DNA of 64,000 nt from Simkaniaceae bacterium (GCA_050248615.1 JBFWSA010000002.1:16457-80456), one strand, 5' to 3'. Counted from the stretch's first letter, positions 1 through 64,000 are shown. Notes: generated by a model not told the origin, from the letters alone. Numbers and translations: made by a program.

Positions 1-1443
1 TTTTACGAAGGGGGCCTTCCCGCAATTAGCTTGTTAGAAGCACAAATTGGATGTGATTTCTTTGATCCCTATGACACTCTCATGGCGAATCTCCATCAGT
101 ATACTAAGGAGCAACTCAGCTGGTACCGGGAACTTCTTTCACAGGGTGGCTCTGATGAAAAATGCTTCTCTTTTATGAAGAGATGCACCGATGTCGGACT
201 TCCGATGATTTTCTTCCCGATGGGTGAAAACGTGTATCACTTTATCGAGAATAAGCCCCACTACATAGACTTAGTCTATGCGCAGTTTAAAGAAACCCCT
301 ATCTTCCCGTTTTTTTGTAAAGCAGACTTTACCCCTCTCTTCCAAGGGAAGCCTCCCCTTCCCTCTTTTGAAGAGGTCGTGAAAACTCTGGATGTTTCTC
401 AAGTAGAAGGAATGGACCCTCAAGTGGTGATCATGTGGCATCACGCCTTTAGAGATCAGAACCCTATCCATTGGGGCTATCTAAGTGCACCGATTCAGAC
501 CGCTTTTGTAAAGCGGTTCTTTGAGCTACAAGCCACACCCCCTAACCTCTTCTTAGACCCTTCCCTAGATAAAGGGTGGCTGATTACCTACCTCAACGAA
601 ACGCCCGATCTGAGCAAGCATGTTTTTAATCTCGAATGGCTCCACGTATTACTCCGAGAATCTCCCCAAGGGATCTCGTTTAAAAAAGTCTGCTATCTGA
701 ATCAAAATTGGCCAGGTATCATCCCTTATCCCATCACGCCTACATGCATTGCCAAAGCAAAAGAAGATCCTGCACTTGTTGAGACGCTTAAGAGACAGTT
801 TCAACATGCTAAATATGGAAACGATTTTGGCTTTCTTCAACTTCCCCTAGAGCAGCAAGAAGAACTCAGACAGGTGTTTGATGACCAAGCTTACCTTCTC
901 CCCTACCGGGTAACACCAGAGCTCATTACGCAAGCAGAACAACAACCACAACTTCTGGACCAGTTAAAAGGGCTGTTTGATCGAGGGATGGGAAGAGATT
1001 ATGGATTGTTTGATTTGAGCCCCCCTGATCAAGAGAGATTACGCTTAGCTTTCGGTCATGATGCCTACCTTCTTCCCCAAAAATTGACCTCTGAGGTGGT
1101 TGCATCGGCACTGGAATCCCGAGAACAGCTGCAACTCCTAATGAGGCAGTTTCAAAGGAGTGAGCACCACTTTGATTTTGGGTTCTATGCCCTCCCCCTT
1201 GAAGACCAAATCGCTTTACTGAAGGCCTGTGACACGCCTCAGCACCTTCCCCCTTTCCAATTATCGCCCGCGTTAGTCGCAAAAGCAGAGCAAGATCGAG
1301 ATATCTTAGGGTTTCTTATCAACCAACATTATCATGCAGGGGGAAGAAACTTTGGCTTTAAAGAATTGCCTAAGGAAGACCAAACAAAATTAAGAGCCCT
1401 GTTTGAAGCTGAAAGGGCTGCACACTACTTACCTAAAGAATAA
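1..1443 (+). CDS. 5'-truncated paralog of the downstream repeat protein; 4 copies of the ~60-aa QF-x(n)-D[YF]GF repeat
   Basis: Frame is open from base 1 (FYEGGLPAISLLEA, matching FYDAGLPAISLFEA of 1467..4715), so the true start lies upstream of the window. Repeat cores are NDFGF, RDYGL, FDFGF, RNFGF. Confidence 0.85.
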   Translation, partial: FYEGGLPAISLLEAQIGCDFFDPYDTLMANLHQYTKEQLSWYRELLSQGGSDEKCFSFMKRCTDVGLPMIFFPMGENVYHFIENKPHYIDLVYAQFKETPIFPFFCKADFTPLFQGKPPLPSFEEVVKTLDVSQVEGMDPQVVIMWHHAFRDQNPIHWGYLSAPIQTAFVKRFFELQATPPNLFLDPSLDKGWLITYLNETPDLSKHVFNLEWLHVLLRESPQGISFKKVCYLNQNWPGIIPYPITPTCIAKAKEDPALVETLKRQFQHAKYGNDFGFLQLPLEQQEELRQVFDDQAYLLPYRVTPELITQAEQQPQLLDQLKGLFDRGMGRDYGLFDLSPPDQERLRLAFGHDAYLLPQKLTSEVVASALESREQLQLLMRQFQRSEHHFDFGFYALPLEDQIALLKACDTPQHLPPFQLSPALVAKAEQDRDILGFLINQHYHAGGRNFGFKELPKEDQTKLRALFEAERAAHYLPKE

Positions 1444-1466
1444 CCAAATCCTGTGAGGACGTTATT

Positions 1467-4400
1467 ATGAGTTCTGTTCAACCCCCTCTACTCAGTCGCA
1501 AAACCTTAGTAGAACCCGCTCTCTACATGGGGCTCGCCCTATTAGCAGGCTCTACTCGCCTGATTGAAGTGTTCCCGGGGACTACGCGTGGAGGCCTCCT
1601 CCTAGGGGCGGGGCTTGCCAGCACCTCCTCATTGATTTATAACCGCACCCTGCATGATGACAGTCATCACTACTTCAGAACCCTTTTGGGAAAAGCAACC
1701 CTCATCGCCTGTGCAACCCTCTGCACCACTCTCCTTGCCAAATCCTTAAAGGATCGTGCCTCTATTTCTCCTCTTGCAGCAGCAAGATTAGGGGCGTTAC
1801 AAGTGGCGATTGCGGCGGTAACGACTTTCCTCAATCAAGAATCAGAACTTCAGCGCAAACACCGCCTCTACTCGACTACAGAGCAAAAAGCCTGGCGCCG
1901 TTTAGAACTAGAAGAGCGCTCAGACCTTGCTAAAGCATTTTATGATGCTGGACTCCCTGCCATCTCCCTTTTTGAGGCTCCCATCGACCCTAGGGATCGC
2001 TTTGATGAAATGGAAGAGGTGATGACAAATCTCAATCGCTACTCCAAAGAAGAACTCAGCTGGTACCGAGAATTCACAGAGTTTCATGAGACAGAGACAT
2101 TCTTCCGTTTTGCTACCCGGTGTGTCGAACTGGGACTCTCCCCTCCCCTTCTTGAGCACTGCCGTGGGTACATTGAGGATTGTATCGAGGAAAATCCAGC
2201 TTACAAAGCATCTCTCTACCAATGGTTTCAAAACGACCCCCTCCTTTATCTTAGCAATCATTTAGACGTTGCCCGTTTATTCCCAGATAAGCGCCCCCTT
2301 CCCTCCTATGAAGAGGTTCTCAAAACTCTCGATGCTTCTACAATCCCAGCCCTCCCCCCTGAAAAACTTAACGCCTGGTATCGCTGGTTCCGCGATCGGG
2401 GAGGTTGGGACGCCCAAAGCGAACCGGTGCGGACTGCATTTGTTCAACGCTTTGTCGAATTCGACGCCATGCATCCAGAAAGGCAGTTTATAGCCTTACC
2501 AGGAGATTTAACTTGGTTTAGAATTTGGTTTAAAAATCTTACCGATGAAACTTTAAGTGAGCCCCCCTCAAAAAGTATGCAAGCGTGGTGCGTAGCACTC
2601 CTCCCCACCTTAGATCCCCAGCCCGAAATCCCTGCAGACAAAGCTCTCGCACTATTTGCCAAATACCAGATTGCCCTTCCTTTAGAGCTGACACCCGAAC
2701 TCGTAGCTATTGCTGGTGATACAACTTCTGAACAGGGAGCGCGCGTTCTAGCCCATCTGCAACAGCAGTATCAACATCGAGACTATGAAAACGATTATGG
2801 CTTCTCGAAGCTTTCCTTTGCCGAGCAAAAAGCTCTTAACGCTGCCTTTGGGCACAAGGCTGACCATCTGCCTGGCTATACCCTCACTGCTGAAGTCGTT
2901 GCAGAAGCGCAGCGAGATAAGGAGCTGCTCCGCTCTTTAAAAGGACAGTTCGGCTATTATGCCCACCACAATGACTACGGCTTCTCGAAGCTTTCCTTTG
3001 CCGATCAAAAAAACCTCAAAGGACTCTTTGGAGACGAAGCAGATCGTCTCCCTGGCTACACTCTCACTGCTGAAGTCGTTGCAGAAGCACAGCAAGAAGA
3101 AGGACTTCTTACCTCTCTTAAACAACAATTTCAGGGCTATGGGGAAAAGGATTACGGTTTCTCAAGCCTTTCTTTTGCGGATCAAAAAGCCCTCAAAGTT
3201 CTCTTTGGAGAGGACGCAGGTCGCCTCCCTAAATACCATCTAACGGATGATGCCGTTGTTGCTGCCACCACAGATCCCAAACTTCTTGCAGCCCTTATAG
3301 AGCAATTTACTCAACATCGCTGGGACAACCGCGACTACGGATTCTCAGAGCTTTCGGCTCAAAATCAAGTAAAACTTAAAGAATTATTTGGAAAGCACGC
3401 ACAATCCCTACCCTCTTACCCCCTTTCTCATGACCTCATTGAACTCGCTCAAGGTAACGCAACGCTTACTGACTCTCTAAAAGCTCAGTTTAGAAATCGG
3501 TATGGGAGAAGAGAAGATTATGGTTATTCTGAACTTGACTTTGCCGATAAAAAAGCCCTCAAAAAACTTTTTGGCTTAGAGCAAAATCTTCTCCCTCCTT
3601 ATCCCCTCTCTCATGACCTCATCGCAGCAGCTCAAGGGGATGAGGAACTCATAGCCTCTCTAAATGCCCAGTTTGAACATAGAGAGAGAGAAGATTGTGG
3701 CTACTCTCAGCTCACACTGGACGATCAAATCCTCTTAAAAACCTTAGTCGATGAAGATGCTCAGCGAAACCTTCCCCCCTTTCTTTTAACAGCTGCATTA
3801 GTAGAAAAGGCTCAGGGAAGCCCTGATCTTGTTGCTTGCTTAAAAGTACAATTTACCCCTTCTCGTTATCATCAAATGAGTGGGGATTTTGGTTTCCTAG
3901 CTCTTCCTGAAGTCACTCAGCAAACCTTACGCGTTTTATTTGGTGATGAGGAAGAACTTCTCCCCTTGCGCATCACTTCAGCAATTGTTCAAGAAGTCCA
4001 AAGCAACCCCGCTCTCGTTAAGCGCTTAAAGAACCAATTTGCGCATGGTGGTGGAAACGACTTTGGATTCTTTGCTCTTGACCCTATCGAACAAGCGACC
4101 TTTAGAAGTTGTTTTGTTGAGAATAGATCTGACTGGAGCGATCCCTTTAGAGCCTATCACATTCCTTACCCCATCACCCGTGAGTTGATTCAAGAGCAAG
4201 AAAGAAACTTTACCCTTAAAGACCATCTCATAAATCAGTTTGAGAACCGAAATCCTCAATATGATTTTGGCTTTTATGCGCTAGATCTCCCCACACAAAA
4301 TAGACTCAGAACACTCTTTGGAGAGGACGCTACTATCCCCTATCAGTTCACCCCCGAGTTACTCCGTGCAGTACAAGGAAGCCCCCAGCTTAAGGACGCC

Positions 4401-4715
4401 CTTACTCGACAATTAGGAGGTTATGGAAGAGAGGATAACACTAGCTTTACCCAGCTCTCTATCCAGGATCGCCTCGCTTTCATTGCGCTTTATAAAGATG
4501 AGGAATACCCCCCCCATTTCCCTCCTTTCCAACTCACAGCCGAAGTGGTGACCCTTGCGGAAAGAAACCCCGATCTCGTTGCCCTTCTAAAGAATCAATT
4601 TGGTGGATGGGGACAGAAAGAGACCTATGGATTTCAGGAACTCTCTAAAGAGCGACGCGGGAAACTCAGAGAACTCTTTGGTGAAGAGGCCTATCGACTT
4701 CCTGAAGAAGTGTAA
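1467..4715 (+). CDS. Membrane-anchored tandem-repeat protein (Inc/effector-like), 11 copies of a ~60-aa repeat
   Basis: 1082-aa ORF with RBS-like GAGGA upstream, hydrophobic N-terminal ~120 aa and 11 D[YF]G[FY]-type repeats. Two units are near-identical at DNA level 180 bp apart (2871 vs 3051). Confidence 0.9.
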   Translation: MSSVQPPLLSRKTLVEPALYMGLALLAGSTRLIEVFPGTTRGGLLLGAGLASTSSLIYNRTLHDDSHHYFRTLLGKATLIACATLCTTLLAKSLKDRASISPLAAARLGALQVAIAAVTTFLNQESELQRKHRLYSTTEQKAWRRLELEERSDLAKAFYDAGLPAISLFEAPIDPRDRFDEMEEVMTNLNRYSKEELSWYREFTEFHETETFFRFATRCVELGLSPPLLEHCRGYIEDCIEENPAYKASLYQWFQNDPLLYLSNHLDVARLFPDKRPLPSYEEVLKTLDASTIPALPPEKLNAWYRWFRDRGGWDAQSEPVRTAFVQRFVEFDAMHPERQFIALPGDLTWFRIWFKNLTDETLSEPPSKSMQAWCVALLPTLDPQPEIPADKALALFAKYQIALPLELTPELVAIAGDTTSEQGARVLAHLQQQYQHRDYENDYGFSKLSFAEQKALNAAFGHKADHLPGYTLTAEVVAEAQRDKELLRSLKGQFGYYAHHNDYGFSKLSFADQKNLKGLFGDEADRLPGYTLTAEVVAEAQQEEGLLTSLKQQFQGYGEKDYGFSSLSFADQKALKVLFGEDAGRLPKYHLTDDAVVAATTDPKLLAALIEQFTQHRWDNRDYGFSELSAQNQVKLKELFGKHAQSLPSYPLSHDLIELAQGNATLTDSLKAQFRNRYGRREDYGYSELDFADKKALKKLFGLEQNLLPPYPLSHDLIAAAQGDEELIASLNAQFEHREREDCGYSQLTLDDQILLKTLVDEDAQRNLPPFLLTAALVEKAQGSPDLVACLKVQFTPSRYHQMSGDFGFLALPEVTQQTLRVLFGDEEELLPLRITSAIVQEVQSNPALVKRLKNQFAHGGGNDFGFFALDPIEQATFRSCFVENRSDWSDPFRAYHIPYPITRELIQEQERNFTLKDHLINQFENRNPQYDFGFYALDLPTQNRLRTLFGEDATIPYQFTPELLRAVQGSPQLKDALTRQLGGYGREDNTSFTQLSIQDRLAFIALYKDEEYPPHFPPFQLTAEVVTLAERNPDLVALLKNQFGGWGQKETYGFQELSKERRGKLRELFGEEAYRLPEEV
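2870..3230 (+). repeat. Recently duplicated ~180-bp coding repeat units
   Basis: cctggcta(t/c)a(c)(c/t)ctcactgctgaagtcgttgcagaagc occurs at 2871 and 3051. ggcttctcgaagctttcctttgccga occurs at 2799 and 2979. Confidence 0.9.
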
Positions 4716-4726
4716 AAAAATCTGAC

Positions 4727-4758
4727 TCCAGCTCTAAATCTTTAGAGCTGGATTTTTT
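4727..4758 (+). terminator. Rho-independent terminator
   Basis: Stem TCCAGCTCTAAA / TTTAGAGCTGGA followed by a T-tract, 12 nt after the stop codon. Confidence 0.85.
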
Positions 4759-4800
4759 CTTAGGATTTCTTTACACTATGTTAACTCTTAAAACTAAGAT

Positions 4801-6012
4801 TTGGGGATCATGATGACACACATTCAAAATTCTTGTATCCAGGCTAAAACGTTTCTTGAACCTGTAGCTTTCTTGGGAATGGCATTCCTTGCAGGACGCT
4901 TTGTAGAATACTTTCCGACAGCAAACCCAAATGGCCTTCTCCTTTCAGCGGCTTCTGCTTCTGTTGCAACCACGCTTTACCAATGCGCCCTTCACGATGA
5001 AACGCGTAGTGACCTAACAACCCTCCTTTTGAAAGGGGCACTGATCGGTCTTGCCACCATCGGCACAGGATTTGCTGCAAAAGGGCTTGAAGGACGTGCC
5101 AACATTTCCTTTGCAGATGCCGCTAAAATGGGAGCTGCCCAGTTTATCGTCTCTGTCATCCTGACTCAAGCAACCGCACCCTCGGCGCTGCAGCGTGAGC
5201 ATTTAACGTTCCAGTTAAACCCTAGACTCTGGATCCGGTTAACAAAAGAAGAGCGCACCGAAAAAGCCAAAGCCTTCGCAGGAGCGAACCTTCCAGCTCT
5301 ATCCCTTGAAAATGCTAAAATTTCGAAAAAAGATTTCCCTCAGCCTGCATCTCTCGAAGAATGGGAAAAACTCTCTCCCGGTGCACTAAGCTGGACAATT
5401 GCTGCACATAACATACAAGATCACGATTTACTCATGCCCTTATTTAAGGTCTATTTAGATAAAGGGCTCCAGCCCATCTTATTCCAAATTAATGACGCAG
5501 CTATCTCATACTTTAAAGATAATGGACTCATCGATCTCCTTTATAACCATATGAAAGCCCATCCCCAGTACTTTTATGCTCATGATGAAGGCAGCAGAAA
5601 AAAGATGATGGAACAGCTTTTCCCCGGCAAAGGAGAGATCCCTAAAGTCAATGCAACAATCAGTGCTAGGCAGTTTGCGACCCTCCCTCCCTTTTATAAT
5701 TATCTCTGGATGATGGTGATCTCAGACGAAAAGCGTTGGGGGGAAGTTCCAGAGGCTAACCGCTTAGCTGCGACTAAACATATGGTCCTTTATTCAGATA
5801 AAGCAATCGCTCCTGAGATGTATCAAGGGCTCGAAGCGAAGTGGCTCGCTGAGCTCACTCCGAAAGAAATCCAAGCTCTCAATGAGCACCAAGCAAAGGT
5901 GTGTCATGACCTCATGAGCAAGCATAAAGAGACCATTAAAGGGGACCTTTCAGTAGAGCAGCTGGCCGCTTTCAATCAAAAATTTCAACGTTTTTGCTGG
6001 GCGCAAATCTAG
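4801..6012 (+). CDS. Membrane-anchored hypothetical protein (Inc-like), paralog A; start probably ATG at 4810/4813
   Basis: 403-aa ORF. N-terminal hydrophobic domain is homologous to that of 1467..4715 (KTxxEP..GxAxLAG..E.FP..GLLL..LHD). Confidence 0.85.
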   Translation: MGIMMTHIQNSCIQAKTFLEPVAFLGMAFLAGRFVEYFPTANPNGLLLSAASASVATTLYQCALHDETRSDLTTLLLKGALIGLATIGTGFAAKGLEGRANISFADAAKMGAAQFIVSVILTQATAPSALQREHLTFQLNPRLWIRLTKEERTEKAKAFAGANLPALSLENAKISKKDFPQPASLEEWEKLSPGALSWTIAAHNIQDHDLLMPLFKVYLDKGLQPILFQINDAAISYFKDNGLIDLLYNHMKAHPQYFYAHDEGSRKKMMEQLFPGKGEIPKVNATISARQFATLPPFYNYLWMMVISDEKRWGEVPEANRLAATKHMVLYSDKAIAPEMYQGLEAKWLAELTPKEIQALNEHQAKVCHDLMSKHKETIKGDLSVEQLAAFNQKFQRFCWAQI

Positions 6013-6026
6013 CCCTCTCTTTTACC

Positions 6027-6057
6027 CTCCGCCCCCTCTCGGGGCGGAGAAGTTTTT
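6027..6057 (+). terminator. GC-rich hairpin, probable terminator
   Basis: CTCCGCCCC-ctctc-GGGGCGGAG followed by aagttttt. Confidence 0.7.
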
Positions 6058-6108
6058 GCTACACTTTTTTTCAGTTTTTCGATAGGATCTCTTCCACTTA
6101 TCAAAAAA

Positions 6109-7320
6109 ATGGAGGAAATGATGAGTTCGATTCAAAATTCTTGTCATCATGCTAAAACTTTTCTTGAACCCGTTGCTTTCTTGGGACTGGCATTCCTTGC
6201 AGGACGCTTTGTAGAATACTTTCCGACAGCAAGCCAAAACGGCCTTCTCCTTTCGGCTGCCTCTGCTTCTCTTGCAACCACGCTTTACCAATGCGCCCTC
6301 CACGATGAAATGCGTAGTGATTTAACAATCCTCCTTTTAAAAGGGGCACTGATCGGCCTTGCCACCATCGGCACAGGATTTGCTGCAAAAACGCTTGAAG
6401 GACGTGCCAACATTTCCTTTGCGGATGCCGCTAAAATGGGTGCTGCGCAGTTTGTCATTTCAGCCCTCATCACACAAGCAACCGCACCCTCGGCGCTGCA
6501 GCGTGAGCACTTAGAATACCAGTTAAACCCTAGACTCTGGATCCGCTTAAGCAGTGAAGAGCGCACCGAAAAAGCCAAAGCCTTCGCAGGAGCCAACCTT
6601 CCAGCTCTATCCCTTGAAAATGCTAAAATTTCGAAAAAAGATTTCCCTCAGCCTCCATCCCTTGAAGAATGGGAAAAACTCTCTCCCGGAGTCTTAAGCT
6701 GGACACTTGCTGCACATGGCATCCAAGACGCCGATTTACTCATGCCTCTATTTAAGCTCTCTTTAGATAAAGGGATCCAGCCTGACCTATTCCAAGTTGA
6801 TGATCAAGCTATCCAGTACTTTAAGGATAATGGACTCATCGACCTCCTTTATAACCATATGAAAGCCCATCCCCAGTACTTTTATGCTCATAAGGAAGCC
6901 AACAGAAAAGAGATGATGGAACAGCTTTTCCAAGGGAAAGGAGAGATCCCTAAAGTCGATGCAACAATCAGTGCTAGGCAGTTTGCAACGCAGCCCCTTC
7001 CTTATAGTTTTATGTGGATGGGGGTGATTTTAGACGAAAAGCGTTGGGGAGAAGTTCCAGAGGCTACCCGCTTAGCTGCGACTAAACATATGCTCCTTTA
7101 TTCAAATCAAGAAATCGATCTAGAGGTGTATCAAGGACTTGAAGCGAAGTGGCTCGCTGAGCTCACTCAGGAAGAAATCCAAGATCTCAATAAGCATCAA
7201 GCAAAGGTGTGTCATGACCTGATGAGCAAGCATAAAGAGACCATTAAAGGGGACCTTTCTGCAGAGCAGCTGGCCGCTTTTAACAGTCGCTTTAAGTATT
7301 TCAATTGGGGCGAAATCTAA
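6109..7320 (+). CDS. Membrane-anchored hypothetical protein (Inc-like), paralog B
   Basis: 403 aa, colinear without indels with 4801..6012; about 83% aa identity by manual count. Confidence 0.85.
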   Translation: MEEMMSSIQNSCHHAKTFLEPVAFLGLAFLAGRFVEYFPTASQNGLLLSAASASLATTLYQCALHDEMRSDLTILLLKGALIGLATIGTGFAAKTLEGRANISFADAAKMGAAQFVISALITQATAPSALQREHLEYQLNPRLWIRLSSEERTEKAKAFAGANLPALSLENAKISKKDFPQPPSLEEWEKLSPGVLSWTLAAHGIQDADLLMPLFKLSLDKGIQPDLFQVDDQAIQYFKDNGLIDLLYNHMKAHPQYFYAHKEANRKEMMEQLFQGKGEIPKVDATISARQFATQPLPYSFMWMGVILDEKRWGEVPEATRLAATKHMLLYSNQEIDLEVYQGLEAKWLAELTQEEIQDLNKHQAKVCHDLMSKHKETIKGDLSAEQLAAFNSRFKYFNWGEI

Positions 7321-7332
7321 TCCTGATATTAC

Positions 7333-7354
7333 ACCCCCACCTAACGGTGGGGTT
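7333..7354 (+). terminator. Hairpin downstream of paralog B
   Basis: ACCCCCACC-taac-GGTGGGGT; the T-tract is weak. Confidence 0.45.
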
Positions 7355-7358
7355 ATCG

Positions 7359-7388
7359 TTGACGCGCTTTCAAGAAACATGCTATCTT
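7359..7388 (+). promoter_or_regulatory. Putative sigma66/sigma70 promoter of uvrD
   Basis: TTGACG-N18-TATCTT with TG just upstream of the -10 hexamer. Confidence 0.4.
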
Positions 7389-7395
7389 TGGGGGC

Positions 7396-9507
7396 GTGAT
7401 GACGATGCAAACCCTCAATCCTCAACAACAACTTGCAAGTGAGCATATGGAGGGACCCTTGTTGGTCCTTGCAGGAGCCGGTTCGGGAAAAACCCGGGTC
7501 GTTACCTGCCGCATAGCCCACCTTCTGGAAGTAGGGGTTCCCTCTTCGGAGATTCTTGCCCTTACTTTCACGAATAAAGCTGCGGAAGAGATGCGGAGTC
7601 GGATCAAAGCGATGACCGATCAATCTGTCCTCACGTCAACCTTTCACTCACTAGGTGCGCGCATCCTTCGGGAATCGATTAGTGCCATTGGCTACCGCAA
7701 TGATTTCACGATCTATGATGAAAATGATAGTTTGCAACTTCTGAAAAACTGTTTGGCAGCGATGGGGTATAAGGATGAAAAGGGACTTCTTAAGTCACTT
7801 CGGATTGCGATTTCAAACGCCAAAAATGATCTCCTCACCCCGAATGATTTGGATCGAGATTTTCGCTCTAGAACCGATCAGCTCCTCAAGGATGTTTTCA
7901 TTTGTTATCAAGAGAAGCTTAAAGAGTATAATGCCTTAGATTTTGATGATCTTCTCTATCTGACGGTAAAGTTATTTCGAGAATCGGAAGAGACTTTAAC
8001 CCGCTACCAAAAGCGGTGGTCTTTTGTTTTGATTGATGAATATCAAGACACGAATGCAGCCCAATATTTTATGACGCATCTTTTAGTCAAACGTCACCAA
8101 AATCTTTTTGTGGTGGGGGATCCCGATCAATCGATCTACTCGTGGCGGGGGGCTAATATCAGCAATATTTTGGAGTTTGAAAAGGATTATGAAAATGCTC
8201 AGGTCATCACTTTAGAGCAAAACTACCGGAGTACTTCCAACATTTTGGAGGGAGCCAATGCTCTCATTCAACATAACTCAGCGCGGTATGAAAAGAAACT
8301 GTGGAGTGATTTAGGGGCGGGAGAAAAGATCGGAGTTTTTATTGCAGGGAATGAACAACAAGAAGCGCAATTTGTCCTAGAACAGCTTGTGCGTAAAACA
8401 CGGGAAGAACAGATTCCGCTACGCGAATGTGTGATTTTTTATCGAACAAATGCGCAGTCCCGTATTTTTGAAGATGCTTTTTTAAGGTATCAGATCCCCT
8501 ATGTGATTATTGGGGGGCTTTCTTTTTATCAAAGGAGAGAGATCAAAGATATTTTAGCCCTCTTGAGGATGGTGGTTTCAGATGCAGACTTTCTCTCCTT
8601 CGCACGGACGATCAATCTTCCGAAACGGGGCATTGGCAATACAACTTTAATCAAGCTGCGAGAGAAAGCAGAAGAGCTCGAGCTGCCCATTCTTTCTCTC
8701 TGCCGACAGTGTCCCTTAAAACTATCGCCCAAAGTTGCGGAGGGGCTAAGGGACTATCTCGAAGTGATCGATACCTTAAAAGAGAGGATCAAAAATCACA
8801 CTCCCCTCGAAGAGGTGGTGCAGGAGGCAATCCAGCTATCGGGATATGAGCGCGTCCTTAAAGAAGATCCCGAGTCTTATGAGGACCGAAAAAGTAACCT
8901 GGAAGCTTTGATTAACAAAGCGGCTGAATGGAGTGAAGAGAGAGAAAATCCGACACTGGTCCATTTTTTAGAAGAGCTCTCGTTGAAGTCGAGTTTAGAT
9001 GATACCCCTGCTTATGATTCGGTCCGTCTGATGACCCTCCATAACGGAAAAGGATTAGAGTTTACCCTTACATTTATTGTGGGGATGGAAGAGGACCTAT
9101 TCCCCCATCTCAATGCTAAGGATGCCATCGAAGCTTTAGAAGAGGAGCGGCGCCTTTGTTATGTGGGGATGACACGTGCCAAACAATTTCTCTATTTAAC
9201 AGCCTCCACCTACCGGTTTATGTGGGGCATTTCGAAAGTGATGTGTCCGAGCCGCTTTTTGAAAGAGATCCCTCCCCAATACCTTTCTGTACTCAGTGAA
9301 CAAGAGGCTCCAGAGGAAGAGGATTGGGTAGAAGAGTCGGGATTTAAAGTGGGAACAGTGGTTTTTCATAAAGATTTCGGGAAAGGGATCATTCAAAAAT
9401 CGTACAACACATCACTCGGACTGACCTACGATGTTCAATTTTTTGAATCAAACATGACCCGCTCCCTTGTTGGCAAATATGCCAAATTCAAGGTGTGTAT
9501 CGATTAG
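7396..9507 (+). CDS. uvrD: UvrD/PcrA SF1 DNA helicase
   Basis: Motifs AGAGSGKT, LTFTNKAA, DEYQD, VGDPDQSIY, QNYRS, TLHNGKGLEF, YVGMTRA. Confidence 0.97.
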   Translation: MMTMQTLNPQQQLASEHMEGPLLVLAGAGSGKTRVVTCRIAHLLEVGVPSSEILALTFTNKAAEEMRSRIKAMTDQSVLTSTFHSLGARILRESISAIGYRNDFTIYDENDSLQLLKNCLAAMGYKDEKGLLKSLRIAISNAKNDLLTPNDLDRDFRSRTDQLLKDVFICYQEKLKEYNALDFDDLLYLTVKLFRESEETLTRYQKRWSFVLIDEYQDTNAAQYFMTHLLVKRHQNLFVVGDPDQSIYSWRGANISNILEFEKDYENAQVITLEQNYRSTSNILEGANALIQHNSARYEKKLWSDLGAGEKIGVFIAGNEQQEAQFVLEQLVRKTREEQIPLRECVIFYRTNAQSRIFEDAFLRYQIPYVIIGGLSFYQRREIKDILALLRMVVSDADFLSFARTINLPKRGIGNTTLIKLREKAEELELPILSLCRQCPLKLSPKVAEGLRDYLEVIDTLKERIKNHTPLEEVVQEAIQLSGYERVLKEDPESYEDRKSNLEALINKAAEWSEERENPTLVHFLEELSLKSSLDDTPAYDSVRLMTLHNGKGLEFTLTFIVGMEEDLFPHLNAKDAIEALEEERRLCYVGMTRAKQFLYLTASTYRFMWGISKVMCPSRFLKEIPPQYLSVLSEQEAPEEEDWVEESGFKVGTVVFHKDFGKGIIQKSYNTSLGLTYDVQFFESNMTRSLVGKYAKFKVCID

Positions 9508-9668
9508 GGCATGTAATCCAATTACACTTCGTCGCCTTAGCTTTTCCTATGGATAAGTTCATCGTTACCTTTCCTCAAGAGCCCAATTAGGGCTCTTTCC
9601 ATCAGGTGCCTTGAACTTTTCTCATAGGAAAACCTCTTTCAACTTGTTTTAATTGATTACACACCCTA
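9505..9668. mobile_element. Fold-back MITE-like element, family E (160-bp core 9507-9666, TA on both sides)
   Basis: Ends GGGCATGTAATCCAATTA / TAATTGATTACACACCC. Inner pairs TTTTCCTATG/CATAGGAAAA, AAGTTCA/TGAACTT, AAGAGCCC/GGGCTCTT. Confidence 0.8.
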
Positions 9669-9851
9669 GGTAAGGTCTTCTGCTGATTCTAGAGGCTCTA
9701 GTTCATGATGTGTCTCTTCTAGGGTCTCTTCGACCTGAAGGCTTTTATAACGGCGTGTGATCTCACCTTTCACATCACTCACTGAGCTTCCCATATCGCT
9801 ATTCCCTGCAAGCAAGGAAAAAATATAGAGACTCAAAGGTAGTAAATTCAC
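9666..9851 (-). CDS. Small hypothetical protein with N-terminal hydrophobic/signal segment
   Basis: 61 aa; its GTG start overlaps the upstream TGA (GTGA coupling). Confidence 0.55.
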   Translation of the reverse strand: MNLLPLSLYIFSLLAGNSDMGSSVSDVKGEITRRYKSLQVEETLEETHHELEPLESAEDLT

Positions 9852-10069
9852 TGTGTTTCCTTTGTTTCGTTTCCCTCTGGAAGAACCTCTCTAGCCCCTT
9901 CAGAGGAAAGTTTTCTGTAGCGCTCTAGGAGAGGATTTTTAAGATTATGAGCATATTCCTCTCGATAGTGCTTATAACTCACTTCATCATCGTGAGCAGG
10001 GAAGTAGGCAAACTGCGCGAGGATTAAGAAGAGTAAAGAAACGATCATAATGATGAGTCCTTTTCTCAT
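9848..10069 (-). CDS. Small single-pass membrane protein
   Basis: 73 aa; MRK followed by a hydrophobic helix; GAGGA-type RBS upstream. Confidence 0.65.
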   Translation of the reverse strand: MRKGLIIMIVSLLFLILAQFAYFPAHDDEVSYKHYREEYAHNLKNPLLERYRKLSSEGAREVLPEGNETKETQ

Positions 10070-10160
10070 TTTTGCCTATTCCTCTTCTTTTTTAATTTTT
10101 TCCGCTCTATTAGATCCTTTTCCCATTATTTTTTCAAGAAAAGTTTCTTTATTCTGGAAT

Positions 10161-10204
10161 TATACTCAAACAACCGCGAAAGCTTTCGCGGTTGTTTGAG
10201 TATA
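10161..10204. repeat. Perfect 44-bp palindrome; internally deleted derivative of element family A
   Basis: TATACTCAAACAACCGCGAAAG|CTTTCGCGGTTGTTTGAGTATA, i.e. the family A termini plus the internal CGAAAGCTTTCGCG motif. Confidence 0.9.
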
Positions 10205-10276
10205 CAGATGCCAAAGTATTGGAAGTTGTTTGAGAATAATTCCGGATAGGTTCTAAAAGGAAATTAAGGGGGAAAG

Positions 10277-11554
10277 ATGGGACATAACTTTCATTTAAGC
10301 CAAAATCTTAAACAGGATCAACGACTCATCATGAGTCAAGGGATGCGTCAAGCTTTTGACGTGTTGCAAATGCCTGTCTTAGAGCTGAGTGCATGGTTAG
10401 AAAAGGAAATCGAGCAAAACCCCCTTTTAGAAATTTCAAAACCTTCATGTAGAGAGATCTCTTATGGAGAAATGGCTAGGGAGCACGTTCCTTCACGGCA
10501 TGAGTATCTAATGGGAGAGATTCGGGCCCATTTTTTTGACAAAAAAGAGCAGCAGATTGCGGAATATATTGCGGGATCTTTAGATGAAAAAGGGTTTTTA
10601 AGTCTTTCTCTAGAGGAGCTTTGTAGAGCTCTCGAAGTGAAGGAGGAGGAAGCTTTAAAGGTCTTACATGTGTTCCAACGGATGGATCCCGTGGGGCTGG
10701 GAACACCAGGGGCTCAACAAGCCCTCCTTGTGCAATTGGAGAGGAAGGGGCTGAAACAGTCTGTCATCTATTCCATTGTAGATCAGCATTATAGTGATCT
10801 TCTGCACAAGCGGCTAAAAAAAATCCTCAAGACGTTTCATTTAACTCCTGAAGCATTGAAAGAGCTAGTGAAGACACAACTGCGCCCATTAAACCCTTTT
10901 CCTGGTCATTCTTTAATAGATATCTACAATCCCCCCATTACTGCTGATATCCTGATTGAAAAGGTGGAAGAGCGGTGGAAAGTCCGCGTCAATGAGAAGG
11001 ACCTTCCCTCTTTCGAAATACGAGAAGAGTATGCCTCTCAAGACACCCTTACGCAGGAAGAGAGAGACTACTTTCGTCGCCATAGGGCTGCGGGAAAGTG
11101 GCTCATGCGTATTTTGGATCAAAGAAAAGAGACACTGGAAAAGGTGATGGCTTACATTTTGAAGAAACAGATCGATTTTTTTGAGGGAGTGATCCAAGAG
11201 CCCCATCCCATGACTATGCAGGAAATTGCCCTGGCTCTCGAAAAAAGTGAATCGACCATCACCCGTGCTATTGGGGATAAATACCTTGCGTGCCCCCAGG
11301 GATTCCTTAGACTGCGCTCATTATTTACTCAAGCCCTTCAAACAGAAGAGGGGACAATTTCTAATAAGAGAGCCAAAGACCTTTTAGGAAAGATGATTGC
11401 GCAAGAGAAGACCCCTTTATCGGATGAAGCTTTGTCTCAATTGCTCAAAACTCAAGGGATTCCTTGTGCTAGGCGAACAGTTGCGAAATACCGAAAACAG
11501 CTGAAGATTCTTTCAGCATCTAAGAGGGTGTTTAAAAATTCATTCCAGCATTAA
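10277..11554 (+). CDS. rpoN: RNA polymerase sigma-54 factor
   Basis: Region I (Q/L-rich, EIEQNPLLE), HTH region (SESTITRA), and RpoN box ARRTVAKYR. Confidence 0.96.
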   Translation: MGHNFHLSQNLKQDQRLIMSQGMRQAFDVLQMPVLELSAWLEKEIEQNPLLEISKPSCREISYGEMAREHVPSRHEYLMGEIRAHFFDKKEQQIAEYIAGSLDEKGFLSLSLEELCRALEVKEEEALKVLHVFQRMDPVGLGTPGAQQALLVQLERKGLKQSVIYSIVDQHYSDLLHKRLKKILKTFHLTPEALKELVKTQLRPLNPFPGHSLIDIYNPPITADILIEKVEERWKVRVNEKDLPSFEIREEYASQDTLTQEERDYFRRHRAAGKWLMRILDQRKETLEKVMAYILKKQIDFFEGVIQEPHPMTMQEIALALEKSESTITRAIGDKYLACPQGFLRLRSLFTQALQTEEGTISNKRAKDLLGKMIAQEKTPLSDEALSQLLKTQGIPCARRTVAKYRKQLKILSASKRVFKNSFQH

Positions 11555-11593
11555 TGAAAAGGATCTTTTCCCCTAGGGAATCCGTTTTCGACA

Positions 11594-11757
11594 TATACTC
11601 AAACAACTTCAAAAGTTGGATTTTCGGCTGCGCCAAAGCACCGTAATTTGCCGATCTTAAATGACCTCATATTTCTAATATTAGGTCATTTAAGATCGAC
11701 GAATTCCGAAAGCTTTCGCGCTAGCCCAAAACCAATTTTTGAAGTTATTTGAGTATA
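11594..11757. mobile_element. Fold-back MITE-like element, family A copy 1 (160-bp core, TA duplication)
   Basis: TA-TACTCAAACAACTTCAAAA...TTTTGAAGTTATTTGAGTA-TA; near-identical copies at 55982 and 56590. Confidence 0.92.
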
Positions 11758-11800
11758 CACAAACTTTCCTAAGTTTGCTCCGGTCTCCAAACAGATCCTC

Positions 11801-11967
11801 TAGTGCCTGACCCCAAAAGTCCTTGCAGTAATTTTTGCGTGAAAGACCCGCGATTGAACTGCCGAAAAACACCCTGTATTCATGCAATACAGTGTGCTTT
11901 TCAGCAGCTCAAGCCCGGGAACTTTGACGCTAAAAATTCCATGAAGGACTTTTGCGGTCAGGCACTA
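11801..11967. mobile_element. Fold-back MITE-like element, family B (163-bp core, TA within CTAG)
   Basis: CTAGTGCCTGACCCCAAAAGTCCTT...AAGGACTTTTGCGGTCAGGCACTAG with central stem CTGTATT/AATACAG. Confidence 0.85.
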
Positions 11968-12033
11968 GGGAAAAACCTCTCTTTTCAATGCTGAAAGCAA
12001 TATTTAAACACCCTCTAAGCATCGTCTCTCAGA

Positions 12034-13515
12034 TTAGTAAATTTTGGATTCTTCAAAGGTGAGTCCCACACGGTAGGGGTGGGAGGCTTTTGTCCAAGCA
12101 CTAATCAAGCTTTGGGCTGAAGAAAAGGAAAGATTCTTCAAATCTTTTTCTAGATCTAAACGACGATAAAGGGCCATTTTCAAAGCATCAGGGGCTCCCC
12201 AAGCTCCTTCGTTACGGTGGATATTCCACATATAGATTCCCTCAAGAGCGATCCCTTCTCCACGGACTTTTTCTTCCACTTTCCCGAGATGAAAATAGAA
12301 TCCATAGGCTCGTGTTTTGCGCATAGCTTCTACACAAGGGGAAAGGATAATGGTCTCTTTCAGTAAGACCTGATCTGTGGATAAAAGGACGTAGGAGGTC
12401 GAGCTTTTCAAAAGGATTTTCAGTAAGGAAGCTTTAAAACCGGCTTCAGCATAATATGCGGGACGGATAAAGTGAACCTGAGGGAATTGGCTTTTGAGCG
12501 TTTCATACCCTGCAAAGTTTTCTTCGGTGCAGTCATAAATCACATAGATCTGATCGATCCCAAAGAGATGTTTTGTACTCGATTTTAAGGAGGAGTGGAG
12601 CTTTTCGGGTTGGTTTTCAGAAAAAATCACAAGATCGGCAAGGGAAGGAGGTTTTTTTAAGAGTGCAGACTGGGCAAGCTTTCCTCCCATAAAGGCGAGT
12701 TTATGCCCCCGTTTTTCTTTGGGGGCTTTTTCATTGTGAATATAGAGGACATCGGGAATGAAACGGACATGGGATTTACCCAGTTCGGCAATGGGAACAA
12801 GAAGGGCAGCGTCACTTTCAACGGAGAGAAAATGTCCTCGCTGCAGATCTACATTTTTAAATAGAGAGGCATAAAAGGTTTTAAAGGGGGCAACAACCCA
12901 AGGGGCCCGTTGAATGCGTTTCTTACTCAGAACCTTTTTCGGTTGCGGGTCATAAATCCCTTTCTTATAACTTGAATATTCTAAGTATTGCCCATAGGTG
13001 AGCCAAACATCAGGATTGGCATAGGAACGGTTAAGATGGGAAAGGACCTCATCATGGGCCAGCCAATCAGTCCCATAAAGGTGGATGATCACCTCTTGGT
13101 CTTTGCAACGATTCACCACTTCATGGTACTTCTGATAAACCTCGTAATCTTTTTCACAGGGAATCACAGTCATAGAGTGATCCTGCATGAGTGACTGAAG
13201 GGTCGCTACTGTCCCATCGGTCGATCCATGATCGATATAGACCACACGAAAACGGGAATAGTGTTGCTGCATGATCGATTGGAAGTTTTGTTCGATTGAA
13301 TCGACATTGTTTTTTGTTAATACAATGAATGTAAAAGATTTATCTTCTTGTGGATCGAGATGTGTTTGACAAAAGTCCTCAGCATGAAGGACTTTTGTAT
13401 CCTTTTTACCTTTAATCAATCGATATTCTTTAATAAAGAAAACCGGAAGGATTAATATAATAAAAAGAATGAAAAGACGATGATAAAAAGATTTCTCTGT
13501 TTTATTTCTTTTCAT
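12034..13515 (-). CDS. Two-domain GT2-like (GT-A) membrane-anchored glycosyltransferase, degenerate motifs
   Basis: N-terminal TM; FIVLTKN, IDHGSTDG, VWLTYGQY; paralogous to 16630..18261. Confidence 0.8.
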   Translation of the reverse strand: MKRNKTEKSFYHRLFILFIILILPVFFIKEYRLIKGKKDTKVLHAEDFCQTHLDPQEDKSFTFIVLTKNNVDSIEQNFQSIMQQHYSRFRVVYIDHGSTDGTVATLQSLMQDHSMTVIPCEKDYEVYQKYHEVVNRCKDQEVIIHLYGTDWLAHDEVLSHLNRSYANPDVWLTYGQYLEYSSYKKGIYDPQPKKVLSKKRIQRAPWVVAPFKTFYASLFKNVDLQRGHFLSVESDAALLVPIAELGKSHVRFIPDVLYIHNEKAPKEKRGHKLAFMGGKLAQSALLKKPPSLADLVIFSENQPEKLHSSLKSSTKHLFGIDQIYVIYDCTEENFAGYETLKSQFPQVHFIRPAYYAEAGFKASLLKILLKSSTSYVLLSTDQVLLKETIILSPCVEAMRKTRAYGFYFHLGKVEEKVRGEGIALEGIYMWNIHRNEGAWGAPDALKMALYRRLDLEKDLKNLSFSSAQSLISAWTKASHPYRVGLTFEESKIY

Positions 13516-13564
13516 TTATTAAACTACCCCTACTCCTTGAAATAACGTCAGGATCGTAGAGATG

Positions 13565-14389
13565 TCAAGAAAACTGTGCTAAGATTTGCTGCCAGCGGGG
13601 AAAGATTCGGGATTTGTCTTTAATATAGAGGAGAATCTCTTCAAGAGACTTGGTAGCAAATAGCTGAATTTCAAGATCCGTTAAACGAATGGCAAGGGGA
13701 AAAGGATCTTTTTGCTTAGGAAAAAGATTTTGGAGGGTTTGGAAGGTTTTCTTCAAAATCCGCTGGTCTTTTAGGAGAAGAACACAGCGAATAAAGCAAT
13801 CAGCCAGGGGGAGAAAGGGAACCCCTTTGAGTAAAAGGAGAAAGGGGGTATTCCAGAAGAAAAGCGCTGCGACTTGCATAGCCAGTGAAATAAAAATCAG
13901 TGAGATAAAGAATAACACTTGGCTGGGTTTGCGATAAAGGGGGCCTAAGAAGCGGCGCCATTTTTGGGGAGCGTTCCAGTAGGCTAGGATTTCTTCAAAA
14001 CGGGGTTCCTGAAAGGCAACTCTTAGAGCATGCACGGCTTCATGCTGAAGGACTTCCTCTTGAGTATAAAAAAGAAAATGCCCTTTTTTAAACCCTTTGC
14101 GGAGTTGAACGATAGGAAAAGAAGCCCCTTCAGGTGTGGTAAAAGTCCAGGAAGCTCCCCCTTGCCAAGGAAGGAGACGGTGATTGGAATAGTGTAGAGG
14201 AATCCAGTGGAGATGGGCGCGGAGTCTATTGAAATCAGCGATTAGGGGTCCATATTTTTGATCTTGTAATAGCTGCTGAGAGTGGGTTTTCAAGATGTCA
14301 AGCCGTTTGACAAAGGCCTCTTCTGTCTCATTAGGACCAGGAATGAACCCCTCTTCCCCCAAAGCCTTCAGCGCCTCTAACCCTATCAT
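13565..14389 (-). CDS. Hypothetical membrane protein with HExxH motif
   Basis: HEAVHA..FQEPRFEE plus two TM segments. ATG at 14389 overlaps the upstream TGA, so it is preferred over 14437. Confidence 0.75.
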   Translation of the reverse strand: MIGLEALKALGEEGFIPGPNETEEAFVKRLDILKTHSQQLLQDQKYGPLIADFNRLRAHLHWIPLHYSNHRLLPWQGGASWTFTTPEGASFPIVQLRKGFKKGHFLFYTQEEVLQHEAVHALRVAFQEPRFEEILAYWNAPQKWRRFLGPLYRKPSQVLFFISLIFISLAMQVAALFFWNTPFLLLLKGVPFLPLADCFIRCVLLLKDQRILKKTFQTLQNLFPKQKDPFPLAIRLTDLEIQLFATKSLEEILLYIKDKSRIFPRWQQILAQFS

Positions 14390-15468
14390 TTTTTCAATTT
14401 GCGGATCGACCGGTATTGGACGATGAGACAGGCGCACAACACCAAATTGGCCGATAAGATGACAGCATTAAAAAGGAGAATTTGATTATTTTTACGAGAG
14501 ATAGAAATCAGGCGGCGTCTCACATTCCGTTCAAACTTGGTTTCGTCTTCAAACCATGTCGAAGCGTAGTAGTGATGTGCAAAAAGGGCAAAGTCATCAT
14601 CAATCCGGTTAAAATAGGCAGCAGGGAAAATGATATCTGTATTTCCCTCTTGATCGGCTCCACTTTTCACGGCATCTTCAAAGGCAATAAAAGAGCGCTG
14701 AGCTACGCGGTAGATAATCGACTCTTTATCATCTCCTGGATAAGCCATCCCCACCTCATCCCATCTCTCTTTAACCCTGTCGATCGCTTTTTGCATCACA
14801 GGATGCCCAGGTTTTACACCAATGATGTTATTATTAACCGAGATCGAGCTACTGAGAATGGGTTTATGGGGGGGTTCTAAACCACAATAGAGATCAAAGT
14901 TGTAGTGAAAAGGGGAAAAAGCCTTGAAGCACCGTACATCATGGTCAACGTAAAGCCCTCCCTCTTGATTTAAGATTTCATACCGAAGGAGGTCTGATTT
15001 TTCTGCATAATTATCGGACTGCTGAAAGCAATCTTTCAGTTTGGTAAATTTAAAATCTGTTACAAGATGCATCTCCATGGAAGGGTGGGGAAGGGCTCGG
15101 CGGCGATCTGTCCAGAATTTAAAGGTCCAGTTGGGGTGGTGCTCAACCCATGAGCGGACATTTTCAAGCGATTCTTTGGGGAAAGGGTTGGGTCCTAACC
15201 AAATAAAGTGAATGACTTTAGGAATTCTCACCTCTTCTTGCTTGAGAAACTGCAGGTCTTTGTTTTTGGTGTAAATGTCTTTAAAGCGATGAATGTTTTT
15301 AAAGTCTTCATGGGTCTCGACAAATTTCCACACACTTTTATTCGACCCCATCAAGGTATTGAAATCATCGGACTGTTTCACGTGGCTTTTCTTTTCACAC
15401 GCAGTCATTAAAATGATGAGGAGAATGATGAAGAGGATTTTTAAACCCAAACTTAAAGGAGCTTTCAT
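14386..15468 (-). CDS. GT32 (DXD sugar-binding, OCH1/SUR1-like) glycosyltransferase
   Basis: IPKVIHFIW, SDLLRYEIL, GGLYVDHD; N- and C-terminal hydrophobic segments. Confidence 0.88.
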   Translation of the reverse strand: MKAPLSLGLKILFIILLIILMTACEKKSHVKQSDDFNTLMGSNKSVWKFVETHEDFKNIHRFKDIYTKNKDLQFLKQEEVRIPKVIHFIWLGPNPFPKESLENVRSWVEHHPNWTFKFWTDRRRALPHPSMEMHLVTDFKFTKLKDCFQQSDNYAEKSDLLRYEILNQEGGLYVDHDVRCFKAFSPFHYNFDLYCGLEPPHKPILSSSISVNNNIIGVKPGHPVMQKAIDRVKERWDEVGMAYPGDDKESIIYRVAQRSFIAFEDAVKSGADQEGNTDIIFPAAYFNRIDDDFALFAHHYYASTWFEDETKFERNVRRRLISISRKNNQILLFNAVILSANLVLCACLIVQYRSIRKLKK

Positions 15469-16574
15469 TGTGTCTTCTTCCTTTTAATCTCTCTGTTAAT
15501 GAGAAAGTATAAGCTAAAGCACCCGATCAATGCAAATAGACTCATTAATTCTACATGGATGATCTTGGCATCTCGGTTACGGAGATGGCGCAACATTTTT
15601 TGAAAAAACTGCTCGTTGGGGGTTTCATTTAAATTGTTCCAGGTCGTCCCATAGAGGTGCTCGGAATAAAAACCGGGGAGGTTCCCCTTGGGATAAAAGT
15701 AGCAGGCTGGAAAAATAATATCGGTATTTCCGGGTTGATTGAGCCCTTTTTCAAAGGCATGGGTGAAAGCAATCAGTGTCCGGTGGGTCACACGTCGTGC
15801 TTGCACCAGAGGATCAGATGCGGAAAATTTTTCTGTTACGGCATCCCACCTTTCTAAGACTAGGCGTATCGTTTCCTGTAAAGCAGGGTGGCGGGGTTTT
15901 GCTCCAATGACACCAATCCCTGCAGTGAGGGCTAGGGAATCAATTTCCTCATGAGGCATTTCGAGTCCTGCATAAAAATCATAACCCGTATGGAGGCCGT
16001 GGAAAGGGCGGACACAAGCCGCATCATGATCGATATAAAGTCCCCCTTGTTGATAGAGGATCTCATAACGCCAGATATCAGCTTTTTCTCCCCAGTTTTT
16101 GGATTCTTTAAATTTATCCTGCAGAAATTCAAAGTGAAAATCTTTTAATTGCTTCACTTGCATCCCATTACAGGGGGGCAAACGTTTTCGATCTGTCCAA
16201 AAGTTGAATGTCCAGTCTGGATGATGGGCCATCCATGTACGGATGTTTTCAACCGATCCAGAGGGAAAAGGTTTAGGTCCAATCCAGATCAGATGGATGA
16301 TTTTGGGAATTTTAAAACTAGGGTTAGAATTAAACTGATGTTTGTAATTTTTTTTGTAGAGAGTTTTAAAACATTCAAGATCTCGATAATCACGCTTTGT
16401 TTGGATGTAGTTCCAATTGCTTGTATCACTTCCTTCTAGTTTTTCAAAAGAATCTTCCAGGGTCAAATGAGAACTTTGCTCTCTTTTGTTGCTGTTGCTC
16501 TTCATATTCTGAGAGAATACGTAGAAAAAAACGAGGGGGCAAACAAATAGGAGGATAAGGATTTCTTTTTTCAT
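15465..16574 (-). CDS. GT32 glycosyltransferase, tandem paralog
   Basis: IPKIIHLIW, ADIWRYEIL, GGLYIDHD; N- and C-terminal hydrophobic segments. Confidence 0.88.
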   Translation of the reverse strand: MKKEILILLFVCPLVFFYVFSQNMKSNSNKREQSSHLTLEDSFEKLEGSDTSNWNYIQTKRDYRDLECFKTLYKKNYKHQFNSNPSFKIPKIIHLIWIGPKPFPSGSVENIRTWMAHHPDWTFNFWTDRKRLPPCNGMQVKQLKDFHFEFLQDKFKESKNWGEKADIWRYEILYQQGGLYIDHDAACVRPFHGLHTGYDFYAGLEMPHEEIDSLALTAGIGVIGAKPRHPALQETIRLVLERWDAVTEKFSASDPLVQARRVTHRTLIAFTHAFEKGLNQPGNTDIIFPACYFYPKGNLPGFYSEHLYGTTWNNLNETPNEQFFQKMLRHLRNRDAKIIHVELMSLFALIGCFSLYFLINREIKRKKTQ

Positions 16575-16629
16575 AAAAACCTACCCTGTTTTAAAAATTG
16601 CGGGGTCCTTGGGTAATGCCTGAATAGGT

Positions 16630-18261
16630 TCATTTTTCCCTTTTGATAAATTGGGGTTCATAATTGATTTCAATCTCACTATTTTCTAATCCCTTTAGGG
16701 GGACTATATCCATTTTTAACCCTTGTTGAAAGGCTGTCAGGAGATCTTTGGTTGAAATATTTGTCTTCTTCTCATTGATCCACTCATTGGCACTCACAAT
16801 ATTCAGGGGAAGGTTCACAACTTTTGAGCGCTCGTAGTATAACCCTATTTGGGATAAATCTGCATGCTCATTCCACAGCGCTTGCAAAATATTCGGGTTA
16901 TGAAACTTCATGCAGAGAAAATAGGGATAAATCTCTTCTTTCCTAAACAGGGTCATATTCACTGAATTGGGGCAGGCCCACGCCCCCTTTCCTGTAGAAA
17001 ATTGCCAAGCAAAGATCCCCTCCTGAAGGGGAATCGTATGTTGTGGAGGGGAGTCGAGATGATTCCCTAAACGAAAATAGAATCCATAGGCCCCTGTCTG
17101 TTTCATCAATTGGACAGCCTCTTTCATATCGATGGTGTCTCGAACGATATTATCATCGAGTGCAAAGGCGACATAGCGGGCTGTGGATACTTGCCTATCA
17201 AAAACAGCTTTTTGGACAAGGGGAGAAAAATCCTCATAGGGAGCTTCAAAGGATTGTTTGATGTAAGTGACTTGAGGAAAATCTTTTTTCACCTGCTCAT
17301 ACCCTTCATCATAGGATTCATTCTCCGCGCGGTAGATGACATAGAGGCGGTGAAGGTTTTTAATATAGGTATTTGCAGACTCTAAAAAAGCATAAAGCTG
17401 AAGGGGGCGATTATAGGAAAATACAACAATGTCTACATGTTCATCATCCCTAATAAAATTGTGTCCAGGGAGATCTCTGTGGGGGGCATAGGCCATGAGT
17501 GCCTTCACTTCCTCAGAGGGAGAGAGGAGCTTAGCTCCACTTAAATAAAATAGGTTGGGGGTGAAAAAAGCATGTTCTCTAGCAAGTCCTTTGAGGGGTG
17601 CGTGGATGATTTTTTCTTTACTTTCTGTAAGGAATCTCCCCTCTTGCACAAACTCTTGAAGCTTGATCTTTTGGAAAAGTCCCACATAAAAAGTCCGCAA
17701 TGTAGAATGATTTTTTCGCTTCTCATAGGTAGGGTAATCGAGTGCAGAGGCTTCTGTAACCCAAACATCGGGATTAGCATAGAGGTGGTTGAGTTCATTT
17801 AAGACATTTTCATGAGCTAAAAATTCTTTTCCTTCTAAAAGGAGGGCGATTTCATGGCTTTGACACGCATGCAGCGCTCGATAAAACACTTCTAAAACAT
17901 TTTGATCTTTAGTGGGGCGCAGGAGGGTGTGATCTCTAAAGGGATGGCGACTTAAGACATTTTCCACTTTTTCGTAGCTTCCATCTGTGGAGCCTCCATC
18001 GATATAGATGAGACGGAAAGGATCATAATTTTGGTTTAAAACAGAAACCAATGTTTGCTCACAGGTAGAGGCATTATTATAGGCGTGAATCACAACGACA
18101 AAGGGGGCTTTTTTCAGGATGGGATGGGTGGCATAGATCGGTTTCAGAGACCCTACTGCCATCTTGTTTACTAAAACTTTGACTTTAATTTCTCGGTATG
18201 AAAAACCTAGGGTAAACCCGATAGCAATGAGAACTAAAATAAGGAAAAACCGCTTCATCAC
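16630..18261 (-). CDS. Two-domain GT2-like glycosyltransferase
   Basis: VVVIHAYN, IDGGSTDGS; second domain VVFSYNRPLQL...ALDDN. Confidence 0.82.
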   Translation of the reverse strand: MMKRFFLILVLIAIGFTLGFSYREIKVKVLVNKMAVGSLKPIYATHPILKKAPFVVVIHAYNNASTCEQTLVSVLNQNYDPFRLIYIDGGSTDGSYEKVENVLSRHPFRDHTLLRPTKDQNVLEVFYRALHACQSHEIALLLEGKEFLAHENVLNELNHLYANPDVWVTEASALDYPTYEKRKNHSTLRTFYVGLFQKIKLQEFVQEGRFLTESKEKIIHAPLKGLAREHAFFTPNLFYLSGAKLLSPSEEVKALMAYAPHRDLPGHNFIRDDEHVDIVVFSYNRPLQLYAFLESANTYIKNLHRLYVIYRAENESYDEGYEQVKKDFPQVTYIKQSFEAPYEDFSPLVQKAVFDRQVSTARYVAFALDDNIVRDTIDMKEAVQLMKQTGAYGFYFRLGNHLDSPPQHTIPLQEGIFAWQFSTGKGAWACPNSVNMTLFRKEEIYPYFLCMKFHNPNILQALWNEHADLSQIGLYYERSKVVNLPLNIVSANEWINEKKTNISTKDLLTAFQQGLKMDIVPLKGLENSEIEINYEPQFIKREK

Positions 18262-18426
18262 GCGCTCCTTGATAAAAAATCTTTTTTAAGGATGGTAACT
18301 TATTCGATTTCGTTTTCTGATTCAATAAGAAATTCCTTCCTTGGGACTATCAAAAATGATTGAAGCTTGAAAATAATGAATAAAATTAAGTAGCCTGAAA
18401 AGCTTATTATTTATTTTACTGAAGAT

Positions 18427-20997
18427 ATGGGAAAAGGAAAAACCTTAATCATCGTTGAGTCTCCGACTAAGGTAAAGACTCTCAAAAAATTTTTGGGTAA
18501 TGCTTACCATGTGGAATCTTCGGTAGGTCACATCCGCGATTTGCCTACGCGGGGCTTTGGAATTGATCTGGAAAATGACTTTGAGCCTCAGTACGAAAAT
18601 CTTCCTGATAAAAAGGATGTGATTGACAAACTGAAGAAGACTGCAAAAGAATGCGATACCGTTTATCTCTCTCCCGACCCCGACCGCGAAGGGGAAGCGA
18701 TTGCATGGCATATTGCACATATTTTGCCTAAAGGCCCTACTGTCCAGCGTGTGACGTTCAATGCGATTACTAAAGATGCTGTAAGTGAAGCCCTCAAGCA
18801 TCCCCGAAAAATCGATATCTCTTTGGTGAACGCCCAACAAGCGCGTCGCTTACTCGATCGTATGGTGGGGTATAAAATCTCCCCGCTGCTCCAAAGACGG
18901 ATTAAACGGAGTGGATCGGGGGGAAATCTTTCTGCAGGGCGTGTGCAGTCCGTTGCTTTAAAGTTAGTTGTCGATCGAGAAAAAGAGATTGAGGCCTTTG
19001 ATCCCGTTGAATATTGGAATATTTCTGCAACTCTTCAGCAAAACCCTAAAGAACGCTCTTTCATAGCAGCCTTATACTCTATTGATGGAAAAAAGGTAGA
19101 AAAAGAGGCCATCAAAGGAAAAGATGTCGCCCTTATTCCCAACGAAATCGAAGCCAAAAAGCTCGTGACCGCTCTGAATCATGCCACATTCAAGGTCTCC
19201 CACGTCGAAAAGAAAGAAAAGAAGCGCCACCCCGTTCCTCCCTTTATCACATCTACTTTGCAACAAGAGGCGAGCCGACACTATGGTTTTGCGGTATCCC
19301 GTACGATGGGAATTGCTCAAAGCCTCTATGAAGGGGTTGACCTCGGATCAGAAGGGACAGAGGGATTAATCACCTATATGCGTACCGATTCTGTGCGCGT
19401 TGAGCCAGAAGCAATTAATAATGTGCGTAAACTCATCGATGGAGCTTATGGCAAAGAGTACCTTCCTCATAGTCCCAAGGTCTATTCTACAAAGAAAAGT
19501 GCGCAAGATGCCCACGAAGCAATCCGCCCCACGAATTTAAATCACCCTCCCGATGTGATCAAATCCTACTTAACGCCTGATCAATACAAACTCTATGTAC
19601 TCATTTGGAGACGCTTCCTCGCCTCTCAAATGAACCCTGCTATTTATGATACAGTTTCCTGTGAGATTGTGACCGACCAAAAACTGGTGCTGCGCTCTTC
19701 AGGTTCGATTATCAAATTCAAAGGGTTTCTAGCGGTTTACGAAGAAAAAGAAGACCGCGATGAAGAGGAAATCATGCAAAGTGATAGTGACAGAATCCTC
19801 CCTCCCCTCGTCGAAGGACAAGTGCTCAAGCTGCTTGAAGTGAATTCTTCTCAATCCTTTACCAAACCCCCTCCTCGTTTTACAGAAGCCTCTCTTGTCA
19901 AAGAACTGGAAAAATCGGGAATTGGGCGCCCTTCAACTTACGCTTCTATCATGAATAAAATCCATAGCCGTGCCTATACAACAAAAGAACGTCTCGCTCT
20001 AAAACCCACTGAGCTAGGTAAAATCATCGCACAAATGCTTGAGAATCACTTCAACCTCATCATGGATATCAAATTCACCGCACGGATGGAAGATGATCTG
20101 GATGAAATCGCAGAGAGTAAACAAGACTGGCGAGAGTTTTTAAAAGGATTTTGGGAAAAATTTGTCCCTGTTCTCGAAAAAGCAGAGAAAGAGGCCTTTG
20201 TCCCCAAGCTCATGACCGATATCAACTGTCCCAAATGCGGGAATAAGCTCCAAAAAATCTGGTCCCGTGATAAATATTTCTATGGCTGCTCCAATTACCC
20301 CGATTGCAAGTTCACTGTTTCGATCGAGGCTTTAGAGTTTAAGAAAGAAGATTACGCTGACAATTTTGACTGGGATCAACCCTGCCCCAAATGCTCGTCC
20401 CCAATGAAAATTCGTTTTGGGCGGTTTGGAGCCTTTTTAGGTTGTGAGCGCTACCCAGATTGTAATGGGATTGTGAATATTCCTAAAAAAGATGAGCCCC
20501 TTCCTGAAGAGATGCCCAAATGTCCCGCGGTAGGATGTGATGGGGATATTAAGCAACGGCGCAGTCGGTTTGGGAAACCTTTTTTCAGCTGCTCTAATTA
20601 CCCTGATTGCGACGTGATCGTTAACCAGTTGGATGATTTAGAAATGAAATATCAAAATCATCCGAAAACACCCTATGTAAAGAAAACGAAAAAGGGTGTG
20701 AAGAAGGTTGCTGCTAAAAAAGCTACAAAGAAAAAAACGGCTAAAAAGAAAACAGCAGCAAAAGGAAAGCCCCTCGCCCTCTCTCCTCAACTAGCAGCTG
20801 TTGTCGGAGCAAAGGAATTATCACGTCCTGAGGTCACCAAAAAAGTGTGGGAATATATCAAGGCTAAGGAGCTTCAAGATCCCAACAATAAACGCCTGAT
20901 TGTTCCGGACAATAAGTTGGAAAAAGTGTTTGGACACTCCGATCCCGTCGACATGATGAAATTGCCCGGGATCTTAAGTAAACATATCAAGAAATGA
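18427..20997 (+). CDS. topA: DNA topoisomerase I with Zn ribbons and C-terminal SWIB domain
   Basis: IVESPTK, DPDREGE, SAGRVQS, ITYMRTD, GIGRPST; three C4 ribbons; Lys-rich linker; SWIB (SRPEVTKKVWEYIK). Confidence 0.97.
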   Translation: MGKGKTLIIVESPTKVKTLKKFLGNAYHVESSVGHIRDLPTRGFGIDLENDFEPQYENLPDKKDVIDKLKKTAKECDTVYLSPDPDREGEAIAWHIAHILPKGPTVQRVTFNAITKDAVSEALKHPRKIDISLVNAQQARRLLDRMVGYKISPLLQRRIKRSGSGGNLSAGRVQSVALKLVVDREKEIEAFDPVEYWNISATLQQNPKERSFIAALYSIDGKKVEKEAIKGKDVALIPNEIEAKKLVTALNHATFKVSHVEKKEKKRHPVPPFITSTLQQEASRHYGFAVSRTMGIAQSLYEGVDLGSEGTEGLITYMRTDSVRVEPEAINNVRKLIDGAYGKEYLPHSPKVYSTKKSAQDAHEAIRPTNLNHPPDVIKSYLTPDQYKLYVLIWRRFLASQMNPAIYDTVSCEIVTDQKLVLRSSGSIIKFKGFLAVYEEKEDRDEEEIMQSDSDRILPPLVEGQVLKLLEVNSSQSFTKPPPRFTEASLVKELEKSGIGRPSTYASIMNKIHSRAYTTKERLALKPTELGKIIAQMLENHFNLIMDIKFTARMEDDLDEIAESKQDWREFLKGFWEKFVPVLEKAEKEAFVPKLMTDINCPKCGNKLQKIWSRDKYFYGCSNYPDCKFTVSIEALEFKKEDYADNFDWDQPCPKCSSPMKIRFGRFGAFLGCERYPDCNGIVNIPKKDEPLPEEMPKCPAVGCDGDIKQRRSRFGKPFFSCSNYPDCDVIVNQLDDLEMKYQNHPKTPYVKKTKKGVKKVAAKKATKKKTAKKKTAAKGKPLALSPQLAAVVGAKELSRPEVTKKVWEYIKAKELQDPNNKRLIVPDNKLEKVFGHSDPVDMMKLPGILSKHIKK

Positions 20998-22277
20998 AGC
21001 TCTCTCTTCAAAGCATTCAGCGCTTTCTCGTTTATTGTTTTGTTTTTTTTGGCCCCCTAGGCTCTCTCCTTTCACCTGCCTTCATGCCTAAGGCTTTTCG
21101 TTTTTACCATCTTTTTTTAATCTTCTCTCCTCTCTTTTTTATCAGAATCAAAGCATATCAATGGAAAGCCACTCTCTCTTTTATCCCTTTTCTCGCTTAT
21201 TGTTTTGTCTCTGCTTATTTTACTGAAAACAAACCCTTGATCGAAGAAGGGGCTCATCCATTTTTTCGGTCAGGACTCCTTATCTCTCAGTATCTTTTTA
21301 TGTTTGGGGCAGCCTTTTGTTTCCCTGCCCTTGAAAAAGGACGCCTTTTACGTCTCTATTTAGGGGGAATCTTTTTTTCGCTTATAGCAGGATATATCCT
21401 TTTTTTCGGATACTACGAAGGGTGGATCTCGTGGAAAACGCTTAATCATTTTTGCGTAGAAGCTCAGATGGCATGGAATGTTTTGCGGTTTGCTCCTGGC
21501 TCTTACGCCAATGAGTATGGTAATGTGTGTAGCTTTGTATTAGCGGTTCTCATCCTTCTCTTAGCAGAGAGAAAAAAGTTTTCTTTGTGCCTCTATCTCC
21601 TCTTTATCCTTACCTTCATTGCTTTGGTTCTTACAACGACACGTGCAGCCTATTATTCTTTTGCAATCACCTTTGTGTATCTATGTCTAGTCTCTAAACC
21701 TGTACGACGATTTTCGATAAAATTTATCGTATTAGGTAGCCTTCTCATCGGTATCCTCAAGCATTATACTTTCGATTTTTTGTATGTTCTTTTTGGAGGA
21801 ATCAAAGCGATCAGCTTAAAAACAGGTTCGAGTGGAACGCGGATCACGGAATGGGTGAAGGGGTTTGAAGAGTTAGGAAGTGCGGCTGTTTTCGGAACAG
21901 GTTTTGGAAACAATATCGCTTCTCATAATGTCTATCTAGAACTCCTCTATGAAGTGGGAATCGCCGGATCTCTCCTTCTCCTTATTTGCTTGGTCTATTA
22001 CTTTAGTGAGCACCACTTGCAGATAAAAAGAGCCTTTTTCAGTAGAGCAAAAAGCCAGGAAGAGAGACTCTACACTCAGATTACTTTAATTGGCCTGCTC
22101 CATATTTTTCTGTTTGCACTCACCAACCATAATATGCACCACCATCTCACGTGGATGACTTTTCTCTTCTTTAATCTCTCTCTTTTTAGGGAAAAAGCGC
22201 TTTCTCCTGAAGCTCTGAAAGACGGTGCATTGCGTCACGATGACACACCACAACATGCTCTCCGCTTTTTACAATAA
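20994..22277 (+). CDS. O-antigen ligase/polymerase (Wzy/WaaL)-like membrane protein
   Basis: About 10 TM segments; TTTRAA, SSGTR, GTGFG, SHNVYLELLYEVG. Confidence 0.8.
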   Translation: MKLSLQSIQRFLVYCFVFFGPLGSLLSPAFMPKAFRFYHLFLIFSPLFFIRIKAYQWKATLSFIPFLAYCFVSAYFTENKPLIEEGAHPFFRSGLLISQYLFMFGAAFCFPALEKGRLLRLYLGGIFFSLIAGYILFFGYYEGWISWKTLNHFCVEAQMAWNVLRFAPGSYANEYGNVCSFVLAVLILLLAERKKFSLCLYLLFILTFIALVLTTTRAAYYSFAITFVYLCLVSKPVRRFSIKFIVLGSLLIGILKHYTFDFLYVLFGGIKAISLKTGSSGTRITEWVKGFEELGSAAVFGTGFGNNIASHNVYLELLYEVGIAGSLLLLICLVYYFSEHHLQIKRAFFSRAKSQEERLYTQITLIGLLHIFLFALTNHNMHHHLTWMTFLFFNLSLFREKALSPEALKDGALRHDDTPQHALRFLQ

Positions 22278-23181
22278 GGAGATCTTTTACCCCTAAAGTG
22301 GTGATTCCCTCTCCAAAAACAAGGCACTCTTTAGTAGCAATCGCTTGTACATTTCCACTTAAAAAATTTGCATTCTCATCTTTAGGAAGCATCTTACTGA
22401 TACGGTCCCAGGTGCCTAAGTCTGACCACAATGAAGGGTAGGGAATCAAGACTATATGGGAGGTTTTTTCCATCAGGGCATGATCAATGGAAAGGATTGG
22501 GAGGTCGGAAAAGTGCTGGAGAGCTTTTTCATAGGGGTATCTAAACCACTCAAAAAATTCAGGGGCATGTTGTCTTAGTTCCTGAAGGAATGCACCGATT
22601 TGAAATACAAAAATCCCCGCATTCCAATAGCAGTTACCCTGTAGCAAGAGGGTTTGCGCTAGGGGGAGTGCTGGTTTTTCAATAAAACTCGTGACCCGAA
22701 GGACCCCTTCCCCTTTTTCTGTCTGAATATAGCCATACCCTGTTTCTGGATAGGTAGGGGTGATCCCAAAAGTCACAATAACTCCAGTTGCTGCAGCTTT
22801 TTTAGCAACAGGAAGTAGCCGTTGAAAGTCTTCTGCGTTTTCAAAATAGTGATCAGAAGGACAAACCACACAAAGAGACTCTTCCCGTGCTCCCATTTTG
22901 TCTATTAGATACTTCAAACTCAAGCAAATCGCAGGAGCTGTATTTCTCCCTTCTGGCTCGACAAGAATGGCATCTCCAAAGGAAGGGCCCAATTGTTTTT
23001 GGGTGATTTGAAAATGTTTCTGATTTGTCACCACTAAGACTTCAGCTTGAGAAAACCGATTGACGGTCTGTTGAAGAAGCGATTCTCCCCGGTCAAAATC
23101 GAGGAATTGTTTAGGGTAAGCTTCTGAGGAAAGGGGCCAAAGGCGTTTACCGCTTCCGCCGGCAAGAATGATGACTTTCAT
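22186..23181 (-). CDS. manC: Mannose-1-phosphate guanylyltransferase (no cupin domain)
   Basis: ILAGGSGKRLWPLS, EPEGRNTAPA, PSDH, TGYGYI, WSDLG. Confidence 0.92.
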   Translation of the reverse strand: MKVIILAGGSGKRLWPLSSEAYPKQFLDFDRGESLLQQTVNRFSQAEVLVVTNQKHFQITQKQLGPSFGDAILVEPEGRNTAPAICLSLKYLIDKMGAREESLCVVCPSDHYFENAEDFQRLLPVAKKAAATGVIVTFGITPTYPETGYGYIQTEKGEGVLRVTSFIEKPALPLAQTLLLQGNCYWNAGIFVFQIGAFLQELRQHAPEFFEWFRYPYEKALQHFSDLPILSIDHALMEKTSHIVLIPYPSLWSDLGTWDRISKMLPKDENANFLSGNVQAIATKECLVFGEGITTLGVKDLLIVKSGEHVVVCHRDAMHRLSELQEKALFP

Positions 23182-24293
23182 CGCACTGCTTGGTTTTTAA
23201 ATTCGTTATATTTTTCATCTACAAGGGCTTTAAATTTGATCCTAAAATGTTCTTCACGAAAATTTTCTGCATGTTTACGAATCAGTTTAGGGTCAAATTC
23301 CCGCTCTTCAAATGCCTGTACTGCTTCGATAATACTGGATACCGTTTGCTCTGGAAAAAATAGGCCCGATCGATTTTGTAAGACTGTTTCTAAAGCACCC
23401 CCTTTCCCATAGGCAATAACAGGAGTTCCACAAGCTTGGGCTTCAACGGGAAGAATTCCAAAATCTTCGAGAGCTGCAAAGACAAATCCTTTCGCATTTT
23501 GAAGATGTGTGCGTAGCACTTCATCCCTTTGATAGCCCAAGAGTTCCACATTCTTTTTAGCTTTTTCTTTGATCTTTTCATAATCAGGCCCTTCTCCGAT
23601 CACAACCAGTTTTTTGTCGGGCATCTTTCCAAAAGCTTCCACAATTAAATCGATCTTTTTATAGGGGACAAAACGGGAAGCTGTGACGTAATAATTCTCT
23701 TTTTTTTCAACCAAGTTAAAATAATCGACATCAACGGGGGGATAAAGCACTTGAGCTTCTTTCTGGTAGAGGTTTTTAATACGGCGCGCCACATAGTTTG
23801 AGTTGGCAACATAAGCATTCACCCTTGAAGAGGAGTGGGCATCCCACATCCGTAAATAGTGAAGAAAAAACTTAGCGACAACCCCTTTCAATCCACTTTT
23901 GAGTTCTGATTCACGTAAATATTGCTGATAGAGATCCCAAGCATAACGCATCGGAGTGTGACAATAACAAATATGCATCTGGTCCGCATGGGTAAGGACT
24001 CCCTTAGCAATAGAATGAGAGGAGGAGATCACGAGGTCATAACCCGAAAGATCAAACTGTTCAATCGCAATCGGGAAAAAAGGGAGATAGGAGCGGTATT
24101 TCTTTCGTGCTCGGGGAAGCTTTTGAATAAAAGAGGTCTTCACTTGCATGCCTTCAAATGGAGTTCCTCTCAACTTTTTTGTATCTTTGACTAAAGTATA
24201 AAGATCAGAGGGAAATGTTTTTGCAAGGGACTCTAAAACCTTTTCGGCTCCGCCAACCGTTGTGAGCCAATCATGTATAAGGGCAACTTTCAT
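23178..24293 (-). CDS. GT4 glycosyltransferase (WbaZ-like mannosyltransferase)
   Basis: HDWL..GGAEKV, YCHTPMRYAWD, EDFGILPVEAQACG. Confidence 0.9.
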   Translation of the reverse strand: MKVALIHDWLTTVGGAEKVLESLAKTFPSDLYTLVKDTKKLRGTPFEGMQVKTSFIQKLPRARKKYRSYLPFFPIAIEQFDLSGYDLVISSSHSIAKGVLTHADQMHICYCHTPMRYAWDLYQQYLRESELKSGLKGVVAKFFLHYLRMWDAHSSSRVNAYVANSNYVARRIKNLYQKEAQVLYPPVDVDYFNLVEKKENYYVTASRFVPYKKIDLIVEAFGKMPDKKLVVIGEGPDYEKIKEKAKKNVELLGYQRDEVLRTHLQNAKGFVFAALEDFGILPVEAQACGTPVIAYGKGGALETVLQNRSGLFFPEQTVSSIIEAVQAFEEREFDPKLIRKHAENFREEHFRIKFKALVDEKYNEFKNQAVR

Positions 24294-25360
24294 TGTAATA
24301 GCTTCCTAATCAATTCGAGGTGTTTCTGAGCTGTCTCTTTCCATAAAAATGTTTTCGCATGCTCTTTCCCCTTTTCGATCCATTTTTTTCTCAGGGTCTC
24401 CTCTCTCCAAAAAGCTTGCATCCCCTGTGCGATCGCAAAAGAGTCCAAAGGTTCTACGTAGTATACCGCATCTTTACAAACTTCTTCAAGACTCGGAATC
24501 TTGGATACAATCGCTGGACACCCTGCACTCATCGCTTCTAGAGGAGGAAGTCCAAACCCCTCATAGAGGGAGGGAAAAACCAAAGCAAACGCTTGCGCAT
24601 AGAGGCGAGATAAATCCTCTTCTGGAACATGCCCCAAAATTTTCACCCTTTTCTCAAGATCAGGAAAATGGACCAGCCACTTGTTGACGTCCTCCACATG
24701 GCGTAAGCCCTTACCACTTCCTACAATCAACAAATCACAATCCGCTTTTGTCTCTGAAAGAAAATGGGAAAATCCCTCTAACACTCCCTTGAGATTCTTA
24801 TGAGTTTTTTGATTTCCCACAAAGAGAAAATATTTTCTTGGGCTACGCTCCTCTGTCGGATAAAAAAGATCTCCATCTACTCCATTAGGAATAACGGTGA
24901 TTTGACTTTCTCGAGCCTTTGTCAATCTCAGGAGTTCTCTCTTAGAAAATTCCGATACGGTAATAATCTGGTCGCTTTTTGCAATTGCTTGAGAAGTAAA
25001 GAGATGGGCATACATTCTTTCCAAAAAACCTAAACGGGAAGCCTGGGCCAAATGAAAGACATCAGGGAGAGTCACTAATCGTTTCTTTGCTCGGATGGGG
25101 AAAAGAGGAATGTTAAAATGAGGGGTCCAAAAAAGATCACACTTAGGAATGATAAAAGGGAGTTTCACTTGCTCTTGAATCGAATAGTCGGGAACGCCAC
25201 ACCGGAAGATCTCGATCCCCTCATGCTGGAAATTGCAAGTTGGGGGAACGAGAAGGGTCATTTTCAGATCGTCAAAAGAAAAATGTTTGAGAAGATTGCG
25301 AAGATAGGTCCCAATCCCCCCGATTTCTATTTTTCTTGCATCTAAACAGACCGTTTTCAT
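24290..25360 (-). CDS. GT4 glycosyltransferase
   Basis: GGIGTY, HKNL, FPSLYEGFGLPPLEAM. Confidence 0.9.
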   Translation of the reverse strand: MKTVCLDARKIEIGGIGTYLRNLLKHFSFDDLKMTLLVPPTCNFQHEGIEIFRCGVPDYSIQEQVKLPFIIPKCDLFWTPHFNIPLFPIRAKKRLVTLPDVFHLAQASRLGFLERMYAHLFTSQAIAKSDQIITVSEFSKRELLRLTKARESQITVIPNGVDGDLFYPTEERSPRKYFLFVGNQKTHKNLKGVLEGFSHFLSETKADCDLLIVGSGKGLRHVEDVNKWLVHFPDLEKRVKILGHVPEEDLSRLYAQAFALVFPSLYEGFGLPPLEAMSAGCPAIVSKIPSLEEVCKDAVYYVEPLDSFAIAQGMQAFWREETLRKKWIEKGKEHAKTFLWKETAQKHLELIRKLLQ

Positions 25361-25399
25361 CCATAAATACTAGGGAGATTTTAGATTAAATTTCTACCT

Positions 25400-25563
25400 G
25401 AACCTATCCCACTAATCTATTTAAGGGGATTTTTTTAGATTTTTCTTGAAGATTTTTTCCCTTCATTTTGAGGACATTGTCCAAGAGACAAGGCCTCAAA
25501 ATGAAGGGAAAAATCAGCAGAAAAGGCAAAAAAATACTGGAAATGGATTAGTGGGATAGGTTC
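25400..25563. mobile_element. Fold-back element, family D (164 bp)
   Basis: GAACCTATCCCACTAATC / GATTAGTGGGATAGGTTC; inner TTTTTCCCTTCATTTTGAGG / CCTCAAAATGAAGGGAAAAA; no clear target duplication. Confidence 0.82.
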
Positions 25564-25646
25564 CTAAAAATCTATTTGTTAGTGAATTTTTTTTTTAGGA
25601 TCGGTTACCCTATTCAAACGACTTCGGTACACAAAAGGTAAACGTT

Positions 25647-27545
25647 ATGAAAAACTTTTTTTTTATTGCCCCCTTGATTCTTTTCAGTCAGTTGTTTGGA
25701 ACAGGGACCTTTCCCCCTTTTCAAACGGAAGATGAGGTGACCGCTATTGTCTCTTTTTTAGTTTCAGATGGTAACTTTCAAGAAGAGAGTGGTACAGGGG
25801 TGACTTATGTGGGAACAACAGAGGCTCTTTCTGGTGTCAGACTCCCCTTAAGTTACTATAGTACTGTTGCCTATTGGGGAGAGTATGTCCCAACAACAGT
25901 CACTCCCTCACAAGGAAGCCCCTTAGATGTAACAGATACGTTTCATAGTGATTACACACTGACCCCTGATCCCAATACAACGGGCGGCAAACTTCAAACA
26001 GAAAGACTGAATGTCTACAATGGAACGGATATTTACGATGCAGCTTGTTGGCAAATTGGTCTCGCGGTTGCAGCCAAAGCAGGGATTCACCCCCCTTCAG
26101 GAATTGAAGGGCTTTTTGATCTTACCAATAACCAAAACCTCCTTCTCCAAATCGGCTATGATGGGAATATTCCTCCTACAAACCCTCCCCCCACAGAAGG
26201 AGCTAACCGTGCTGTCTCCAATCAAACCTTCGACTATTACGGAAACACGATTAAAGATCCTAAAAATGCTTACTTTTTTCGGATGGTGACTCAGAATTGG
26301 CTTTCCACAGACCCTTTTATGGGAACTCCATATATCAGCCACATTACAGCTGTGGGGCTTCCCTCGAATCCCCGCTATAAAGCCGGCATTGTAACGTGGA
26401 TGGATTGGAAACCCATTACAGGAGAAAACGCATGGGCATTTTTCATTGGGCCCCTCCAAACCGAACTGCTCAAACAACAATCCCAAGGAGCCGACTGTGT
26501 CCCTTTTAATGCGCCTGCAGTACAAAATGCGCTGAATGTCTTAGTCGCCTTTTCTTACATGCAGTCACCGTCAACAGGGGCGATGTACTATGCTGTAAAA
26601 GGATCTTTAGGAAACACTGGGAGTGGAACGGTAGACTACCAAGTGTCGACAGAGAACAATGCATCCACTCTAGCTGGACTCATTGTATTAAAAAAAATTC
26701 TCCAAGATGAACTGCAATACGATCCGAATTTAACTGCAGATCAAAAAAGTCAAATTCAAGAAGCTCTCGCCACCATTCAGATAATCATCTATGGAAAAGA
26801 TGGCAAAAGTGGAATCTTAGGATACATGCAAAACTATGCTTGGGACAAAACCCACGGGATCTTCTATCAAGGAGGAGTGGCAGATAAACCCGGCCAACCC
26901 ACTTGGTCACCCACTGTGGAACCCAAAGCTGTTGATGTAAACACTTGGGGCGTCTCCGTTCTAGGGCAACCTACCATTGATAGCTGGTTTGGATTTGGAA
27001 CAGCCTATAATATTTGGCAAAACGTCAAAGAGTGGGGAGCCTTTTATGGCCCTCAAAATGCCCTTTGGGGTGTGGGATATTCTGACCAAGACAACAATGG
27101 AAAAGGAGGGGATTACCAAAAAGGAATCATCTCTGCTGAGTGGACTGCTGGCGCCATTAATATGGTCCGTGTTTTGATCACGCAGTACACCGCTGTGGAG
27201 TCGTCTTCAAAATATTCCCCTCAAGAGCAGCAACAAGCAAAACAATTTGTAGCAGCACTGCAAACCGATCATGATAGCATGGTGAAATACCTTCTCACCT
27301 TAAGAAGTGACCAGTATGCTGAAACAGAGGCCTACACTCCTGTGCGTCCAGAAAATTATAACACCCTGGTGCCTATTTCCTCTGGACAACTAGCCTTTAT
27401 TTATGCTAGCAAACGGTATATGATTCCCTTTGGCTGGTTTGCTAATCCCCTTCCTAGTACCACTTCCACTTCTTGGTCTTTAATGCTCCAATATAATTAT
27501 AATCCCTTCAATCCTGACGGGACCTATGGAGCGTATACCTGGTAA
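25647..27545 (+). CDS. Secreted hypothetical protein, possibly glycoside-hydrolase-like
   Basis: 632 aa, signal-peptide-like N-terminus, Trp/Tyr-rich motifs (STENNAS, AVDVNTWG, SAEWTAGAI, YASKRYMIPFGWFANP). Confidence 0.75.
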   Translation: MKNFFFIAPLILFSQLFGTGTFPPFQTEDEVTAIVSFLVSDGNFQEESGTGVTYVGTTEALSGVRLPLSYYSTVAYWGEYVPTTVTPSQGSPLDVTDTFHSDYTLTPDPNTTGGKLQTERLNVYNGTDIYDAACWQIGLAVAAKAGIHPPSGIEGLFDLTNNQNLLLQIGYDGNIPPTNPPPTEGANRAVSNQTFDYYGNTIKDPKNAYFFRMVTQNWLSTDPFMGTPYISHITAVGLPSNPRYKAGIVTWMDWKPITGENAWAFFIGPLQTELLKQQSQGADCVPFNAPAVQNALNVLVAFSYMQSPSTGAMYYAVKGSLGNTGSGTVDYQVSTENNASTLAGLIVLKKILQDELQYDPNLTADQKSQIQEALATIQIIIYGKDGKSGILGYMQNYAWDKTHGIFYQGGVADKPGQPTWSPTVEPKAVDVNTWGVSVLGQPTIDSWFGFGTAYNIWQNVKEWGAFYGPQNALWGVGYSDQDNNGKGGDYQKGIISAEWTAGAINMVRVLITQYTAVESSSKYSPQEQQQAKQFVAALQTDHDSMVKYLLTLRSDQYAETEAYTPVRPENYNTLVPISSGQLAFIYASKRYMIPFGWFANPLPSTTSTSWSLMLQYNYNPFNPDGTYGAYTW

Positions 27546-27555
27546 TGAAAAATAG

Positions 27556-27579
27556 GCCCCAAAAACTTGGGGCTTTTCC
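27556..27579 (+). terminator. Probable terminator
   Basis: GCCCCAA-aaac-TTGGGGC followed by TTTT. Confidence 0.65.
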
Positions 27580-27633
27580 TCTTGCAAAAATGGATATTCT
27601 GGATTAAAGTGGAAGTTTTCAAGGAATCATCTT

Positions 27634-28455
27634 ATGCATGTTTTTATTCCTGGAGGAGCAGGATATGTTGGCTCTCTCCTCATCCCTGCACTCATTGAAG
27701 CAGGATATGAAGTCACGGTTTACGACCTATTCCTTCAAGGTGAAGCCATCTTTGAACCCATCCAAGATCACCCCAAGCTGTCACTGGTGAAAGGAGATGT
27801 ACAGGATCTTAAGCTCATGGAAGAGGCCTTAAACGGGTGTGAAACTATTCTCCATTTAGCCTGTAGTTTAGAAAATCTTGAAACGACCTCTTTTGAATCC
27901 TTTGTACAAATTGCCAAAAGAAAAATCGCTAACCGTTTTATTTTCACCTCTTCTTTTGCTGTTTACGGAAATGTAAAAAATAGGACAGAGGAAGCTTCTC
28001 CTTATCCTCTATCTTCTTATGGTAAGTATAAAAATGCCTGTGAAAAAATCTTAATGGAGCATAATAACACCCGCTTTTCCTGCTCAATCCTACGCCTCGG
28101 AAGTGTTTTTGGTGCAGCTCCTGGATGGCGTCCTCAAAGGAATCCTGTAGAAACAGGTCCGTTTGAACATTCCCCCTGGCTCCATATTCGCGATTTAGTT
28201 GAAGTCTATCTGCAGCTTCTTAAAACTCCCTCACATCAAACAAATGGGGAAATTTATAATGTGGGATACCATTCCCTTTCTCCCACAAAAATCCTAGGCC
28301 AAGAAGAAGTTTTCCCCTTCTCTTCAAAAAAAATTGAAAAACTCTTGAACTTTTCGCCTCGCTTTTCATTAGAAGAGGTGAAGGAATCGGCTGAAGAAAA
28401 TCCCCTCACCGAGCTCCTCAAAAGACAAAAAAGTAGAGCCGCCTACCGCTATTAA
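27634..28455 (+). CDS. NAD-dependent epimerase/dehydratase (extended SDR), short
   Basis: GGAGYVG, ILHLA, FTSS, YGKYK. Confidence 0.85.
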   Translation: MHVFIPGGAGYVGSLLIPALIEAGYEVTVYDLFLQGEAIFEPIQDHPKLSLVKGDVQDLKLMEEALNGCETILHLACSLENLETTSFESFVQIAKRKIANRFIFTSSFAVYGNVKNRTEEASPYPLSSYGKYKNACEKILMEHNNTRFSCSILRLGSVFGAAPGWRPQRNPVETGPFEHSPWLHIRDLVEVYLQLLKTPSHQTNGEIYNVGYHSLSPTKILGQEEVFPFSSKKIEKLLNFSPRFSLEEVKESAEENPLTELLKRQKSRAAYRY

Positions 28456-28530
28456 CCTGAGTTTTGGGTTTTTTTCTCTTGCATACAAAAACAGATTCAT
28501 GGGATTTTAAACCCCTAAAAGATGTAGCTT

Positions 28531-29499
28531 ATGGAAAATGAAAGCTTAGAACTCGATCTATTTTTTGAGATCCTACGGATTCGAAGAATTGAAGAAACCA
28601 TTGCTGATCGCTATGCAGAACAGAAGATGCGTTGCCCCATGCATTTTAGTATCGGACAAGAAGCGATCGCTGTGGGAGTCTGTAAAGCGCTTGAAAAAAA
28701 AGATGCGATCATCAGTCACCATCGTTGTCATGCCCACTATCTTGCCAAGGGGGGTAACCTCAATAAAATGATTGCGGAGCTCCATGGGAAAAAAACAGGA
28801 TGCTCTTTTGGAAGAGCAGGCTCCATGCATCTTGTCGATTTAAATGCGGGAATGTATGGTTCGACAGCCATTGCTGCCAATACTATCCCTATTGGAGTCG
28901 GTTTAGCACTAGCTTCCTCCCTAAAAAATGAAAAAGAGATCACAACGATCTTCTTTGGAGATGGCGCAACAGAAGAAGGGGCTTTTGCAGAAAGCCTCAA
29001 TTTTGCCTCCCTGAAAAGCCTCCCCACCCTGTTTATTTGTGAAAACAACCTTTACTCCATGTACTCCCCTCTTTCAGCGCGGCAAAGCAAAAAACGCGAT
29101 CGCGTTAAAATCGCACAAGCGAATGGTCTTTTTGCCTCCCATGGAAATGGGAATGATGTAGAAGAGGTTTATCGACTCACTCAAGAAGCCATCCATCATA
29201 TCCGAACCCAAAAAGAACCCGCCTTTATTGAGCTGGATACTTACCGTTTCCGCAGCCACGTGGGTCCTAAAGAAGATGGTGAAGAGTGCCGCCCAGAGGC
29301 AGAAGTCAAAGCATGGAAAAACACCTGTCCCCTCAAAGTTTATGAGAAAAAACTCCTTGATCAAAACATTTTGACCTCTGCAATCTTAGAGTCAATGGAA
29401 GCAAAAGTAGCTGCAGAAATCGAATATGCTTTCTCCTTTGCCGAAGAAAGCCCCTATCCTGAGTTTGATCTTGATTATGAAAAACCCTATGCAGAGTAA
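28531..29499 (+). CDS. TPP-dependent dehydrogenase E1 alpha-like subunit
   Basis: GQEA, SHHRCHAH, GSMH, GDG...ENN TPP motif. Confidence 0.9.
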   Translation: MENESLELDLFFEILRIRRIEETIADRYAEQKMRCPMHFSIGQEAIAVGVCKALEKKDAIISHHRCHAHYLAKGGNLNKMIAELHGKKTGCSFGRAGSMHLVDLNAGMYGSTAIAANTIPIGVGLALASSLKNEKEITTIFFGDGATEEGAFAESLNFASLKSLPTLFICENNLYSMYSPLSARQSKKRDRVKIAQANGLFASHGNGNDVEEVYRLTQEAIHHIRTQKEPAFIELDTYRFRSHVGPKEDGEECRPEAEVKAWKNTCPLKVYEKKLLDQNILTSAILESMEAKVAAEIEYAFSFAEESPYPEFDLDYEKPYAE

Positions 29500-29504
29500 G
29501 TCGT

Positions 29505-30578
29505 ATGGAAAGAGAGCTCAAGTTTAATGAATCCTTACTCGAAGCCCATACCCAGTTATTAGAAACAGATCCTTCTGTTTTTCTTTTGGGTCAAGGCGTT
29601 GTAGACCCCAAAGGGGCCTATGGAACAACAATTGGTCTTGAAGAAAAGTTCGGGAAAGAACGGGTAATGAATACCCCTTTCTCAGAAAATGCCATCATGG
29701 GGATTGCTATCGGGGCTGCGATTAAGGGAATGCGTCCCATTCTCACCTTTAAACGGGTGGACTTTCTCCTCCTTGCTATGGATCAGCTCATCAATAACGC
29801 GTCGAAGTGGTACTACATGTTTGGGGATCAAATGAAGGTCCCTCTCGTACTACGTCTCGTCATTGGAAGAGGATGGGGACAAGGCCCCCAACACTCTCAA
29901 TCTCTTCATGGCCTTTTTGCAGCGATTCCCGGATTAAAAGTGGTCATGCCCTCTACCCCTTACGATGCCAAAGGGCTTCTCATCAGTGCCACAAAAGATA
30001 ATAATCCTGTTGTTTTTCTTGAACACCGTTGGCTCCATCACACCCATGGCCCTGTTCCTGAAGAAATGTACGAGGTTCCCATTGGAAAAGCTCACATCAT
30101 CCAACAAGGGAATGATCTGACATTAGTCACATGTTCTCATATGTCACTTGAAGGAAGGAAAGCTTGTAAAATCCTTGAAGAACAGGGCGTCTCTGTGGAG
30201 CATATCGATCTCCGTAGTGTCAAGCCGCTTGACAAAGAGACCCTTATTAAATCTGTACGCAAAACCGGAAGACTCCTTGTCGCTGATCCCGACTGGAAAT
30301 CTTGCGGAGTTGCTGCTGAGGTCATTGCCTCACTTTCGGAAGAGGCCTTTAATGATTTCAAAGCCCCTCCAGCCCGTGTCACCTATCCCGATCGTCCCAG
30401 TCCTTCCAGCTGGGCCCTTGCCAACCACTACTATCCCTCCGCCAAATCAATCGCCCTCCAAGCCTTCCGCACCCTCCGCATGCCCTCCAAAGCACAACAC
30501 ATCCTTGAAAAACTTCTCGAGCACCGCAATTCTGCCCCCCTCGACGTCCCCGACGCCTCCTTCACCGGCCCCTTCTAA
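29505..30578 (+). CDS. TPP-dependent dehydrogenase E1 beta-like subunit
   Basis: TPFSEN, GPQHSQ, PSTPYDAKGLL, IDLRSVKPLD. Confidence 0.9.
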   Translation: MERELKFNESLLEAHTQLLETDPSVFLLGQGVVDPKGAYGTTIGLEEKFGKERVMNTPFSENAIMGIAIGAAIKGMRPILTFKRVDFLLLAMDQLINNASKWYYMFGDQMKVPLVLRLVIGRGWGQGPQHSQSLHGLFAAIPGLKVVMPSTPYDAKGLLISATKDNNPVVFLEHRWLHHTHGPVPEEMYEVPIGKAHIIQQGNDLTLVTCSHMSLEGRKACKILEEQGVSVEHIDLRSVKPLDKETLIKSVRKTGRLLVADPDWKSCGVAAEVIASLSEEAFNDFKAPPARVTYPDRPSPSSWALANHYYPSAKSIALQAFRTLRMPSKAQHILEKLLEHRNSAPLDVPDASFTGPF

Positions 30579-30612
30579 CAAGAAATTTGCAGCAACCTTA
30601 TATAATAAAGTT

Positions 30613-31497
30613 ATGACTCTTTTAAAAACCCGATCTTTTCTTTGTTATAGATTTTTTCCTTTTTGGTTTTTTTTTATTTGTAACTTCTCAAAAATCTATG
30701 GAAAATACTGCCTGATTAGTACAGAACACTTTCCAACGATTGGTATGTTTGCTGCAACAAATTTAGTTATAGGGCAAATTCATTTGTATGAAAGAGGAAA
30801 TTTACCTGATTATCAAGGATTAAAAGTAGATTTTGGTCAGCATGGTCTTTATTACGAATCTGATCATGGTCCAAATTGGTGGAGTTATTTTTTTGAGCCG
30901 GTTTCTCTTGGAATAACCTCTTCTTCTCCTTTCTATATGTCCTGGGAGGAAGGGTGTGATGCTTTTCGAGCAAAAAGTGCTTTACCTAGAGAAAAAGCTA
31001 TTACGTTGGTCAAAAAATATATTCGAATTCAACCACATATTCAAAAAAAGGTAGAATGCTTTGTAGAAGATCATTTTTATGGAGATTATATAATAGGCGT
31101 TCATTATCGAGGCACTGACAAGCACTCTGAAGCTCCTAGAGTAGATTACAATGTTATCATTGCTGCAGTAAGAGGTCAAATCCCTAAAGAAAAATCCTAT
31201 CAAATTTTTGTTGCCAGTGATGAACAATCATTTGTAGAAAAGATGCAACAAGAATTTTCTTCTCAAATCGTAACAAGAGATGTACATAGAGCTATAGGAT
31301 TAGAGGGGGTTCATTTTTCTGATCATAATGGCTATCAATTGGGAGAAGAAGCTTTGATTGATTCACTATTACTTTCAAAGTGCGATCTATTGATTCGTAC
31401 GAGCTCAAATCTTAGCTTATGGTCTACCTATTTCCAGCCTCATATTCCTGTCATTTTATTGAGTGAGCGTTATGAAAAGTGTGCAGAGCCCGAATAA
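30613..31497 (+). CDS. NodZ/GT23-like fucosyltransferase
   Basis: IGVHYRGTDK, IFVASDE, DSLLLSKCD..I..SSNLS. ATG at 30613 is preferred over the track start inside the E1 beta gene. Confidence 0.78.
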   Translation: MTLLKTRSFLCYRFFPFWFFFICNFSKIYGKYCLISTEHFPTIGMFAATNLVIGQIHLYERGNLPDYQGLKVDFGQHGLYYESDHGPNWWSYFFEPVSLGITSSSPFYMSWEEGCDAFRAKSALPREKAITLVKKYIRIQPHIQKKVECFVEDHFYGDYIIGVHYRGTDKHSEAPRVDYNVIIAAVRGQIPKEKSYQIFVASDEQSFVEKMQQEFSSQIVTRDVHRAIGLEGVHFSDHNGYQLGEEALIDSLLLSKCDLLIRTSSNLSLWSTYFQPHIPVILLSERYEKCAEPE

Positions 31498-31524
31498 TAA
31501 GGACGATAGGCATGTAGAAGCACT

Positions 31525-33144
31525 TTATTGAATATGTAATTGATGATCCATCAAAGCGGCAATTTTCTTCTGATGAGTAATGACTAGAAGGGCGCGCTTT
31601 TTTGCAGCAGCAAGGACATTCTTAATCGTTGCAATTCCCATTTCTTCATCTAAGCTAGCTGTGGGTTCGTCAAGAATAAGAATAGGACTTTGTTTTAGAA
31701 GAGCTCTTGCAATGGCTATTCTTTGTTTTTGCCCTCCAGAAAGTTTGTCGCCTCTATCTCCTACAATCGTATCTAGCCCTAAAGGAAGGGCCTCAATAAA
31801 GGAATAACAGTTAGATGTTTTAAGGGCTTTTAACACGTCTTCTTCAGAGGCTGAAAGATTCCCGTACAGCAAGTTATCCCGAATAGATCTGTGAAATAAA
31901 GAGGGGTTTTGGGGAACAACTGCAAACACATTTCGAACATCTACCTGAGATAGGGCGTTGATTGAAGTTCCATCTATCTCTATCTTTCCAGTTTCTGCTT
32001 GGATATGGGACAATAAGAGATGTATTAAAGTGGTTTTTCCAGAACCAGAAAGTCCAGTAATCGCAAGGCTTTTCCCAGGACTCAAAGAAAATGATAGATC
32101 TTTAATCAAAGGAGTGTCATAACCAAATGTCACATTCTTTAGTAAGAGGTGTCCTTTAGGAATAAAAGATTGATTCTTTGCTTTCTCCTCTGGAATTTCT
32201 GAAAATAACACCTCAAGGTTCTCCTTTACTCTTCCAAACTCTTCCTTAAAACGGATTACTTCCATGCTTAAATACCAAAGGAAACTTGTAAGATTTAATA
32301 ACAACATAATCACGAGAGTCAGGGATCCTAAAGAGAGCACTTCTTTTTCCCATTCTAAATAACTAAGAGTGAGAGTGGTTATGAGCATTACGAGACTGGA
32401 TCCCCCTAGAACCCATCGTACTTTTTCTAGGTAATCTTGAGCTTTTTGAGTGGCGTTTAGTTCTTCATCAAGATAACTCTTGAGGTAGTTTGATTCATGG
32501 GTTTCTCTTGAGAATGTTTTTACGGCAAAAATATTGAACAAACTATCCAAAATGCGTGCTTGAAGATTAGAACGAGCTTCTGCAGAAAGCTGAGTTTTTT
32601 CTAATGAGCGTAATCCCATTTTCCATGTTACCCAAAGATGAAAAGTTATCCAACATAGAAAAATTCCTCCCAGTTTTGGACTTATCAAGGTGATTAAGAT
32701 TAGAGAAAAAAAGAGATGAGAAAGGATAGGAATAAAAGAGGAGAGATAGATTGACAAAAGATTTTCACTTCCTAGAACTGCTCCTTGAATTTTATCTGCT
32801 AAATTTCCTGAAAAGTGTCTTTTAAAAAACGAAAGGGGGTACTCGTTGACATGATTTGTAAGCTTTTCATACAGAGCTGTGCGAATTGGTGGTAGGGTAC
32901 GAATAAGAAGTCTTCCTTGGATGCGCATGCAGATTTCCATAACTCCCCAGGCAATCACAATGAGAATCATCGATTGAAAAATAACTTTAGGAAGAACTTC
33001 TGAGTAGTAAGTGGTGTCGATCATTTTTTTAACGAGATAAGGAGTTAAAATGTCTCGTAAGGACCAAAAAAAACCCAGGAAGACAATTAAGATCAATCTA
33101 GTTTTAAAAGGTCTGAGTGTTGAGAGGAGAGTAGATTTGAGCAT
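31525..33144 (-). CDS. ABC exporter, fused TMD-NBD
   Basis: TM domain; GLSGSGKT, LSGGQKQR, ILDE, ITH. Confidence 0.92.
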   Translation of the reverse strand: MLKSTLLSTLRPFKTRLILIVFLGFFWSLRDILTPYLVKKMIDTTYYSEVLPKVIFQSMILIVIAWGVMEICMRIQGRLLIRTLPPIRTALYEKLTNHVNEYPLSFFKRHFSGNLADKIQGAVLGSENLLSIYLSSFIPILSHLFFSLILITLISPKLGGIFLCWITFHLWVTWKMGLRSLEKTQLSAEARSNLQARILDSLFNIFAVKTFSRETHESNYLKSYLDEELNATQKAQDYLEKVRWVLGGSSLVMLITTLTLSYLEWEKEVLSLGSLTLVIMLLLNLTSFLWYLSMEVIRFKEEFGRVKENLEVLFSEIPEEKAKNQSFIPKGHLLLKNVTFGYDTPLIKDLSFSLSPGKSLAITGLSGSGKTTLIHLLLSHIQAETGKIEIDGTSINALSQVDVRNVFAVVPQNPSLFHRSIRDNLLYGNLSASEEDVLKALKTSNCYSFIEALPLGLDTIVGDRGDKLSGGQKQRIAIARALLKQSPILILDEPTASLDEEMGIATIKNVLAAAKKRALLVITHQKKIAALMDHQLHIQ

Positions 33145-33221
33145 TGTACAAGAGGGTTGTTTGATTATAAATAGAGTAATTATTCTTTTACTTTAAATGC
33201 AACTCATTCTAATTTTATAGT

Positions 33222-34034
33222 ATGAGATTTGTTTTTCTAATCACAGGGAGAAAAGCCCTCCCATTTGCAAAAAGATGTATTGATTCAATTCTAGGACAAC
33301 AAAAAGAGTTTTCTTTTGATTGGCTTTATGTCGATGATGCTTCCGAGTATTCACGGACTGAAAAAGAGTTCTTACTTTCGTTGATGGAAGGGAAAGTTCT
33401 ATTTCTAGGAAAGCGTCATTATCAGGTCGGTGCCATTCATCAAGGAATCCAAAAAATAGAAGATCCCTATAGCATTATTTGTTTGATAGATGGAGATGAT
33501 TATCTTTTGGGAGATGCATTAAATTATATTGCAAAGGTTTATGAAAATCCTGATATTGCTATGACATACGGAAATGTTCTCTTAGATTTTCGCCCTTATC
33601 AAGATCCTATGTCTCATTACTTTTTTGACAAAAAAACTGTTAATACAGAGTATTCCGATATCATTTGGAGAACCCAATCATTTCGAGAAGATGGTTTTCG
33701 GTGCTTTCATCTTCGTACTTTTCGTCGGTGGCTTTGGGATTATATTGATCCTAAAGGCTTCTGCAGAAGAGATGGAACTCCCATTCGCGCCTCTGGTGAT
33801 AGCGCCTTTATGTATCCAATGTTGGAACTCTTAGGTGATAAAAAACATGTAATGTTCATCGATACGCCTCTTTATGTCTATCGCCTCCATATGGGAAATG
33901 TTCATAATCATGATAAGAAAAGCCAAACTGAAGACTTGGAATATATTCGCTTTGAACTTTCTCCTTATTCTCCTATAAATCGCTTGGAATTACAAGGACG
34001 ACTGAACCAAGCCAAAGATCTTATTAAAGAGTAA
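33222..34034 (+). CDS. GT2 glycosyltransferase
   Basis: YVDDAS, LIDGDDYL, YVYRLH. Confidence 0.85.
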   Translation: MRFVFLITGRKALPFAKRCIDSILGQQKEFSFDWLYVDDASEYSRTEKEFLLSLMEGKVLFLGKRHYQVGAIHQGIQKIEDPYSIICLIDGDDYLLGDALNYIAKVYENPDIAMTYGNVLLDFRPYQDPMSHYFFDKKTVNTEYSDIIWRTQSFREDGFRCFHLRTFRRWLWDYIDPKGFCRRDGTPIRASGDSAFMYPMLELLGDKKHVMFIDTPLYVYRLHMGNVHNHDKKSQTEDLEYIRFELSPYSPINRLELQGRLNQAKDLIKE

Positions 34035-34038
34035 AATT

Positions 34039-35778
34039 ATGTGTGGGATAGGAGGATTTGTTGGGGATGGGTTTTCTAAAGAAGCACTAGCTTTTATCCT
34101 TCGTAATGTCTGCGAAAAGCTCTCTCATAGAGGACCTGATTCAATGGGGGTTTTTATTAAACCTGGGGTTGCTTTTGCTTCCACACGTCTTGCTATCCGG
34201 GATCTTGAAAAGGGACAGCAACCTCTCGAAAAAGAAGAGATTGTTCTTATTTTTAACGGAGAAATTTATAATACCGATGACCTACGCAATCGATGTAAAT
34301 CAACGTGTTGGAAAACAGAAAGCGATACAGAAGTTGTTTTGGAGGTTTATCGGCACTTCGGAGAAAAAGGATTCCAGATGTTATCAGGAATGTTTTCGTT
34401 TGCGATTTGGGATGAAAAAAAATCAAGTCTTTATCTTGTTCGTGATCGTTGGGGTGAAAAGCCTCTATATTATACTGAGACCAAAGAAGGGGTAGCTTTT
34501 GCTTCTGAACTAGGGGGACTGACTCCATGGCAGCATTTGAATTGGGAGTGGGATGAAAAAGATCTATGGACGTTTTTAAAATATAGCTATATCCCAAGTC
34601 CCTTCTCGGGATGGAAGAATGTTAAAAAACTCCAGCCTGGTTGCTATCTTCATTGGGAACTAGGATCGAAAAAGCTAAAAAGATATCACTTTCCGAAGAT
34701 TAGTTTGAATCAGCAATCTCCAGAGGTTTTATTGCAAACAATTCGACAAGCAGTACATCAATGCGCGGTATCAGATAAACCCGTTGGAGTATTTCTAAGT
34801 GGGGGTTTGGATTCTTCTACTATTGTCACACTGCTAAAGGAAGTCAAGGGAACGTTTCCTGTATATTCCATCGACTGGAAAGAGAAAGATTTCTCAGAAA
34901 GCTCTTATCAGAAACTCCTATGCCAAAGTCTCGATCTCCCTCAGAAAGTCATCTATTGTACGTCTGAATTCATGACTCAATACTTCGATTATATCGTTTC
35001 TTTGTATGGAGAACCTTTTGGTGATGAATCGATGATTCCGACCCATTGTATTGCTCGACAGGCAAAAGAAGAAGTTGATGTTGTTTTAACAGGGGATGGT
35101 GCAGATGAATTTTTTCATGGATATGAGCGCTATTTTTTTAATCATTCTTCAGCAGAGTATACTGATACTTTTTCCCCTATTGATCAATCAACTTGGGAGC
35201 TTATCTTTAAAAAGGAATTTCATCACCAAACATTTCGATCCCAACTCGATTATTCGACAGAATGGGGAATAGAAAGAGATAAAACACTGAGAGATCGTTC
35301 CTTAAGAGATATGCTTTCATATTTACCAGATGATATATTAACAAAAATAGACCGTGCTACCATGGGGGTAGGTCTTGAGGCAAGAGCTCCCTTTCTTTTA
35401 CCAGAAGTTACAGCGATTGCTCTCAGTTCTTCTCTTGATCAGTTGCAAGATTTTTCAAAAATATGTGGGAAAAAACTTCTAAGAGATGCGGTGAATAAGA
35501 TACTTCCTGAAACAATTCTTCTACGTAAGAAACAAGGGTTTGGAGTTCCATTAGGTAAATGGTTTCAAGATGATCTCCATCTCTGGATGAAAGAACGTTT
35601 GATGTATGGGGCATTAAATCAATTGGGATGGTTCTCAAAAAAGGGGCTAGAAATTCTTTGCCAATTTCCTCTGAGATATTCACGCGCCATCTTTAATCTT
35701 TTAGTTTTGGAGAGTTGGATAGGTAAAAATAATTGTTTGCAAAATAATCTTTATAAATCTAAATTTTTTGTAAATTAA
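34039..35778 (+). CDS. asnB: Asparagine synthase-like glutamine amidotransferase
   Basis: N-terminal MCGI, HRGPD, NGEIYN, SGGLDSS, TGDGADE, KQGFGVP. Confidence 0.88.
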   Translation: MCGIGGFVGDGFSKEALAFILRNVCEKLSHRGPDSMGVFIKPGVAFASTRLAIRDLEKGQQPLEKEEIVLIFNGEIYNTDDLRNRCKSTCWKTESDTEVVLEVYRHFGEKGFQMLSGMFSFAIWDEKKSSLYLVRDRWGEKPLYYTETKEGVAFASELGGLTPWQHLNWEWDEKDLWTFLKYSYIPSPFSGWKNVKKLQPGCYLHWELGSKKLKRYHFPKISLNQQSPEVLLQTIRQAVHQCAVSDKPVGVFLSGGLDSSTIVTLLKEVKGTFPVYSIDWKEKDFSESSYQKLLCQSLDLPQKVIYCTSEFMTQYFDYIVSLYGEPFGDESMIPTHCIARQAKEEVDVVLTGDGADEFFHGYERYFFNHSSAEYTDTFSPIDQSTWELIFKKEFHHQTFRSQLDYSTEWGIERDKTLRDRSLRDMLSYLPDDILTKIDRATMGVGLEARAPFLLPEVTAIALSSSLDQLQDFSKICGKKLLRDAVNKILPETILLRKKQGFGVPLGKWFQDDLHLWMKERLMYGALNQLGWFSKKGLEILCQFPLRYSRAIFNLLVLESWIGKNNCLQNNLYKSKFFVN

Positions 35779-35798
35779 AAATATTTAAGGACGTTGTT

Positions 35799-36725
35799 AT
35801 GAAAGTATTGGTCACTGGCTCTGAGGGACTCATTGGCTCTTCTTTGTCTATTGCTCTTTCTCGTTTAGGAATCACAACTCTCGGGTTCGATAATAAATTA
35901 GAGCCTCACCACCCTTATTACGGAGATATTCTAAACTATGAACAAGTGACTGAAGCTATAAATGATGTGGAAGGAGTTGTACATCTTGCTGCTGTCTCTC
36001 GTGTTGTATTTGGAGAGAAAAATCCCAAATTATGTTGGGATACGAATGTTGAAGGTACAAAGCATATTTTAGAAGCCGCTCTAGCCTCTCCTAAAAAGCC
36101 TTGGGTTCTGTACGCGAGTAGTAGAGAAGTCTATGGTCAACAAGAAGAACTCCCAGTTAAAGAAACAGCTCCCCTGATGCCGGTCAATATTTATGGAGAT
36201 TCAAAGATTGCAGCAGAAAAAGCTGTAGAAAATGCAACGCAAAGAGGGTTAAAAGCATCCGTTGTCCGTTTTTCAAATGTTTTTGGAAGTGTCTGCGATC
36301 ATTCTGATCGGGTCATTCCAGCATTTTGTTTAGCTGCAGCCCATGGGACAAGGATAAGAATCGATGGAAAAGACAATCTCTTTGATTTTACGTATATCGA
36401 TGATGTGGTTCAGGGAATTTTATCTTTTATGTATCAACTAAGTCAAAATGATGACCCTCTTCCTCCTATTCACTTTACCATGGGGCAAGCCACAAGCTTA
36501 GGAGAAGTTGCTTTCTTTGCACAACAAGCGAGCAGGCATTTAATAGAAATCGTTGAAGCGCCCCCAAGAAATTATGATGTTGCCCGTTTTTATGGAGATC
36601 CTTCCCGTGCAGAAACTCTTTTGAATTGGAAACCTTGTGTGGGTGTGCAAGAGGGGATGCGTCGTCTTATCCATCAATACCGACTTGCTTCTCAAGTTGT
36701 TCAGAAAGAATATGCTTATCTTTGA
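35799..36725 (+). CDS. NAD-dependent epimerase/dehydratase
   Basis: TGSEGLIG, HLAA, SSREVYG, YGDSK. Confidence 0.9.
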   Translation: MKVLVTGSEGLIGSSLSIALSRLGITTLGFDNKLEPHHPYYGDILNYEQVTEAINDVEGVVHLAAVSRVVFGEKNPKLCWDTNVEGTKHILEAALASPKKPWVLYASSREVYGQQEELPVKETAPLMPVNIYGDSKIAAEKAVENATQRGLKASVVRFSNVFGSVCDHSDRVIPAFCLAAAHGTRIRIDGKDNLFDFTYIDDVVQGILSFMYQLSQNDDPLPPIHFTMGQATSLGEVAFFAQQASRHLIEIVEAPPRNYDVARFYGDPSRAETLLNWKPCVGVQEGMRRLIHQYRLASQVVQKEYAYL

Positions 36726-37350
36726 CCATCTTTTTGTGAGGCATGCAGATCGCCCACCATTTAAGACAAACTCTTGGGGACATGATGTTTCCATTAGCCT
36801 CAAAGGAAAACAAACTTCGAGAGTAATGGGGAGACAACTAAGATCCAATGATCTTAACTATGATCTTTGGAGTAGTCCCATCAAAAGATGCTTGGAAACT
36901 GCTGAATCAATTGGCATGGGGTTAGGCTGGAATAAAGAGATTAAGCAAAGTTCTCTTTTGGGAAATCCTGGATTTTTTATTCGAAACCCAGAACTGGCTT
37001 CTATTGTTTTTAAAAAATATCATCTTTCTCAATTGATTGATCTCTACCTTCAAAAGAAAAATCTTCCAGGTTTTTTTTCTTTTGAAAAAGGGTGTCAAAG
37101 AATGCTCTCAGCTTTAACAGATAAAAATAAATCTCCATCTATATGGGTGACTCATGATATCTGTGTTACAATTTTAGCGTGCTTTTTATTCAAACGAATC
37201 ACTTGTGAAGGATTCACTCCTAATTTTTTAGAAGGGATTGTCATTAAAAAGGATGAAGAAGGATGGCTTGCATCCTATAAGGGGTGTAATACAAGAATTG
37301 ACGAAACTGTATTTAAGGAAAAGTTTGTCTCAAACCGAAACCCTGCTTGA
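36712..37350 (+). CDS. Histidine phosphatase (phosphoglycerate mutase superfamily)
   Basis: RHA, SSPIKRCLETA, VTHD; in-frame ATG at 36712 overlaps the upstream gene end. Confidence 0.8.
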   Translation: MLIFDHLFVRHADRPPFKTNSWGHDVSISLKGKQTSRVMGRQLRSNDLNYDLWSSPIKRCLETAESIGMGLGWNKEIKQSSLLGNPGFFIRNPELASIVFKKYHLSQLIDLYLQKKNLPGFFSFEKGCQRMLSALTDKNKSPSIWVTHDICVTILACFLFKRITCEGFTPNFLEGIVIKKDEEGWLASYKGCNTRIDETVFKEKFVSNRNPA

Positions 37351-38954
37351 GAGCAAAGAGATTGAAATTCCTCTAGCGTTCTTTCTTTCCCACCGGTCAT
37401 CACCCACATATTTAGGTTGAGTAGTCCTCCCCTCCCAGTATCCTTATCTAAAAGATTTTCGATGACATAAAGACGCCCAGTATTCTGGGTTACCTTTCGC
37501 ACTTCCTTTAATATATGAAGGGCTCTTTTATCATCCCAGTCATGTAATACTCTTGATAGAATAATCCCGTCGAATGAACATTTTGGCCATTTTTTAAAAA
37601 AATCTAGAGCGACAAAAGTCAAACGTGGTTGAGGAATGCATTTTTCTAAAACTGAGGGACGATCTAAAACGACTCCTTCGAGATGAGAGTATTTTTCGAG
37701 AAGCATTTTTATAAGAGTTCCTTTTGATCCTCCAATATCTGCCATTAACTCATGTCTTGTGCAATCGATAATCTCTCCGAAAGCTCGATAATCATTATAT
37801 GCATAATGAGAAAGTGCCTGATGATAAAGAGTTTCTTTTTCTGGATGGTTTTTAATATAGTCAAACCAGTTTTGGTGGTATGCATTCTCAAAAGAAGATT
37901 TCCCTTGTTGCAGAGAGATTGCAACTTCTCTCCAAGCCTGGAGATGTTCTTCCATCCAAAGGGTTTGAGCGTAAGTAAGAGAAAGAGAGTGTTGAGGTGT
38001 GAGCAGTTCTCCTTTTTCTGATAGTTGCCATAGATTTTGGGCCTTCTTTACGTATCCTATTTCCATCAAAGCAAGAAGAACTTTTTCGATCATTGCAGAC
38101 TTTAAAGTCATTTTGTGTGAAAGGTTTTCTAAAGTGCTTGGCAAAGATTCAAAAATTTGAAGTTTCTTTGCCCCTTCTAAAGCGTATAACTTCCAATAAG
38201 AAACTAAATCACTTGAAACTTCATGAAAAACATCTTTTCTTTTCGAGCAAAGATTCTGAATTATATCTCCTTTTTCATCGATTACCCTGAGTTGTCCTTC
38301 TTCATTTTCTACCCTTGCATATCCATTATAAAAGGGCTCAATCATGACATACCTAGTCGAATAAAGAGGATTTCCTTTATGGTCGATATGAAACCATCCT
38401 AATTCATCTTTTGCTCTCGCAAATCCTTTATGAAAGCTATCTAAATCCAAAAATCCCTTTGGGTGAATTTTACTCCCTTGACTATCGATATGGTAATGAA
38501 GGCCGTTCGTATGCTGCACAACCGCAACACCATCGTGAAAATCACCTGCGTAAGAATAAGTCCGTGAGTAAAGTGCTTTTCCTTCTGTATTGATGTGGAA
38601 ATAGCTTCCATCAAAGTCTCGGACAGTACAAAGGTTTTCTTGGAAGTTGCCACACCATGCATAACATCTTTCATAAATAGAAGATCCATCAGCAAAAATA
38701 TGAAACCAACCTTTTTTATCAACTACTGTTGCACGATTACAGTAAAAGCCAAACGTTTTTTGATAACGCTTTTGGTAGAGAGGCTTTCCAATAAGATTAA
38801 TATGAAAAGCACCTGAAAGATCTCTTACAGGAGCAATCCCAGGAAAGTGAAATTTGAGAACGTGAAGGAAACGATGAGAATATGCAGGTTTGCCATCAAT
38901 AGTGTGATGAGTTTCATCTTGAGAAACTTCATATTTTTGCCAATTCATCTTCAC
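37275..38954 (-). CDS. WG-like repeat protein fused to class I O-methyltransferase
   Basis: Six ~36-aa repeats (F..G.A.V.D..G.FHI...G...Y), then ADIGGSKG, LDFF, SRVLHDWDD, GGKERT. Confidence 0.87.
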   Translation of the reverse strand: MKMNWQKYEVSQDETHHTIDGKPAYSHRFLHVLKFHFPGIAPVRDLSGAFHINLIGKPLYQKRYQKTFGFYCNRATVVDKKGWFHIFADGSSIYERCYAWCGNFQENLCTVRDFDGSYFHINTEGKALYSRTYSYAGDFHDGVAVVQHTNGLHYHIDSQGSKIHPKGFLDLDSFHKGFARAKDELGWFHIDHKGNPLYSTRYVMIEPFYNGYARVENEEGQLRVIDEKGDIIQNLCSKRKDVFHEVSSDLVSYWKLYALEGAKKLQIFESLPSTLENLSHKMTLKSAMIEKVLLALMEIGYVKKAQNLWQLSEKGELLTPQHSLSLTYAQTLWMEEHLQAWREVAISLQQGKSSFENAYHQNWFDYIKNHPEKETLYHQALSHYAYNDYRAFGEIIDCTRHELMADIGGSKGTLIKMLLEKYSHLEGVVLDRPSVLEKCIPQPRLTFVALDFFKKWPKCSFDGIILSRVLHDWDDKRALHILKEVRKVTQNTGRLYVIENLLDKDTGRGGLLNLNMWVMTGGKERTLEEFQSLCSQAGFRFETNFSLNTVSSILVLHPL

Positions 38955-40002
38955 TTTTAGGGCTTCCTAAATTATTTGCTTTTTTTCGCATGTTGCATTT
39001 TTTGCATACTTCATTTTGGAGATAATTTTTTTGAAGGTTTTGATACGTCCTACTTAACCAAATATCTCCTATTGATTGGTTTTCGAGAGTTCCAAAGTCT
39101 CCTAGTTTTCTGCGGTCTTTGTCTGGAGCGCAACAGGGGTTAAACCGCCCTTCTGCGGAAACCCAGGCCTCTTGACCTAAGAATGGACAAACTCCTTCAG
39201 GAATGAGCTCTTCGGTCGCATGCTCATCCAGTTCGTAAATATTTTCAAGAAAGACCTTTTTTCCATCTGAGAGCCGGTATTTTTCAGCAGTTTCTTGGGC
39301 AAGGCGTGCAATATTATTCCATTTTCGAATTGCTTGAGGACTTCTTCGCATTGACTCGTTTTTCATTTCTTTTGTAAAAACCCACAAATGGTGCCCTTTG
39401 ACTCGATTTACTCCTAGAGAGGCAGCAAGTTTTACAACTTCTGGGATTTCTTCAATTCCTGTCTCAACAAAGGTAAGTTGAAATGTGATTCGACAAAAGT
39501 TGCCTCCATCTTGTGCAATAGTATCTCGCACTTGAATAAAATCTTTAACGTTCTGTACACGCTGCTCAAAATTGGAGCCAATCATGATGAGCTCCGAAGT
39601 TTTTTTAGTTGCCCCATTCCAGGAAATTTTGACATCCGAACCAATAGGAACAATCTTTTCAGCCCATTTTGCGGCTCCATATTTTGGAAAAGTTCCATTT
39701 GTCGTGAGGTTCATTTTGACATCAAATTCATGACACAATTCGATAATAGACTCAAAATGACGGTACAAAAGAGGTTCTCCCATTGTTGATGGAATAATTT
39801 CTCGGAGGGGAGTATCCTTTGCCTCTTCTAACACTTTACGGATTAACTGAATATCCATTCTCCGCCTCGGCCTTCCCTCTGCTTTACGTTGAGTTTGGCA
39901 AGTACTATAGATAGAGTGCTCCTCACACATGATACAACGGAGATTGCAATCATCAGGGTTCGTGTCAAATGTGATACGCCAAGGACCGGGTTTCTGGATC
40001 AT
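38929..40002 (-). CDS. Radical SAM protein with SPASM/twitch domain
   Basis: CNLRCIMC, MGEPL, TTNG; C-terminal CPF...PCC...CKKC. Confidence 0.92.
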   Translation of the reverse strand: MIQKPGPWRITFDTNPDDCNLRCIMCEEHSIYSTCQTQRKAEGRPRRRMDIQLIRKVLEEAKDTPLREIIPSTMGEPLLYRHFESIIELCHEFDVKMNLTTNGTFPKYGAAKWAEKIVPIGSDVKISWNGATKKTSELIMIGSNFEQRVQNVKDFIQVRDTIAQDGGNFCRITFQLTFVETGIEEIPEVVKLAASLGVNRVKGHHLWVFTKEMKNESMRRSPQAIRKWNNIARLAQETAEKYRLSDGKKVFLENIYELDEHATEELIPEGVCPFLGQEAWVSAEGRFNPCCAPDKDRRKLGDFGTLENQSIGDIWLSRTYQNLQKNYLQNEVCKKCNMRKKANNLGSPKSEDELAKI

Positions 40003-41362
40003 AAGCCTTCCTACTCCTTAGGATTTGTTGATAAAGCGAAGTCATGTGCTCAGCATGTTCTTCGATGCTTGGAATATGACCATCTGCTGACTGAATATAT
40101 CCTTTAGACTGAATACGTGACAAAAGCTGAGGGTCCTTGATAAGAACATCCATTTGCTCTGCGAGTTTTGTAGGGGAGCGATGCTCAAATAATAGTCCAT
40201 TGATTTTATGGTGAATATACTCTCTCATTCCTCCATAATCAGCTGTAATCACAGCAACCTGAGCTTCAAGAGCTTCATGTATAACAAGAGGGGAATTTTC
40301 TCCCCAAATTGAAGGGACCACAATAGCATCAATATGATTAAAAACATCCAATACAATATTTGTGTTGGAATATCCTCCCATCCATTGGATCCTTTTCTGA
40401 ACAGATAAAGGCATTTTTGAGACATAATCCTTTAAGGAATTTGTAAAAGGGTGAAGAGGAGAACCCCAAATTTTCAGCTCTGATTGGGGATGATTTAGCT
40501 TATGAAAGGCCTCCAATAAATGAAGAATACCTTTTGCTTGCTTGTGAGTTCCAATGTATCCAAAAGTGAAAGGCATGTTCTTCACCCTCAGCCTTCCGTG
40601 GAGTCTTTCTCGGTGAAAACCATAGTCTAGATAAACCATTTTTGAAGGAGAAATAGGCAGTCCATCCAAGAAGCGATTCATAAGATATTGGGAAGGAGCA
40701 TGGAACAGATCAATATTTGGCAATATATCATTACGGATATGATCCATGCGACGTTGGACCCAGCCCGTCCAGTAAGAAATGTCTTCTTGGTTATCTTGAG
40801 AGCTAAAATATCTCCAGTAACAGTTGCGGGCACACTTTTCATTTTCTTGAGAGTCACAAACAGGATAGAGCTCTTCCGTCTTAGAATTGATGGTTTGCAG
40901 AAACTGTCCTCTTGGGCACATAAGCCAAAAGTCGTGTAGAGTAAAAACAATCGGTAATCCTAATTGATGGGCTTCGTAGACAATAGATGTAGAAAGATGA
41001 TTGAGATGGCCAATATGGACAATATCAGGGTTGAATTCAATTGCGATTTTTCGAAATGCTTTATCAACAGCTGCATGTCGGTATCCATCTTTACTGTGGG
41101 CCATATTGATCCTAGCGATTTTTATTTCAGGACAGAGAGGATCAGAGCTCCAATTCACAGAGTATTCTTGTGCGTAGGCATTCTCTTCTCTTGTAAAAAC
41201 AATGACTTCATGCCCTTGATGAACCAACTTATTGCAAAGGGTTTGAGAGTAAACTTCTGATCCTGCAGAATAAAGAGGTGGATAGCCATGGATCACTTTT
41301 AAGATCTTCAAAATACTTTCCTTGCAGAAAATTCTTAGGCAAAAGATATTTAGAAACTTCAT
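39965..41362 (-). CDS. GT4 glycosyltransferase
   Basis: HGYPP..AGSEVY, TLHDFWLMCPRG, KGI, PSIWGENSPLVIHEA. Confidence 0.9.
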   Translation of the reverse strand: MKFLNIFCLRIFCKESILKILKVIHGYPPLYSAGSEVYSQTLCNKLVHQGHEVIVFTREENAYAQEYSVNWSSDPLCPEIKIARINMAHSKDGYRHAAVDKAFRKIAIEFNPDIVHIGHLNHLSTSIVYEAHQLGLPIVFTLHDFWLMCPRGQFLQTINSKTEELYPVCDSQENEKCARNCYWRYFSSQDNQEDISYWTGWVQRRMDHIRNDILPNIDLFHAPSQYLMNRFLDGLPISPSKMVYLDYGFHRERLHGRLRVKNMPFTFGYIGTHKQAKGILHLLEAFHKLNHPQSELKIWGSPLHPFTNSLKDYVSKMPLSVQKRIQWMGGYSNTNIVLDVFNHIDAIVVPSIWGENSPLVIHEALEAQVAVITADYGGMREYIHHKINGLLFEHRSPTKLAEQMDVLIKDPQLLSRIQSKGYIQSADGHIPSIEEHAEHMTSLYQQILRSRKAYDPETRSLAYHI

Positions 41363-41393
41363 TTTAGATCAATAGAAAATAGCTGGAAGTGCT

Positions 41394-42068
41394 ATGGCCG
41401 AGTTTATGGAACCAACGCTTATAACAGGTTTATTCTCAAAAAATGGGAACGAAATTCCCGGAAAGATTTTACATGAAGCCCACACTTCTTTAAAAGTTAA
41501 TAGTTGGTATAAAAGTCGTTTGCTTTTTCTTTCAGGAGACCGCTCTTCCACCTTAGCACTACAACAAATGGGGGTTCCAGTGTATCGAGTATTTGATGAT
41601 GCCCCAGGTTTCATTCAACAGGCTCCAGTATTTCGAATGAAACACTGGATGGTTTATCAGATGCTCAAAGAGCATAAAGAGATTCTTTGGATCGATTGGG
41701 ATACAATCAGTTTAAAGCCCTTAGACGACGCTTTTTTTGAATATTGTCGTCAAAAAAATACTCCTAAATTTGTTTTTATCCCAGGATACCATGCGACTGT
41801 TAATTGCAGTGTTTATTATGTAAATCAAACTTGGCTTTCAAGAATGGAAAAAAGTTTTTATCTACCAACAAAATATCCAAATGATGAGTTGATGTGGGCT
41901 AATATTCTTCCGAAAGATATCACAAAACGAGATGAATACTGGTGGGGAGAAAGGGTTGTTAATGTATGGCTTGAGAGTGAGTGTTGTTGGGTTAAATCTG
42001 AAACTTACTTTGCTCATATTAAAACATTTGATTATATTAAACACCTAAAACCTCAGAGAATATGTTAG
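41394..42068 (+). CDS. Hypothetical protein, possible GT-A nucleotide-sugar transferase
   Basis: MKH..ILWIDWD (DXD), NCSVYY, NDE. Confidence 0.6.
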   Translation: MAEFMEPTLITGLFSKNGNEIPGKILHEAHTSLKVNSWYKSRLLFLSGDRSSTLALQQMGVPVYRVFDDAPGFIQQAPVFRMKHWMVYQMLKEHKEILWIDWDTISLKPLDDAFFEYCRQKNTPKFVFIPGYHATVNCSVYYVNQTWLSRMEKSFYLPTKYPNDELMWANILPKDITKRDEYWWGERVVNVWLESECCWVKSETYFAHIKTFDYIKHLKPQRIC

Positions 42069-42277
42069 AAGAAATCTTTCTTATTAAAGGAGATAAAGCC
42101 TCTCTGTCGTGAGACCAATGAGATAGCTACTAGACAAGAAACCCAGATAGACTATCTTCTGGAGATAAGGTACAACTGCTCATTTCCCTTCCTCTTTTGA
42201 CAATTATAAACAACTGTTAAATCATTAATTATATTATTTTTATTTATTATTAAAAATATTTTTTTAATCTTTCGTGA

Positions 42278-45200
42278 CTAAGGAAGAGCCTTCGTAATAG
42301 TGGGGATCATGCTTGAAGGAATGGGATCCTTTCCTCCATTTGCCACCTCTGCAGCTTCAATATAGTTAAGGGTTGTTGCTGCATTACCACTATCATGCCA
42401 AGGATAGGCTTTTGAGTTTTTTTGATTCTCTCCTTGATACCAATCGAGTATTCCTTTCGCAAAGTTTGGGCTATAACGGGCAACCATTGGTAATATCGTT
42501 GGAATAATCGAGGAAATTCCTGCTCGTTTGGTAGGGTCAGCCCAGTCCTGCTCTTGAAACATCGGACTGTTTTTTAACTCACTCCAAGTGGGTGGAGTGG
42601 TTGTAAAAACCCCTGGAAACAGGGTATCTACTACCTTTTGGGCTGTGAGTGGATCGATAGCAGTTGGCAAAGTATTGATTCCCTGCATACATGCAGCACC
42701 TAAGGGAAGAAGGGCCGGATCTTTTCCTGGGCCCCACCAAGTGGCTGAAGTTTTTTTTCTGACAAAGGAGATGTTTGAAAGAGCAATCTCTTTGCCATAT
42801 TCTTGCATCTCTGCACTTGCGAGGGGATCTTGATAAATCGAACCTGCATAAGCAGGGTCTCTAAACATTTGTGAAGATCTCACAGTTTCTATGGCATGAT
42901 TCAACTGATAATCGCGATCTGCTGTATAAGAGTTTTTTAATGTAGGGTCAGTGGCTCCAGTAGCTTGCTGGCTAAACCACTGCGCAGCTCCTTGATTAAA
43001 GTTCAGAGCTTCCGCTGTAGATTCTAGGTCTTGCCCATCAGCGGTGGGAAGATTCCATCCATGGCTCTTAAATTCATGTGTATCGTTATCTAATTGACTT
43101 CCCGCTGTAAACATACCAGATGCTGAGTTCCCCGGGCGAACATCAACTTCATTGATGAGGGCATCAATGAGGCGTGAGCGATACTGAGGCTGGTCAATAG
43201 ATCCTTTTGTCTGTATATCCCATACTTCTGGGGTTGTTGCTTGAGGAGTTTCAAAAAAACTGGGATCAACTTGCCGGATATTAGCTGCCGCTTGAATCAC
43301 ATATCCATTCGTAAATTGAATATCTTGTCCAAGATTATTATAAAAGTTCCCTGCACCATCAACTGCTCCAAATTTTGAAACAAGAAGGTGGTGCTTTGGA
43401 TCCCATCCATAGGATTCCAACATATCAGACATTTTTGTTTCAGCAGCTTGGATAAATATCTGCTCTGTTTGCTGCAATTGACTCAGTTGCTCAGGAGAAA
43501 GCATTAATTTCCCAGAAGAAGCTAGATCTAAAAGTTTCTGGGCTTCACGTGCTGTATAGGAGTCGGTTTGCATCTCTTGAGCAAAAGCATAATCATTGAT
43601 TTCCATAATGGGGTTTGGTTTTAGTGTGGGATTTGTGAGAGCTCCAACCATTGCATTTAACTGATCTGTAGAGGCCTGATCCATCCAGTCTACAGCTGCT
43701 GTTGGCCGATTATTGCTATCACATAGACCATAGTTATTGCTATCTTTGTACTGTATGGTCGCAGAATAGGTCCCATCTTTATTTTGCGTGGGAGCAAGTG
43801 CAACGATCCGTTCGACCCCATTCATCGTTTGATAATAGGGCATTCCATTTTCATAGTCTTGGAGTGTTGGTTTTTGGGGAGAATCCATATTCTTATAATT
43901 ATTATAGAGCTGTCCGATATAGGCTTGATTGGAAGCTCCAGGGAAATCCATAGAATAAAAAGTATAGGTTGTGGAATACGTTGCTTGACCATTTTGCATT
44001 GCGGTCTTTCCAACATCACTACTAAGTGGAATGTATCGCACTCCTTGATCTATTCCTAGGCCAAAAGTTTGAGCTAAAGGATCTTTTCCTCCCGCTTTCA
44101 ACTGCGTCACAGTTGCAGCTGATATTTTAGCAACAACAGTGACTTCCTTTCCTTGACCCATTGTGCCTACTAATTCATTTACATTTCCTTCTGGGACCTT
44201 AACAGTTGCAGAGTAATAGTTAAGAGGGGTAGGTAGTTGGGGATCCAGTTTCCGTGCATCACTTTCTGTGATGTATTGCCCCTGTTGCGCAGGAGGAATT
44301 TGCCCATCAGGAACGATGATTTTCGTTGTAGAGCTTTTTAAAGTAAATGCCTGAGGGGTGTCTGTGTAAATGCTATAATATTCTAAGGCGCCATTGGCAT
44401 CTGTGACTGCTACACGAAAAAGCTGTCCCTTGGGTGTTGTTCCTGATGTTGTACTCCCTTCAGAAACCCACTGACCTCCTGCATTCGCATAAACCGTGAC
44501 TCCTACAATTGTTCCGCAATGAAAGTTGACGGTTGGGGCGGTGTTTTCTGTAAAAACGGGCATGTAGGGAGAGTTTTTAACAATCGGGATCGTTACACTA
44601 CTTCCATCCCCATTTTTCTGCTGGTAAACAACAGAGTTTTGCCCTGTTGGAGTCAGTGTTCCGAGGGGATTCATGGGCCCATTCGTCCCAAGAGGAGAAG
44701 AGGCTCCTCCAATTTCTGTATCTATTGTGCTTCCCGCTTGATAGGATAGAGTACGTCCGTCCCAATTCACCTTAGGATCATCCCTATCGATTTGAAAAGC
44801 TTCTGAATTCTCAAAAACAATCCCAGTCCCCGTATTTCCTATGTTATAGATCCCTTGATTGCCTTTTGGATTTAAGTTTCCTTGGGGAATAGAAGCTAAA
44901 ACATACACTGTATCTCCAACCTCTAAGGTTCCATTTTCTAAAAAATGGTTATCATTTTCCCCTTTCTGTTCATGTTTGTCTTGATGTTCAATATTGGATC
45001 CATAGGTAGGGAACAGTTCAGGATACCGCTTATAATAAGCTTCGATACTATCGATGGACATTGAAGGGGGGGTAAAAGAAGGAGGTGTTCCTTTAGGTGT
45101 CACTGTAATGGCTAAACTATGGGCAGTGGCATTTCCTAGAATTTGCCACCATGAAGACAACGGGGCATTTTCAGAGCTAGGGATCGAAGGCTGAAATGTT

Positions 45201-46003
45201 AATGCACCCTTATCTTGAGGAAATAGAGAAATGGGTGTGGAGTAGTTGATGCTCTTATAGGGATCCATCTGATCCATTCCCGGATTGTCAATAGAGACAG
45301 GATTTAGGGGATCATGGTCTTGGATGAGCTTAGGTAACTGGCTGATCTGCTGCAAATTTGGAGGGGGAAACCCAAGCTTACTGGCAAATTCTTGTAAAAA
45401 GACCTGGGCTTCGGTAGGACTTAAGCTAGAAACTTCATTTCTAAACTCTGTTTTTTGTTCTTCTGACATAATGGTGTCAGGAAGGGGATCAACTTGGTGT
45501 GAAATGCCAACCAAAAGAGCTTGAATACTCGTGGGAATATTTTCTTGCATTCCTTTTAGTGCTGCGCCAAAACCTGATTGGATTCCTCCAACATCCCCTC
45601 GCGTAACACCACCTGAAGAAACCCCGAAATGCCAATGGTAATCTATCCCTTCTTTTTGCAATTGCCCCGCAGTTAAATATTGCTGTAAAGCGGCATCAAA
45701 CCCCTGGCGATCTGCGTCCATATTTTCTTGAAATGCATTAATCCCATTTTCAATATTTGTCTTTAAATTTGCCGTATTTTCTCCCCCTGTTTGTTTATCC
45801 CACTCCTGATAATCACTATAAATAGTATCAGCAAGAGCAGAGGGTTCCACGGTAGATACTTTTCCACTAGGGATTGTTTCAAAGGCACCTAAGAGCTCAT
45901 TCATGAACGTATAAAGTGCAACAGATCGGTTAGATTGACTGACGTTTGATGCGTGATTTTCTGTAAATAAAGAAGGTCGGTTTTCCTGAATAGAATAGCC
46001 CAT
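42278..46003 (-). CDS. Large protein with divergent GH81 (endo-beta-1,3-glucanase)-like domain
   Basis: IVKNSPYM, YQTMNG, YGWD, QDIQFTNGYVIQAAA..DPSF and DGQDLESTAEALN occur in GH81 motif order; no signal peptide. Confidence 0.7.
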   Translation of the reverse strand: MGYSIQENRPSLFTENHASNVSQSNRSVALYTFMNELLGAFETIPSGKVSTVEPSALADTIYSDYQEWDKQTGGENTANLKTNIENGINAFQENMDADRQGFDAALQQYLTAGQLQKEGIDYHWHFGVSSGGVTRGDVGGIQSGFGAALKGMQENIPTSIQALLVGISHQVDPLPDTIMSEEQKTEFRNEVSSLSPTEAQVFLQEFASKLGFPPPNLQQISQLPKLIQDHDPLNPVSIDNPGMDQMDPYKSINYSTPISLFPQDKGALTFQPSIPSSENAPLSSWWQILGNATAHSLAITVTPKGTPPSFTPPSMSIDSIEAYYKRYPELFPTYGSNIEHQDKHEQKGENDNHFLENGTLEVGDTVYVLASIPQGNLNPKGNQGIYNIGNTGTGIVFENSEAFQIDRDDPKVNWDGRTLSYQAGSTIDTEIGGASSPLGTNGPMNPLGTLTPTGQNSVVYQQKNGDGSSVTIPIVKNSPYMPVFTENTAPTVNFHCGTIVGVTVYANAGGQWVSEGSTTSGTTPKGQLFRVAVTDANGALEYYSIYTDTPQAFTLKSSTTKIIVPDGQIPPAQQGQYITESDARKLDPQLPTPLNYYSATVKVPEGNVNELVGTMGQGKEVTVVAKISAATVTQLKAGGKDPLAQTFGLGIDQGVRYIPLSSDVGKTAMQNGQATYSTTYTFYSMDFPGASNQAYIGQLYNNYKNMDSPQKPTLQDYENGMPYYQTMNGVERIVALAPTQNKDGTYSATIQYKDSNNYGLCDSNNRPTAAVDWMDQASTDQLNAMVGALTNPTLKPNPIMEINDYAFAQEMQTDSYTAREAQKLLDLASSGKLMLSPEQLSQLQQTEQIFIQAAETKMSDMLESYGWDPKHHLLVSKFGAVDGAGNFYNNLGQDIQFTNGYVIQAAANIRQVDPSFFETPQATTPEVWDIQTKGSIDQPQYRSRLIDALINEVDVRPGNSASGMFTAGSQLDNDTHEFKSHGWNLPTADGQDLESTAEALNFNQGAAQWFSQQATGATDPTLKNSYTADRDYQLNHAIETVRSSQMFRDPAYAGSIYQDPLASAEMQEYGKEIALSNISFVRKKTSATWWGPGKDPALLPLGAACMQGINTLPTAIDPLTAQKVVDTLFPGVFTTTPPTWSELKNSPMFQEQDWADPTKRAGISSIIPTILPMVARYSPNFAKGILDWYQGENQKNSKAYPWHDSGNAATTLNYIEAAEVANGGKDPIPSSMIPTITKALP

Positions 46004-46147
46004 AAAATAACCCCTATTTGGGGGACTATTGCGTACTAGAAAGTCATCGTCAAATAACCTTTTCGTTGCAACAATCCTTTGTGCAAAATGATCTCAAACA
46101 AGAAATAATTTTAGAGCATCGTGCTTTTTATTTATACCTTTTAGGGG

Positions 46148-48139
46148 TTAAAGGGGATTGTCTTCCAAAAGCTGGAGATCTTCGTAGTATTTCTTGAGAT
46201 CTCGGAAACGGGCGGCATCTTCGAAGCGCAGCTCTTTGGCAGCTTGTTTCATCTCTTGGGTGCACTCTTCGATTTTGTTTCGAATCTCTTTAGGATCAAA
46301 GGTGGGTTTGGCCTCTTTTTCTTCTTTGACTTTATATTCTGGGAAGGCGGTGGTTAAGTCTTCAAGGATCTCTTTGGTGATGGTTTGGGGAACAATCCCC
46401 TCTTTTTTATTGTATGCTTCTTGAACTTTGCGCCTTTCTTGAGTGATACGAAGGGTGTTTGCGATAGATTTGGTCTCTTTATCGGCGTACATGATCACCC
46501 GCCCAGCACTATTACGCGCTGCCCGCCCGCAGGTTTGGATAAGGGCGGTTTCACTACGCAAAAATCCCTCTTTATCGGCATCTAAAATCGCAACGAGGGA
46601 AACTTCGGGAATGTCAAGCCCCTCTCGCAAAAGGTTAATCCCTACGAGGACATCAAATACGCCACGACGGAGATCTTTGATGATCTCTACACGCTCTAAG
46701 GTATCGATATCGGAGTGGAGGTATTTGGCTTTAACGCCGATTTCTGTGAGGTATTTACTGAGGTCTTCAGAAAGTTTTTTGGTGAGGGTGGTGACAAGAA
46801 TGCGCCCCCCTTTTTCAGCTTCAATACGGATTTCATCCAAGCAGTCATCCACTTGATTAGAGGCGGGGCGCACTTCAATGATCGGATCGATTAAGCCTGT
46901 GGGACGGATAATTTGTTGAACAACATCGCCTTCGGCTTCATTGATTTCCCAAGGACCCGGGGTGGCCGAAACATAAACGACTTGGCGGATATGGTGGTGG
47001 AATTCTTCAAATGTCAAAGGGCGGTTATCATAAGCGGAAGGGAGACGAAAACCAAAGTCAACAAGAGCTTGTTTACGCGCCCGATCTCCATTATGCATGG
47101 CATGAATTTGTGGAAGTGTCTGGTGGGATTCATCTACAAAAAGGAGATAGTCTTTAGGAAAGTAGTCGAGAAGACAAGCGGGGGGCTCCCCAGCATTTCT
47201 TTTTCCAAAATGGCGCGAATAGTTTTCTACTCCCTTGCAATAACCGATCTCTTTGATCATTTCGAGATCGTATTTGGTGCGCTGGGCAATGCGTTGTTTT
47301 TCTACAAGGAGGTTTTCCCTATCAAAATAAGCGATCCGTTCTTTGAGCTCTTCTTTGATCGTTTCTATAGCGCTTAGTCGAACCTCTTCGGGGGTCACAT
47401 GGTGAGAACCTGGATAAATGGAAACGGCTTTTACCCGTCTTTTCACGCGACCGGTTAAAGGGTCTATTTCGCTAATACGCTCGACTTCATCCCCAAAAAA
47501 TTCGATCCGAAAAGCGAGATCGTCTTCGTAAGCGGGAACAATTTCTAAAATGTCTCCTCTTACACGAAAATGGGTGCGGGTGAGCTCATAATCATTGCGC
47601 TCATATTGGAGTTCGATCAAATGGAGCAAGACATCATCGCGTCGATAACTTCCTCCTGTTTCTAAGGTGAGCTTCATTTCGCGAAAGTATTCGGGAAGGC
47701 CTAATCCATAGATACAAGAGACCGAAGCGATGATGATTACATCTTCCCGCTCTAATAAGGAGCAGGTCGCACGAAGGCGCAATTTTTCAATCCGATCATT
47801 GATCGATAAGTCTTTTTCAATATAGGTATCGGTCCGGGGAACATAGGCTTCGGGCTGGTAGTAATCATAGTAGGAGACAAAATACTCAACCGCATTGTTA
47901 GGAAAGAGGGTTTTGAATTCTTGGTAAAGCTGCGCCGCTAAGGTTTTATTATGGGCTAAAACAAGAGAGGGTTTTTGCGTTTTCGCAATCACATGGGCCA
48001 TGGTAAATGTCTTTCCAGACCCGGTGATTCCTAAAAGCACTTGCGCCTTTTTTCCTCGCGTCACTCCTTCGGTCAGCGCCTCAATGGCTTTCTCTTGATC
48101 TCCTCTGGGTTTATAAGGGGATACTAAGTCGAAGTTCAT
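46148..48139 (-). CDS. uvrB: Excinuclease ABC subunit B
   Basis: [33 protein letters not shown]-terminal UVR motif. Confidence 0.98.
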
Positions 48140-49350
48140 TGCAAGTATTTAGAAATTAAAGGTTGAAAACTCCCCCATTGCTGGAGAATGTCCACGACAA
48201 CAATGAAGAAGGCAAAAAGAATCACAAAAATCAGGAGAATCCTCCCCCAAAATGTGGAATAAAACCGAGGCTCTTTGAGCTTCCAAGCCATCATGGCCGG
48301 TAAAAAGATTAGAAGTATCGCCACAAAAGCGCCCGCATATTCAAGGGCAACAAAAAACCCTCGTTGGTAGGTGAAGACAAAAACTAGAGGAGGGACAAAG
48401 GTTAAAACACAGGCAAAGAGTCGTCCTTCCCAACTTTTTTTGATCTTAAAGCCGTCGGTTAAGAAGTCAGAGAGACTGAGAGTGACCCCCAAAAAGGAGG
48501 TAACAATCGCAAAAAAGGAGAAAAAGTGAGCCCCTATTGTAATCCATTTGCTCTTCAAAATTTGGGTGAGAGGTTGGGTAGCAGAAGCCCCTGCTCGCCA
48601 AGCTTCTACTAAGCTCTCTTTCCCTTCAATCGGAACGACACCTAAAATCAATACCTGCCATAAAATATAAATGATCAAGGGAAGTAAGCTGCCAATCATT
48701 AAGATCCAGCGCAGCTTTTTCCGATCATGATGCATGTAGGTGGTCAAGCTAGGAATAATAATGTGGTATCCAAATGAAGTGATCACCACGGGAAAAACCA
48801 CAAGAATCGGGGACCAGTCTGTATGCGTTAAGAGGGTATTATCGATATGCTCAGGAAGAAATCCTACCAAAAGGAAGTAAGAAACACCTAGACCTAACAT
48901 CAGCAGGCGGTTGATCACATCCACACCTAGGGTTCCCAAATAAACAAAACTCCCAAAAATAAGAGGAAGGGCAAAAGGGGAAAGCCAATCTGGAAGAGCA
49001 TACCCTGTCACATACTCAATTGCGGAAGAAAATAGGGGGGCACTTGCTGCAATATAAGCTGCGGTTAATGAATACAGGAGTAAAAGGTAGACAACCCAAC
49101 TGAGAACTTTTCCCCACCCCCCTAACGTCTTGTGAACCATGGAAATTAAGTTGGGTTCTCCTTCAACAGCAAAGTTTGCATCTAAAAAGAAAAAGGCTGT
49201 AGAGAGCATCACTAACCAGCAGAGTAAAAAAATCACCAAGGAGGGAAAAAAGCCTACGAACGCACTCATGACAGGAAGGGCTAGCATCCCTGCACCAATG
49301 GTTGTTCCAGCTACAAGTAAAATGCCTCCAATAAAGTGATTGATTTTCAT
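48136..49350 (-). CDS. tyrP: Aromatic amino acid permease (TyrP/Mtr family)
   Basis: [28 protein letters not shown]. Confidence 0.9.
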
Positions 49351-49364
49351 GTGTCTCCCTTAGG

Positions 49365-50576
49365 TTAGGGTTTAGGAAAAATGGGAATGTTTAGCATCCC
49401 AGTAACTTGATAGAAAAAAATAAAGGATGCCACGAGTAAAATGGAGAGAAGGACAAGCTTTCCACCAGGGACACGATCGGATAAAAGCTTTTGCTTTTGA
49501 TAGCGCCCTATCCAGGTCATGAGGGCAGGCAAAATTCCAAAGAGAACAATGGCACAAATCCCCCCTGCAAAATTGATGGCCTGAAAAAAGATTTCAGGAA
49601 AAAGCATCGTAAAAATTAAAGGGGGAATGAGAGCTAGAGCGCACATCCAAATATTTTCTCGCTCTTTTTTGTTTACCTTGAAGCCATCGCCCAAAAAATG
49701 AGAAAGGCTGAGGGCTTGAGCAAGAAATGAGGTTAAGATTGCAAAGAATGCTAGCCCCTGTGCAGAAAACCCAATCACATTCAAACCCGCATACAGGCGG
49801 ATCGCTTGAGCCGCATCGATATCTTTTTTATAACTTGCAAGGATCTCTTCTAAGGGAAGAATACCAATAGCAGTCAGCTCCCAAATCAAATAGATGACAA
49901 AAGCAAAAATGGATCCAGCATAAATCGTTTTGCGGACTCTTTTTCGATCTCCTCCCATATACTGCATCAGGACGGGAATCATATTATGAAACCCAAAGGA
50001 AATAATCAAAATAGGAAAAGTAAAAAGAGCATACTTCGGTTCCCAGTGGAGGAGTAAGCGGGGGGTGATGTATTGAAGGCCAAAAAAGATTAAAACCACA
50101 AAGGCAAAGATTTTTCCAATCATTAAGTAACGATTGACGTAATCGACACTTCTTGTTCCCAGGTAAACAATCCACCCAAAAACAATGACAAAGAATAGAG
50201 TCCCTCCCCAATTGGGAAGGAGGAAACCCAATAGATTGTGCGCAACCAAAGTGGCATGATTACCACTAGCAGACATATAGGCAACTAAGAGAGCATAAAA
50301 AAGAAAAAGATAGAGGACCCAGCAAAGGAGTTTGCCCAAGGGACCTAGCGTATGCTCCACCATAGAAATCATATTGACGGGTTTATCAAACCATCCCAGA
50401 ATTTCCACCATTAAGAGAGCAGTTGTTGTCATAAAAAGCCACGCAACCACAAACATAATGAAGGAGGGGAAAAAACCTGCCATTCCAGTTAGAATGGGAA
50501 GGCCAAGCATTCCTGCACCAATACAACTTCCTGCGATGAGAAGTGTCCCCCCGAGCACACTTCCTTTCTTCTTCAT
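49365..50576 (-). CDS. tyrP: Aromatic amino acid permease (TyrP/Mtr family), second copy
   Basis: GSCIGAGMLGLP, SFGFHNMIP, TSFL. Confidence 0.88.
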   Translation of the reverse strand: MKKKGSVLGGTLLIAGSCIGAGMLGLPILTGMAGFFPSFIMFVVAWLFMTTTALLMVEILGWFDKPVNMISMVEHTLGPLGKLLCWVLYLFLFYALLVAYMSASGNHATLVAHNLLGFLLPNWGGTLFFVIVFGWIVYLGTRSVDYVNRYLMIGKIFAFVVLIFFGLQYITPRLLLHWEPKYALFTFPILIISFGFHNMIPVLMQYMGGDRKRVRKTIYAGSIFAFVIYLIWELTAIGILPLEEILASYKKDIDAAQAIRLYAGLNVIGFSAQGLAFFAILTSFLAQALSLSHFLGDGFKVNKKERENIWMCALALIPPLIFTMLFPEIFFQAINFAGGICAIVLFGILPALMTWIGRYQKQKLLSDRVPGGKLVLLSILLVASFIFFYQVTGMLNIPIFPKP

Positions 50577-50589
50577 GAGCTTTTCCCGT

Positions 50590-52224
50590 TTAACGTGATT
50601 TCATTTTTTCTACTGTACGCATTTCTTGACCAAGACGCCCTAGCTCATACCCTTCATAATCGACAAATTTAAAGAACCGTTCAAACTCAGGAAAAACCTG
50701 AGAAACTTGTTTGGCCATTTCTTGTGCCACATAACGGTAAGAGGGATGTCCTGCTGGAGAGGAACGCAACTCACACATCCACTGCAAAGCACGGAGGTTG
50801 ATGTGAAAGTACCAGTGGATATTATAGGCCATGGGAACAACATATTGTGCTTCTTCAGGAAGTTCTTTTGCAATTTCTTCGTAAACATCTTTAGCTTTGT
50901 CCATCGCTTCGCGGTACTCTTTTTCCATATCCGTATCAAGAATTTCTTGAGGGATGTAATACCCCAAATGACAGGATAAAGGTTGACGTTGTTGGGAAAG
51001 GGTACGGTGACGTTGAAGATCACGATAAATCCCGAAGTCCGCAACAATTTCAAAGGTAAACTCAGCTTGTTCTAAGGCACGTGGAGATTTATGGCGACGG
51101 TTTTGTCTAAAAGCGCTGGCGGCTTCAAAAATACGGGAGAGATCCTCTTTGGGAAGTCTACGACACATTTCTTGAAGTTCTAATAGACCTGCTTTTGATT
51201 GATCAAAGAGGAGGGCGGCTCCCACTTTAATCGGACTTTCTTGATCATAATTGATAAGACGTACAGTCGGTCGGTCTAACGGTTCTAAAGAAGAGGTGTA
51301 TTGCTCTGCAATGATATGGAGCTCCTCATCGGTTTTCTCTCTAAACTCTGCAAAAGATTGTTGATGTTTATGGCTGAGATCCGCTCGACGGACAAAGGAG
51401 GGCATGACTTTCGAAAGTTCTTGATGGCTTGAACGGGCTATTTCCTGAAGCTCAGAAAGGTTATGACAGTTGAGTTTTTGGATGAGCGACTCAAAAAACC
51501 GTCCATTTCCATAGACTCCCATATTTGTCAGAGCACTGGCAGGAAGGAGTCCCCGCAGACAATCGAGCACTTTTGCACGCAGCGCAGCTGTATAGGCAAT
51601 TTTGGAGACTTCATGTTCTTTGGGAAATTTTTTCTCCATATACTCGGTCAAGGGAGGAATCAAACGCCCATAGACTTCAAACAAATGGTTACACGTATCC
51701 ACATAAATATCGCGATATGCAGAGGTCATTAAAATGGGCTCACGAAAGAAAAGAAACTCCCCTTCATATTTTTGATCGAAATAAATGTAACGTGTCGATT
51801 TTTCAAGAGGTGATCCCCCAATGCGGCTATCTTCAATGACTTTTGCTGCAATCATCGAAACATTTTCAACAGCTAAATGGGCCCCCCCGAGCTCTCCAAT
51901 TGAATCATCCCCATAACCATCCAAAATGCGATCATAAAAATTTTGTGCTTTTTTAATCGCAACACTTTGGTCTTCCAGTTCATCATCATTTACCTCTCCC
52001 TTCTGACCTGCAATCGAAGCAAAGGCGGTCTCTTCATTTAAAATAAACTCTTTAAGGAGCAAAGAGCGCAACCCTAAACTAGAACGAGAGTAACGGGAAA
52101 ACAGGGCTCCCTTGATAACTTCTGGAAGATTTCGTAAACAAAAGATATGACTGGAAGTATTGGTAACATACCGTTTAATGATTTTCAGCTGCGACTCATT
52201 GAACTCTTCGTAGTCATTTAACAT
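50590..52224 (-). CDS. thyX: Flavin-dependent thymidylate synthase, double-domain type
   Basis: RYSRS, GYGDDSIGE, EKSTRY, RDLQRHRTLS; ATG at 52224 follows GGAG. Confidence 0.9.
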   Translation of the reverse strand: MLNDYEEFNESQLKIIKRYVTNTSSHIFCLRNLPEVIKGALFSRYSRSSLGLRSLLLKEFILNEETAFASIAGQKGEVNDDELEDQSVAIKKAQNFYDRILDGYGDDSIGELGGAHLAVENVSMIAAKVIEDSRIGGSPLEKSTRYIYFDQKYEGEFLFFREPILMTSAYRDIYVDTCNHLFEVYGRLIPPLTEYMEKKFPKEHEVSKIAYTAALRAKVLDCLRGLLPASALTNMGVYGNGRFFESLIQKLNCHNLSELQEIARSSHQELSKVMPSFVRRADLSHKHQQSFAEFREKTDEELHIIAEQYTSSLEPLDRPTVRLINYDQESPIKVGAALLFDQSKAGLLELQEMCRRLPKEDLSRIFEAASAFRQNRRHKSPRALEQAEFTFEIVADFGIYRDLQRHRTLSQQRQPLSCHLGYYIPQEILDTDMEKEYREAMDKAKDVYEEIAKELPEEAQYVVPMAYNIHWYFHINLRALQWMCELRSSPAGHPSYRYVAQEMAKQVSQVFPEFERFFKFVDYEGYELGRLGQEMRTVEKMKSR

Positions 52225-52332
52225 CGTTTGCTCTCCTTCAGTTTGGCAGTGATAAATAATCCAATGCATAAACTTAAAGATTCTAACTCCTTTTCCTTTT
52301 TTTGGAAAACCCAAGTTGTTATGCTAAAAATA

Positions 52333-53345
52333 ATCTTACTGTGGGTGGAGTTATGATCCCTATATCCTATCCGTTTTTAAAGCGCCCCAGGCGTAACCGA
52401 AAATCTATTGCGATCCGGCAACTTGTTGAGGAAACGACCTTGAGTGCAAAAAATCTCATCTCCCCTTTTTTTATTGTTGAGGGAGAAGGGGTCCGCCAGC
52501 CTATTGTTTCGATGCCTGGAATTGAAAGGCTCTCGCTCGATCTCCTTTTAAAAGAAGGAGAAATCCTTCACGCCCAAGGAATTCCTGCAATCGCCCTCTT
52601 CCCTGCCCTCCAGGCTTCTATTAAAGATGAAGAAGGATCAGAAAGCTGGAATCCAAACTCTCTTATTTGCAGAGCAATTCGTCTTCTTAAAAAAGAGCTG
52701 CCGAGTTTATGCGTGATTGCAGACATTGCCCTCGATCCTTTTACGACTCATGGTCACGATGGGATTGTCAATATGAAGGGAGAGGTGGATAACGACCTCA
52801 CTCTAAGTGCTCTTACCAAACAGGCTCTGTGTTATGCCCAAGCGGGATGTGATATTCTGGCTCCTAGTGATATGATGGATGGTAGGGTTCGAGTTATCCG
52901 AGAAGCTCTTGATAATCAGGGGGAAACTGCGGTGTCCATTTTAGCCTATACAGCAAAATATGCTTCGGCTTTTTATGGCCCCTTCAGAAGTGCGATTCAC
53001 ACACGTCTTCAGTTCGGAGATAAAAAAACCTATCAAATGAATCCGGCAAATATTCAAGAAGCTGTGCGTGAAGCCCTTCTCGATCAAGAGGAAGGGGCGG
53101 ACATGCTCATGGTCAAACCCGCCTTACCCTATTTAGATGTCATTGCAAAATTAAAAGAAAAAACCCTACTCCCTGTTGGCGCTTATCATGTTAGTGGAGA
53201 ATATGCGATGATAATGGCTGCCCACGAAAAGGGGTATCTTGATGCACAAAGTACACTTTTTGAATCGCTTGTAAGTATTAAGCGTGCGGGGGCTGACTTC
53301 ATTTTTACTTATGCTGCACCCCAAATCCTAGATTTACTAAATTAA
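52333..53345 (+). CDS. hemB: Porphobilinogen synthase (start uncertain; in-frame ATG at 52353 likely)
   Basis: RPRRNR, DIALDPFTTHGHDG, SDMMDGRV, MVKP, YHVSGEY. Confidence 0.95.
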
Positions 53346-53403
53346 TTTTTTCTGTCATCATCAAGGTAAGGGGTCGATCGAAAGGGGAAGTCCAAAAAAT
53401 GTC

Positions 53404-53841
53404 ATGAAGGGGGGGGTTCTCATGATTGAAAATGGTAAGCAAGTTGCTATCGAATATAGTGTTTTCTTAGACGATAATACTAAGATAGATAGCAATGTGG
53501 GGAAAGATCCCCTGATATTTCTTTTTGGAGCACATCAAATATTGCCCGCTCTAGAAGAAGCTCTTAGAGGTCTTGACGTAGGAGATAATCGCGAGATCAC
53601 TTTACCTCCAAAGGATGCCTACGGTGATGTAAACCCAGATGCGTATAAACGGGTAGAAGCGAAGCTCATTCCAGAAGATTTACGCTTCGAAGGAGCTTTA
53701 TTAGTTGTCTCAGATGAACAGTTTGGGGAAATGCTGATCCGCGTCGAAAGCTTAGAGGGGGATCAAATCATTCTCGATTTCAACCACCCCCTTGCAGGGA
53801 AAACACTGAAGTTTGATGTAACGGTTATCGATATTAATTAA
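53404..53841 (+). CDS. FKBP-type peptidyl-prolyl isomerase (SlyD/SlpA-like, no His-rich tail)
   Basis: LEEAL.G, P.DAYG, LDFNHPLAGKTLKF. Confidence 0.9.
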   Translation: MKGGVLMIENGKQVAIEYSVFLDDNTKIDSNVGKDPLIFLFGAHQILPALEEALRGLDVGDNREITLPPKDAYGDVNPDAYKRVEAKLIPEDLRFEGALLVVSDEQFGEMLIRVESLEGDQIILDFNHPLAGKTLKFDVTVIDIN

Positions 53842-55990
53842 CCGATTCTCGCTCTTCTTGAATCGTTGTATAGAGACGTTTGCCTGTGGCTGCACGTGCA
53901 CCCGTATCGCGGAGCCAAACTGATAATGCGTAAGGGATGAAGGTGCGGCTACTCTTGGTTAAGAAAAAATCGAGAGGGATAGCGAAGGAAACCCCTTTAT
54001 CTCGATAGCGCGCTCCGTTGACAATGTCATGGGCATTTGTCCAGCTATACCAAACATTAAAGTGAAAGCCACTAGAAAAATAGCGTCCTATTTCAAAGCG
54101 CGCTCCTACATCCCGGGCTAGAAACTTCCCAAGACTGACCTTAAATTCTAATTTCAAAGGTTTTAGCGTATAGTAAAGATCAAGAAAATATTGATACCCA
54201 ATAAAATGTTCGTATTCAGGAGTATATCCCTTAAACTTTCGCACTTTTGTTGTAAATCCAAGCCCATGATATTTCCGTTTAAGCACTCCAGCACTTTCTA
54301 AACCTATCGCCCAATCTTGTCCCACAGGGTAATAAAGCACCTCAGCTGCTACACCTGCATAAGCAGGTTCAAAATACCCCGTTGCGACACGCCCATACCA
54401 CCCTTTTTTGATATACATCCCTCGTTGGATGTAGGCTTGCTCAATAGCAAGGGAATTTGTTTGGAAGTATTTGATACTATCTGATCGCACATTCAAAATC
54501 TGAGAAGGATTGAAAAAGTCCATATCCCCCACATCAGATAGGCTGGACTTAATGTTATAGGCTCCTTGAATTTTGTAGTAGAACTGGTCAAAGAGATACC
54601 CTTCGGGGCCCGCAACAAGGCCTACACTATACTTAAACTTCCCCGTAACACTCCCAAAAAAAGTCAAAAGACGAGGACGAATCGTAAACGTCCAAATTCT
54701 TTTTGTCCGATGATATAAAAGGGTCCCTTCATATGGATTGGGAGGGGGTGTCGGTTCCCGCATCGGTGCTAGGGTTTGAAACTCAAAGTCCCCAATCTCC
54801 CGCTTTCGAAACCGTTTTAAATCGATCGTGCGAAAACGGTATTCATGCGTAGGGACACCATCGGCTTCGATCACAACAGTCACCTGGGCAATATTCGAAG
54901 GAGTTAGTGCTCTAAGAATACTTTCAATCCGCTCTTTTAAATCCTTTTCTTCTCGATAGAGGATATTGATCATCTTGATCCAAAGAGTATCTCCCGATAG
55001 ATAAATCCGATAGAGATTGAGCCCCTGCTCAGAAAAAGCAAAGGCAAGTTCTTGAGCGAATTCTCTCTCACTTCTTAAGTATCCCAATGGCTCGGTATCG
55101 AGAGGTGCTTTATAAAGGGGGGGATTATGGACCTTGGGGAAGAGTCCCTTCGACTCCCCTAAGTTGTAATTAAACGAGGCGGAAGCAGCAATATCTTCTC
55201 CCCTCAAGCTACTGACACTCAGTTGTAACATATCAAAAAATGTGGTAGAAAGCCCCACATTAATGCGCGATTTATAGGTTTTCCCTTTGGGATGCTCCCA
55301 ATAACTCTGTTTGTAATCAATGGCATCCCACTCCGCAAGTACAGTGAGGCGGTTGATTCCTGGAATGTTTGTTTTTCGAAAAGGGGTCCACCCTATCCCT
55401 CCAAAAAACCCCCTTATTCTCCCCTTTCCCCAACCCAATGTTATCTCGAGGTTATAATCTGTAAGCTCCTTAGTAGCAACAACATAAAAAGCATGAAACC
55501 TTTTAGAGCCATAAAAATCCTCTAGCCCAACAGCAATTTCGGGAAAATGAGGAAACCCATCTTCTTTACGGAGGACCCCAAACTTGATATTAGCTCCCCG
55601 GTCTGAAAAATCTCCAAAACCCGCTTTCCCTATATCAGGGTCGGGAATTCCACAATAAACACGGTAATTAATGCCAAATTCGAGTCGCTCCAAGGCTTGA
55701 ATCGTTGCTCCATAGTTACGATAGGGGGGGACATAAGAAAACCCTAATGCCACCATTCCCGCTTGATTCATCCGTGCAGAGGGCATATTAAAGTACCCTC
55801 CCATCAGTGTATAGTTATAGTGGAAGGGGAGGGTATCTTTTATTTCTTGATTGATCGTATGGACTAACGCCAGATCCCTAAATAGAAGAGAAACATCCTC
55901 CTCTGCAAAGAGAGGGGCGATGATTAAAAAAATGATTATATAGCGAATTCTGGCAAACAAGTTTATGCAAAAAATTAATTCTATACTCAA
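53834..55990 (-). CDS. YjbH-like outer-membrane protein (start uncertain)
   Basis: GGYFNMPSARM, GYFEPAYAGVAAEVLY, GKFLARDVG, DKG.SF.IPLD. Confidence 0.8.
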   Translation of the reverse strand: MSIELIFCINLFARIRYIIIFLIIAPLFAEEDVSLLFRDLALVHTINQEIKDTLPFHYNYTLMGGYFNMPSARMNQAGMVALGFSYVPPYRNYGATIQALERLEFGINYRVYCGIPDPDIGKAGFGDFSDRGANIKFGVLRKEDGFPHFPEIAVGLEDFYGSKRFHAFYVVATKELTDYNLEITLGWGKGRIRGFFGGIGWTPFRKTNIPGINRLTVLAEWDAIDYKQSYWEHPKGKTYKSRINVGLSTTFFDMLQLSVSSLRGEDIAASASFNYNLGESKGLFPKVHNPPLYKAPLDTEPLGYLRSEREFAQELAFAFSEQGLNLYRIYLSGDTLWIKMINILYREEKDLKERIESILRALTPSNIAQVTVVIEADGVPTHEYRFRTIDLKRFRKREIGDFEFQTLAPMREPTPPPNPYEGTLLYHRTKRIWTFTIRPRLLTFFGSVTGKFKYSVGLVAGPEGYLFDQFYYKIQGAYNIKSSLSDVGDMDFFNPSQILNVRSDSIKYFQTNSLAIEQAYIQRGMYIKKGWYGRVATGYFEPAYAGVAAEVLYYPVGQDWAIGLESAGVLKRKYHGLGFTTKVRKFKGYTPEYEHFIGYQYFLDLYYTLKPLKLEFKVSLGKFLARDVGARFEIGRYFSSGFHFNVWYSWTNAHDIVNGARYRDKGVSFAIPLDFFLTKSSRTFIPYALSVWLRDTGARAATGKRLYTTIQEERESVN

Positions 55991-56145
55991 ACAACTTCAA
56001 AAGTTGGGTTTTCGACTGCGCCAAAGCACCGTAATTTGCCGATCTTAAGAGACCTCATATTTCTAATATTAGGTCTCTTAAGATCGACGAATTCCGAAAG
56101 CTTTCGCGCTTGTCCAAAACCAACTTTTGAAGTTGTTTGAGTATA
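55982..56145. mobile_element. Fold-back element, family A copy 2
   Basis: 160-bp core flanked by TA, near-identical to 11594..11757. Confidence 0.92.
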
Positions 56146-56328
56146 AAAGTAAATTAAGTTCGCAATTAACAGAGAAAAAAGCAAGAAATTATTGAATACA
56201 AGCAAAGAAATTATTTTAACTAATATTACACTTTAAATAAATGACTGTTTTAATTATTATTCGCGCATTATTTTGAAAACCAATTAAAGAAAAACAAATA
56301 TCTATTTTTTGAAAATTAAGAGGATAAC

Positions 56329-56568
56329 ATGACAGAAGTAAATGAAGTTTCAAATGGCGCAGAGATCATCAATTTCGAAGAGATCCTACTGGCTGCTATT
56401 GCAAGCGCAAAAGAGTCAAAGTCACGAGATGATGCTATGAGCGCTCTTCTTGTTCAACATCTGAATATGATTGCTGAGCAAATGCAAACAGAAGCAACTA
56501 TTCAGAAAGAAATCTCTCTACTCGAAAAGACAAGTTCAAGTATCGTCGATTTCGTTCCTGTCAATTAA
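56329..56568 (+). CDS. Small helical hypothetical protein
   Basis: 79 aa; RBS AGAGGA; AT-rich upstream region; downstream hairpin. Confidence 0.65.
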   Translation: MTEVNEVSNGAEIINFEEILLAAIASAKESKSRDDAMSALLVQHLNMIAEQMQTEATIQKEISLLEKTSSSIVDFVPVN

Positions 56569-56589
56569 TCTATCATTGAGAGGGCGTAT

Positions 56590-56752
56590 TATACTCAAAC
56601 AACTTCAAAAGTTGGATTTTCGGCTGCGCCAAAGCACCGTAATTTGCCGATCTTAAATGACCTCATATTTCTAATATTAGGTTATTTAAGATCGACGAAT
56701 TCCGAAAGCTTTCGCGTTGTCCAAAACCAACTTTTGAAGTTGTTTGAGTATA
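56590..56752. mobile_element. Fold-back element, family A copy 3
   Basis: 159-bp core flanked by TA, lying between GAGGGCGT and ACGCCCTC. Confidence 0.92.
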
Positions 56753-56766
56753 ACGCCCTCTTATAT

Positions 56767-58098
56767 TCACTCATAGTACTGGGATGCGTAAGCTTTTTGT
56801 CCTTTCTTGATCACTTCAGGCATTTCAATTTTCGAGGGACACAGGAAGGCAGGCAAGGCAAAATCTTCTGGCGCCACTTCGAGTAGTCCCAGCTTTTCTG
56901 CTTTTTCATAATCTTCTGCAAGAATCGCTTTGATCAGAGAGAGTGTATGAATAGGTAGCGGCATCACACGATCATAAATGCTACTATCTACAAAAGCTCT
57001 TTCTTCTCCGTGTTGCAACGTTGTAAATAAGGGGTTTTTCCTCCGGAATAGGTAAGCTCTTGTCGCACTATACCCTTTGCGCGAAAGTTTGAGAAAATGT
57101 AAGCGTTCACGTTTTTCTTTCCCTTCAGGGAGAGCGCAAACTCCTTGATGATAAAATCCTAAAACCCCATTAGCATGTACTTTTTCTCCCGTTAGGGGAT
57201 CTCCAGAAATATAGCGAACTCCTTCTACCTCTTCGACGAGGCTTTGGATACAAACCCCTCGATTAACCCGGTAAAATCCCCTTTTTGAGGGGGGTAAGCC
57301 TTCTCCGGCAAGGCTAATCACAAGACTTGTGTCATAAATCCCTTGTGTAATCAGTTTTCCAACAGCAAGAACAGTGGAAACATCTAGGGTCCAGATCACC
57401 TGATCATTTCTTAAAATCGGATGTAAAGCAGCAATATGGATCGATGGGTTTGCTATGGGATGGGGCCCTGTCGCTGTATGTTTTTCTACAAACTGTGCTT
57501 GTATAAAAGGAGGGAACGAGCACCCTTTTTCATAGACTAAATGGACGGGACAAAAACGGCTAAGCACTTTTAGACCCGCTGCAAAGAGTTCCTCTCTCCC
57601 TTCAACTTGCAGCTCTGGAGGGGGCATAAAGGGAGCTGACTCCAGTGCTTTAACAAAAATGGCTTCAGGCCTGTGTTTAGGATGCGCGATGCGCATGCAC
57701 GGACGCACCTGAATATGAGGCATTAAACCTCCTTCCATAAAACGAGCCAGTATCTCTTCCAGCTTTGCTTCTAAACTTAAGGGTTCATGCTTGACAGGAG
57801 TTTGCTTGAGGTCGGTTTCAATGACAACAGAAAGAAGACGCCTTTTGAGCCCACGGACAATCTCTTTAACCACACCGGATGCTGGGGAAACAAAAAACCG
57901 CCCCGAGCAGGATTTGTCTTCAAGAAGAGGTTCCCCAACCTGCACAAAATCGTTTACGTTTTTTAAAAGGGTAAAACGGTGGGTTTCAAAAGGACTAACA
58001 TCTAACGCTACCCTTTTAGAAAGGGGAAGATCTTGCACCTCCCCTTCAGGCTTTCCCCCTAGGGGAATATTAAGCCCCTGTTTGATTCGAATATCCAT
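56767..58098 (-). CDS. nqrA: Na(+)-translocating NADH-quinone reductase subunit A
   Basis: IKQGLNIP..G.P, SPASG.V, ISGDPLTG, LGLLEVAPEDFAL..CPSK. Confidence 0.92.
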   Translation of the reverse strand: MDIRIKQGLNIPLGGKPEGEVQDLPLSKRVALDVSPFETHRFTLLKNVNDFVQVGEPLLEDKSCSGRFFVSPASGVVKEIVRGLKRRLLSVVIETDLKQTPVKHEPLSLEAKLEEILARFMEGGLMPHIQVRPCMRIAHPKHRPEAIFVKALESAPFMPPPELQVEGREELFAAGLKVLSRFCPVHLVYEKGCSFPPFIQAQFVEKHTATGPHPIANPSIHIAALHPILRNDQVIWTLDVSTVLAVGKLITQGIYDTSLVISLAGEGLPPSKRGFYRVNRGVCIQSLVEEVEGVRYISGDPLTGEKVHANGVLGFYHQGVCALPEGKEKRERLHFLKLSRKGYSATRAYLFRRKNPLFTTLQHGEERAFVDSSIYDRVMPLPIHTLSLIKAILAEDYEKAEKLGLLEVAPEDFALPAFLCPSKIEMPEVIKKGQKAYASQYYE

Positions 58099-58133
58099 AC
58101 GACTTCAGCTCCACTGGCTAAATAATGCAAATT

Positions 58134-58198
58134 GAGACCATTGCAAAAGTCATTCCATTCATGAAGCTATCCTAATAAATCATTTTTGCAACGGTCTC
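58134..58198. mobile_element. 65-bp miniature element with IS5-like terminal inverted repeats
   Basis: GAGACCATTGCAAAA / TTTTGCAACGGTCTC (14/15 match). Confidence 0.65.
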
Positions 58199-58363
58199 AA
58201 ATTTTAAAGGAATCTTTCCACTTTGGCTATAAAAAAAGTTGTTTGAGTATTGATTACTATTTATGAAAATTCCTGTTTTTTAAGTATTCTCAATTGCAGA
58301 TAATTATGGAAATTTCTATACTTTTTTCAACACAACAAAGAAAAATTGATAGGTTCACATCTA

Positions 58364-60538
58364 ATGTCCATGAGTTATCTAGATCAGTTTCAAAAACACC
58401 TCAGAAATCATGATTACCCGGCATTCCTTACTTTATGGGAAGAGTATTGCATGGGTGATGAGGTGGATGGAGAAGAATTAAAGCGCATTTTGAAGAGTGT
58501 AAAAAACTCAGAGCTTGCTATACCGTTCGGGCGTCATGTGGAAAAAGCCCTCGATTTGTGGGAAAAAATTAAAGATACGGATTTAGGGCATGATATTTTC
58601 AAATTCGTTCTCGATCTTCAAACCACCAATACCCCTTCCTTGGCTGAATTGACTTTAAGTTACTTAAGAACACGCTTTCAGGAAGATCCTTATTACAATG
58701 ATAAGATTCGCCTTACAGGACTTAGAGATAGCCACGATTTTCAAGGCGCTGTCAGCAACTACGAGCTCCTCTCCCACATGAAGAAAGGGAACTATGTCTT
58801 CCATACGGGAGGTTGGGGTGTTGGGGAAATCACCGATATCTCTTTTATCCGTGAACAGCTTACAATCGAATTCGATTATGTCCCCGGAAAAAAAGACCTT
58901 TCTTTCCAAAATGCTTTCAAAACGCTGATTCCAATTCCCGATGAACACTTCTTGGCGCAACGTTTTGGAAATCCTGATGCTCTTGAAGAACGCGCCAAAA
59001 AAAACCCCGTAGAAGTGATCCACATTCTCTTACGTGATTTAGGGCCTTCCACTGCAGCAGAGATTAAAGAAGAGCTTTGTGAGCTTGTGATTCCCAATGA
59101 AGATTGGGCTAGATGGTGGCAAACAGCACGTTCTAAAGTCAAAAAAGACACCATGATCGAAACTCCTAGCGATATCCGTAAACCTTTCAAGTTGCGTGAG
59201 ACAGAAGTGGCCCACGAAGATCATTTGCAAAAAGCTCTAGAGAAGAAACCCGATGCAAGCTCCCTCATTCAAATGGTGTATGCCTATCTGCGCGATTTTC
59301 CCCAAACACTCAAAAATGAAGAGTTTAAAAATCAGCTGCAAGAGAAAATTAAAAAAGCTCTATCTGTTGAAGAGTTAACAGATGCTCAAGAACTGCAGCT
59401 ACACTTTTTTATGGAAGATTTAACAGAAGATAAAGACTATCTCCCTGTTAAGGAGCTCATCAAACGTTTTTCTTCTCCTGAAGATGTTGTCAAAGCGATA
59501 GACATCATGGCTTTTAAAAAGCGCACGCTTACGAATATTTTAGAGCTGCGCAATGATTGGGAAACAGTCTTTTTAAATCTATTGCTGATTGTAGAGCAAA
59601 ATCCCCTTAGAGACTATATTCTTACAGAACTTCTGCAGACTAAAAAAGAGTCTGAAATTATTAAGAAACTGGATGAACTCCTCTCTTTTCCCAGCCGCTA
59701 TCCACAAGTCATTCTCTGGTATTTTCAAAAAATTATGCGTAATTCTGCTATTCCTTATGGTGATCAAGAAGGAAAAAATCGCTTTTTTGAATCTTTCTTA
59801 ATTCTCCTTAGCTCTCTTGAGCAATCCTCAGGATACCGAGATCTTATTAAAAAGATGTTAACTTTTCTCACAACGGGGCGCTATAGCAACGTACGGAAGA
59901 TTTTCCAGAAAGCCTCAAAAGAGGCTGTTCAGGAGTTTCTCCTTCTTGCAACCAAATGTCAAAGCCTTAGCGATCATGACATTAAGATTTTCCACTCTTT
60001 AGCTGAAGTGGTCCATCCCGCTTTAGCCAAGCTAGGGAAAAAATATAGTGAAGACGAGCAAGAAGAAGATCATACCATTTGGACAACAGAAGAGGGGTAC
60101 AATAAAATCAAAAAACGGATCCATCAAATCTCCACAGTAGAAACTGTAGAAAATGCGAAAGAGATCGAAGTGGCTCGCTCCCATGGTGACTTAAGAGAAA
60201 ATGCAGAGTTCAAAGCGGCACTCGAAAAACGAGATCGTCTTCAAAGTGAACTTAAAACCCTTTCTGACCAGTTCAATAAGGCACGTATTCTCACTAAAAA
60301 TGATGTCTCCATTGAACAAGTGGGTGTTGGCGTTATCGTTGAATTCCAAAATGAAGAGGGACACAAGGTCGCCTATACCCTCCTAGGTCCTTGGGAAGCG
60401 GATCCTGAAAAGAATATCCTCTCCTTTCAATCCAAACTTGCGCAATCCCTCATTGGACATAAAGTGGGTGACAAAGTATCTATCCAAGGGAAGAATATGA
60501 AAATCTCAAACTTGCGCAATTATTTTGAAAACGAGTAG
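58364..60538 (+). CDS. greA: Transcription elongation factor GreA with long chlamydial N-terminal extension
   Basis: C-terminal ARSHGDLRENAEF and SFQSKLA..LIG..GD. Confidence 0.92.
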   Translation: MSMSYLDQFQKHLRNHDYPAFLTLWEEYCMGDEVDGEELKRILKSVKNSELAIPFGRHVEKALDLWEKIKDTDLGHDIFKFVLDLQTTNTPSLAELTLSYLRTRFQEDPYYNDKIRLTGLRDSHDFQGAVSNYELLSHMKKGNYVFHTGGWGVGEITDISFIREQLTIEFDYVPGKKDLSFQNAFKTLIPIPDEHFLAQRFGNPDALEERAKKNPVEVIHILLRDLGPSTAAEIKEELCELVIPNEDWARWWQTARSKVKKDTMIETPSDIRKPFKLRETEVAHEDHLQKALEKKPDASSLIQMVYAYLRDFPQTLKNEEFKNQLQEKIKKALSVEELTDAQELQLHFFMEDLTEDKDYLPVKELIKRFSSPEDVVKAIDIMAFKKRTLTNILELRNDWETVFLNLLLIVEQNPLRDYILTELLQTKKESEIIKKLDELLSFPSRYPQVILWYFQKIMRNSAIPYGDQEGKNRFFESFLILLSSLEQSSGYRDLIKKMLTFLTTGRYSNVRKIFQKASKEAVQEFLLLATKCQSLSDHDIKIFHSLAEVVHPALAKLGKKYSEDEQEEDHTIWTTEEGYNKIKKRIHQISTVETVENAKEIEVARSHGDLRENAEFKAALEKRDRLQSELKTLSDQFNKARILTKNDVSIEQVGVGVIVEFQNEEGHKVAYTLLGPWEADPEKNILSFQSKLAQSLIGHKVGDKVSIQGKNMKISNLRNYFENE

Positions 60539-60547
60539 GATGATCTC

Positions 60548-61150
60548 ATGCAAATCGTGATTGCCTCATCAAATTTACACAAGATCCGTGAGATCCGGTC
60601 GATTCTGAAGCCCCGTCTTCCTTTTGACTATCTTTCTCTCCTAGATTTTCCAAGCTATCAACCTCCAGAAGAAACAGGTTCTACCTTTGAAGAAAATGCG
60701 TTTATCAAAGCAACCCATGCTGCAAGCGCCTTAAAAAGGTGGGTCATTGCTGATGATTCAGGACTTGTCGTTCCTGCTCTGAAAGACCGTCCTGGAGTTC
60801 ACAGTAGACGTTTTGCTGGAGAACATGCCTCAGATAAAGAGAATCGCCAAAAGCTTGTTCAAGAACTCGATCCGATTTCAGAAAGTGAAAGAATCGGGTA
60901 CTATACCTGTGCTTTAGCATTGGCTTCTCCAGAGGGAATACAAAAGCAAGTGCAAGGTCTCTGTGAGGGCTCTCTCATCCTTGCTCCTCGTGGAAGCCAA
61001 GGATTTGGGTATGATCCCTTGTTTTTGAAGTATGACTACAACAAAACATTTGCTGAGATGGACGAAGAGACAAAAAACAAAATCTCTCATAGACGCAAAG
61101 CCTTAGATAAACTTTTCCCCTTCTTAGAAGAACTCTTACGAACCGGATAG
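60548..61150 (+). CDS. rdgB: dITP/XTP pyrophosphatase (HAM1)
   Basis: ASSN..K, EETG.TF.ENA, ADDSGL, GFGYDP, SHR. Confidence 0.95.
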   Translation: MQIVIASSNLHKIREIRSILKPRLPFDYLSLLDFPSYQPPEETGSTFEENAFIKATHAASALKRWVIADDSGLVVPALKDRPGVHSRRFAGEHASDKENRQKLVQELDPISESERIGYYTCALALASPEGIQKQVQGLCEGSLILAPRGSQGFGYDPLFLKYDYNKTFAEMDEETKNKISHRRKALDKLFPFLEELLRTG

Positions 61151-61154
61151 GTTC

Positions 61155-61646
61155 ATGCGTTATTTGATCGATGGCTACAATCTTTTCTTTAAAATTCAAC
61201 AAAATGTCCTCCCTCTTCAAAAAAAGCGCGCCCATTTTTTGGAAGATTTAGATCATGAAATCGCTGCGTTAAATATGCAGGCAACACTGGTGTTTGATAG
61301 CCATCAAACCCAAGCTGAAATCTTCCCCTCTTCAAAAAAAATGGAAGCACTTGAGGTGGTTTTTTCTCCAGAAAACCTTTCAGCAGATCTTTATATCCTG
61401 GAGCTCCTTTCCTGGGATAGCCACCAAACAATGCTTGTTTCTTCTGATCGTGAGCTCACAATTAAAGCAACACATCTCGGCGCAAAAACACAATCTATTG
61501 AAGAGTTTATCGCTTTGATTCTAAGAAGACGTGCAAAAAGCACTCCAAATGCGCAAAACAAAGCTGAACTCCGAGAATCGGATGCCCATTTAAAACGTCT
61601 TCTTAAGATCTTTGAAAAGAAGTTACTTGAGGATGAAAACGCCTGA
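61155..61646 (+). CDS. NYN-domain (YacP-like) protein
   Basis: IDGYNL, VFD, SAD..I, VSSD. Confidence 0.85.
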   Translation: MRYLIDGYNLFFKIQQNVLPLQKKRAHFLEDLDHEIAALNMQATLVFDSHQTQAEIFPSSKKMEALEVVFSPENLSADLYILELLSWDSHQTMLVSSDRELTIKATHLGAKTQSIEEFIALILRRRAKSTPNAQNKAELRESDAHLKRLLKIFEKKLLEDENA

Positions 61647-62322
61647 TTGTATAAGTCTCCACCTCTTTTAATCTCTTTTCAAGAGGGGTAATGGTGACAC
61701 CCCCATACTCAAGCTTACTTTCAATCACCTCGGTCTCATTGAATAAAATAAAGACATGGCCCGGGTAAAAAAATAAGTCGAGAGGTTGAATGGCCTCCAA
61801 GGGGACCTCCTCTCCGATCAATCTAAGCTCGCTTGTATTGCGCGGCAAAAAACCCTCTGTTGCTTCATAAAGAAGACCTGAACAATCGACCCCCCGAAAA
61901 CACCAGTGCGCCTCTTCAAAAGGTGTGAGAGGGTTAGCAGGAGGGTAGTACTCTTTCCATTCGGGAATTCCGGCTGCATAATTCCCTCCCCAAACATAGG
62001 GAAGTCCCACACAACTTTTCATACGCTTTAAGATGACTTCGAGAGAGGGAAGAATAGGTGCATAACTAGGAGGTTTAGAATTGTGAACCACTCCAAAGCG
62101 CTCATCGATATAAAGGGGAGATTTAGGATAAAAAGAAGCGCTTACTTCCAAAATAGAGTCTTCTTTCGGTTGAACCACTTCAAAAACCATTCCTGGAAAG
62201 GCAATCATCTCCACTTCGCGCACAAGATTTTGTGCATCTAAAGTAAGCTTTTGCCCAAAAACTTGCTTAAAGTGGGGGGTACTCAAAAGAGGAGTGGGTT
62301 TTTCAACAACAAAATAGGACAT
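61603..62322 (-). CDS. NlpC/P60 family cysteine peptidase
   Basis: GLPYVWGG, GVDCSG, LPRN, GHV. Confidence 0.87.
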   Translation of the reverse strand: MSYFVVEKPTPLLSTPHFKQVFGQKLTLDAQNLVREVEMIAFPGMVFEVVQPKEDSILEVSASFYPKSPLYIDERFGVVHNSKPPSYAPILPSLEVILKRMKSCVGLPYVWGGNYAAGIPEWKEYYPPANPLTPFEEAHWCFRGVDCSGLLYEATEGFLPRNTSELRLIGEEVPLEAIQPLDLFFYPGHVFILFNETEVIESKLEYGGVTITPLEKRLKEVETYTIRRFHPQVTSFQRS

Positions 62323-62407
62323 AACTCAGGTGAATAGGTTCATCATCTCAAAATTCTCGTGCAAAAAATACTCTATCACACTAAATTCATATTTTTTAAG
62401 GTGTAAC

Positions 62408-64000
62408 ATGAAGGTTACTATGAAAACAATATTCCGGCTTACTTTCCTCCTCCCACTGATAGCCCTTTCATTAACAGGGTGTAAAAAAAGTGCTGATTCA
62501 ACAGAGAAACGTAGAGGATATTCTAGCCAAAATATCACCATTAACATTGCAAATGAACCCCAAACCTTAGATCCCCGAAAAGTGCGGGCTCTTACAGATA
62601 CCAATCTGGTCCGCATGTTTATGGAAGGTCTGACAAGGGTGGATAAAAAAGGGAAAGCTTCTCTGGCCCTTGCAGAAAAAGTCTCTGTTTCTAGTGATCT
62701 AAAAACCTATACTTTTACACTTAAAGCAAGCCAATGGTCCAATGGAGATCCTCTGACCTCTCAGGATTTTGCGTATGCATGGAAAAAAAGCCTCTCTCCC
62801 CAATTCAATGCTCCGAATGCTAACATGCTCTATGTCATTAAAAATGCTAAAGAGGCAAAAACAGGAAAACTCCCTTTAAGTCTAGTGGGAATTGAAACGC
62901 CCAATGACAAAACTCTGATTGTTGAGCTAAGCCACCCAACACCTTACTTTTTGGAATTGATTACCCACCCCATTTACTTTCCTGTGAATCGTTCTGTTGA
63001 TCGTGCTAACTCTCACTGGGCAGAAAATCATACAACCTATGTTGGAAATGGCCCCTTTTCTCTTCATGACTGGAAACATCATAATGTGATCGATGCACGT
63101 AAAAACGAGCGCTACTGGGATAAAAAAACAGTCCAAATCGCAGATCTAAAAATGGTGATGGTCACTGAAGATACAGGTTTCAACATGTTCGGAACCCGTG
63201 AGTTAAATTGGGATGGCTCTCCTTTCTCTACAATTCCTATCGATGCCATTCAAAGTCTCAAGTCACAAGAAAAACTTCAGGTCGCACCTGTCCTTGCAAC
63301 CCAATGGATCCGTGTCAATATTACCCAAGGTCCTTTGCGCTCTACAAAACTACGCAAAGCTCTTGCCTACGCGATCGATCGCCAAGCGATTGTCGATCAC
63401 ATTGCCCAAGGAAACCAAATCCCTGCAACAGGCATTGTCCCCGTAGCGATGGGATTACAAAAAGAGCCTCTTTTCAAAGATGGTGATCTCTCTAAAGCTC
63501 AAGATCTTTTTGGAGAAGCTTTAGAAGAATTAAAAATCTCTCCCGATCAACTCTCTTCCTTAACTCTTATGTATGCTTCAGCCGAAAGGAACCATCTAAT
63601 GGCACAGGCCATTCAAGAACAATGGCGCCAAGCTTTTGGATTTCAAATTGCCCTTGAACCTGTTGAAAGCAAAGTGTTTTTCGATCGGGTATCCAAGAAA
63701 AATTACACCCTATCTTTAGGAAACTGGTTTGCTGACTTTAATGATCCGATTAACTTCTTAGAAGTCTTTAAAACCAAAGATGTGGGAACCAATAATACCA
63801 ACTGGGAAAACCCTGGCTATACCGAGCTTTTGGAAACCTCTTCCTATTGCCAAAATGCCAATGAACGCCAAGCTCTCTTAAGACAAAGCGAACAGATCAT
63901 CATGAATGATATGCCTGTGATCCCTATTTTTCATTTTACAATGCTTTACATCCAAGATGACACTTTAAAAGATGTTGTTCTCACGACAATGGGGAATATC
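62408..64000 (+). CDS. oppA: Oligopeptide ABC transporter substrate-binding lipoprotein (3'-truncated by window; absent from the ORF track)
   Basis: Open frame from ATG 62408/62420 to the window end; lipobox LTGC, EPQTLDP, WSNGDPLT..DF.Y.W, GNGPF, WFADFNDP..FL. Confidence 0.92.
   Translation, partial: MKVTMKTIFRLTFLLPLIALSLTGCKKSADSTEKRRGYSSQNITINIANEPQTLDPRKVRALTDTNLVRMFMEGLTRVDKKGKASLALAEKVSVSSDLKTYTFTLKASQWSNGDPLTSQDFAYAWKKSLSPQFNAPNANMLYVIKNAKEAKTGKLPLSLVGIETPNDKTLIVELSHPTPYFLELITHPIYFPVNRSVDRANSHWAENHTTYVGNGPFSLHDWKHHNVIDARKNERYWDKKTVQIADLKMVMVTEDTGFNMFGTRELNWDGSPFSTIPIDAIQSLKSQEKLQVAPVLATQWIRVNITQGPLRSTKLRKALAYAIDRQAIVDHIAQGNQIPATGIVPVAMGLQKEPLFKDGDLSKAQDLFGEALEELKISPDQLSSLTLMYASAERNHLMAQAIQEQWRQAFGFQIALEPVESKVFFDRVSKKNYTLSLGNWFADFNDPINFLEVFKTKDVGTNNTNWENPGYTELLETSSYCQNANERQALLRQSEQIIMNDMPVIPIFHFTMLYIQDDTLKDVVLTTMGNI

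Follow-up and report, generated by a model that had tools for sequence, protein, structure and literature searches.

The palindromic elements described here are very probably MITEs that share a swappable core. As judged from sequence comparison, each is built from a conserved middle of ~100 bases and tips of ~25-30 bases that match IS630, IS5, IS982 or ISAs1. They are dispersed in many copies, nest within one another, and carry family-specific target duplications, tips shared with insertion sequences, a common middle, strand-biased G.A mismatches and covarying stems. Since tips matching four transposon families surround a folded middle that many of the repeat families share, the elements are likely modular parasites that borrow different transposases by swapping tips and keep their length. 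An unbiased census of the 2.04-Mb genome returned 191 units bounded by inverted repeats, of which 130 span 155-180 bp (target duplications included), against none of that size in the same census of a locally shuffled genome. The common length noticed in an earlier note on this DNA is thus a genome-wide peak, and we agree with that note that a shared constraint lies behind the common length and shape. About 30 families of these ~160-base hairpin-shaped repeats are present, with 327 loci, 173 of them full-length, that total 38.6 kb or ~1.9% of the genome; family A alone has 47 full-length copies. Crude gene calls place 157 of 172 full copies between genes, while 10 overlap an ORF and five lie at contig edges. 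The interiors of all 38 representatives, with 30 nt trimmed from each end, are more stably folded than their dinucleotide-shuffled versions (z −2.3 to −14.4). A length near 160 bp is not universal: family I measures 173 bp, deleted copies of 60-130 bp occur, and Bacteroidota members are mostly ~165-190 bp by a rough estimate.

Within the window, that is, the whole 64,000-nt stretch of DNA analysed, we found elements A to E where the earlier note had put them, each folding as one rod. Element E (9507..9666, minus strand, which is also its purine-mismatch strand) is a 160-bp rod MITE with IS5-type tips and a TA duplication, whose left TA overlaps the stop codon of a UvrD/PcrA-like helicase gene. 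Element C (11523..12016, minus strand), presumably IS5-like from its terminus type, has GAGGGTG tips and a 3-bp TNA duplication, and is interrupted by two insertions: a first copy of A (11596..11755, minus strand, 160 bp, IS630-type tips, TA duplication) and element B (11803..11965, minus strand, 163 bp, TA duplication in CTAG). Uninterrupted copies of C, at G000:C8:63739-63904 and C24:10036-10201, measure 166 bp as delimited here and 164 between the GAGGGTG termini. Element D (25400..25563, plus strand, 164 bp) has IS5-type tips (GAACCTATCC) and a variable 2-bp duplication. It carries the core that recurs across phyla, ~100 conserved nt at 25434..25533 (plus strand) with T-tract stems, G.A-rich internal loops and an apical hairpin; the covariance model R2, described below, scores the element at 60.7 bits on the plus strand and 36.6 on the minus. 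Two further copies of A lie at 55984..56143 (160 bp) and 56592..56750 (159 bp), both on the minus strand. The window had been said to contain no transposase, which holds for the 11 ORFs scanned of its 63; genes or fragments of IS630, IS982, IS5 and ISAs1 lie elsewhere in the genome.

Matches between the elements and IS ends are confined to the first 25 nt; nt 26-80 do not match. Family A agrees with the IS630 element L022 at 17-20 of 25 tip positions as against 13-17 of 55 further in, and comparable tip counts were obtained for L with IS630 L040 (19-20/25), D4 with the IS5 remnant C55 (17-19/25) and K with ISAs1 L353 (20-23/25). For E with IS5 (12-14/25) and H with IS982 (11-12/25) the match is limited to the first ~9-10 nt, and for families B and C no parent IS was found. 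Rather than mostly TA or TAA, as first reported, the target duplications are specific to the family: TA in A, G, B, I, J and E, a variable 2 bp in D (CT in the window), 3 bp in C, R and S, 5-9 bp in H, N and P, and 10 bp in K. In family A the TA is duplicated in 43 of 46 measured copies, with TATA in two more, and an exact 10-bp duplication was seen in one of the six K copies scored. Short, non-coding and multicopy, with target duplications and IS-shared terminal inverted repeats around an interior not shared with the IS, the elements are MITEs of type II, and each family probably depends for its movement on the transposase that its tips match, acting in trans. The evidence on such movement is indirect, from C, which exists both as empty and as filled copies.

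Beneath unrelated tips, the middles recur. Those of E, J and K align over ~100 columns with z of 11-17 against a pairing-preserving null (E-J 16.5, E-K 11.4), and with the same null we obtained 6.3 for D3/G1, 5.1 for M1/S, 5.8 for A/I and 4.5 for A/B, whose tips differ. Among 703 family pairs, 115 exceed z of 3 (59 in the opposite orientation), and many pairs have no detectable core similarity. A held-out profile trained on IS982-ended cores brought eight of 28 others to p<=0.05, and one trained on IS5-ended cores 10 of 25; the A/B lineage failed both (0/9 each). The cores fall into no fewer than two lineages: type II, with D, G, H, N, M, S, J/K/E and others, and A/B/I, to which element A belongs. 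As MAFFT gave poor alignments of 24-28 diverse cores, covariance models were seeded on five well-aligned ones. Model R1, made from five IS982-ended cores with their tips removed, gave the IS5-ended D2 46.8 bits on the strand expected from prediction and 19.9 on the opposite one; the reverse strand of one of its training sequences reached 35.8 bits, equal to several held-out families. For the tip-free model R2 we aligned 14 hits to R1; the covariation count on A6 is thereby biased in the model's favour, and no argument is drawn from it.

R2 found matches in 57 of 150 Chlamydiota genomes and 14 of 27 families, and 27 of the 29 hits examined lie, by eye, within inverted-repeat tips of several types. 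These tallies are floors, as R2 has no match genome-wide in G187 even though its locus L159 scores 36 bits. An exact motif pair recovered 120 loci, by their record labels 47 from Chlamydiota, 43 from Bacteroidota, 16 from Bacillota and 14 from other groups, and in 99 of them the sequence between the motifs, which the pattern leaves free, folds at z<−2. On these matches the core occurs in at least three phyla, so that a system of Chlamydiota, as the earlier note had it, is too narrow a description. Neither A nor a Ruminococcus copy had a match in a plasmid collection, and two motif patterns had none in viral contigs. The motif was also considered, by eye, as a sigma-54 or sigma-70 promoter, an idea given up since only isolated copies fitted it. 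Searches against described elements found no Rfam, ERIC, RPE1 or RAYT match; for Rfam, nothing reached gathering in the window, at five tRNA loci (the tRNA only) or at 20 cross-phylum loci, and the matches below it were generic miRNA hairpins far under threshold. Nor did we find the elements described in the literature, in keeping with the earlier suggestion that they are possibly undescribed: no published description of a shared-core system was found, and a census of 1.4 million MITEs (PMC11602168) may already include such sequences with the common core unremarked.

The inner dimensions of the middle vary while total length is retained. Among 29 hand-picked elements with IS5-like tips from two lineages, the 10 Ruminococcus/Oscillospiraceae copies have an inner gap of 72, flanks of 30+30 and a total of 161-162 bp, and 16 others have a gap of 51-58, flanks of ~40+39 and a total of 159-167 bp; the middle of the Ruminococcus type is longer by 15-20 bp, and its total is still 161 bp. 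The remaining three measure 173-179 bp.

The fold is specific to one strand. When this strand was chosen by G.A (180) over C.T (17) mismatches, the other classes were G.T:A.C 147:65, A.A:T.T 74:24 and G.G:C.C 46:9, and of 172 copies it was the more stable strand in 156 when folded as RNA and in 164 when folded as DNA. The core has tandem G.A pairs, folds best on one strand and has covarying stems; selection and gene conversion can both produce covariation of the arms. Of the ssDNA or RNA intermediate proposed earlier, the single-stranded part, be it RNA or ssDNA, gains support from these strand-biased mismatches. In G000 the folded strand coincides with the C-rich strand 72:40, and in the complete genome G022 (split at its midpoint) it does so in 33 of 44 cases; relative to flanking genes it is sense:antisense 26:25. 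Orientation tracks replication, not genes. The replication bias is absent in G012 (10/19) and in the A/B group (31:29). It does not rise steadily with the difference in stability between strands (33/47 in one bin, three other bins unbiased), and an explanation through that difference is only partly supported.

The reading that we find best overall, and probable on balance, is that of a folded cis module that gains new tips by fold-back copying while total length is under selection, the function of the core being putative. A new family would be born once a transposon tip has the module 30-40 bp to its inside and is then duplicated onto the opposite arm by fold-back (template-switch) copying. 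Two loci may be snapshots of this origin, which we regard as moderately probable. One is an IS982 remnant (G000:C12:37760-38546) with the core inside both ends, inverted (58.9 and 31.9 bits). The other is tRNA-Leu(TAA), where the core forms a conserved rod of 163 bp in which the end of the tRNA, copied in inverted orientation, serves as the "tip"; across seven genomes the rod has an invariant AGAT/AGAT and two-sided changes in 27 of 52 pairs. Of 38 further genomes in the family, seven have the rod at the same tRNA (partial in two), as do two genomes of other families, and among sixteen loci near tRNA-Leu in relatives R2 matched only one. As to function, the module might aid the jump of the element, either through a fold that forms in a single strand (of DNA at the replication fork, or of RNA) or by recruiting a host protein one helical turn inward or outward of the tip. 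Either would bring together two ends only ~160 bp apart, and selection on the distance from tip to tip would hold the length near 160 bp. We give such a helper role in transposition about an even chance. R2 detected no core in the other IS ends tested, including the IS630, IS5 and C11 IS982 elements that match the tips of A, E, D and H, and transposition therefore does not need the core. More tentatively, at somewhat under even chances, the core may be a transposase-agnostic cis module that works across phyla: a ~100-nt strand-specific fold that, ruler-like, has whatever sequence lies 30-40 bp beside it, the tip of an IS or even the 3′ end of a tRNA, copied by fold-back so that a symmetric rod of ~160 bp results, and that in this way repeatedly gives birth to MITE families which hijack IS630, IS5, IS982 and ISAs1 transposases.

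The single-copy tRNA-linked rod could also be the functional locus of a host-selected structured RNA, acting as an antisense RNA or as a trailer that blocks tRNA folding, with the MITEs as parasites that acquired the core from it and carry it passively. Its recurrence at one tRNA among relatives, the covarying stems and an outer arm that tracks the tRNA sequence speak for this, as do element sequences in RNA libraries, where contigs of four runs contain related copies; such contigs give no strand, ends or level and cannot show expression. We nevertheless consider it unlikely, as model R3 finds the tRNA-linked rod in only nine of 151 phylum genomes (five at tRNA-Leu(TAA)), Rfam has no match, orientation to genes is unbiased, and passive carriage leaves motif conservation in three phyla and length compensation unexplained. 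No link was established between the elements and C. trachomatis CTIG504, a ~75-nt RNA (PMC3061062). A shade less likely is that the motif pair is a dsDNA site for a nucleoid or bending protein, a synapsis enhancer, and the palindrome a by-product of arm-to-arm gene conversion. The arms keep the non-complementary AGAT/AGAT while the flanking stems covary, which a symmetric dsDNA site would not need, strand bias in the mismatch classes extends over the entire rod, and the motif does not fit the IHF consensus by eye; this has to be set against phased A/T tracts in the motif, its two distances from the tip, 30 and ~40 bp, which differ by a helical turn, and the precedent of IHF sites described within Correia elements (PMC10969869).

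The earlier note had seen unrelated families converging on one shape, and MITEs born independently might indeed reach a ~160-bp rod through a transpososome length optimum and tolerance of hairpin transcripts. Hairpin repeats of similar size are known, among them bcr1 of Bacillus (~155 bp, structure kept by compensatory change; PMC3184786), the RPEs of an intracellular bacterium (~150-bp palindromes in several families; PMC10969869) and QMITE2 of Coxiella (150-190 bp; PMC5896051), and many of our family pairs lack core similarity. What was taken for convergence is largely homology, however, since the same middles recur under different tips and both the tip-free model and the exact motif pair recover other-tipped elements, in 14 families and three phyla. 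Convergence is refuted for E/J/K, D/G1, M/S and A/B/I, may still hold between the A/B and type II lineages, and is improbable as a general account. Finally, a bulged strand-specific fold and replication-linked orientation would suit one structure-recognising HUH/RAYT-type enzyme moving all families via the folded strand, as for REPINs or IS200/IS605, which we hold to be barely credible, and the single mobilising enzyme once proposed as the shared constraint is excluded, because the tips and the duplications of 2, 3, 5-9 and 10 bp point to four DDE families and a Y1_Tnp search found no Y1/HUH transposase in G000 (96% complete; control positive in 6/14 genomes). Integron attC sites and REPINs are likewise strand-specific folded DNA with unpaired purines and replication-linked orientation; they are moved by tyrosine recombinases or HUH enzymes and leave no target duplication, unlike the elements seen here with their DDE-type tips and duplications.

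Among known systems, the rod over the whole length recalls ERIC/IRU of Enterobacteriaceae. The E. coli K-12 hairpin between aceF and lpd, which we take to be an ERIC, has an apical GA-flanked 6-bp stem that resembles, by eye, the apex of some Bacteroidota members; ERIC differs in being shorter (~125 bp) and without the outer motif pair, and, with the type II core as the comparison, this locus matched neither R2 (nor did the K-12 chromosome) nor a Bacteroidota profile HMM. The usual view of MITEs takes each to be a decayed derivative of a single parent IS; in the present case one structured middle has persisted, in several phyla, while its transposase partner changed many times. If the helper role is real, tip capture by fold-back copying would be a general route for MITE birth, and the frequency of whole-length palindromic rods of 150-170 bp in bacteria would become a testable question. 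The minimal construct is 160 bp, and tip, core, length and strand can be varied one at a time. As with the RPEs, there are several families of palindromes in the ~150-bp class; RPEs often insert in frame in genes, whereas these elements lie mostly between gene calls, and the model TIGR01045, which covers RPE1 only, had no match over cut-off in five genomes. By their descriptions, bcr1 is set apart as cruciform-like and single-family (PMC3184786) and QMITE2 as carrying a GTAG REP (PMC5896051). Prokaryotic MITEs of type II, which go with a cognate IS as MITECca01 does with ISCca4 of Cardinium, are, in the accounts available, similarly non-coding, under 500 bp, intergenic, mutually nested and stably folded as stem-loops, with target duplications and IS-shared terminal inverted repeats (PMC10969869, PMC9769881). 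Each of those is tied to one parent IS (PMC10969869, PMC9769881), and MITE sizes vary widely (median 104 bp, range 49-800; PMC11602168), unlike the one middle found here under the tips of four IS families, across phyla and at near-constant length.

For the nested C element, contigs from DNA runs over window positions 9300-12300 were considered, but their joints are explained by other genomic C copies, and no strain-level empty site was established from them. When 46 A copies are ranked by their likeness to the one in the window, the copy in C18 comes seventh; an independent A insertion at the same TA is therefore just as likely as a 329-bp C::A composite that moved whole. The window also holds reduced forms. 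A collapsed element of 69 bp at 58132..58200, absent from the earlier list, has family S tips around the remnant of a D5-type end, and a lone family A end lies at 58236..58250. A perfect 44-bp palindrome made of family A ends, an A with an internal deletion, occupies 10161..10204, and another degenerate A end, reaching to ~10246, adjoins it.

All seven elements that the earlier note had located in the window (G000:C2:16457-80456) are at the positions given, and each folds as a single rod. The genome-wide length census that the note proposed, run as an inverted-repeat search of the whole 2.04-Mb genome (G000, 96% complete) with spans of up to 2.5 kb allowed, gave 233 pairs of 60-520 bp, or 191 units once concentric inner pairs were removed. 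The ~160-bp peak held: 130 of the 191 units span 155-180 bp, against none in the same census of a locally shuffled genome. Most of the remaining units are either derivatives with deletions (60-130 bp) or elements nested in one another (320-500 bp). BLAST with 30 family representatives (158 bp for K to 173 bp for I) found 327 loci, 173 of them full-length; 163 of 172 measured copies are 155-175 bp long, a count that depends on the chosen queries, as the inverted-repeat census does not. Most copies (157/172) lie between crude gene calls, and 16 of the 72 between tandem genes begin at or before the upstream stop. In the window, the TA duplication of E (9505-9507) forms part of a helicase stop codon, and at 55982-55990, too, an element abuts or overlaps a gene end. 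Element C is a repeated target: its copies on contigs C8 and C24 are empty, the one on C18 holds A, the window copy holds both A and B, and the one on C1 holds G1 and J.

The elements are MITEs of several transposase families and, as the note's analogy had it, agree with the MITE definition in PMC10969869. Target duplications proved family-specific in length and sequence rather than mostly TA or TAA: TA, variable 2 bp, 3 bp, 5-9 bp or 10 bp. IS elements with matching tips (the terminal inverted repeats of ~25-30 nt) were found in G000 or its relatives: IS630 for A and L, IS5 for D and E, IS982 for H and M, and ISAs1 for K. The likeness of MITE to IS reaches no further than ~10-25 nt, and for B and C no parent IS was found in G000 or relatives. 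The proposed HUH/RAYT search returned no Y1 transposase in G000, and the elements matched no Rfam family. They also fell outside ERIC (represented by an E. coli hairpin presumably of that family), RPE1 and REPIN/RAYT when tested against each. PMC9769881, PMC11602168, PMC3184786, PMC2267715, PMC5896051 and PMC3061062 served as comparison literature; in full-text literature, mostly outside subscription papers, we found no description of chlamydial MITEs, or of one core under the tips of several IS families.

It is this reuse of one core, the ~100-nt folded interior, under several tip types that takes the system beyond ordinary MITEs. With 30 nt removed from each end, the interior of E lines up with those of J and K across ~100 columns though all three tips differ (z 11-17 against a null model that preserves pairing). 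Further cross-tip pairs are D3/G1 (z 6.3), C/x048 (6.0), G2/Q (5.8), A/I (5.8), M1/S (5.1), O/P (5.0) and A/B (4.5); overall, 115 of 703 core pairs exceed z 3, 59 in opposite orientation. Held-out profiles recovered 8/28 and 10/25 families of other tip classes (p≤0.05) and 0/9 A/B-type sequences, which points to two core lineages or more. The families, described before as unrelated, are modular, and a modular MITE superfamily is well supported.

The core folds in a strand-specific way. Arm-arm mismatches are purine-rich on one strand, and that strand is the more stable in 156/172 copies as RNA and in 164/172 as DNA; since the same strand is favored in both, RNA and single-stranded DNA are indistinguishable here. 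When the families are anchored on the apex, they have in common stems with T-tracts, one bulge, G.A pairs in tandem and, beneath a 5-9-bp apical stem, a purine loop. Orientation shows no bias relative to flanking genes (26:25). With respect to replication, the strand that folds is the C-rich one, which is the leading-strand template, by 72:40 in G000 (p 0.003) and in 33/44 copies of the complete genome G022, of another genus (midpoint split, p 0.001; 36/44 with a split point chosen by eye); this bias is absent in G012 (10/19) and in the A/B lineage (31:29). Hairpins are lost when the lagging-strand template carries their stable strand, and loss of such copies is the simplest reading, which the stability test backs only in part.

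The note's proposal of a chlamydial system stands for presence in that phylum, but not for restriction to it. The tip-free covariance model of the core (R2, 102 positions), with 26 candidates scored per genome and counts therefore floors, matches at least 57 of the 150 Chlamydiota genomes, spread over 14 of 27 families, and 0/26 genomes in the family with 1.0-1.3-Mb genomes. By eye, 27 of the 29 best matches from other genomes are enclosed by inverted-repeat tips, which are of several kinds. The exact two-motif pattern over genome_contigs gave at least 120 loci, of an estimated total near 350; the records of those listed are labelled Chlamydiota for 47, Bacteroidota for 43, Bacillota for 16 and other or unclassified for 14, one of these being Thiobacillus. 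R2 scores all 100 loci submitted, in part by construction. A result that does not depend on the pattern is that the sequence separating the two motifs folds at z<-2 in 99/120, and folds better on the motif strand in 90/120. R2 matches number 49 and 26 in two Bacteroidota genomes, and 0, 1 and 2 in three others. Family A occurs in many copies (91-94% identity) on the G022 chromosome but did not turn up in G001, which belongs to the same genus as the window, and this suggests horizontal spread. A MAG titled Chlamydia trachomatis carries the elements (L183, L218), against the 0/26 in the small-genome family, and that label may be wrong.

Shared ancestry accounts for part of the length peak. Among 29 hand-picked elements with IS5-like tips, ten Ruminococcus/Oscillospiraceae copies have 72 nt between motifs and 30+30 nt outside (total 161-162 bp), 16 others have 51-58 nt between and ~40+39 outside (159-167 bp), and three measure 173-179 bp. 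The motif position thus shifts by one helical turn per arm with total length unchanged, a contrast between two lineages and not 29 independent events; Bacteroidota members are longer. Because spacing and flanks compensate, we suggest that selection on total length acts as well.

As to origin, an IS982 remnant (G000:C12:37760-38546) carries the core inside each end but has no tip on the inner side. Its left end is matched by MITE M2 and its right end by MITE M3. Among 31 IS loci tested, the others showed no core in their ends. Element U (G000:C4:64812-64974; L073, L105), a single 163-bp copy, overlaps the 3' end of tRNA-Leu(TAA): the last ~13 nt of the tRNA make up its right arm, and its left arm repeats them in inverted orientation. 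Of 38 further genomes in the family, 7 have the rod at the same tRNA (in two it is partial), as do two genomes from other families, three families in all (L106-L111, L114, L134, L273, L274). Its AGAT/AGAT is invariant while 27/52 pairs are changed on both sides, the outer arm tracks the tRNA sequence, and the strand that folds runs antisense to the tRNA. Fold-back copying would duplicate whatever adjoins the core onto the other arm, and both the remnant and the rod would fit such copying. We infer a helper function as well as a fold-back origin.

Further IS982 remnants in which a hairpin core sits close behind each end are C3:45223-45896, C20:40940-41250, L320 and L326; the C20 remnant lies directly behind tRNA-Leu(CAA). 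U-type cores with an IS982-like tip on one side only (L275, L277, L279, L283; genomes G115 and G178), several of which are at contig ends, may represent additional core-bearing IS ends. Outside the tRNA-Leu(TAA) rod, ~10 nt of flank are conserved and could pair with the T-stem. In G185 and G001 the rod stands behind a partial copy of the tRNA, which lies 4-8 kb away from the intact one, as after an integrated island, and the genes beyond it differ. Within the window, a 1082-aa ORF that contains repeats of ~60 aa and two 403-aa paralogs in tandem occupy 1467-7320 (an NCBIfam scan of the ORFs at 1467-4712 and 4801-6009 gave no match), and a chlamydial GreA-fusion model scores above its cut-off. 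At G000:C11:36152-37205, a 190-codon ORF is flanked by two direct-orientation G1 copies, a possible MITE-bounded composite.
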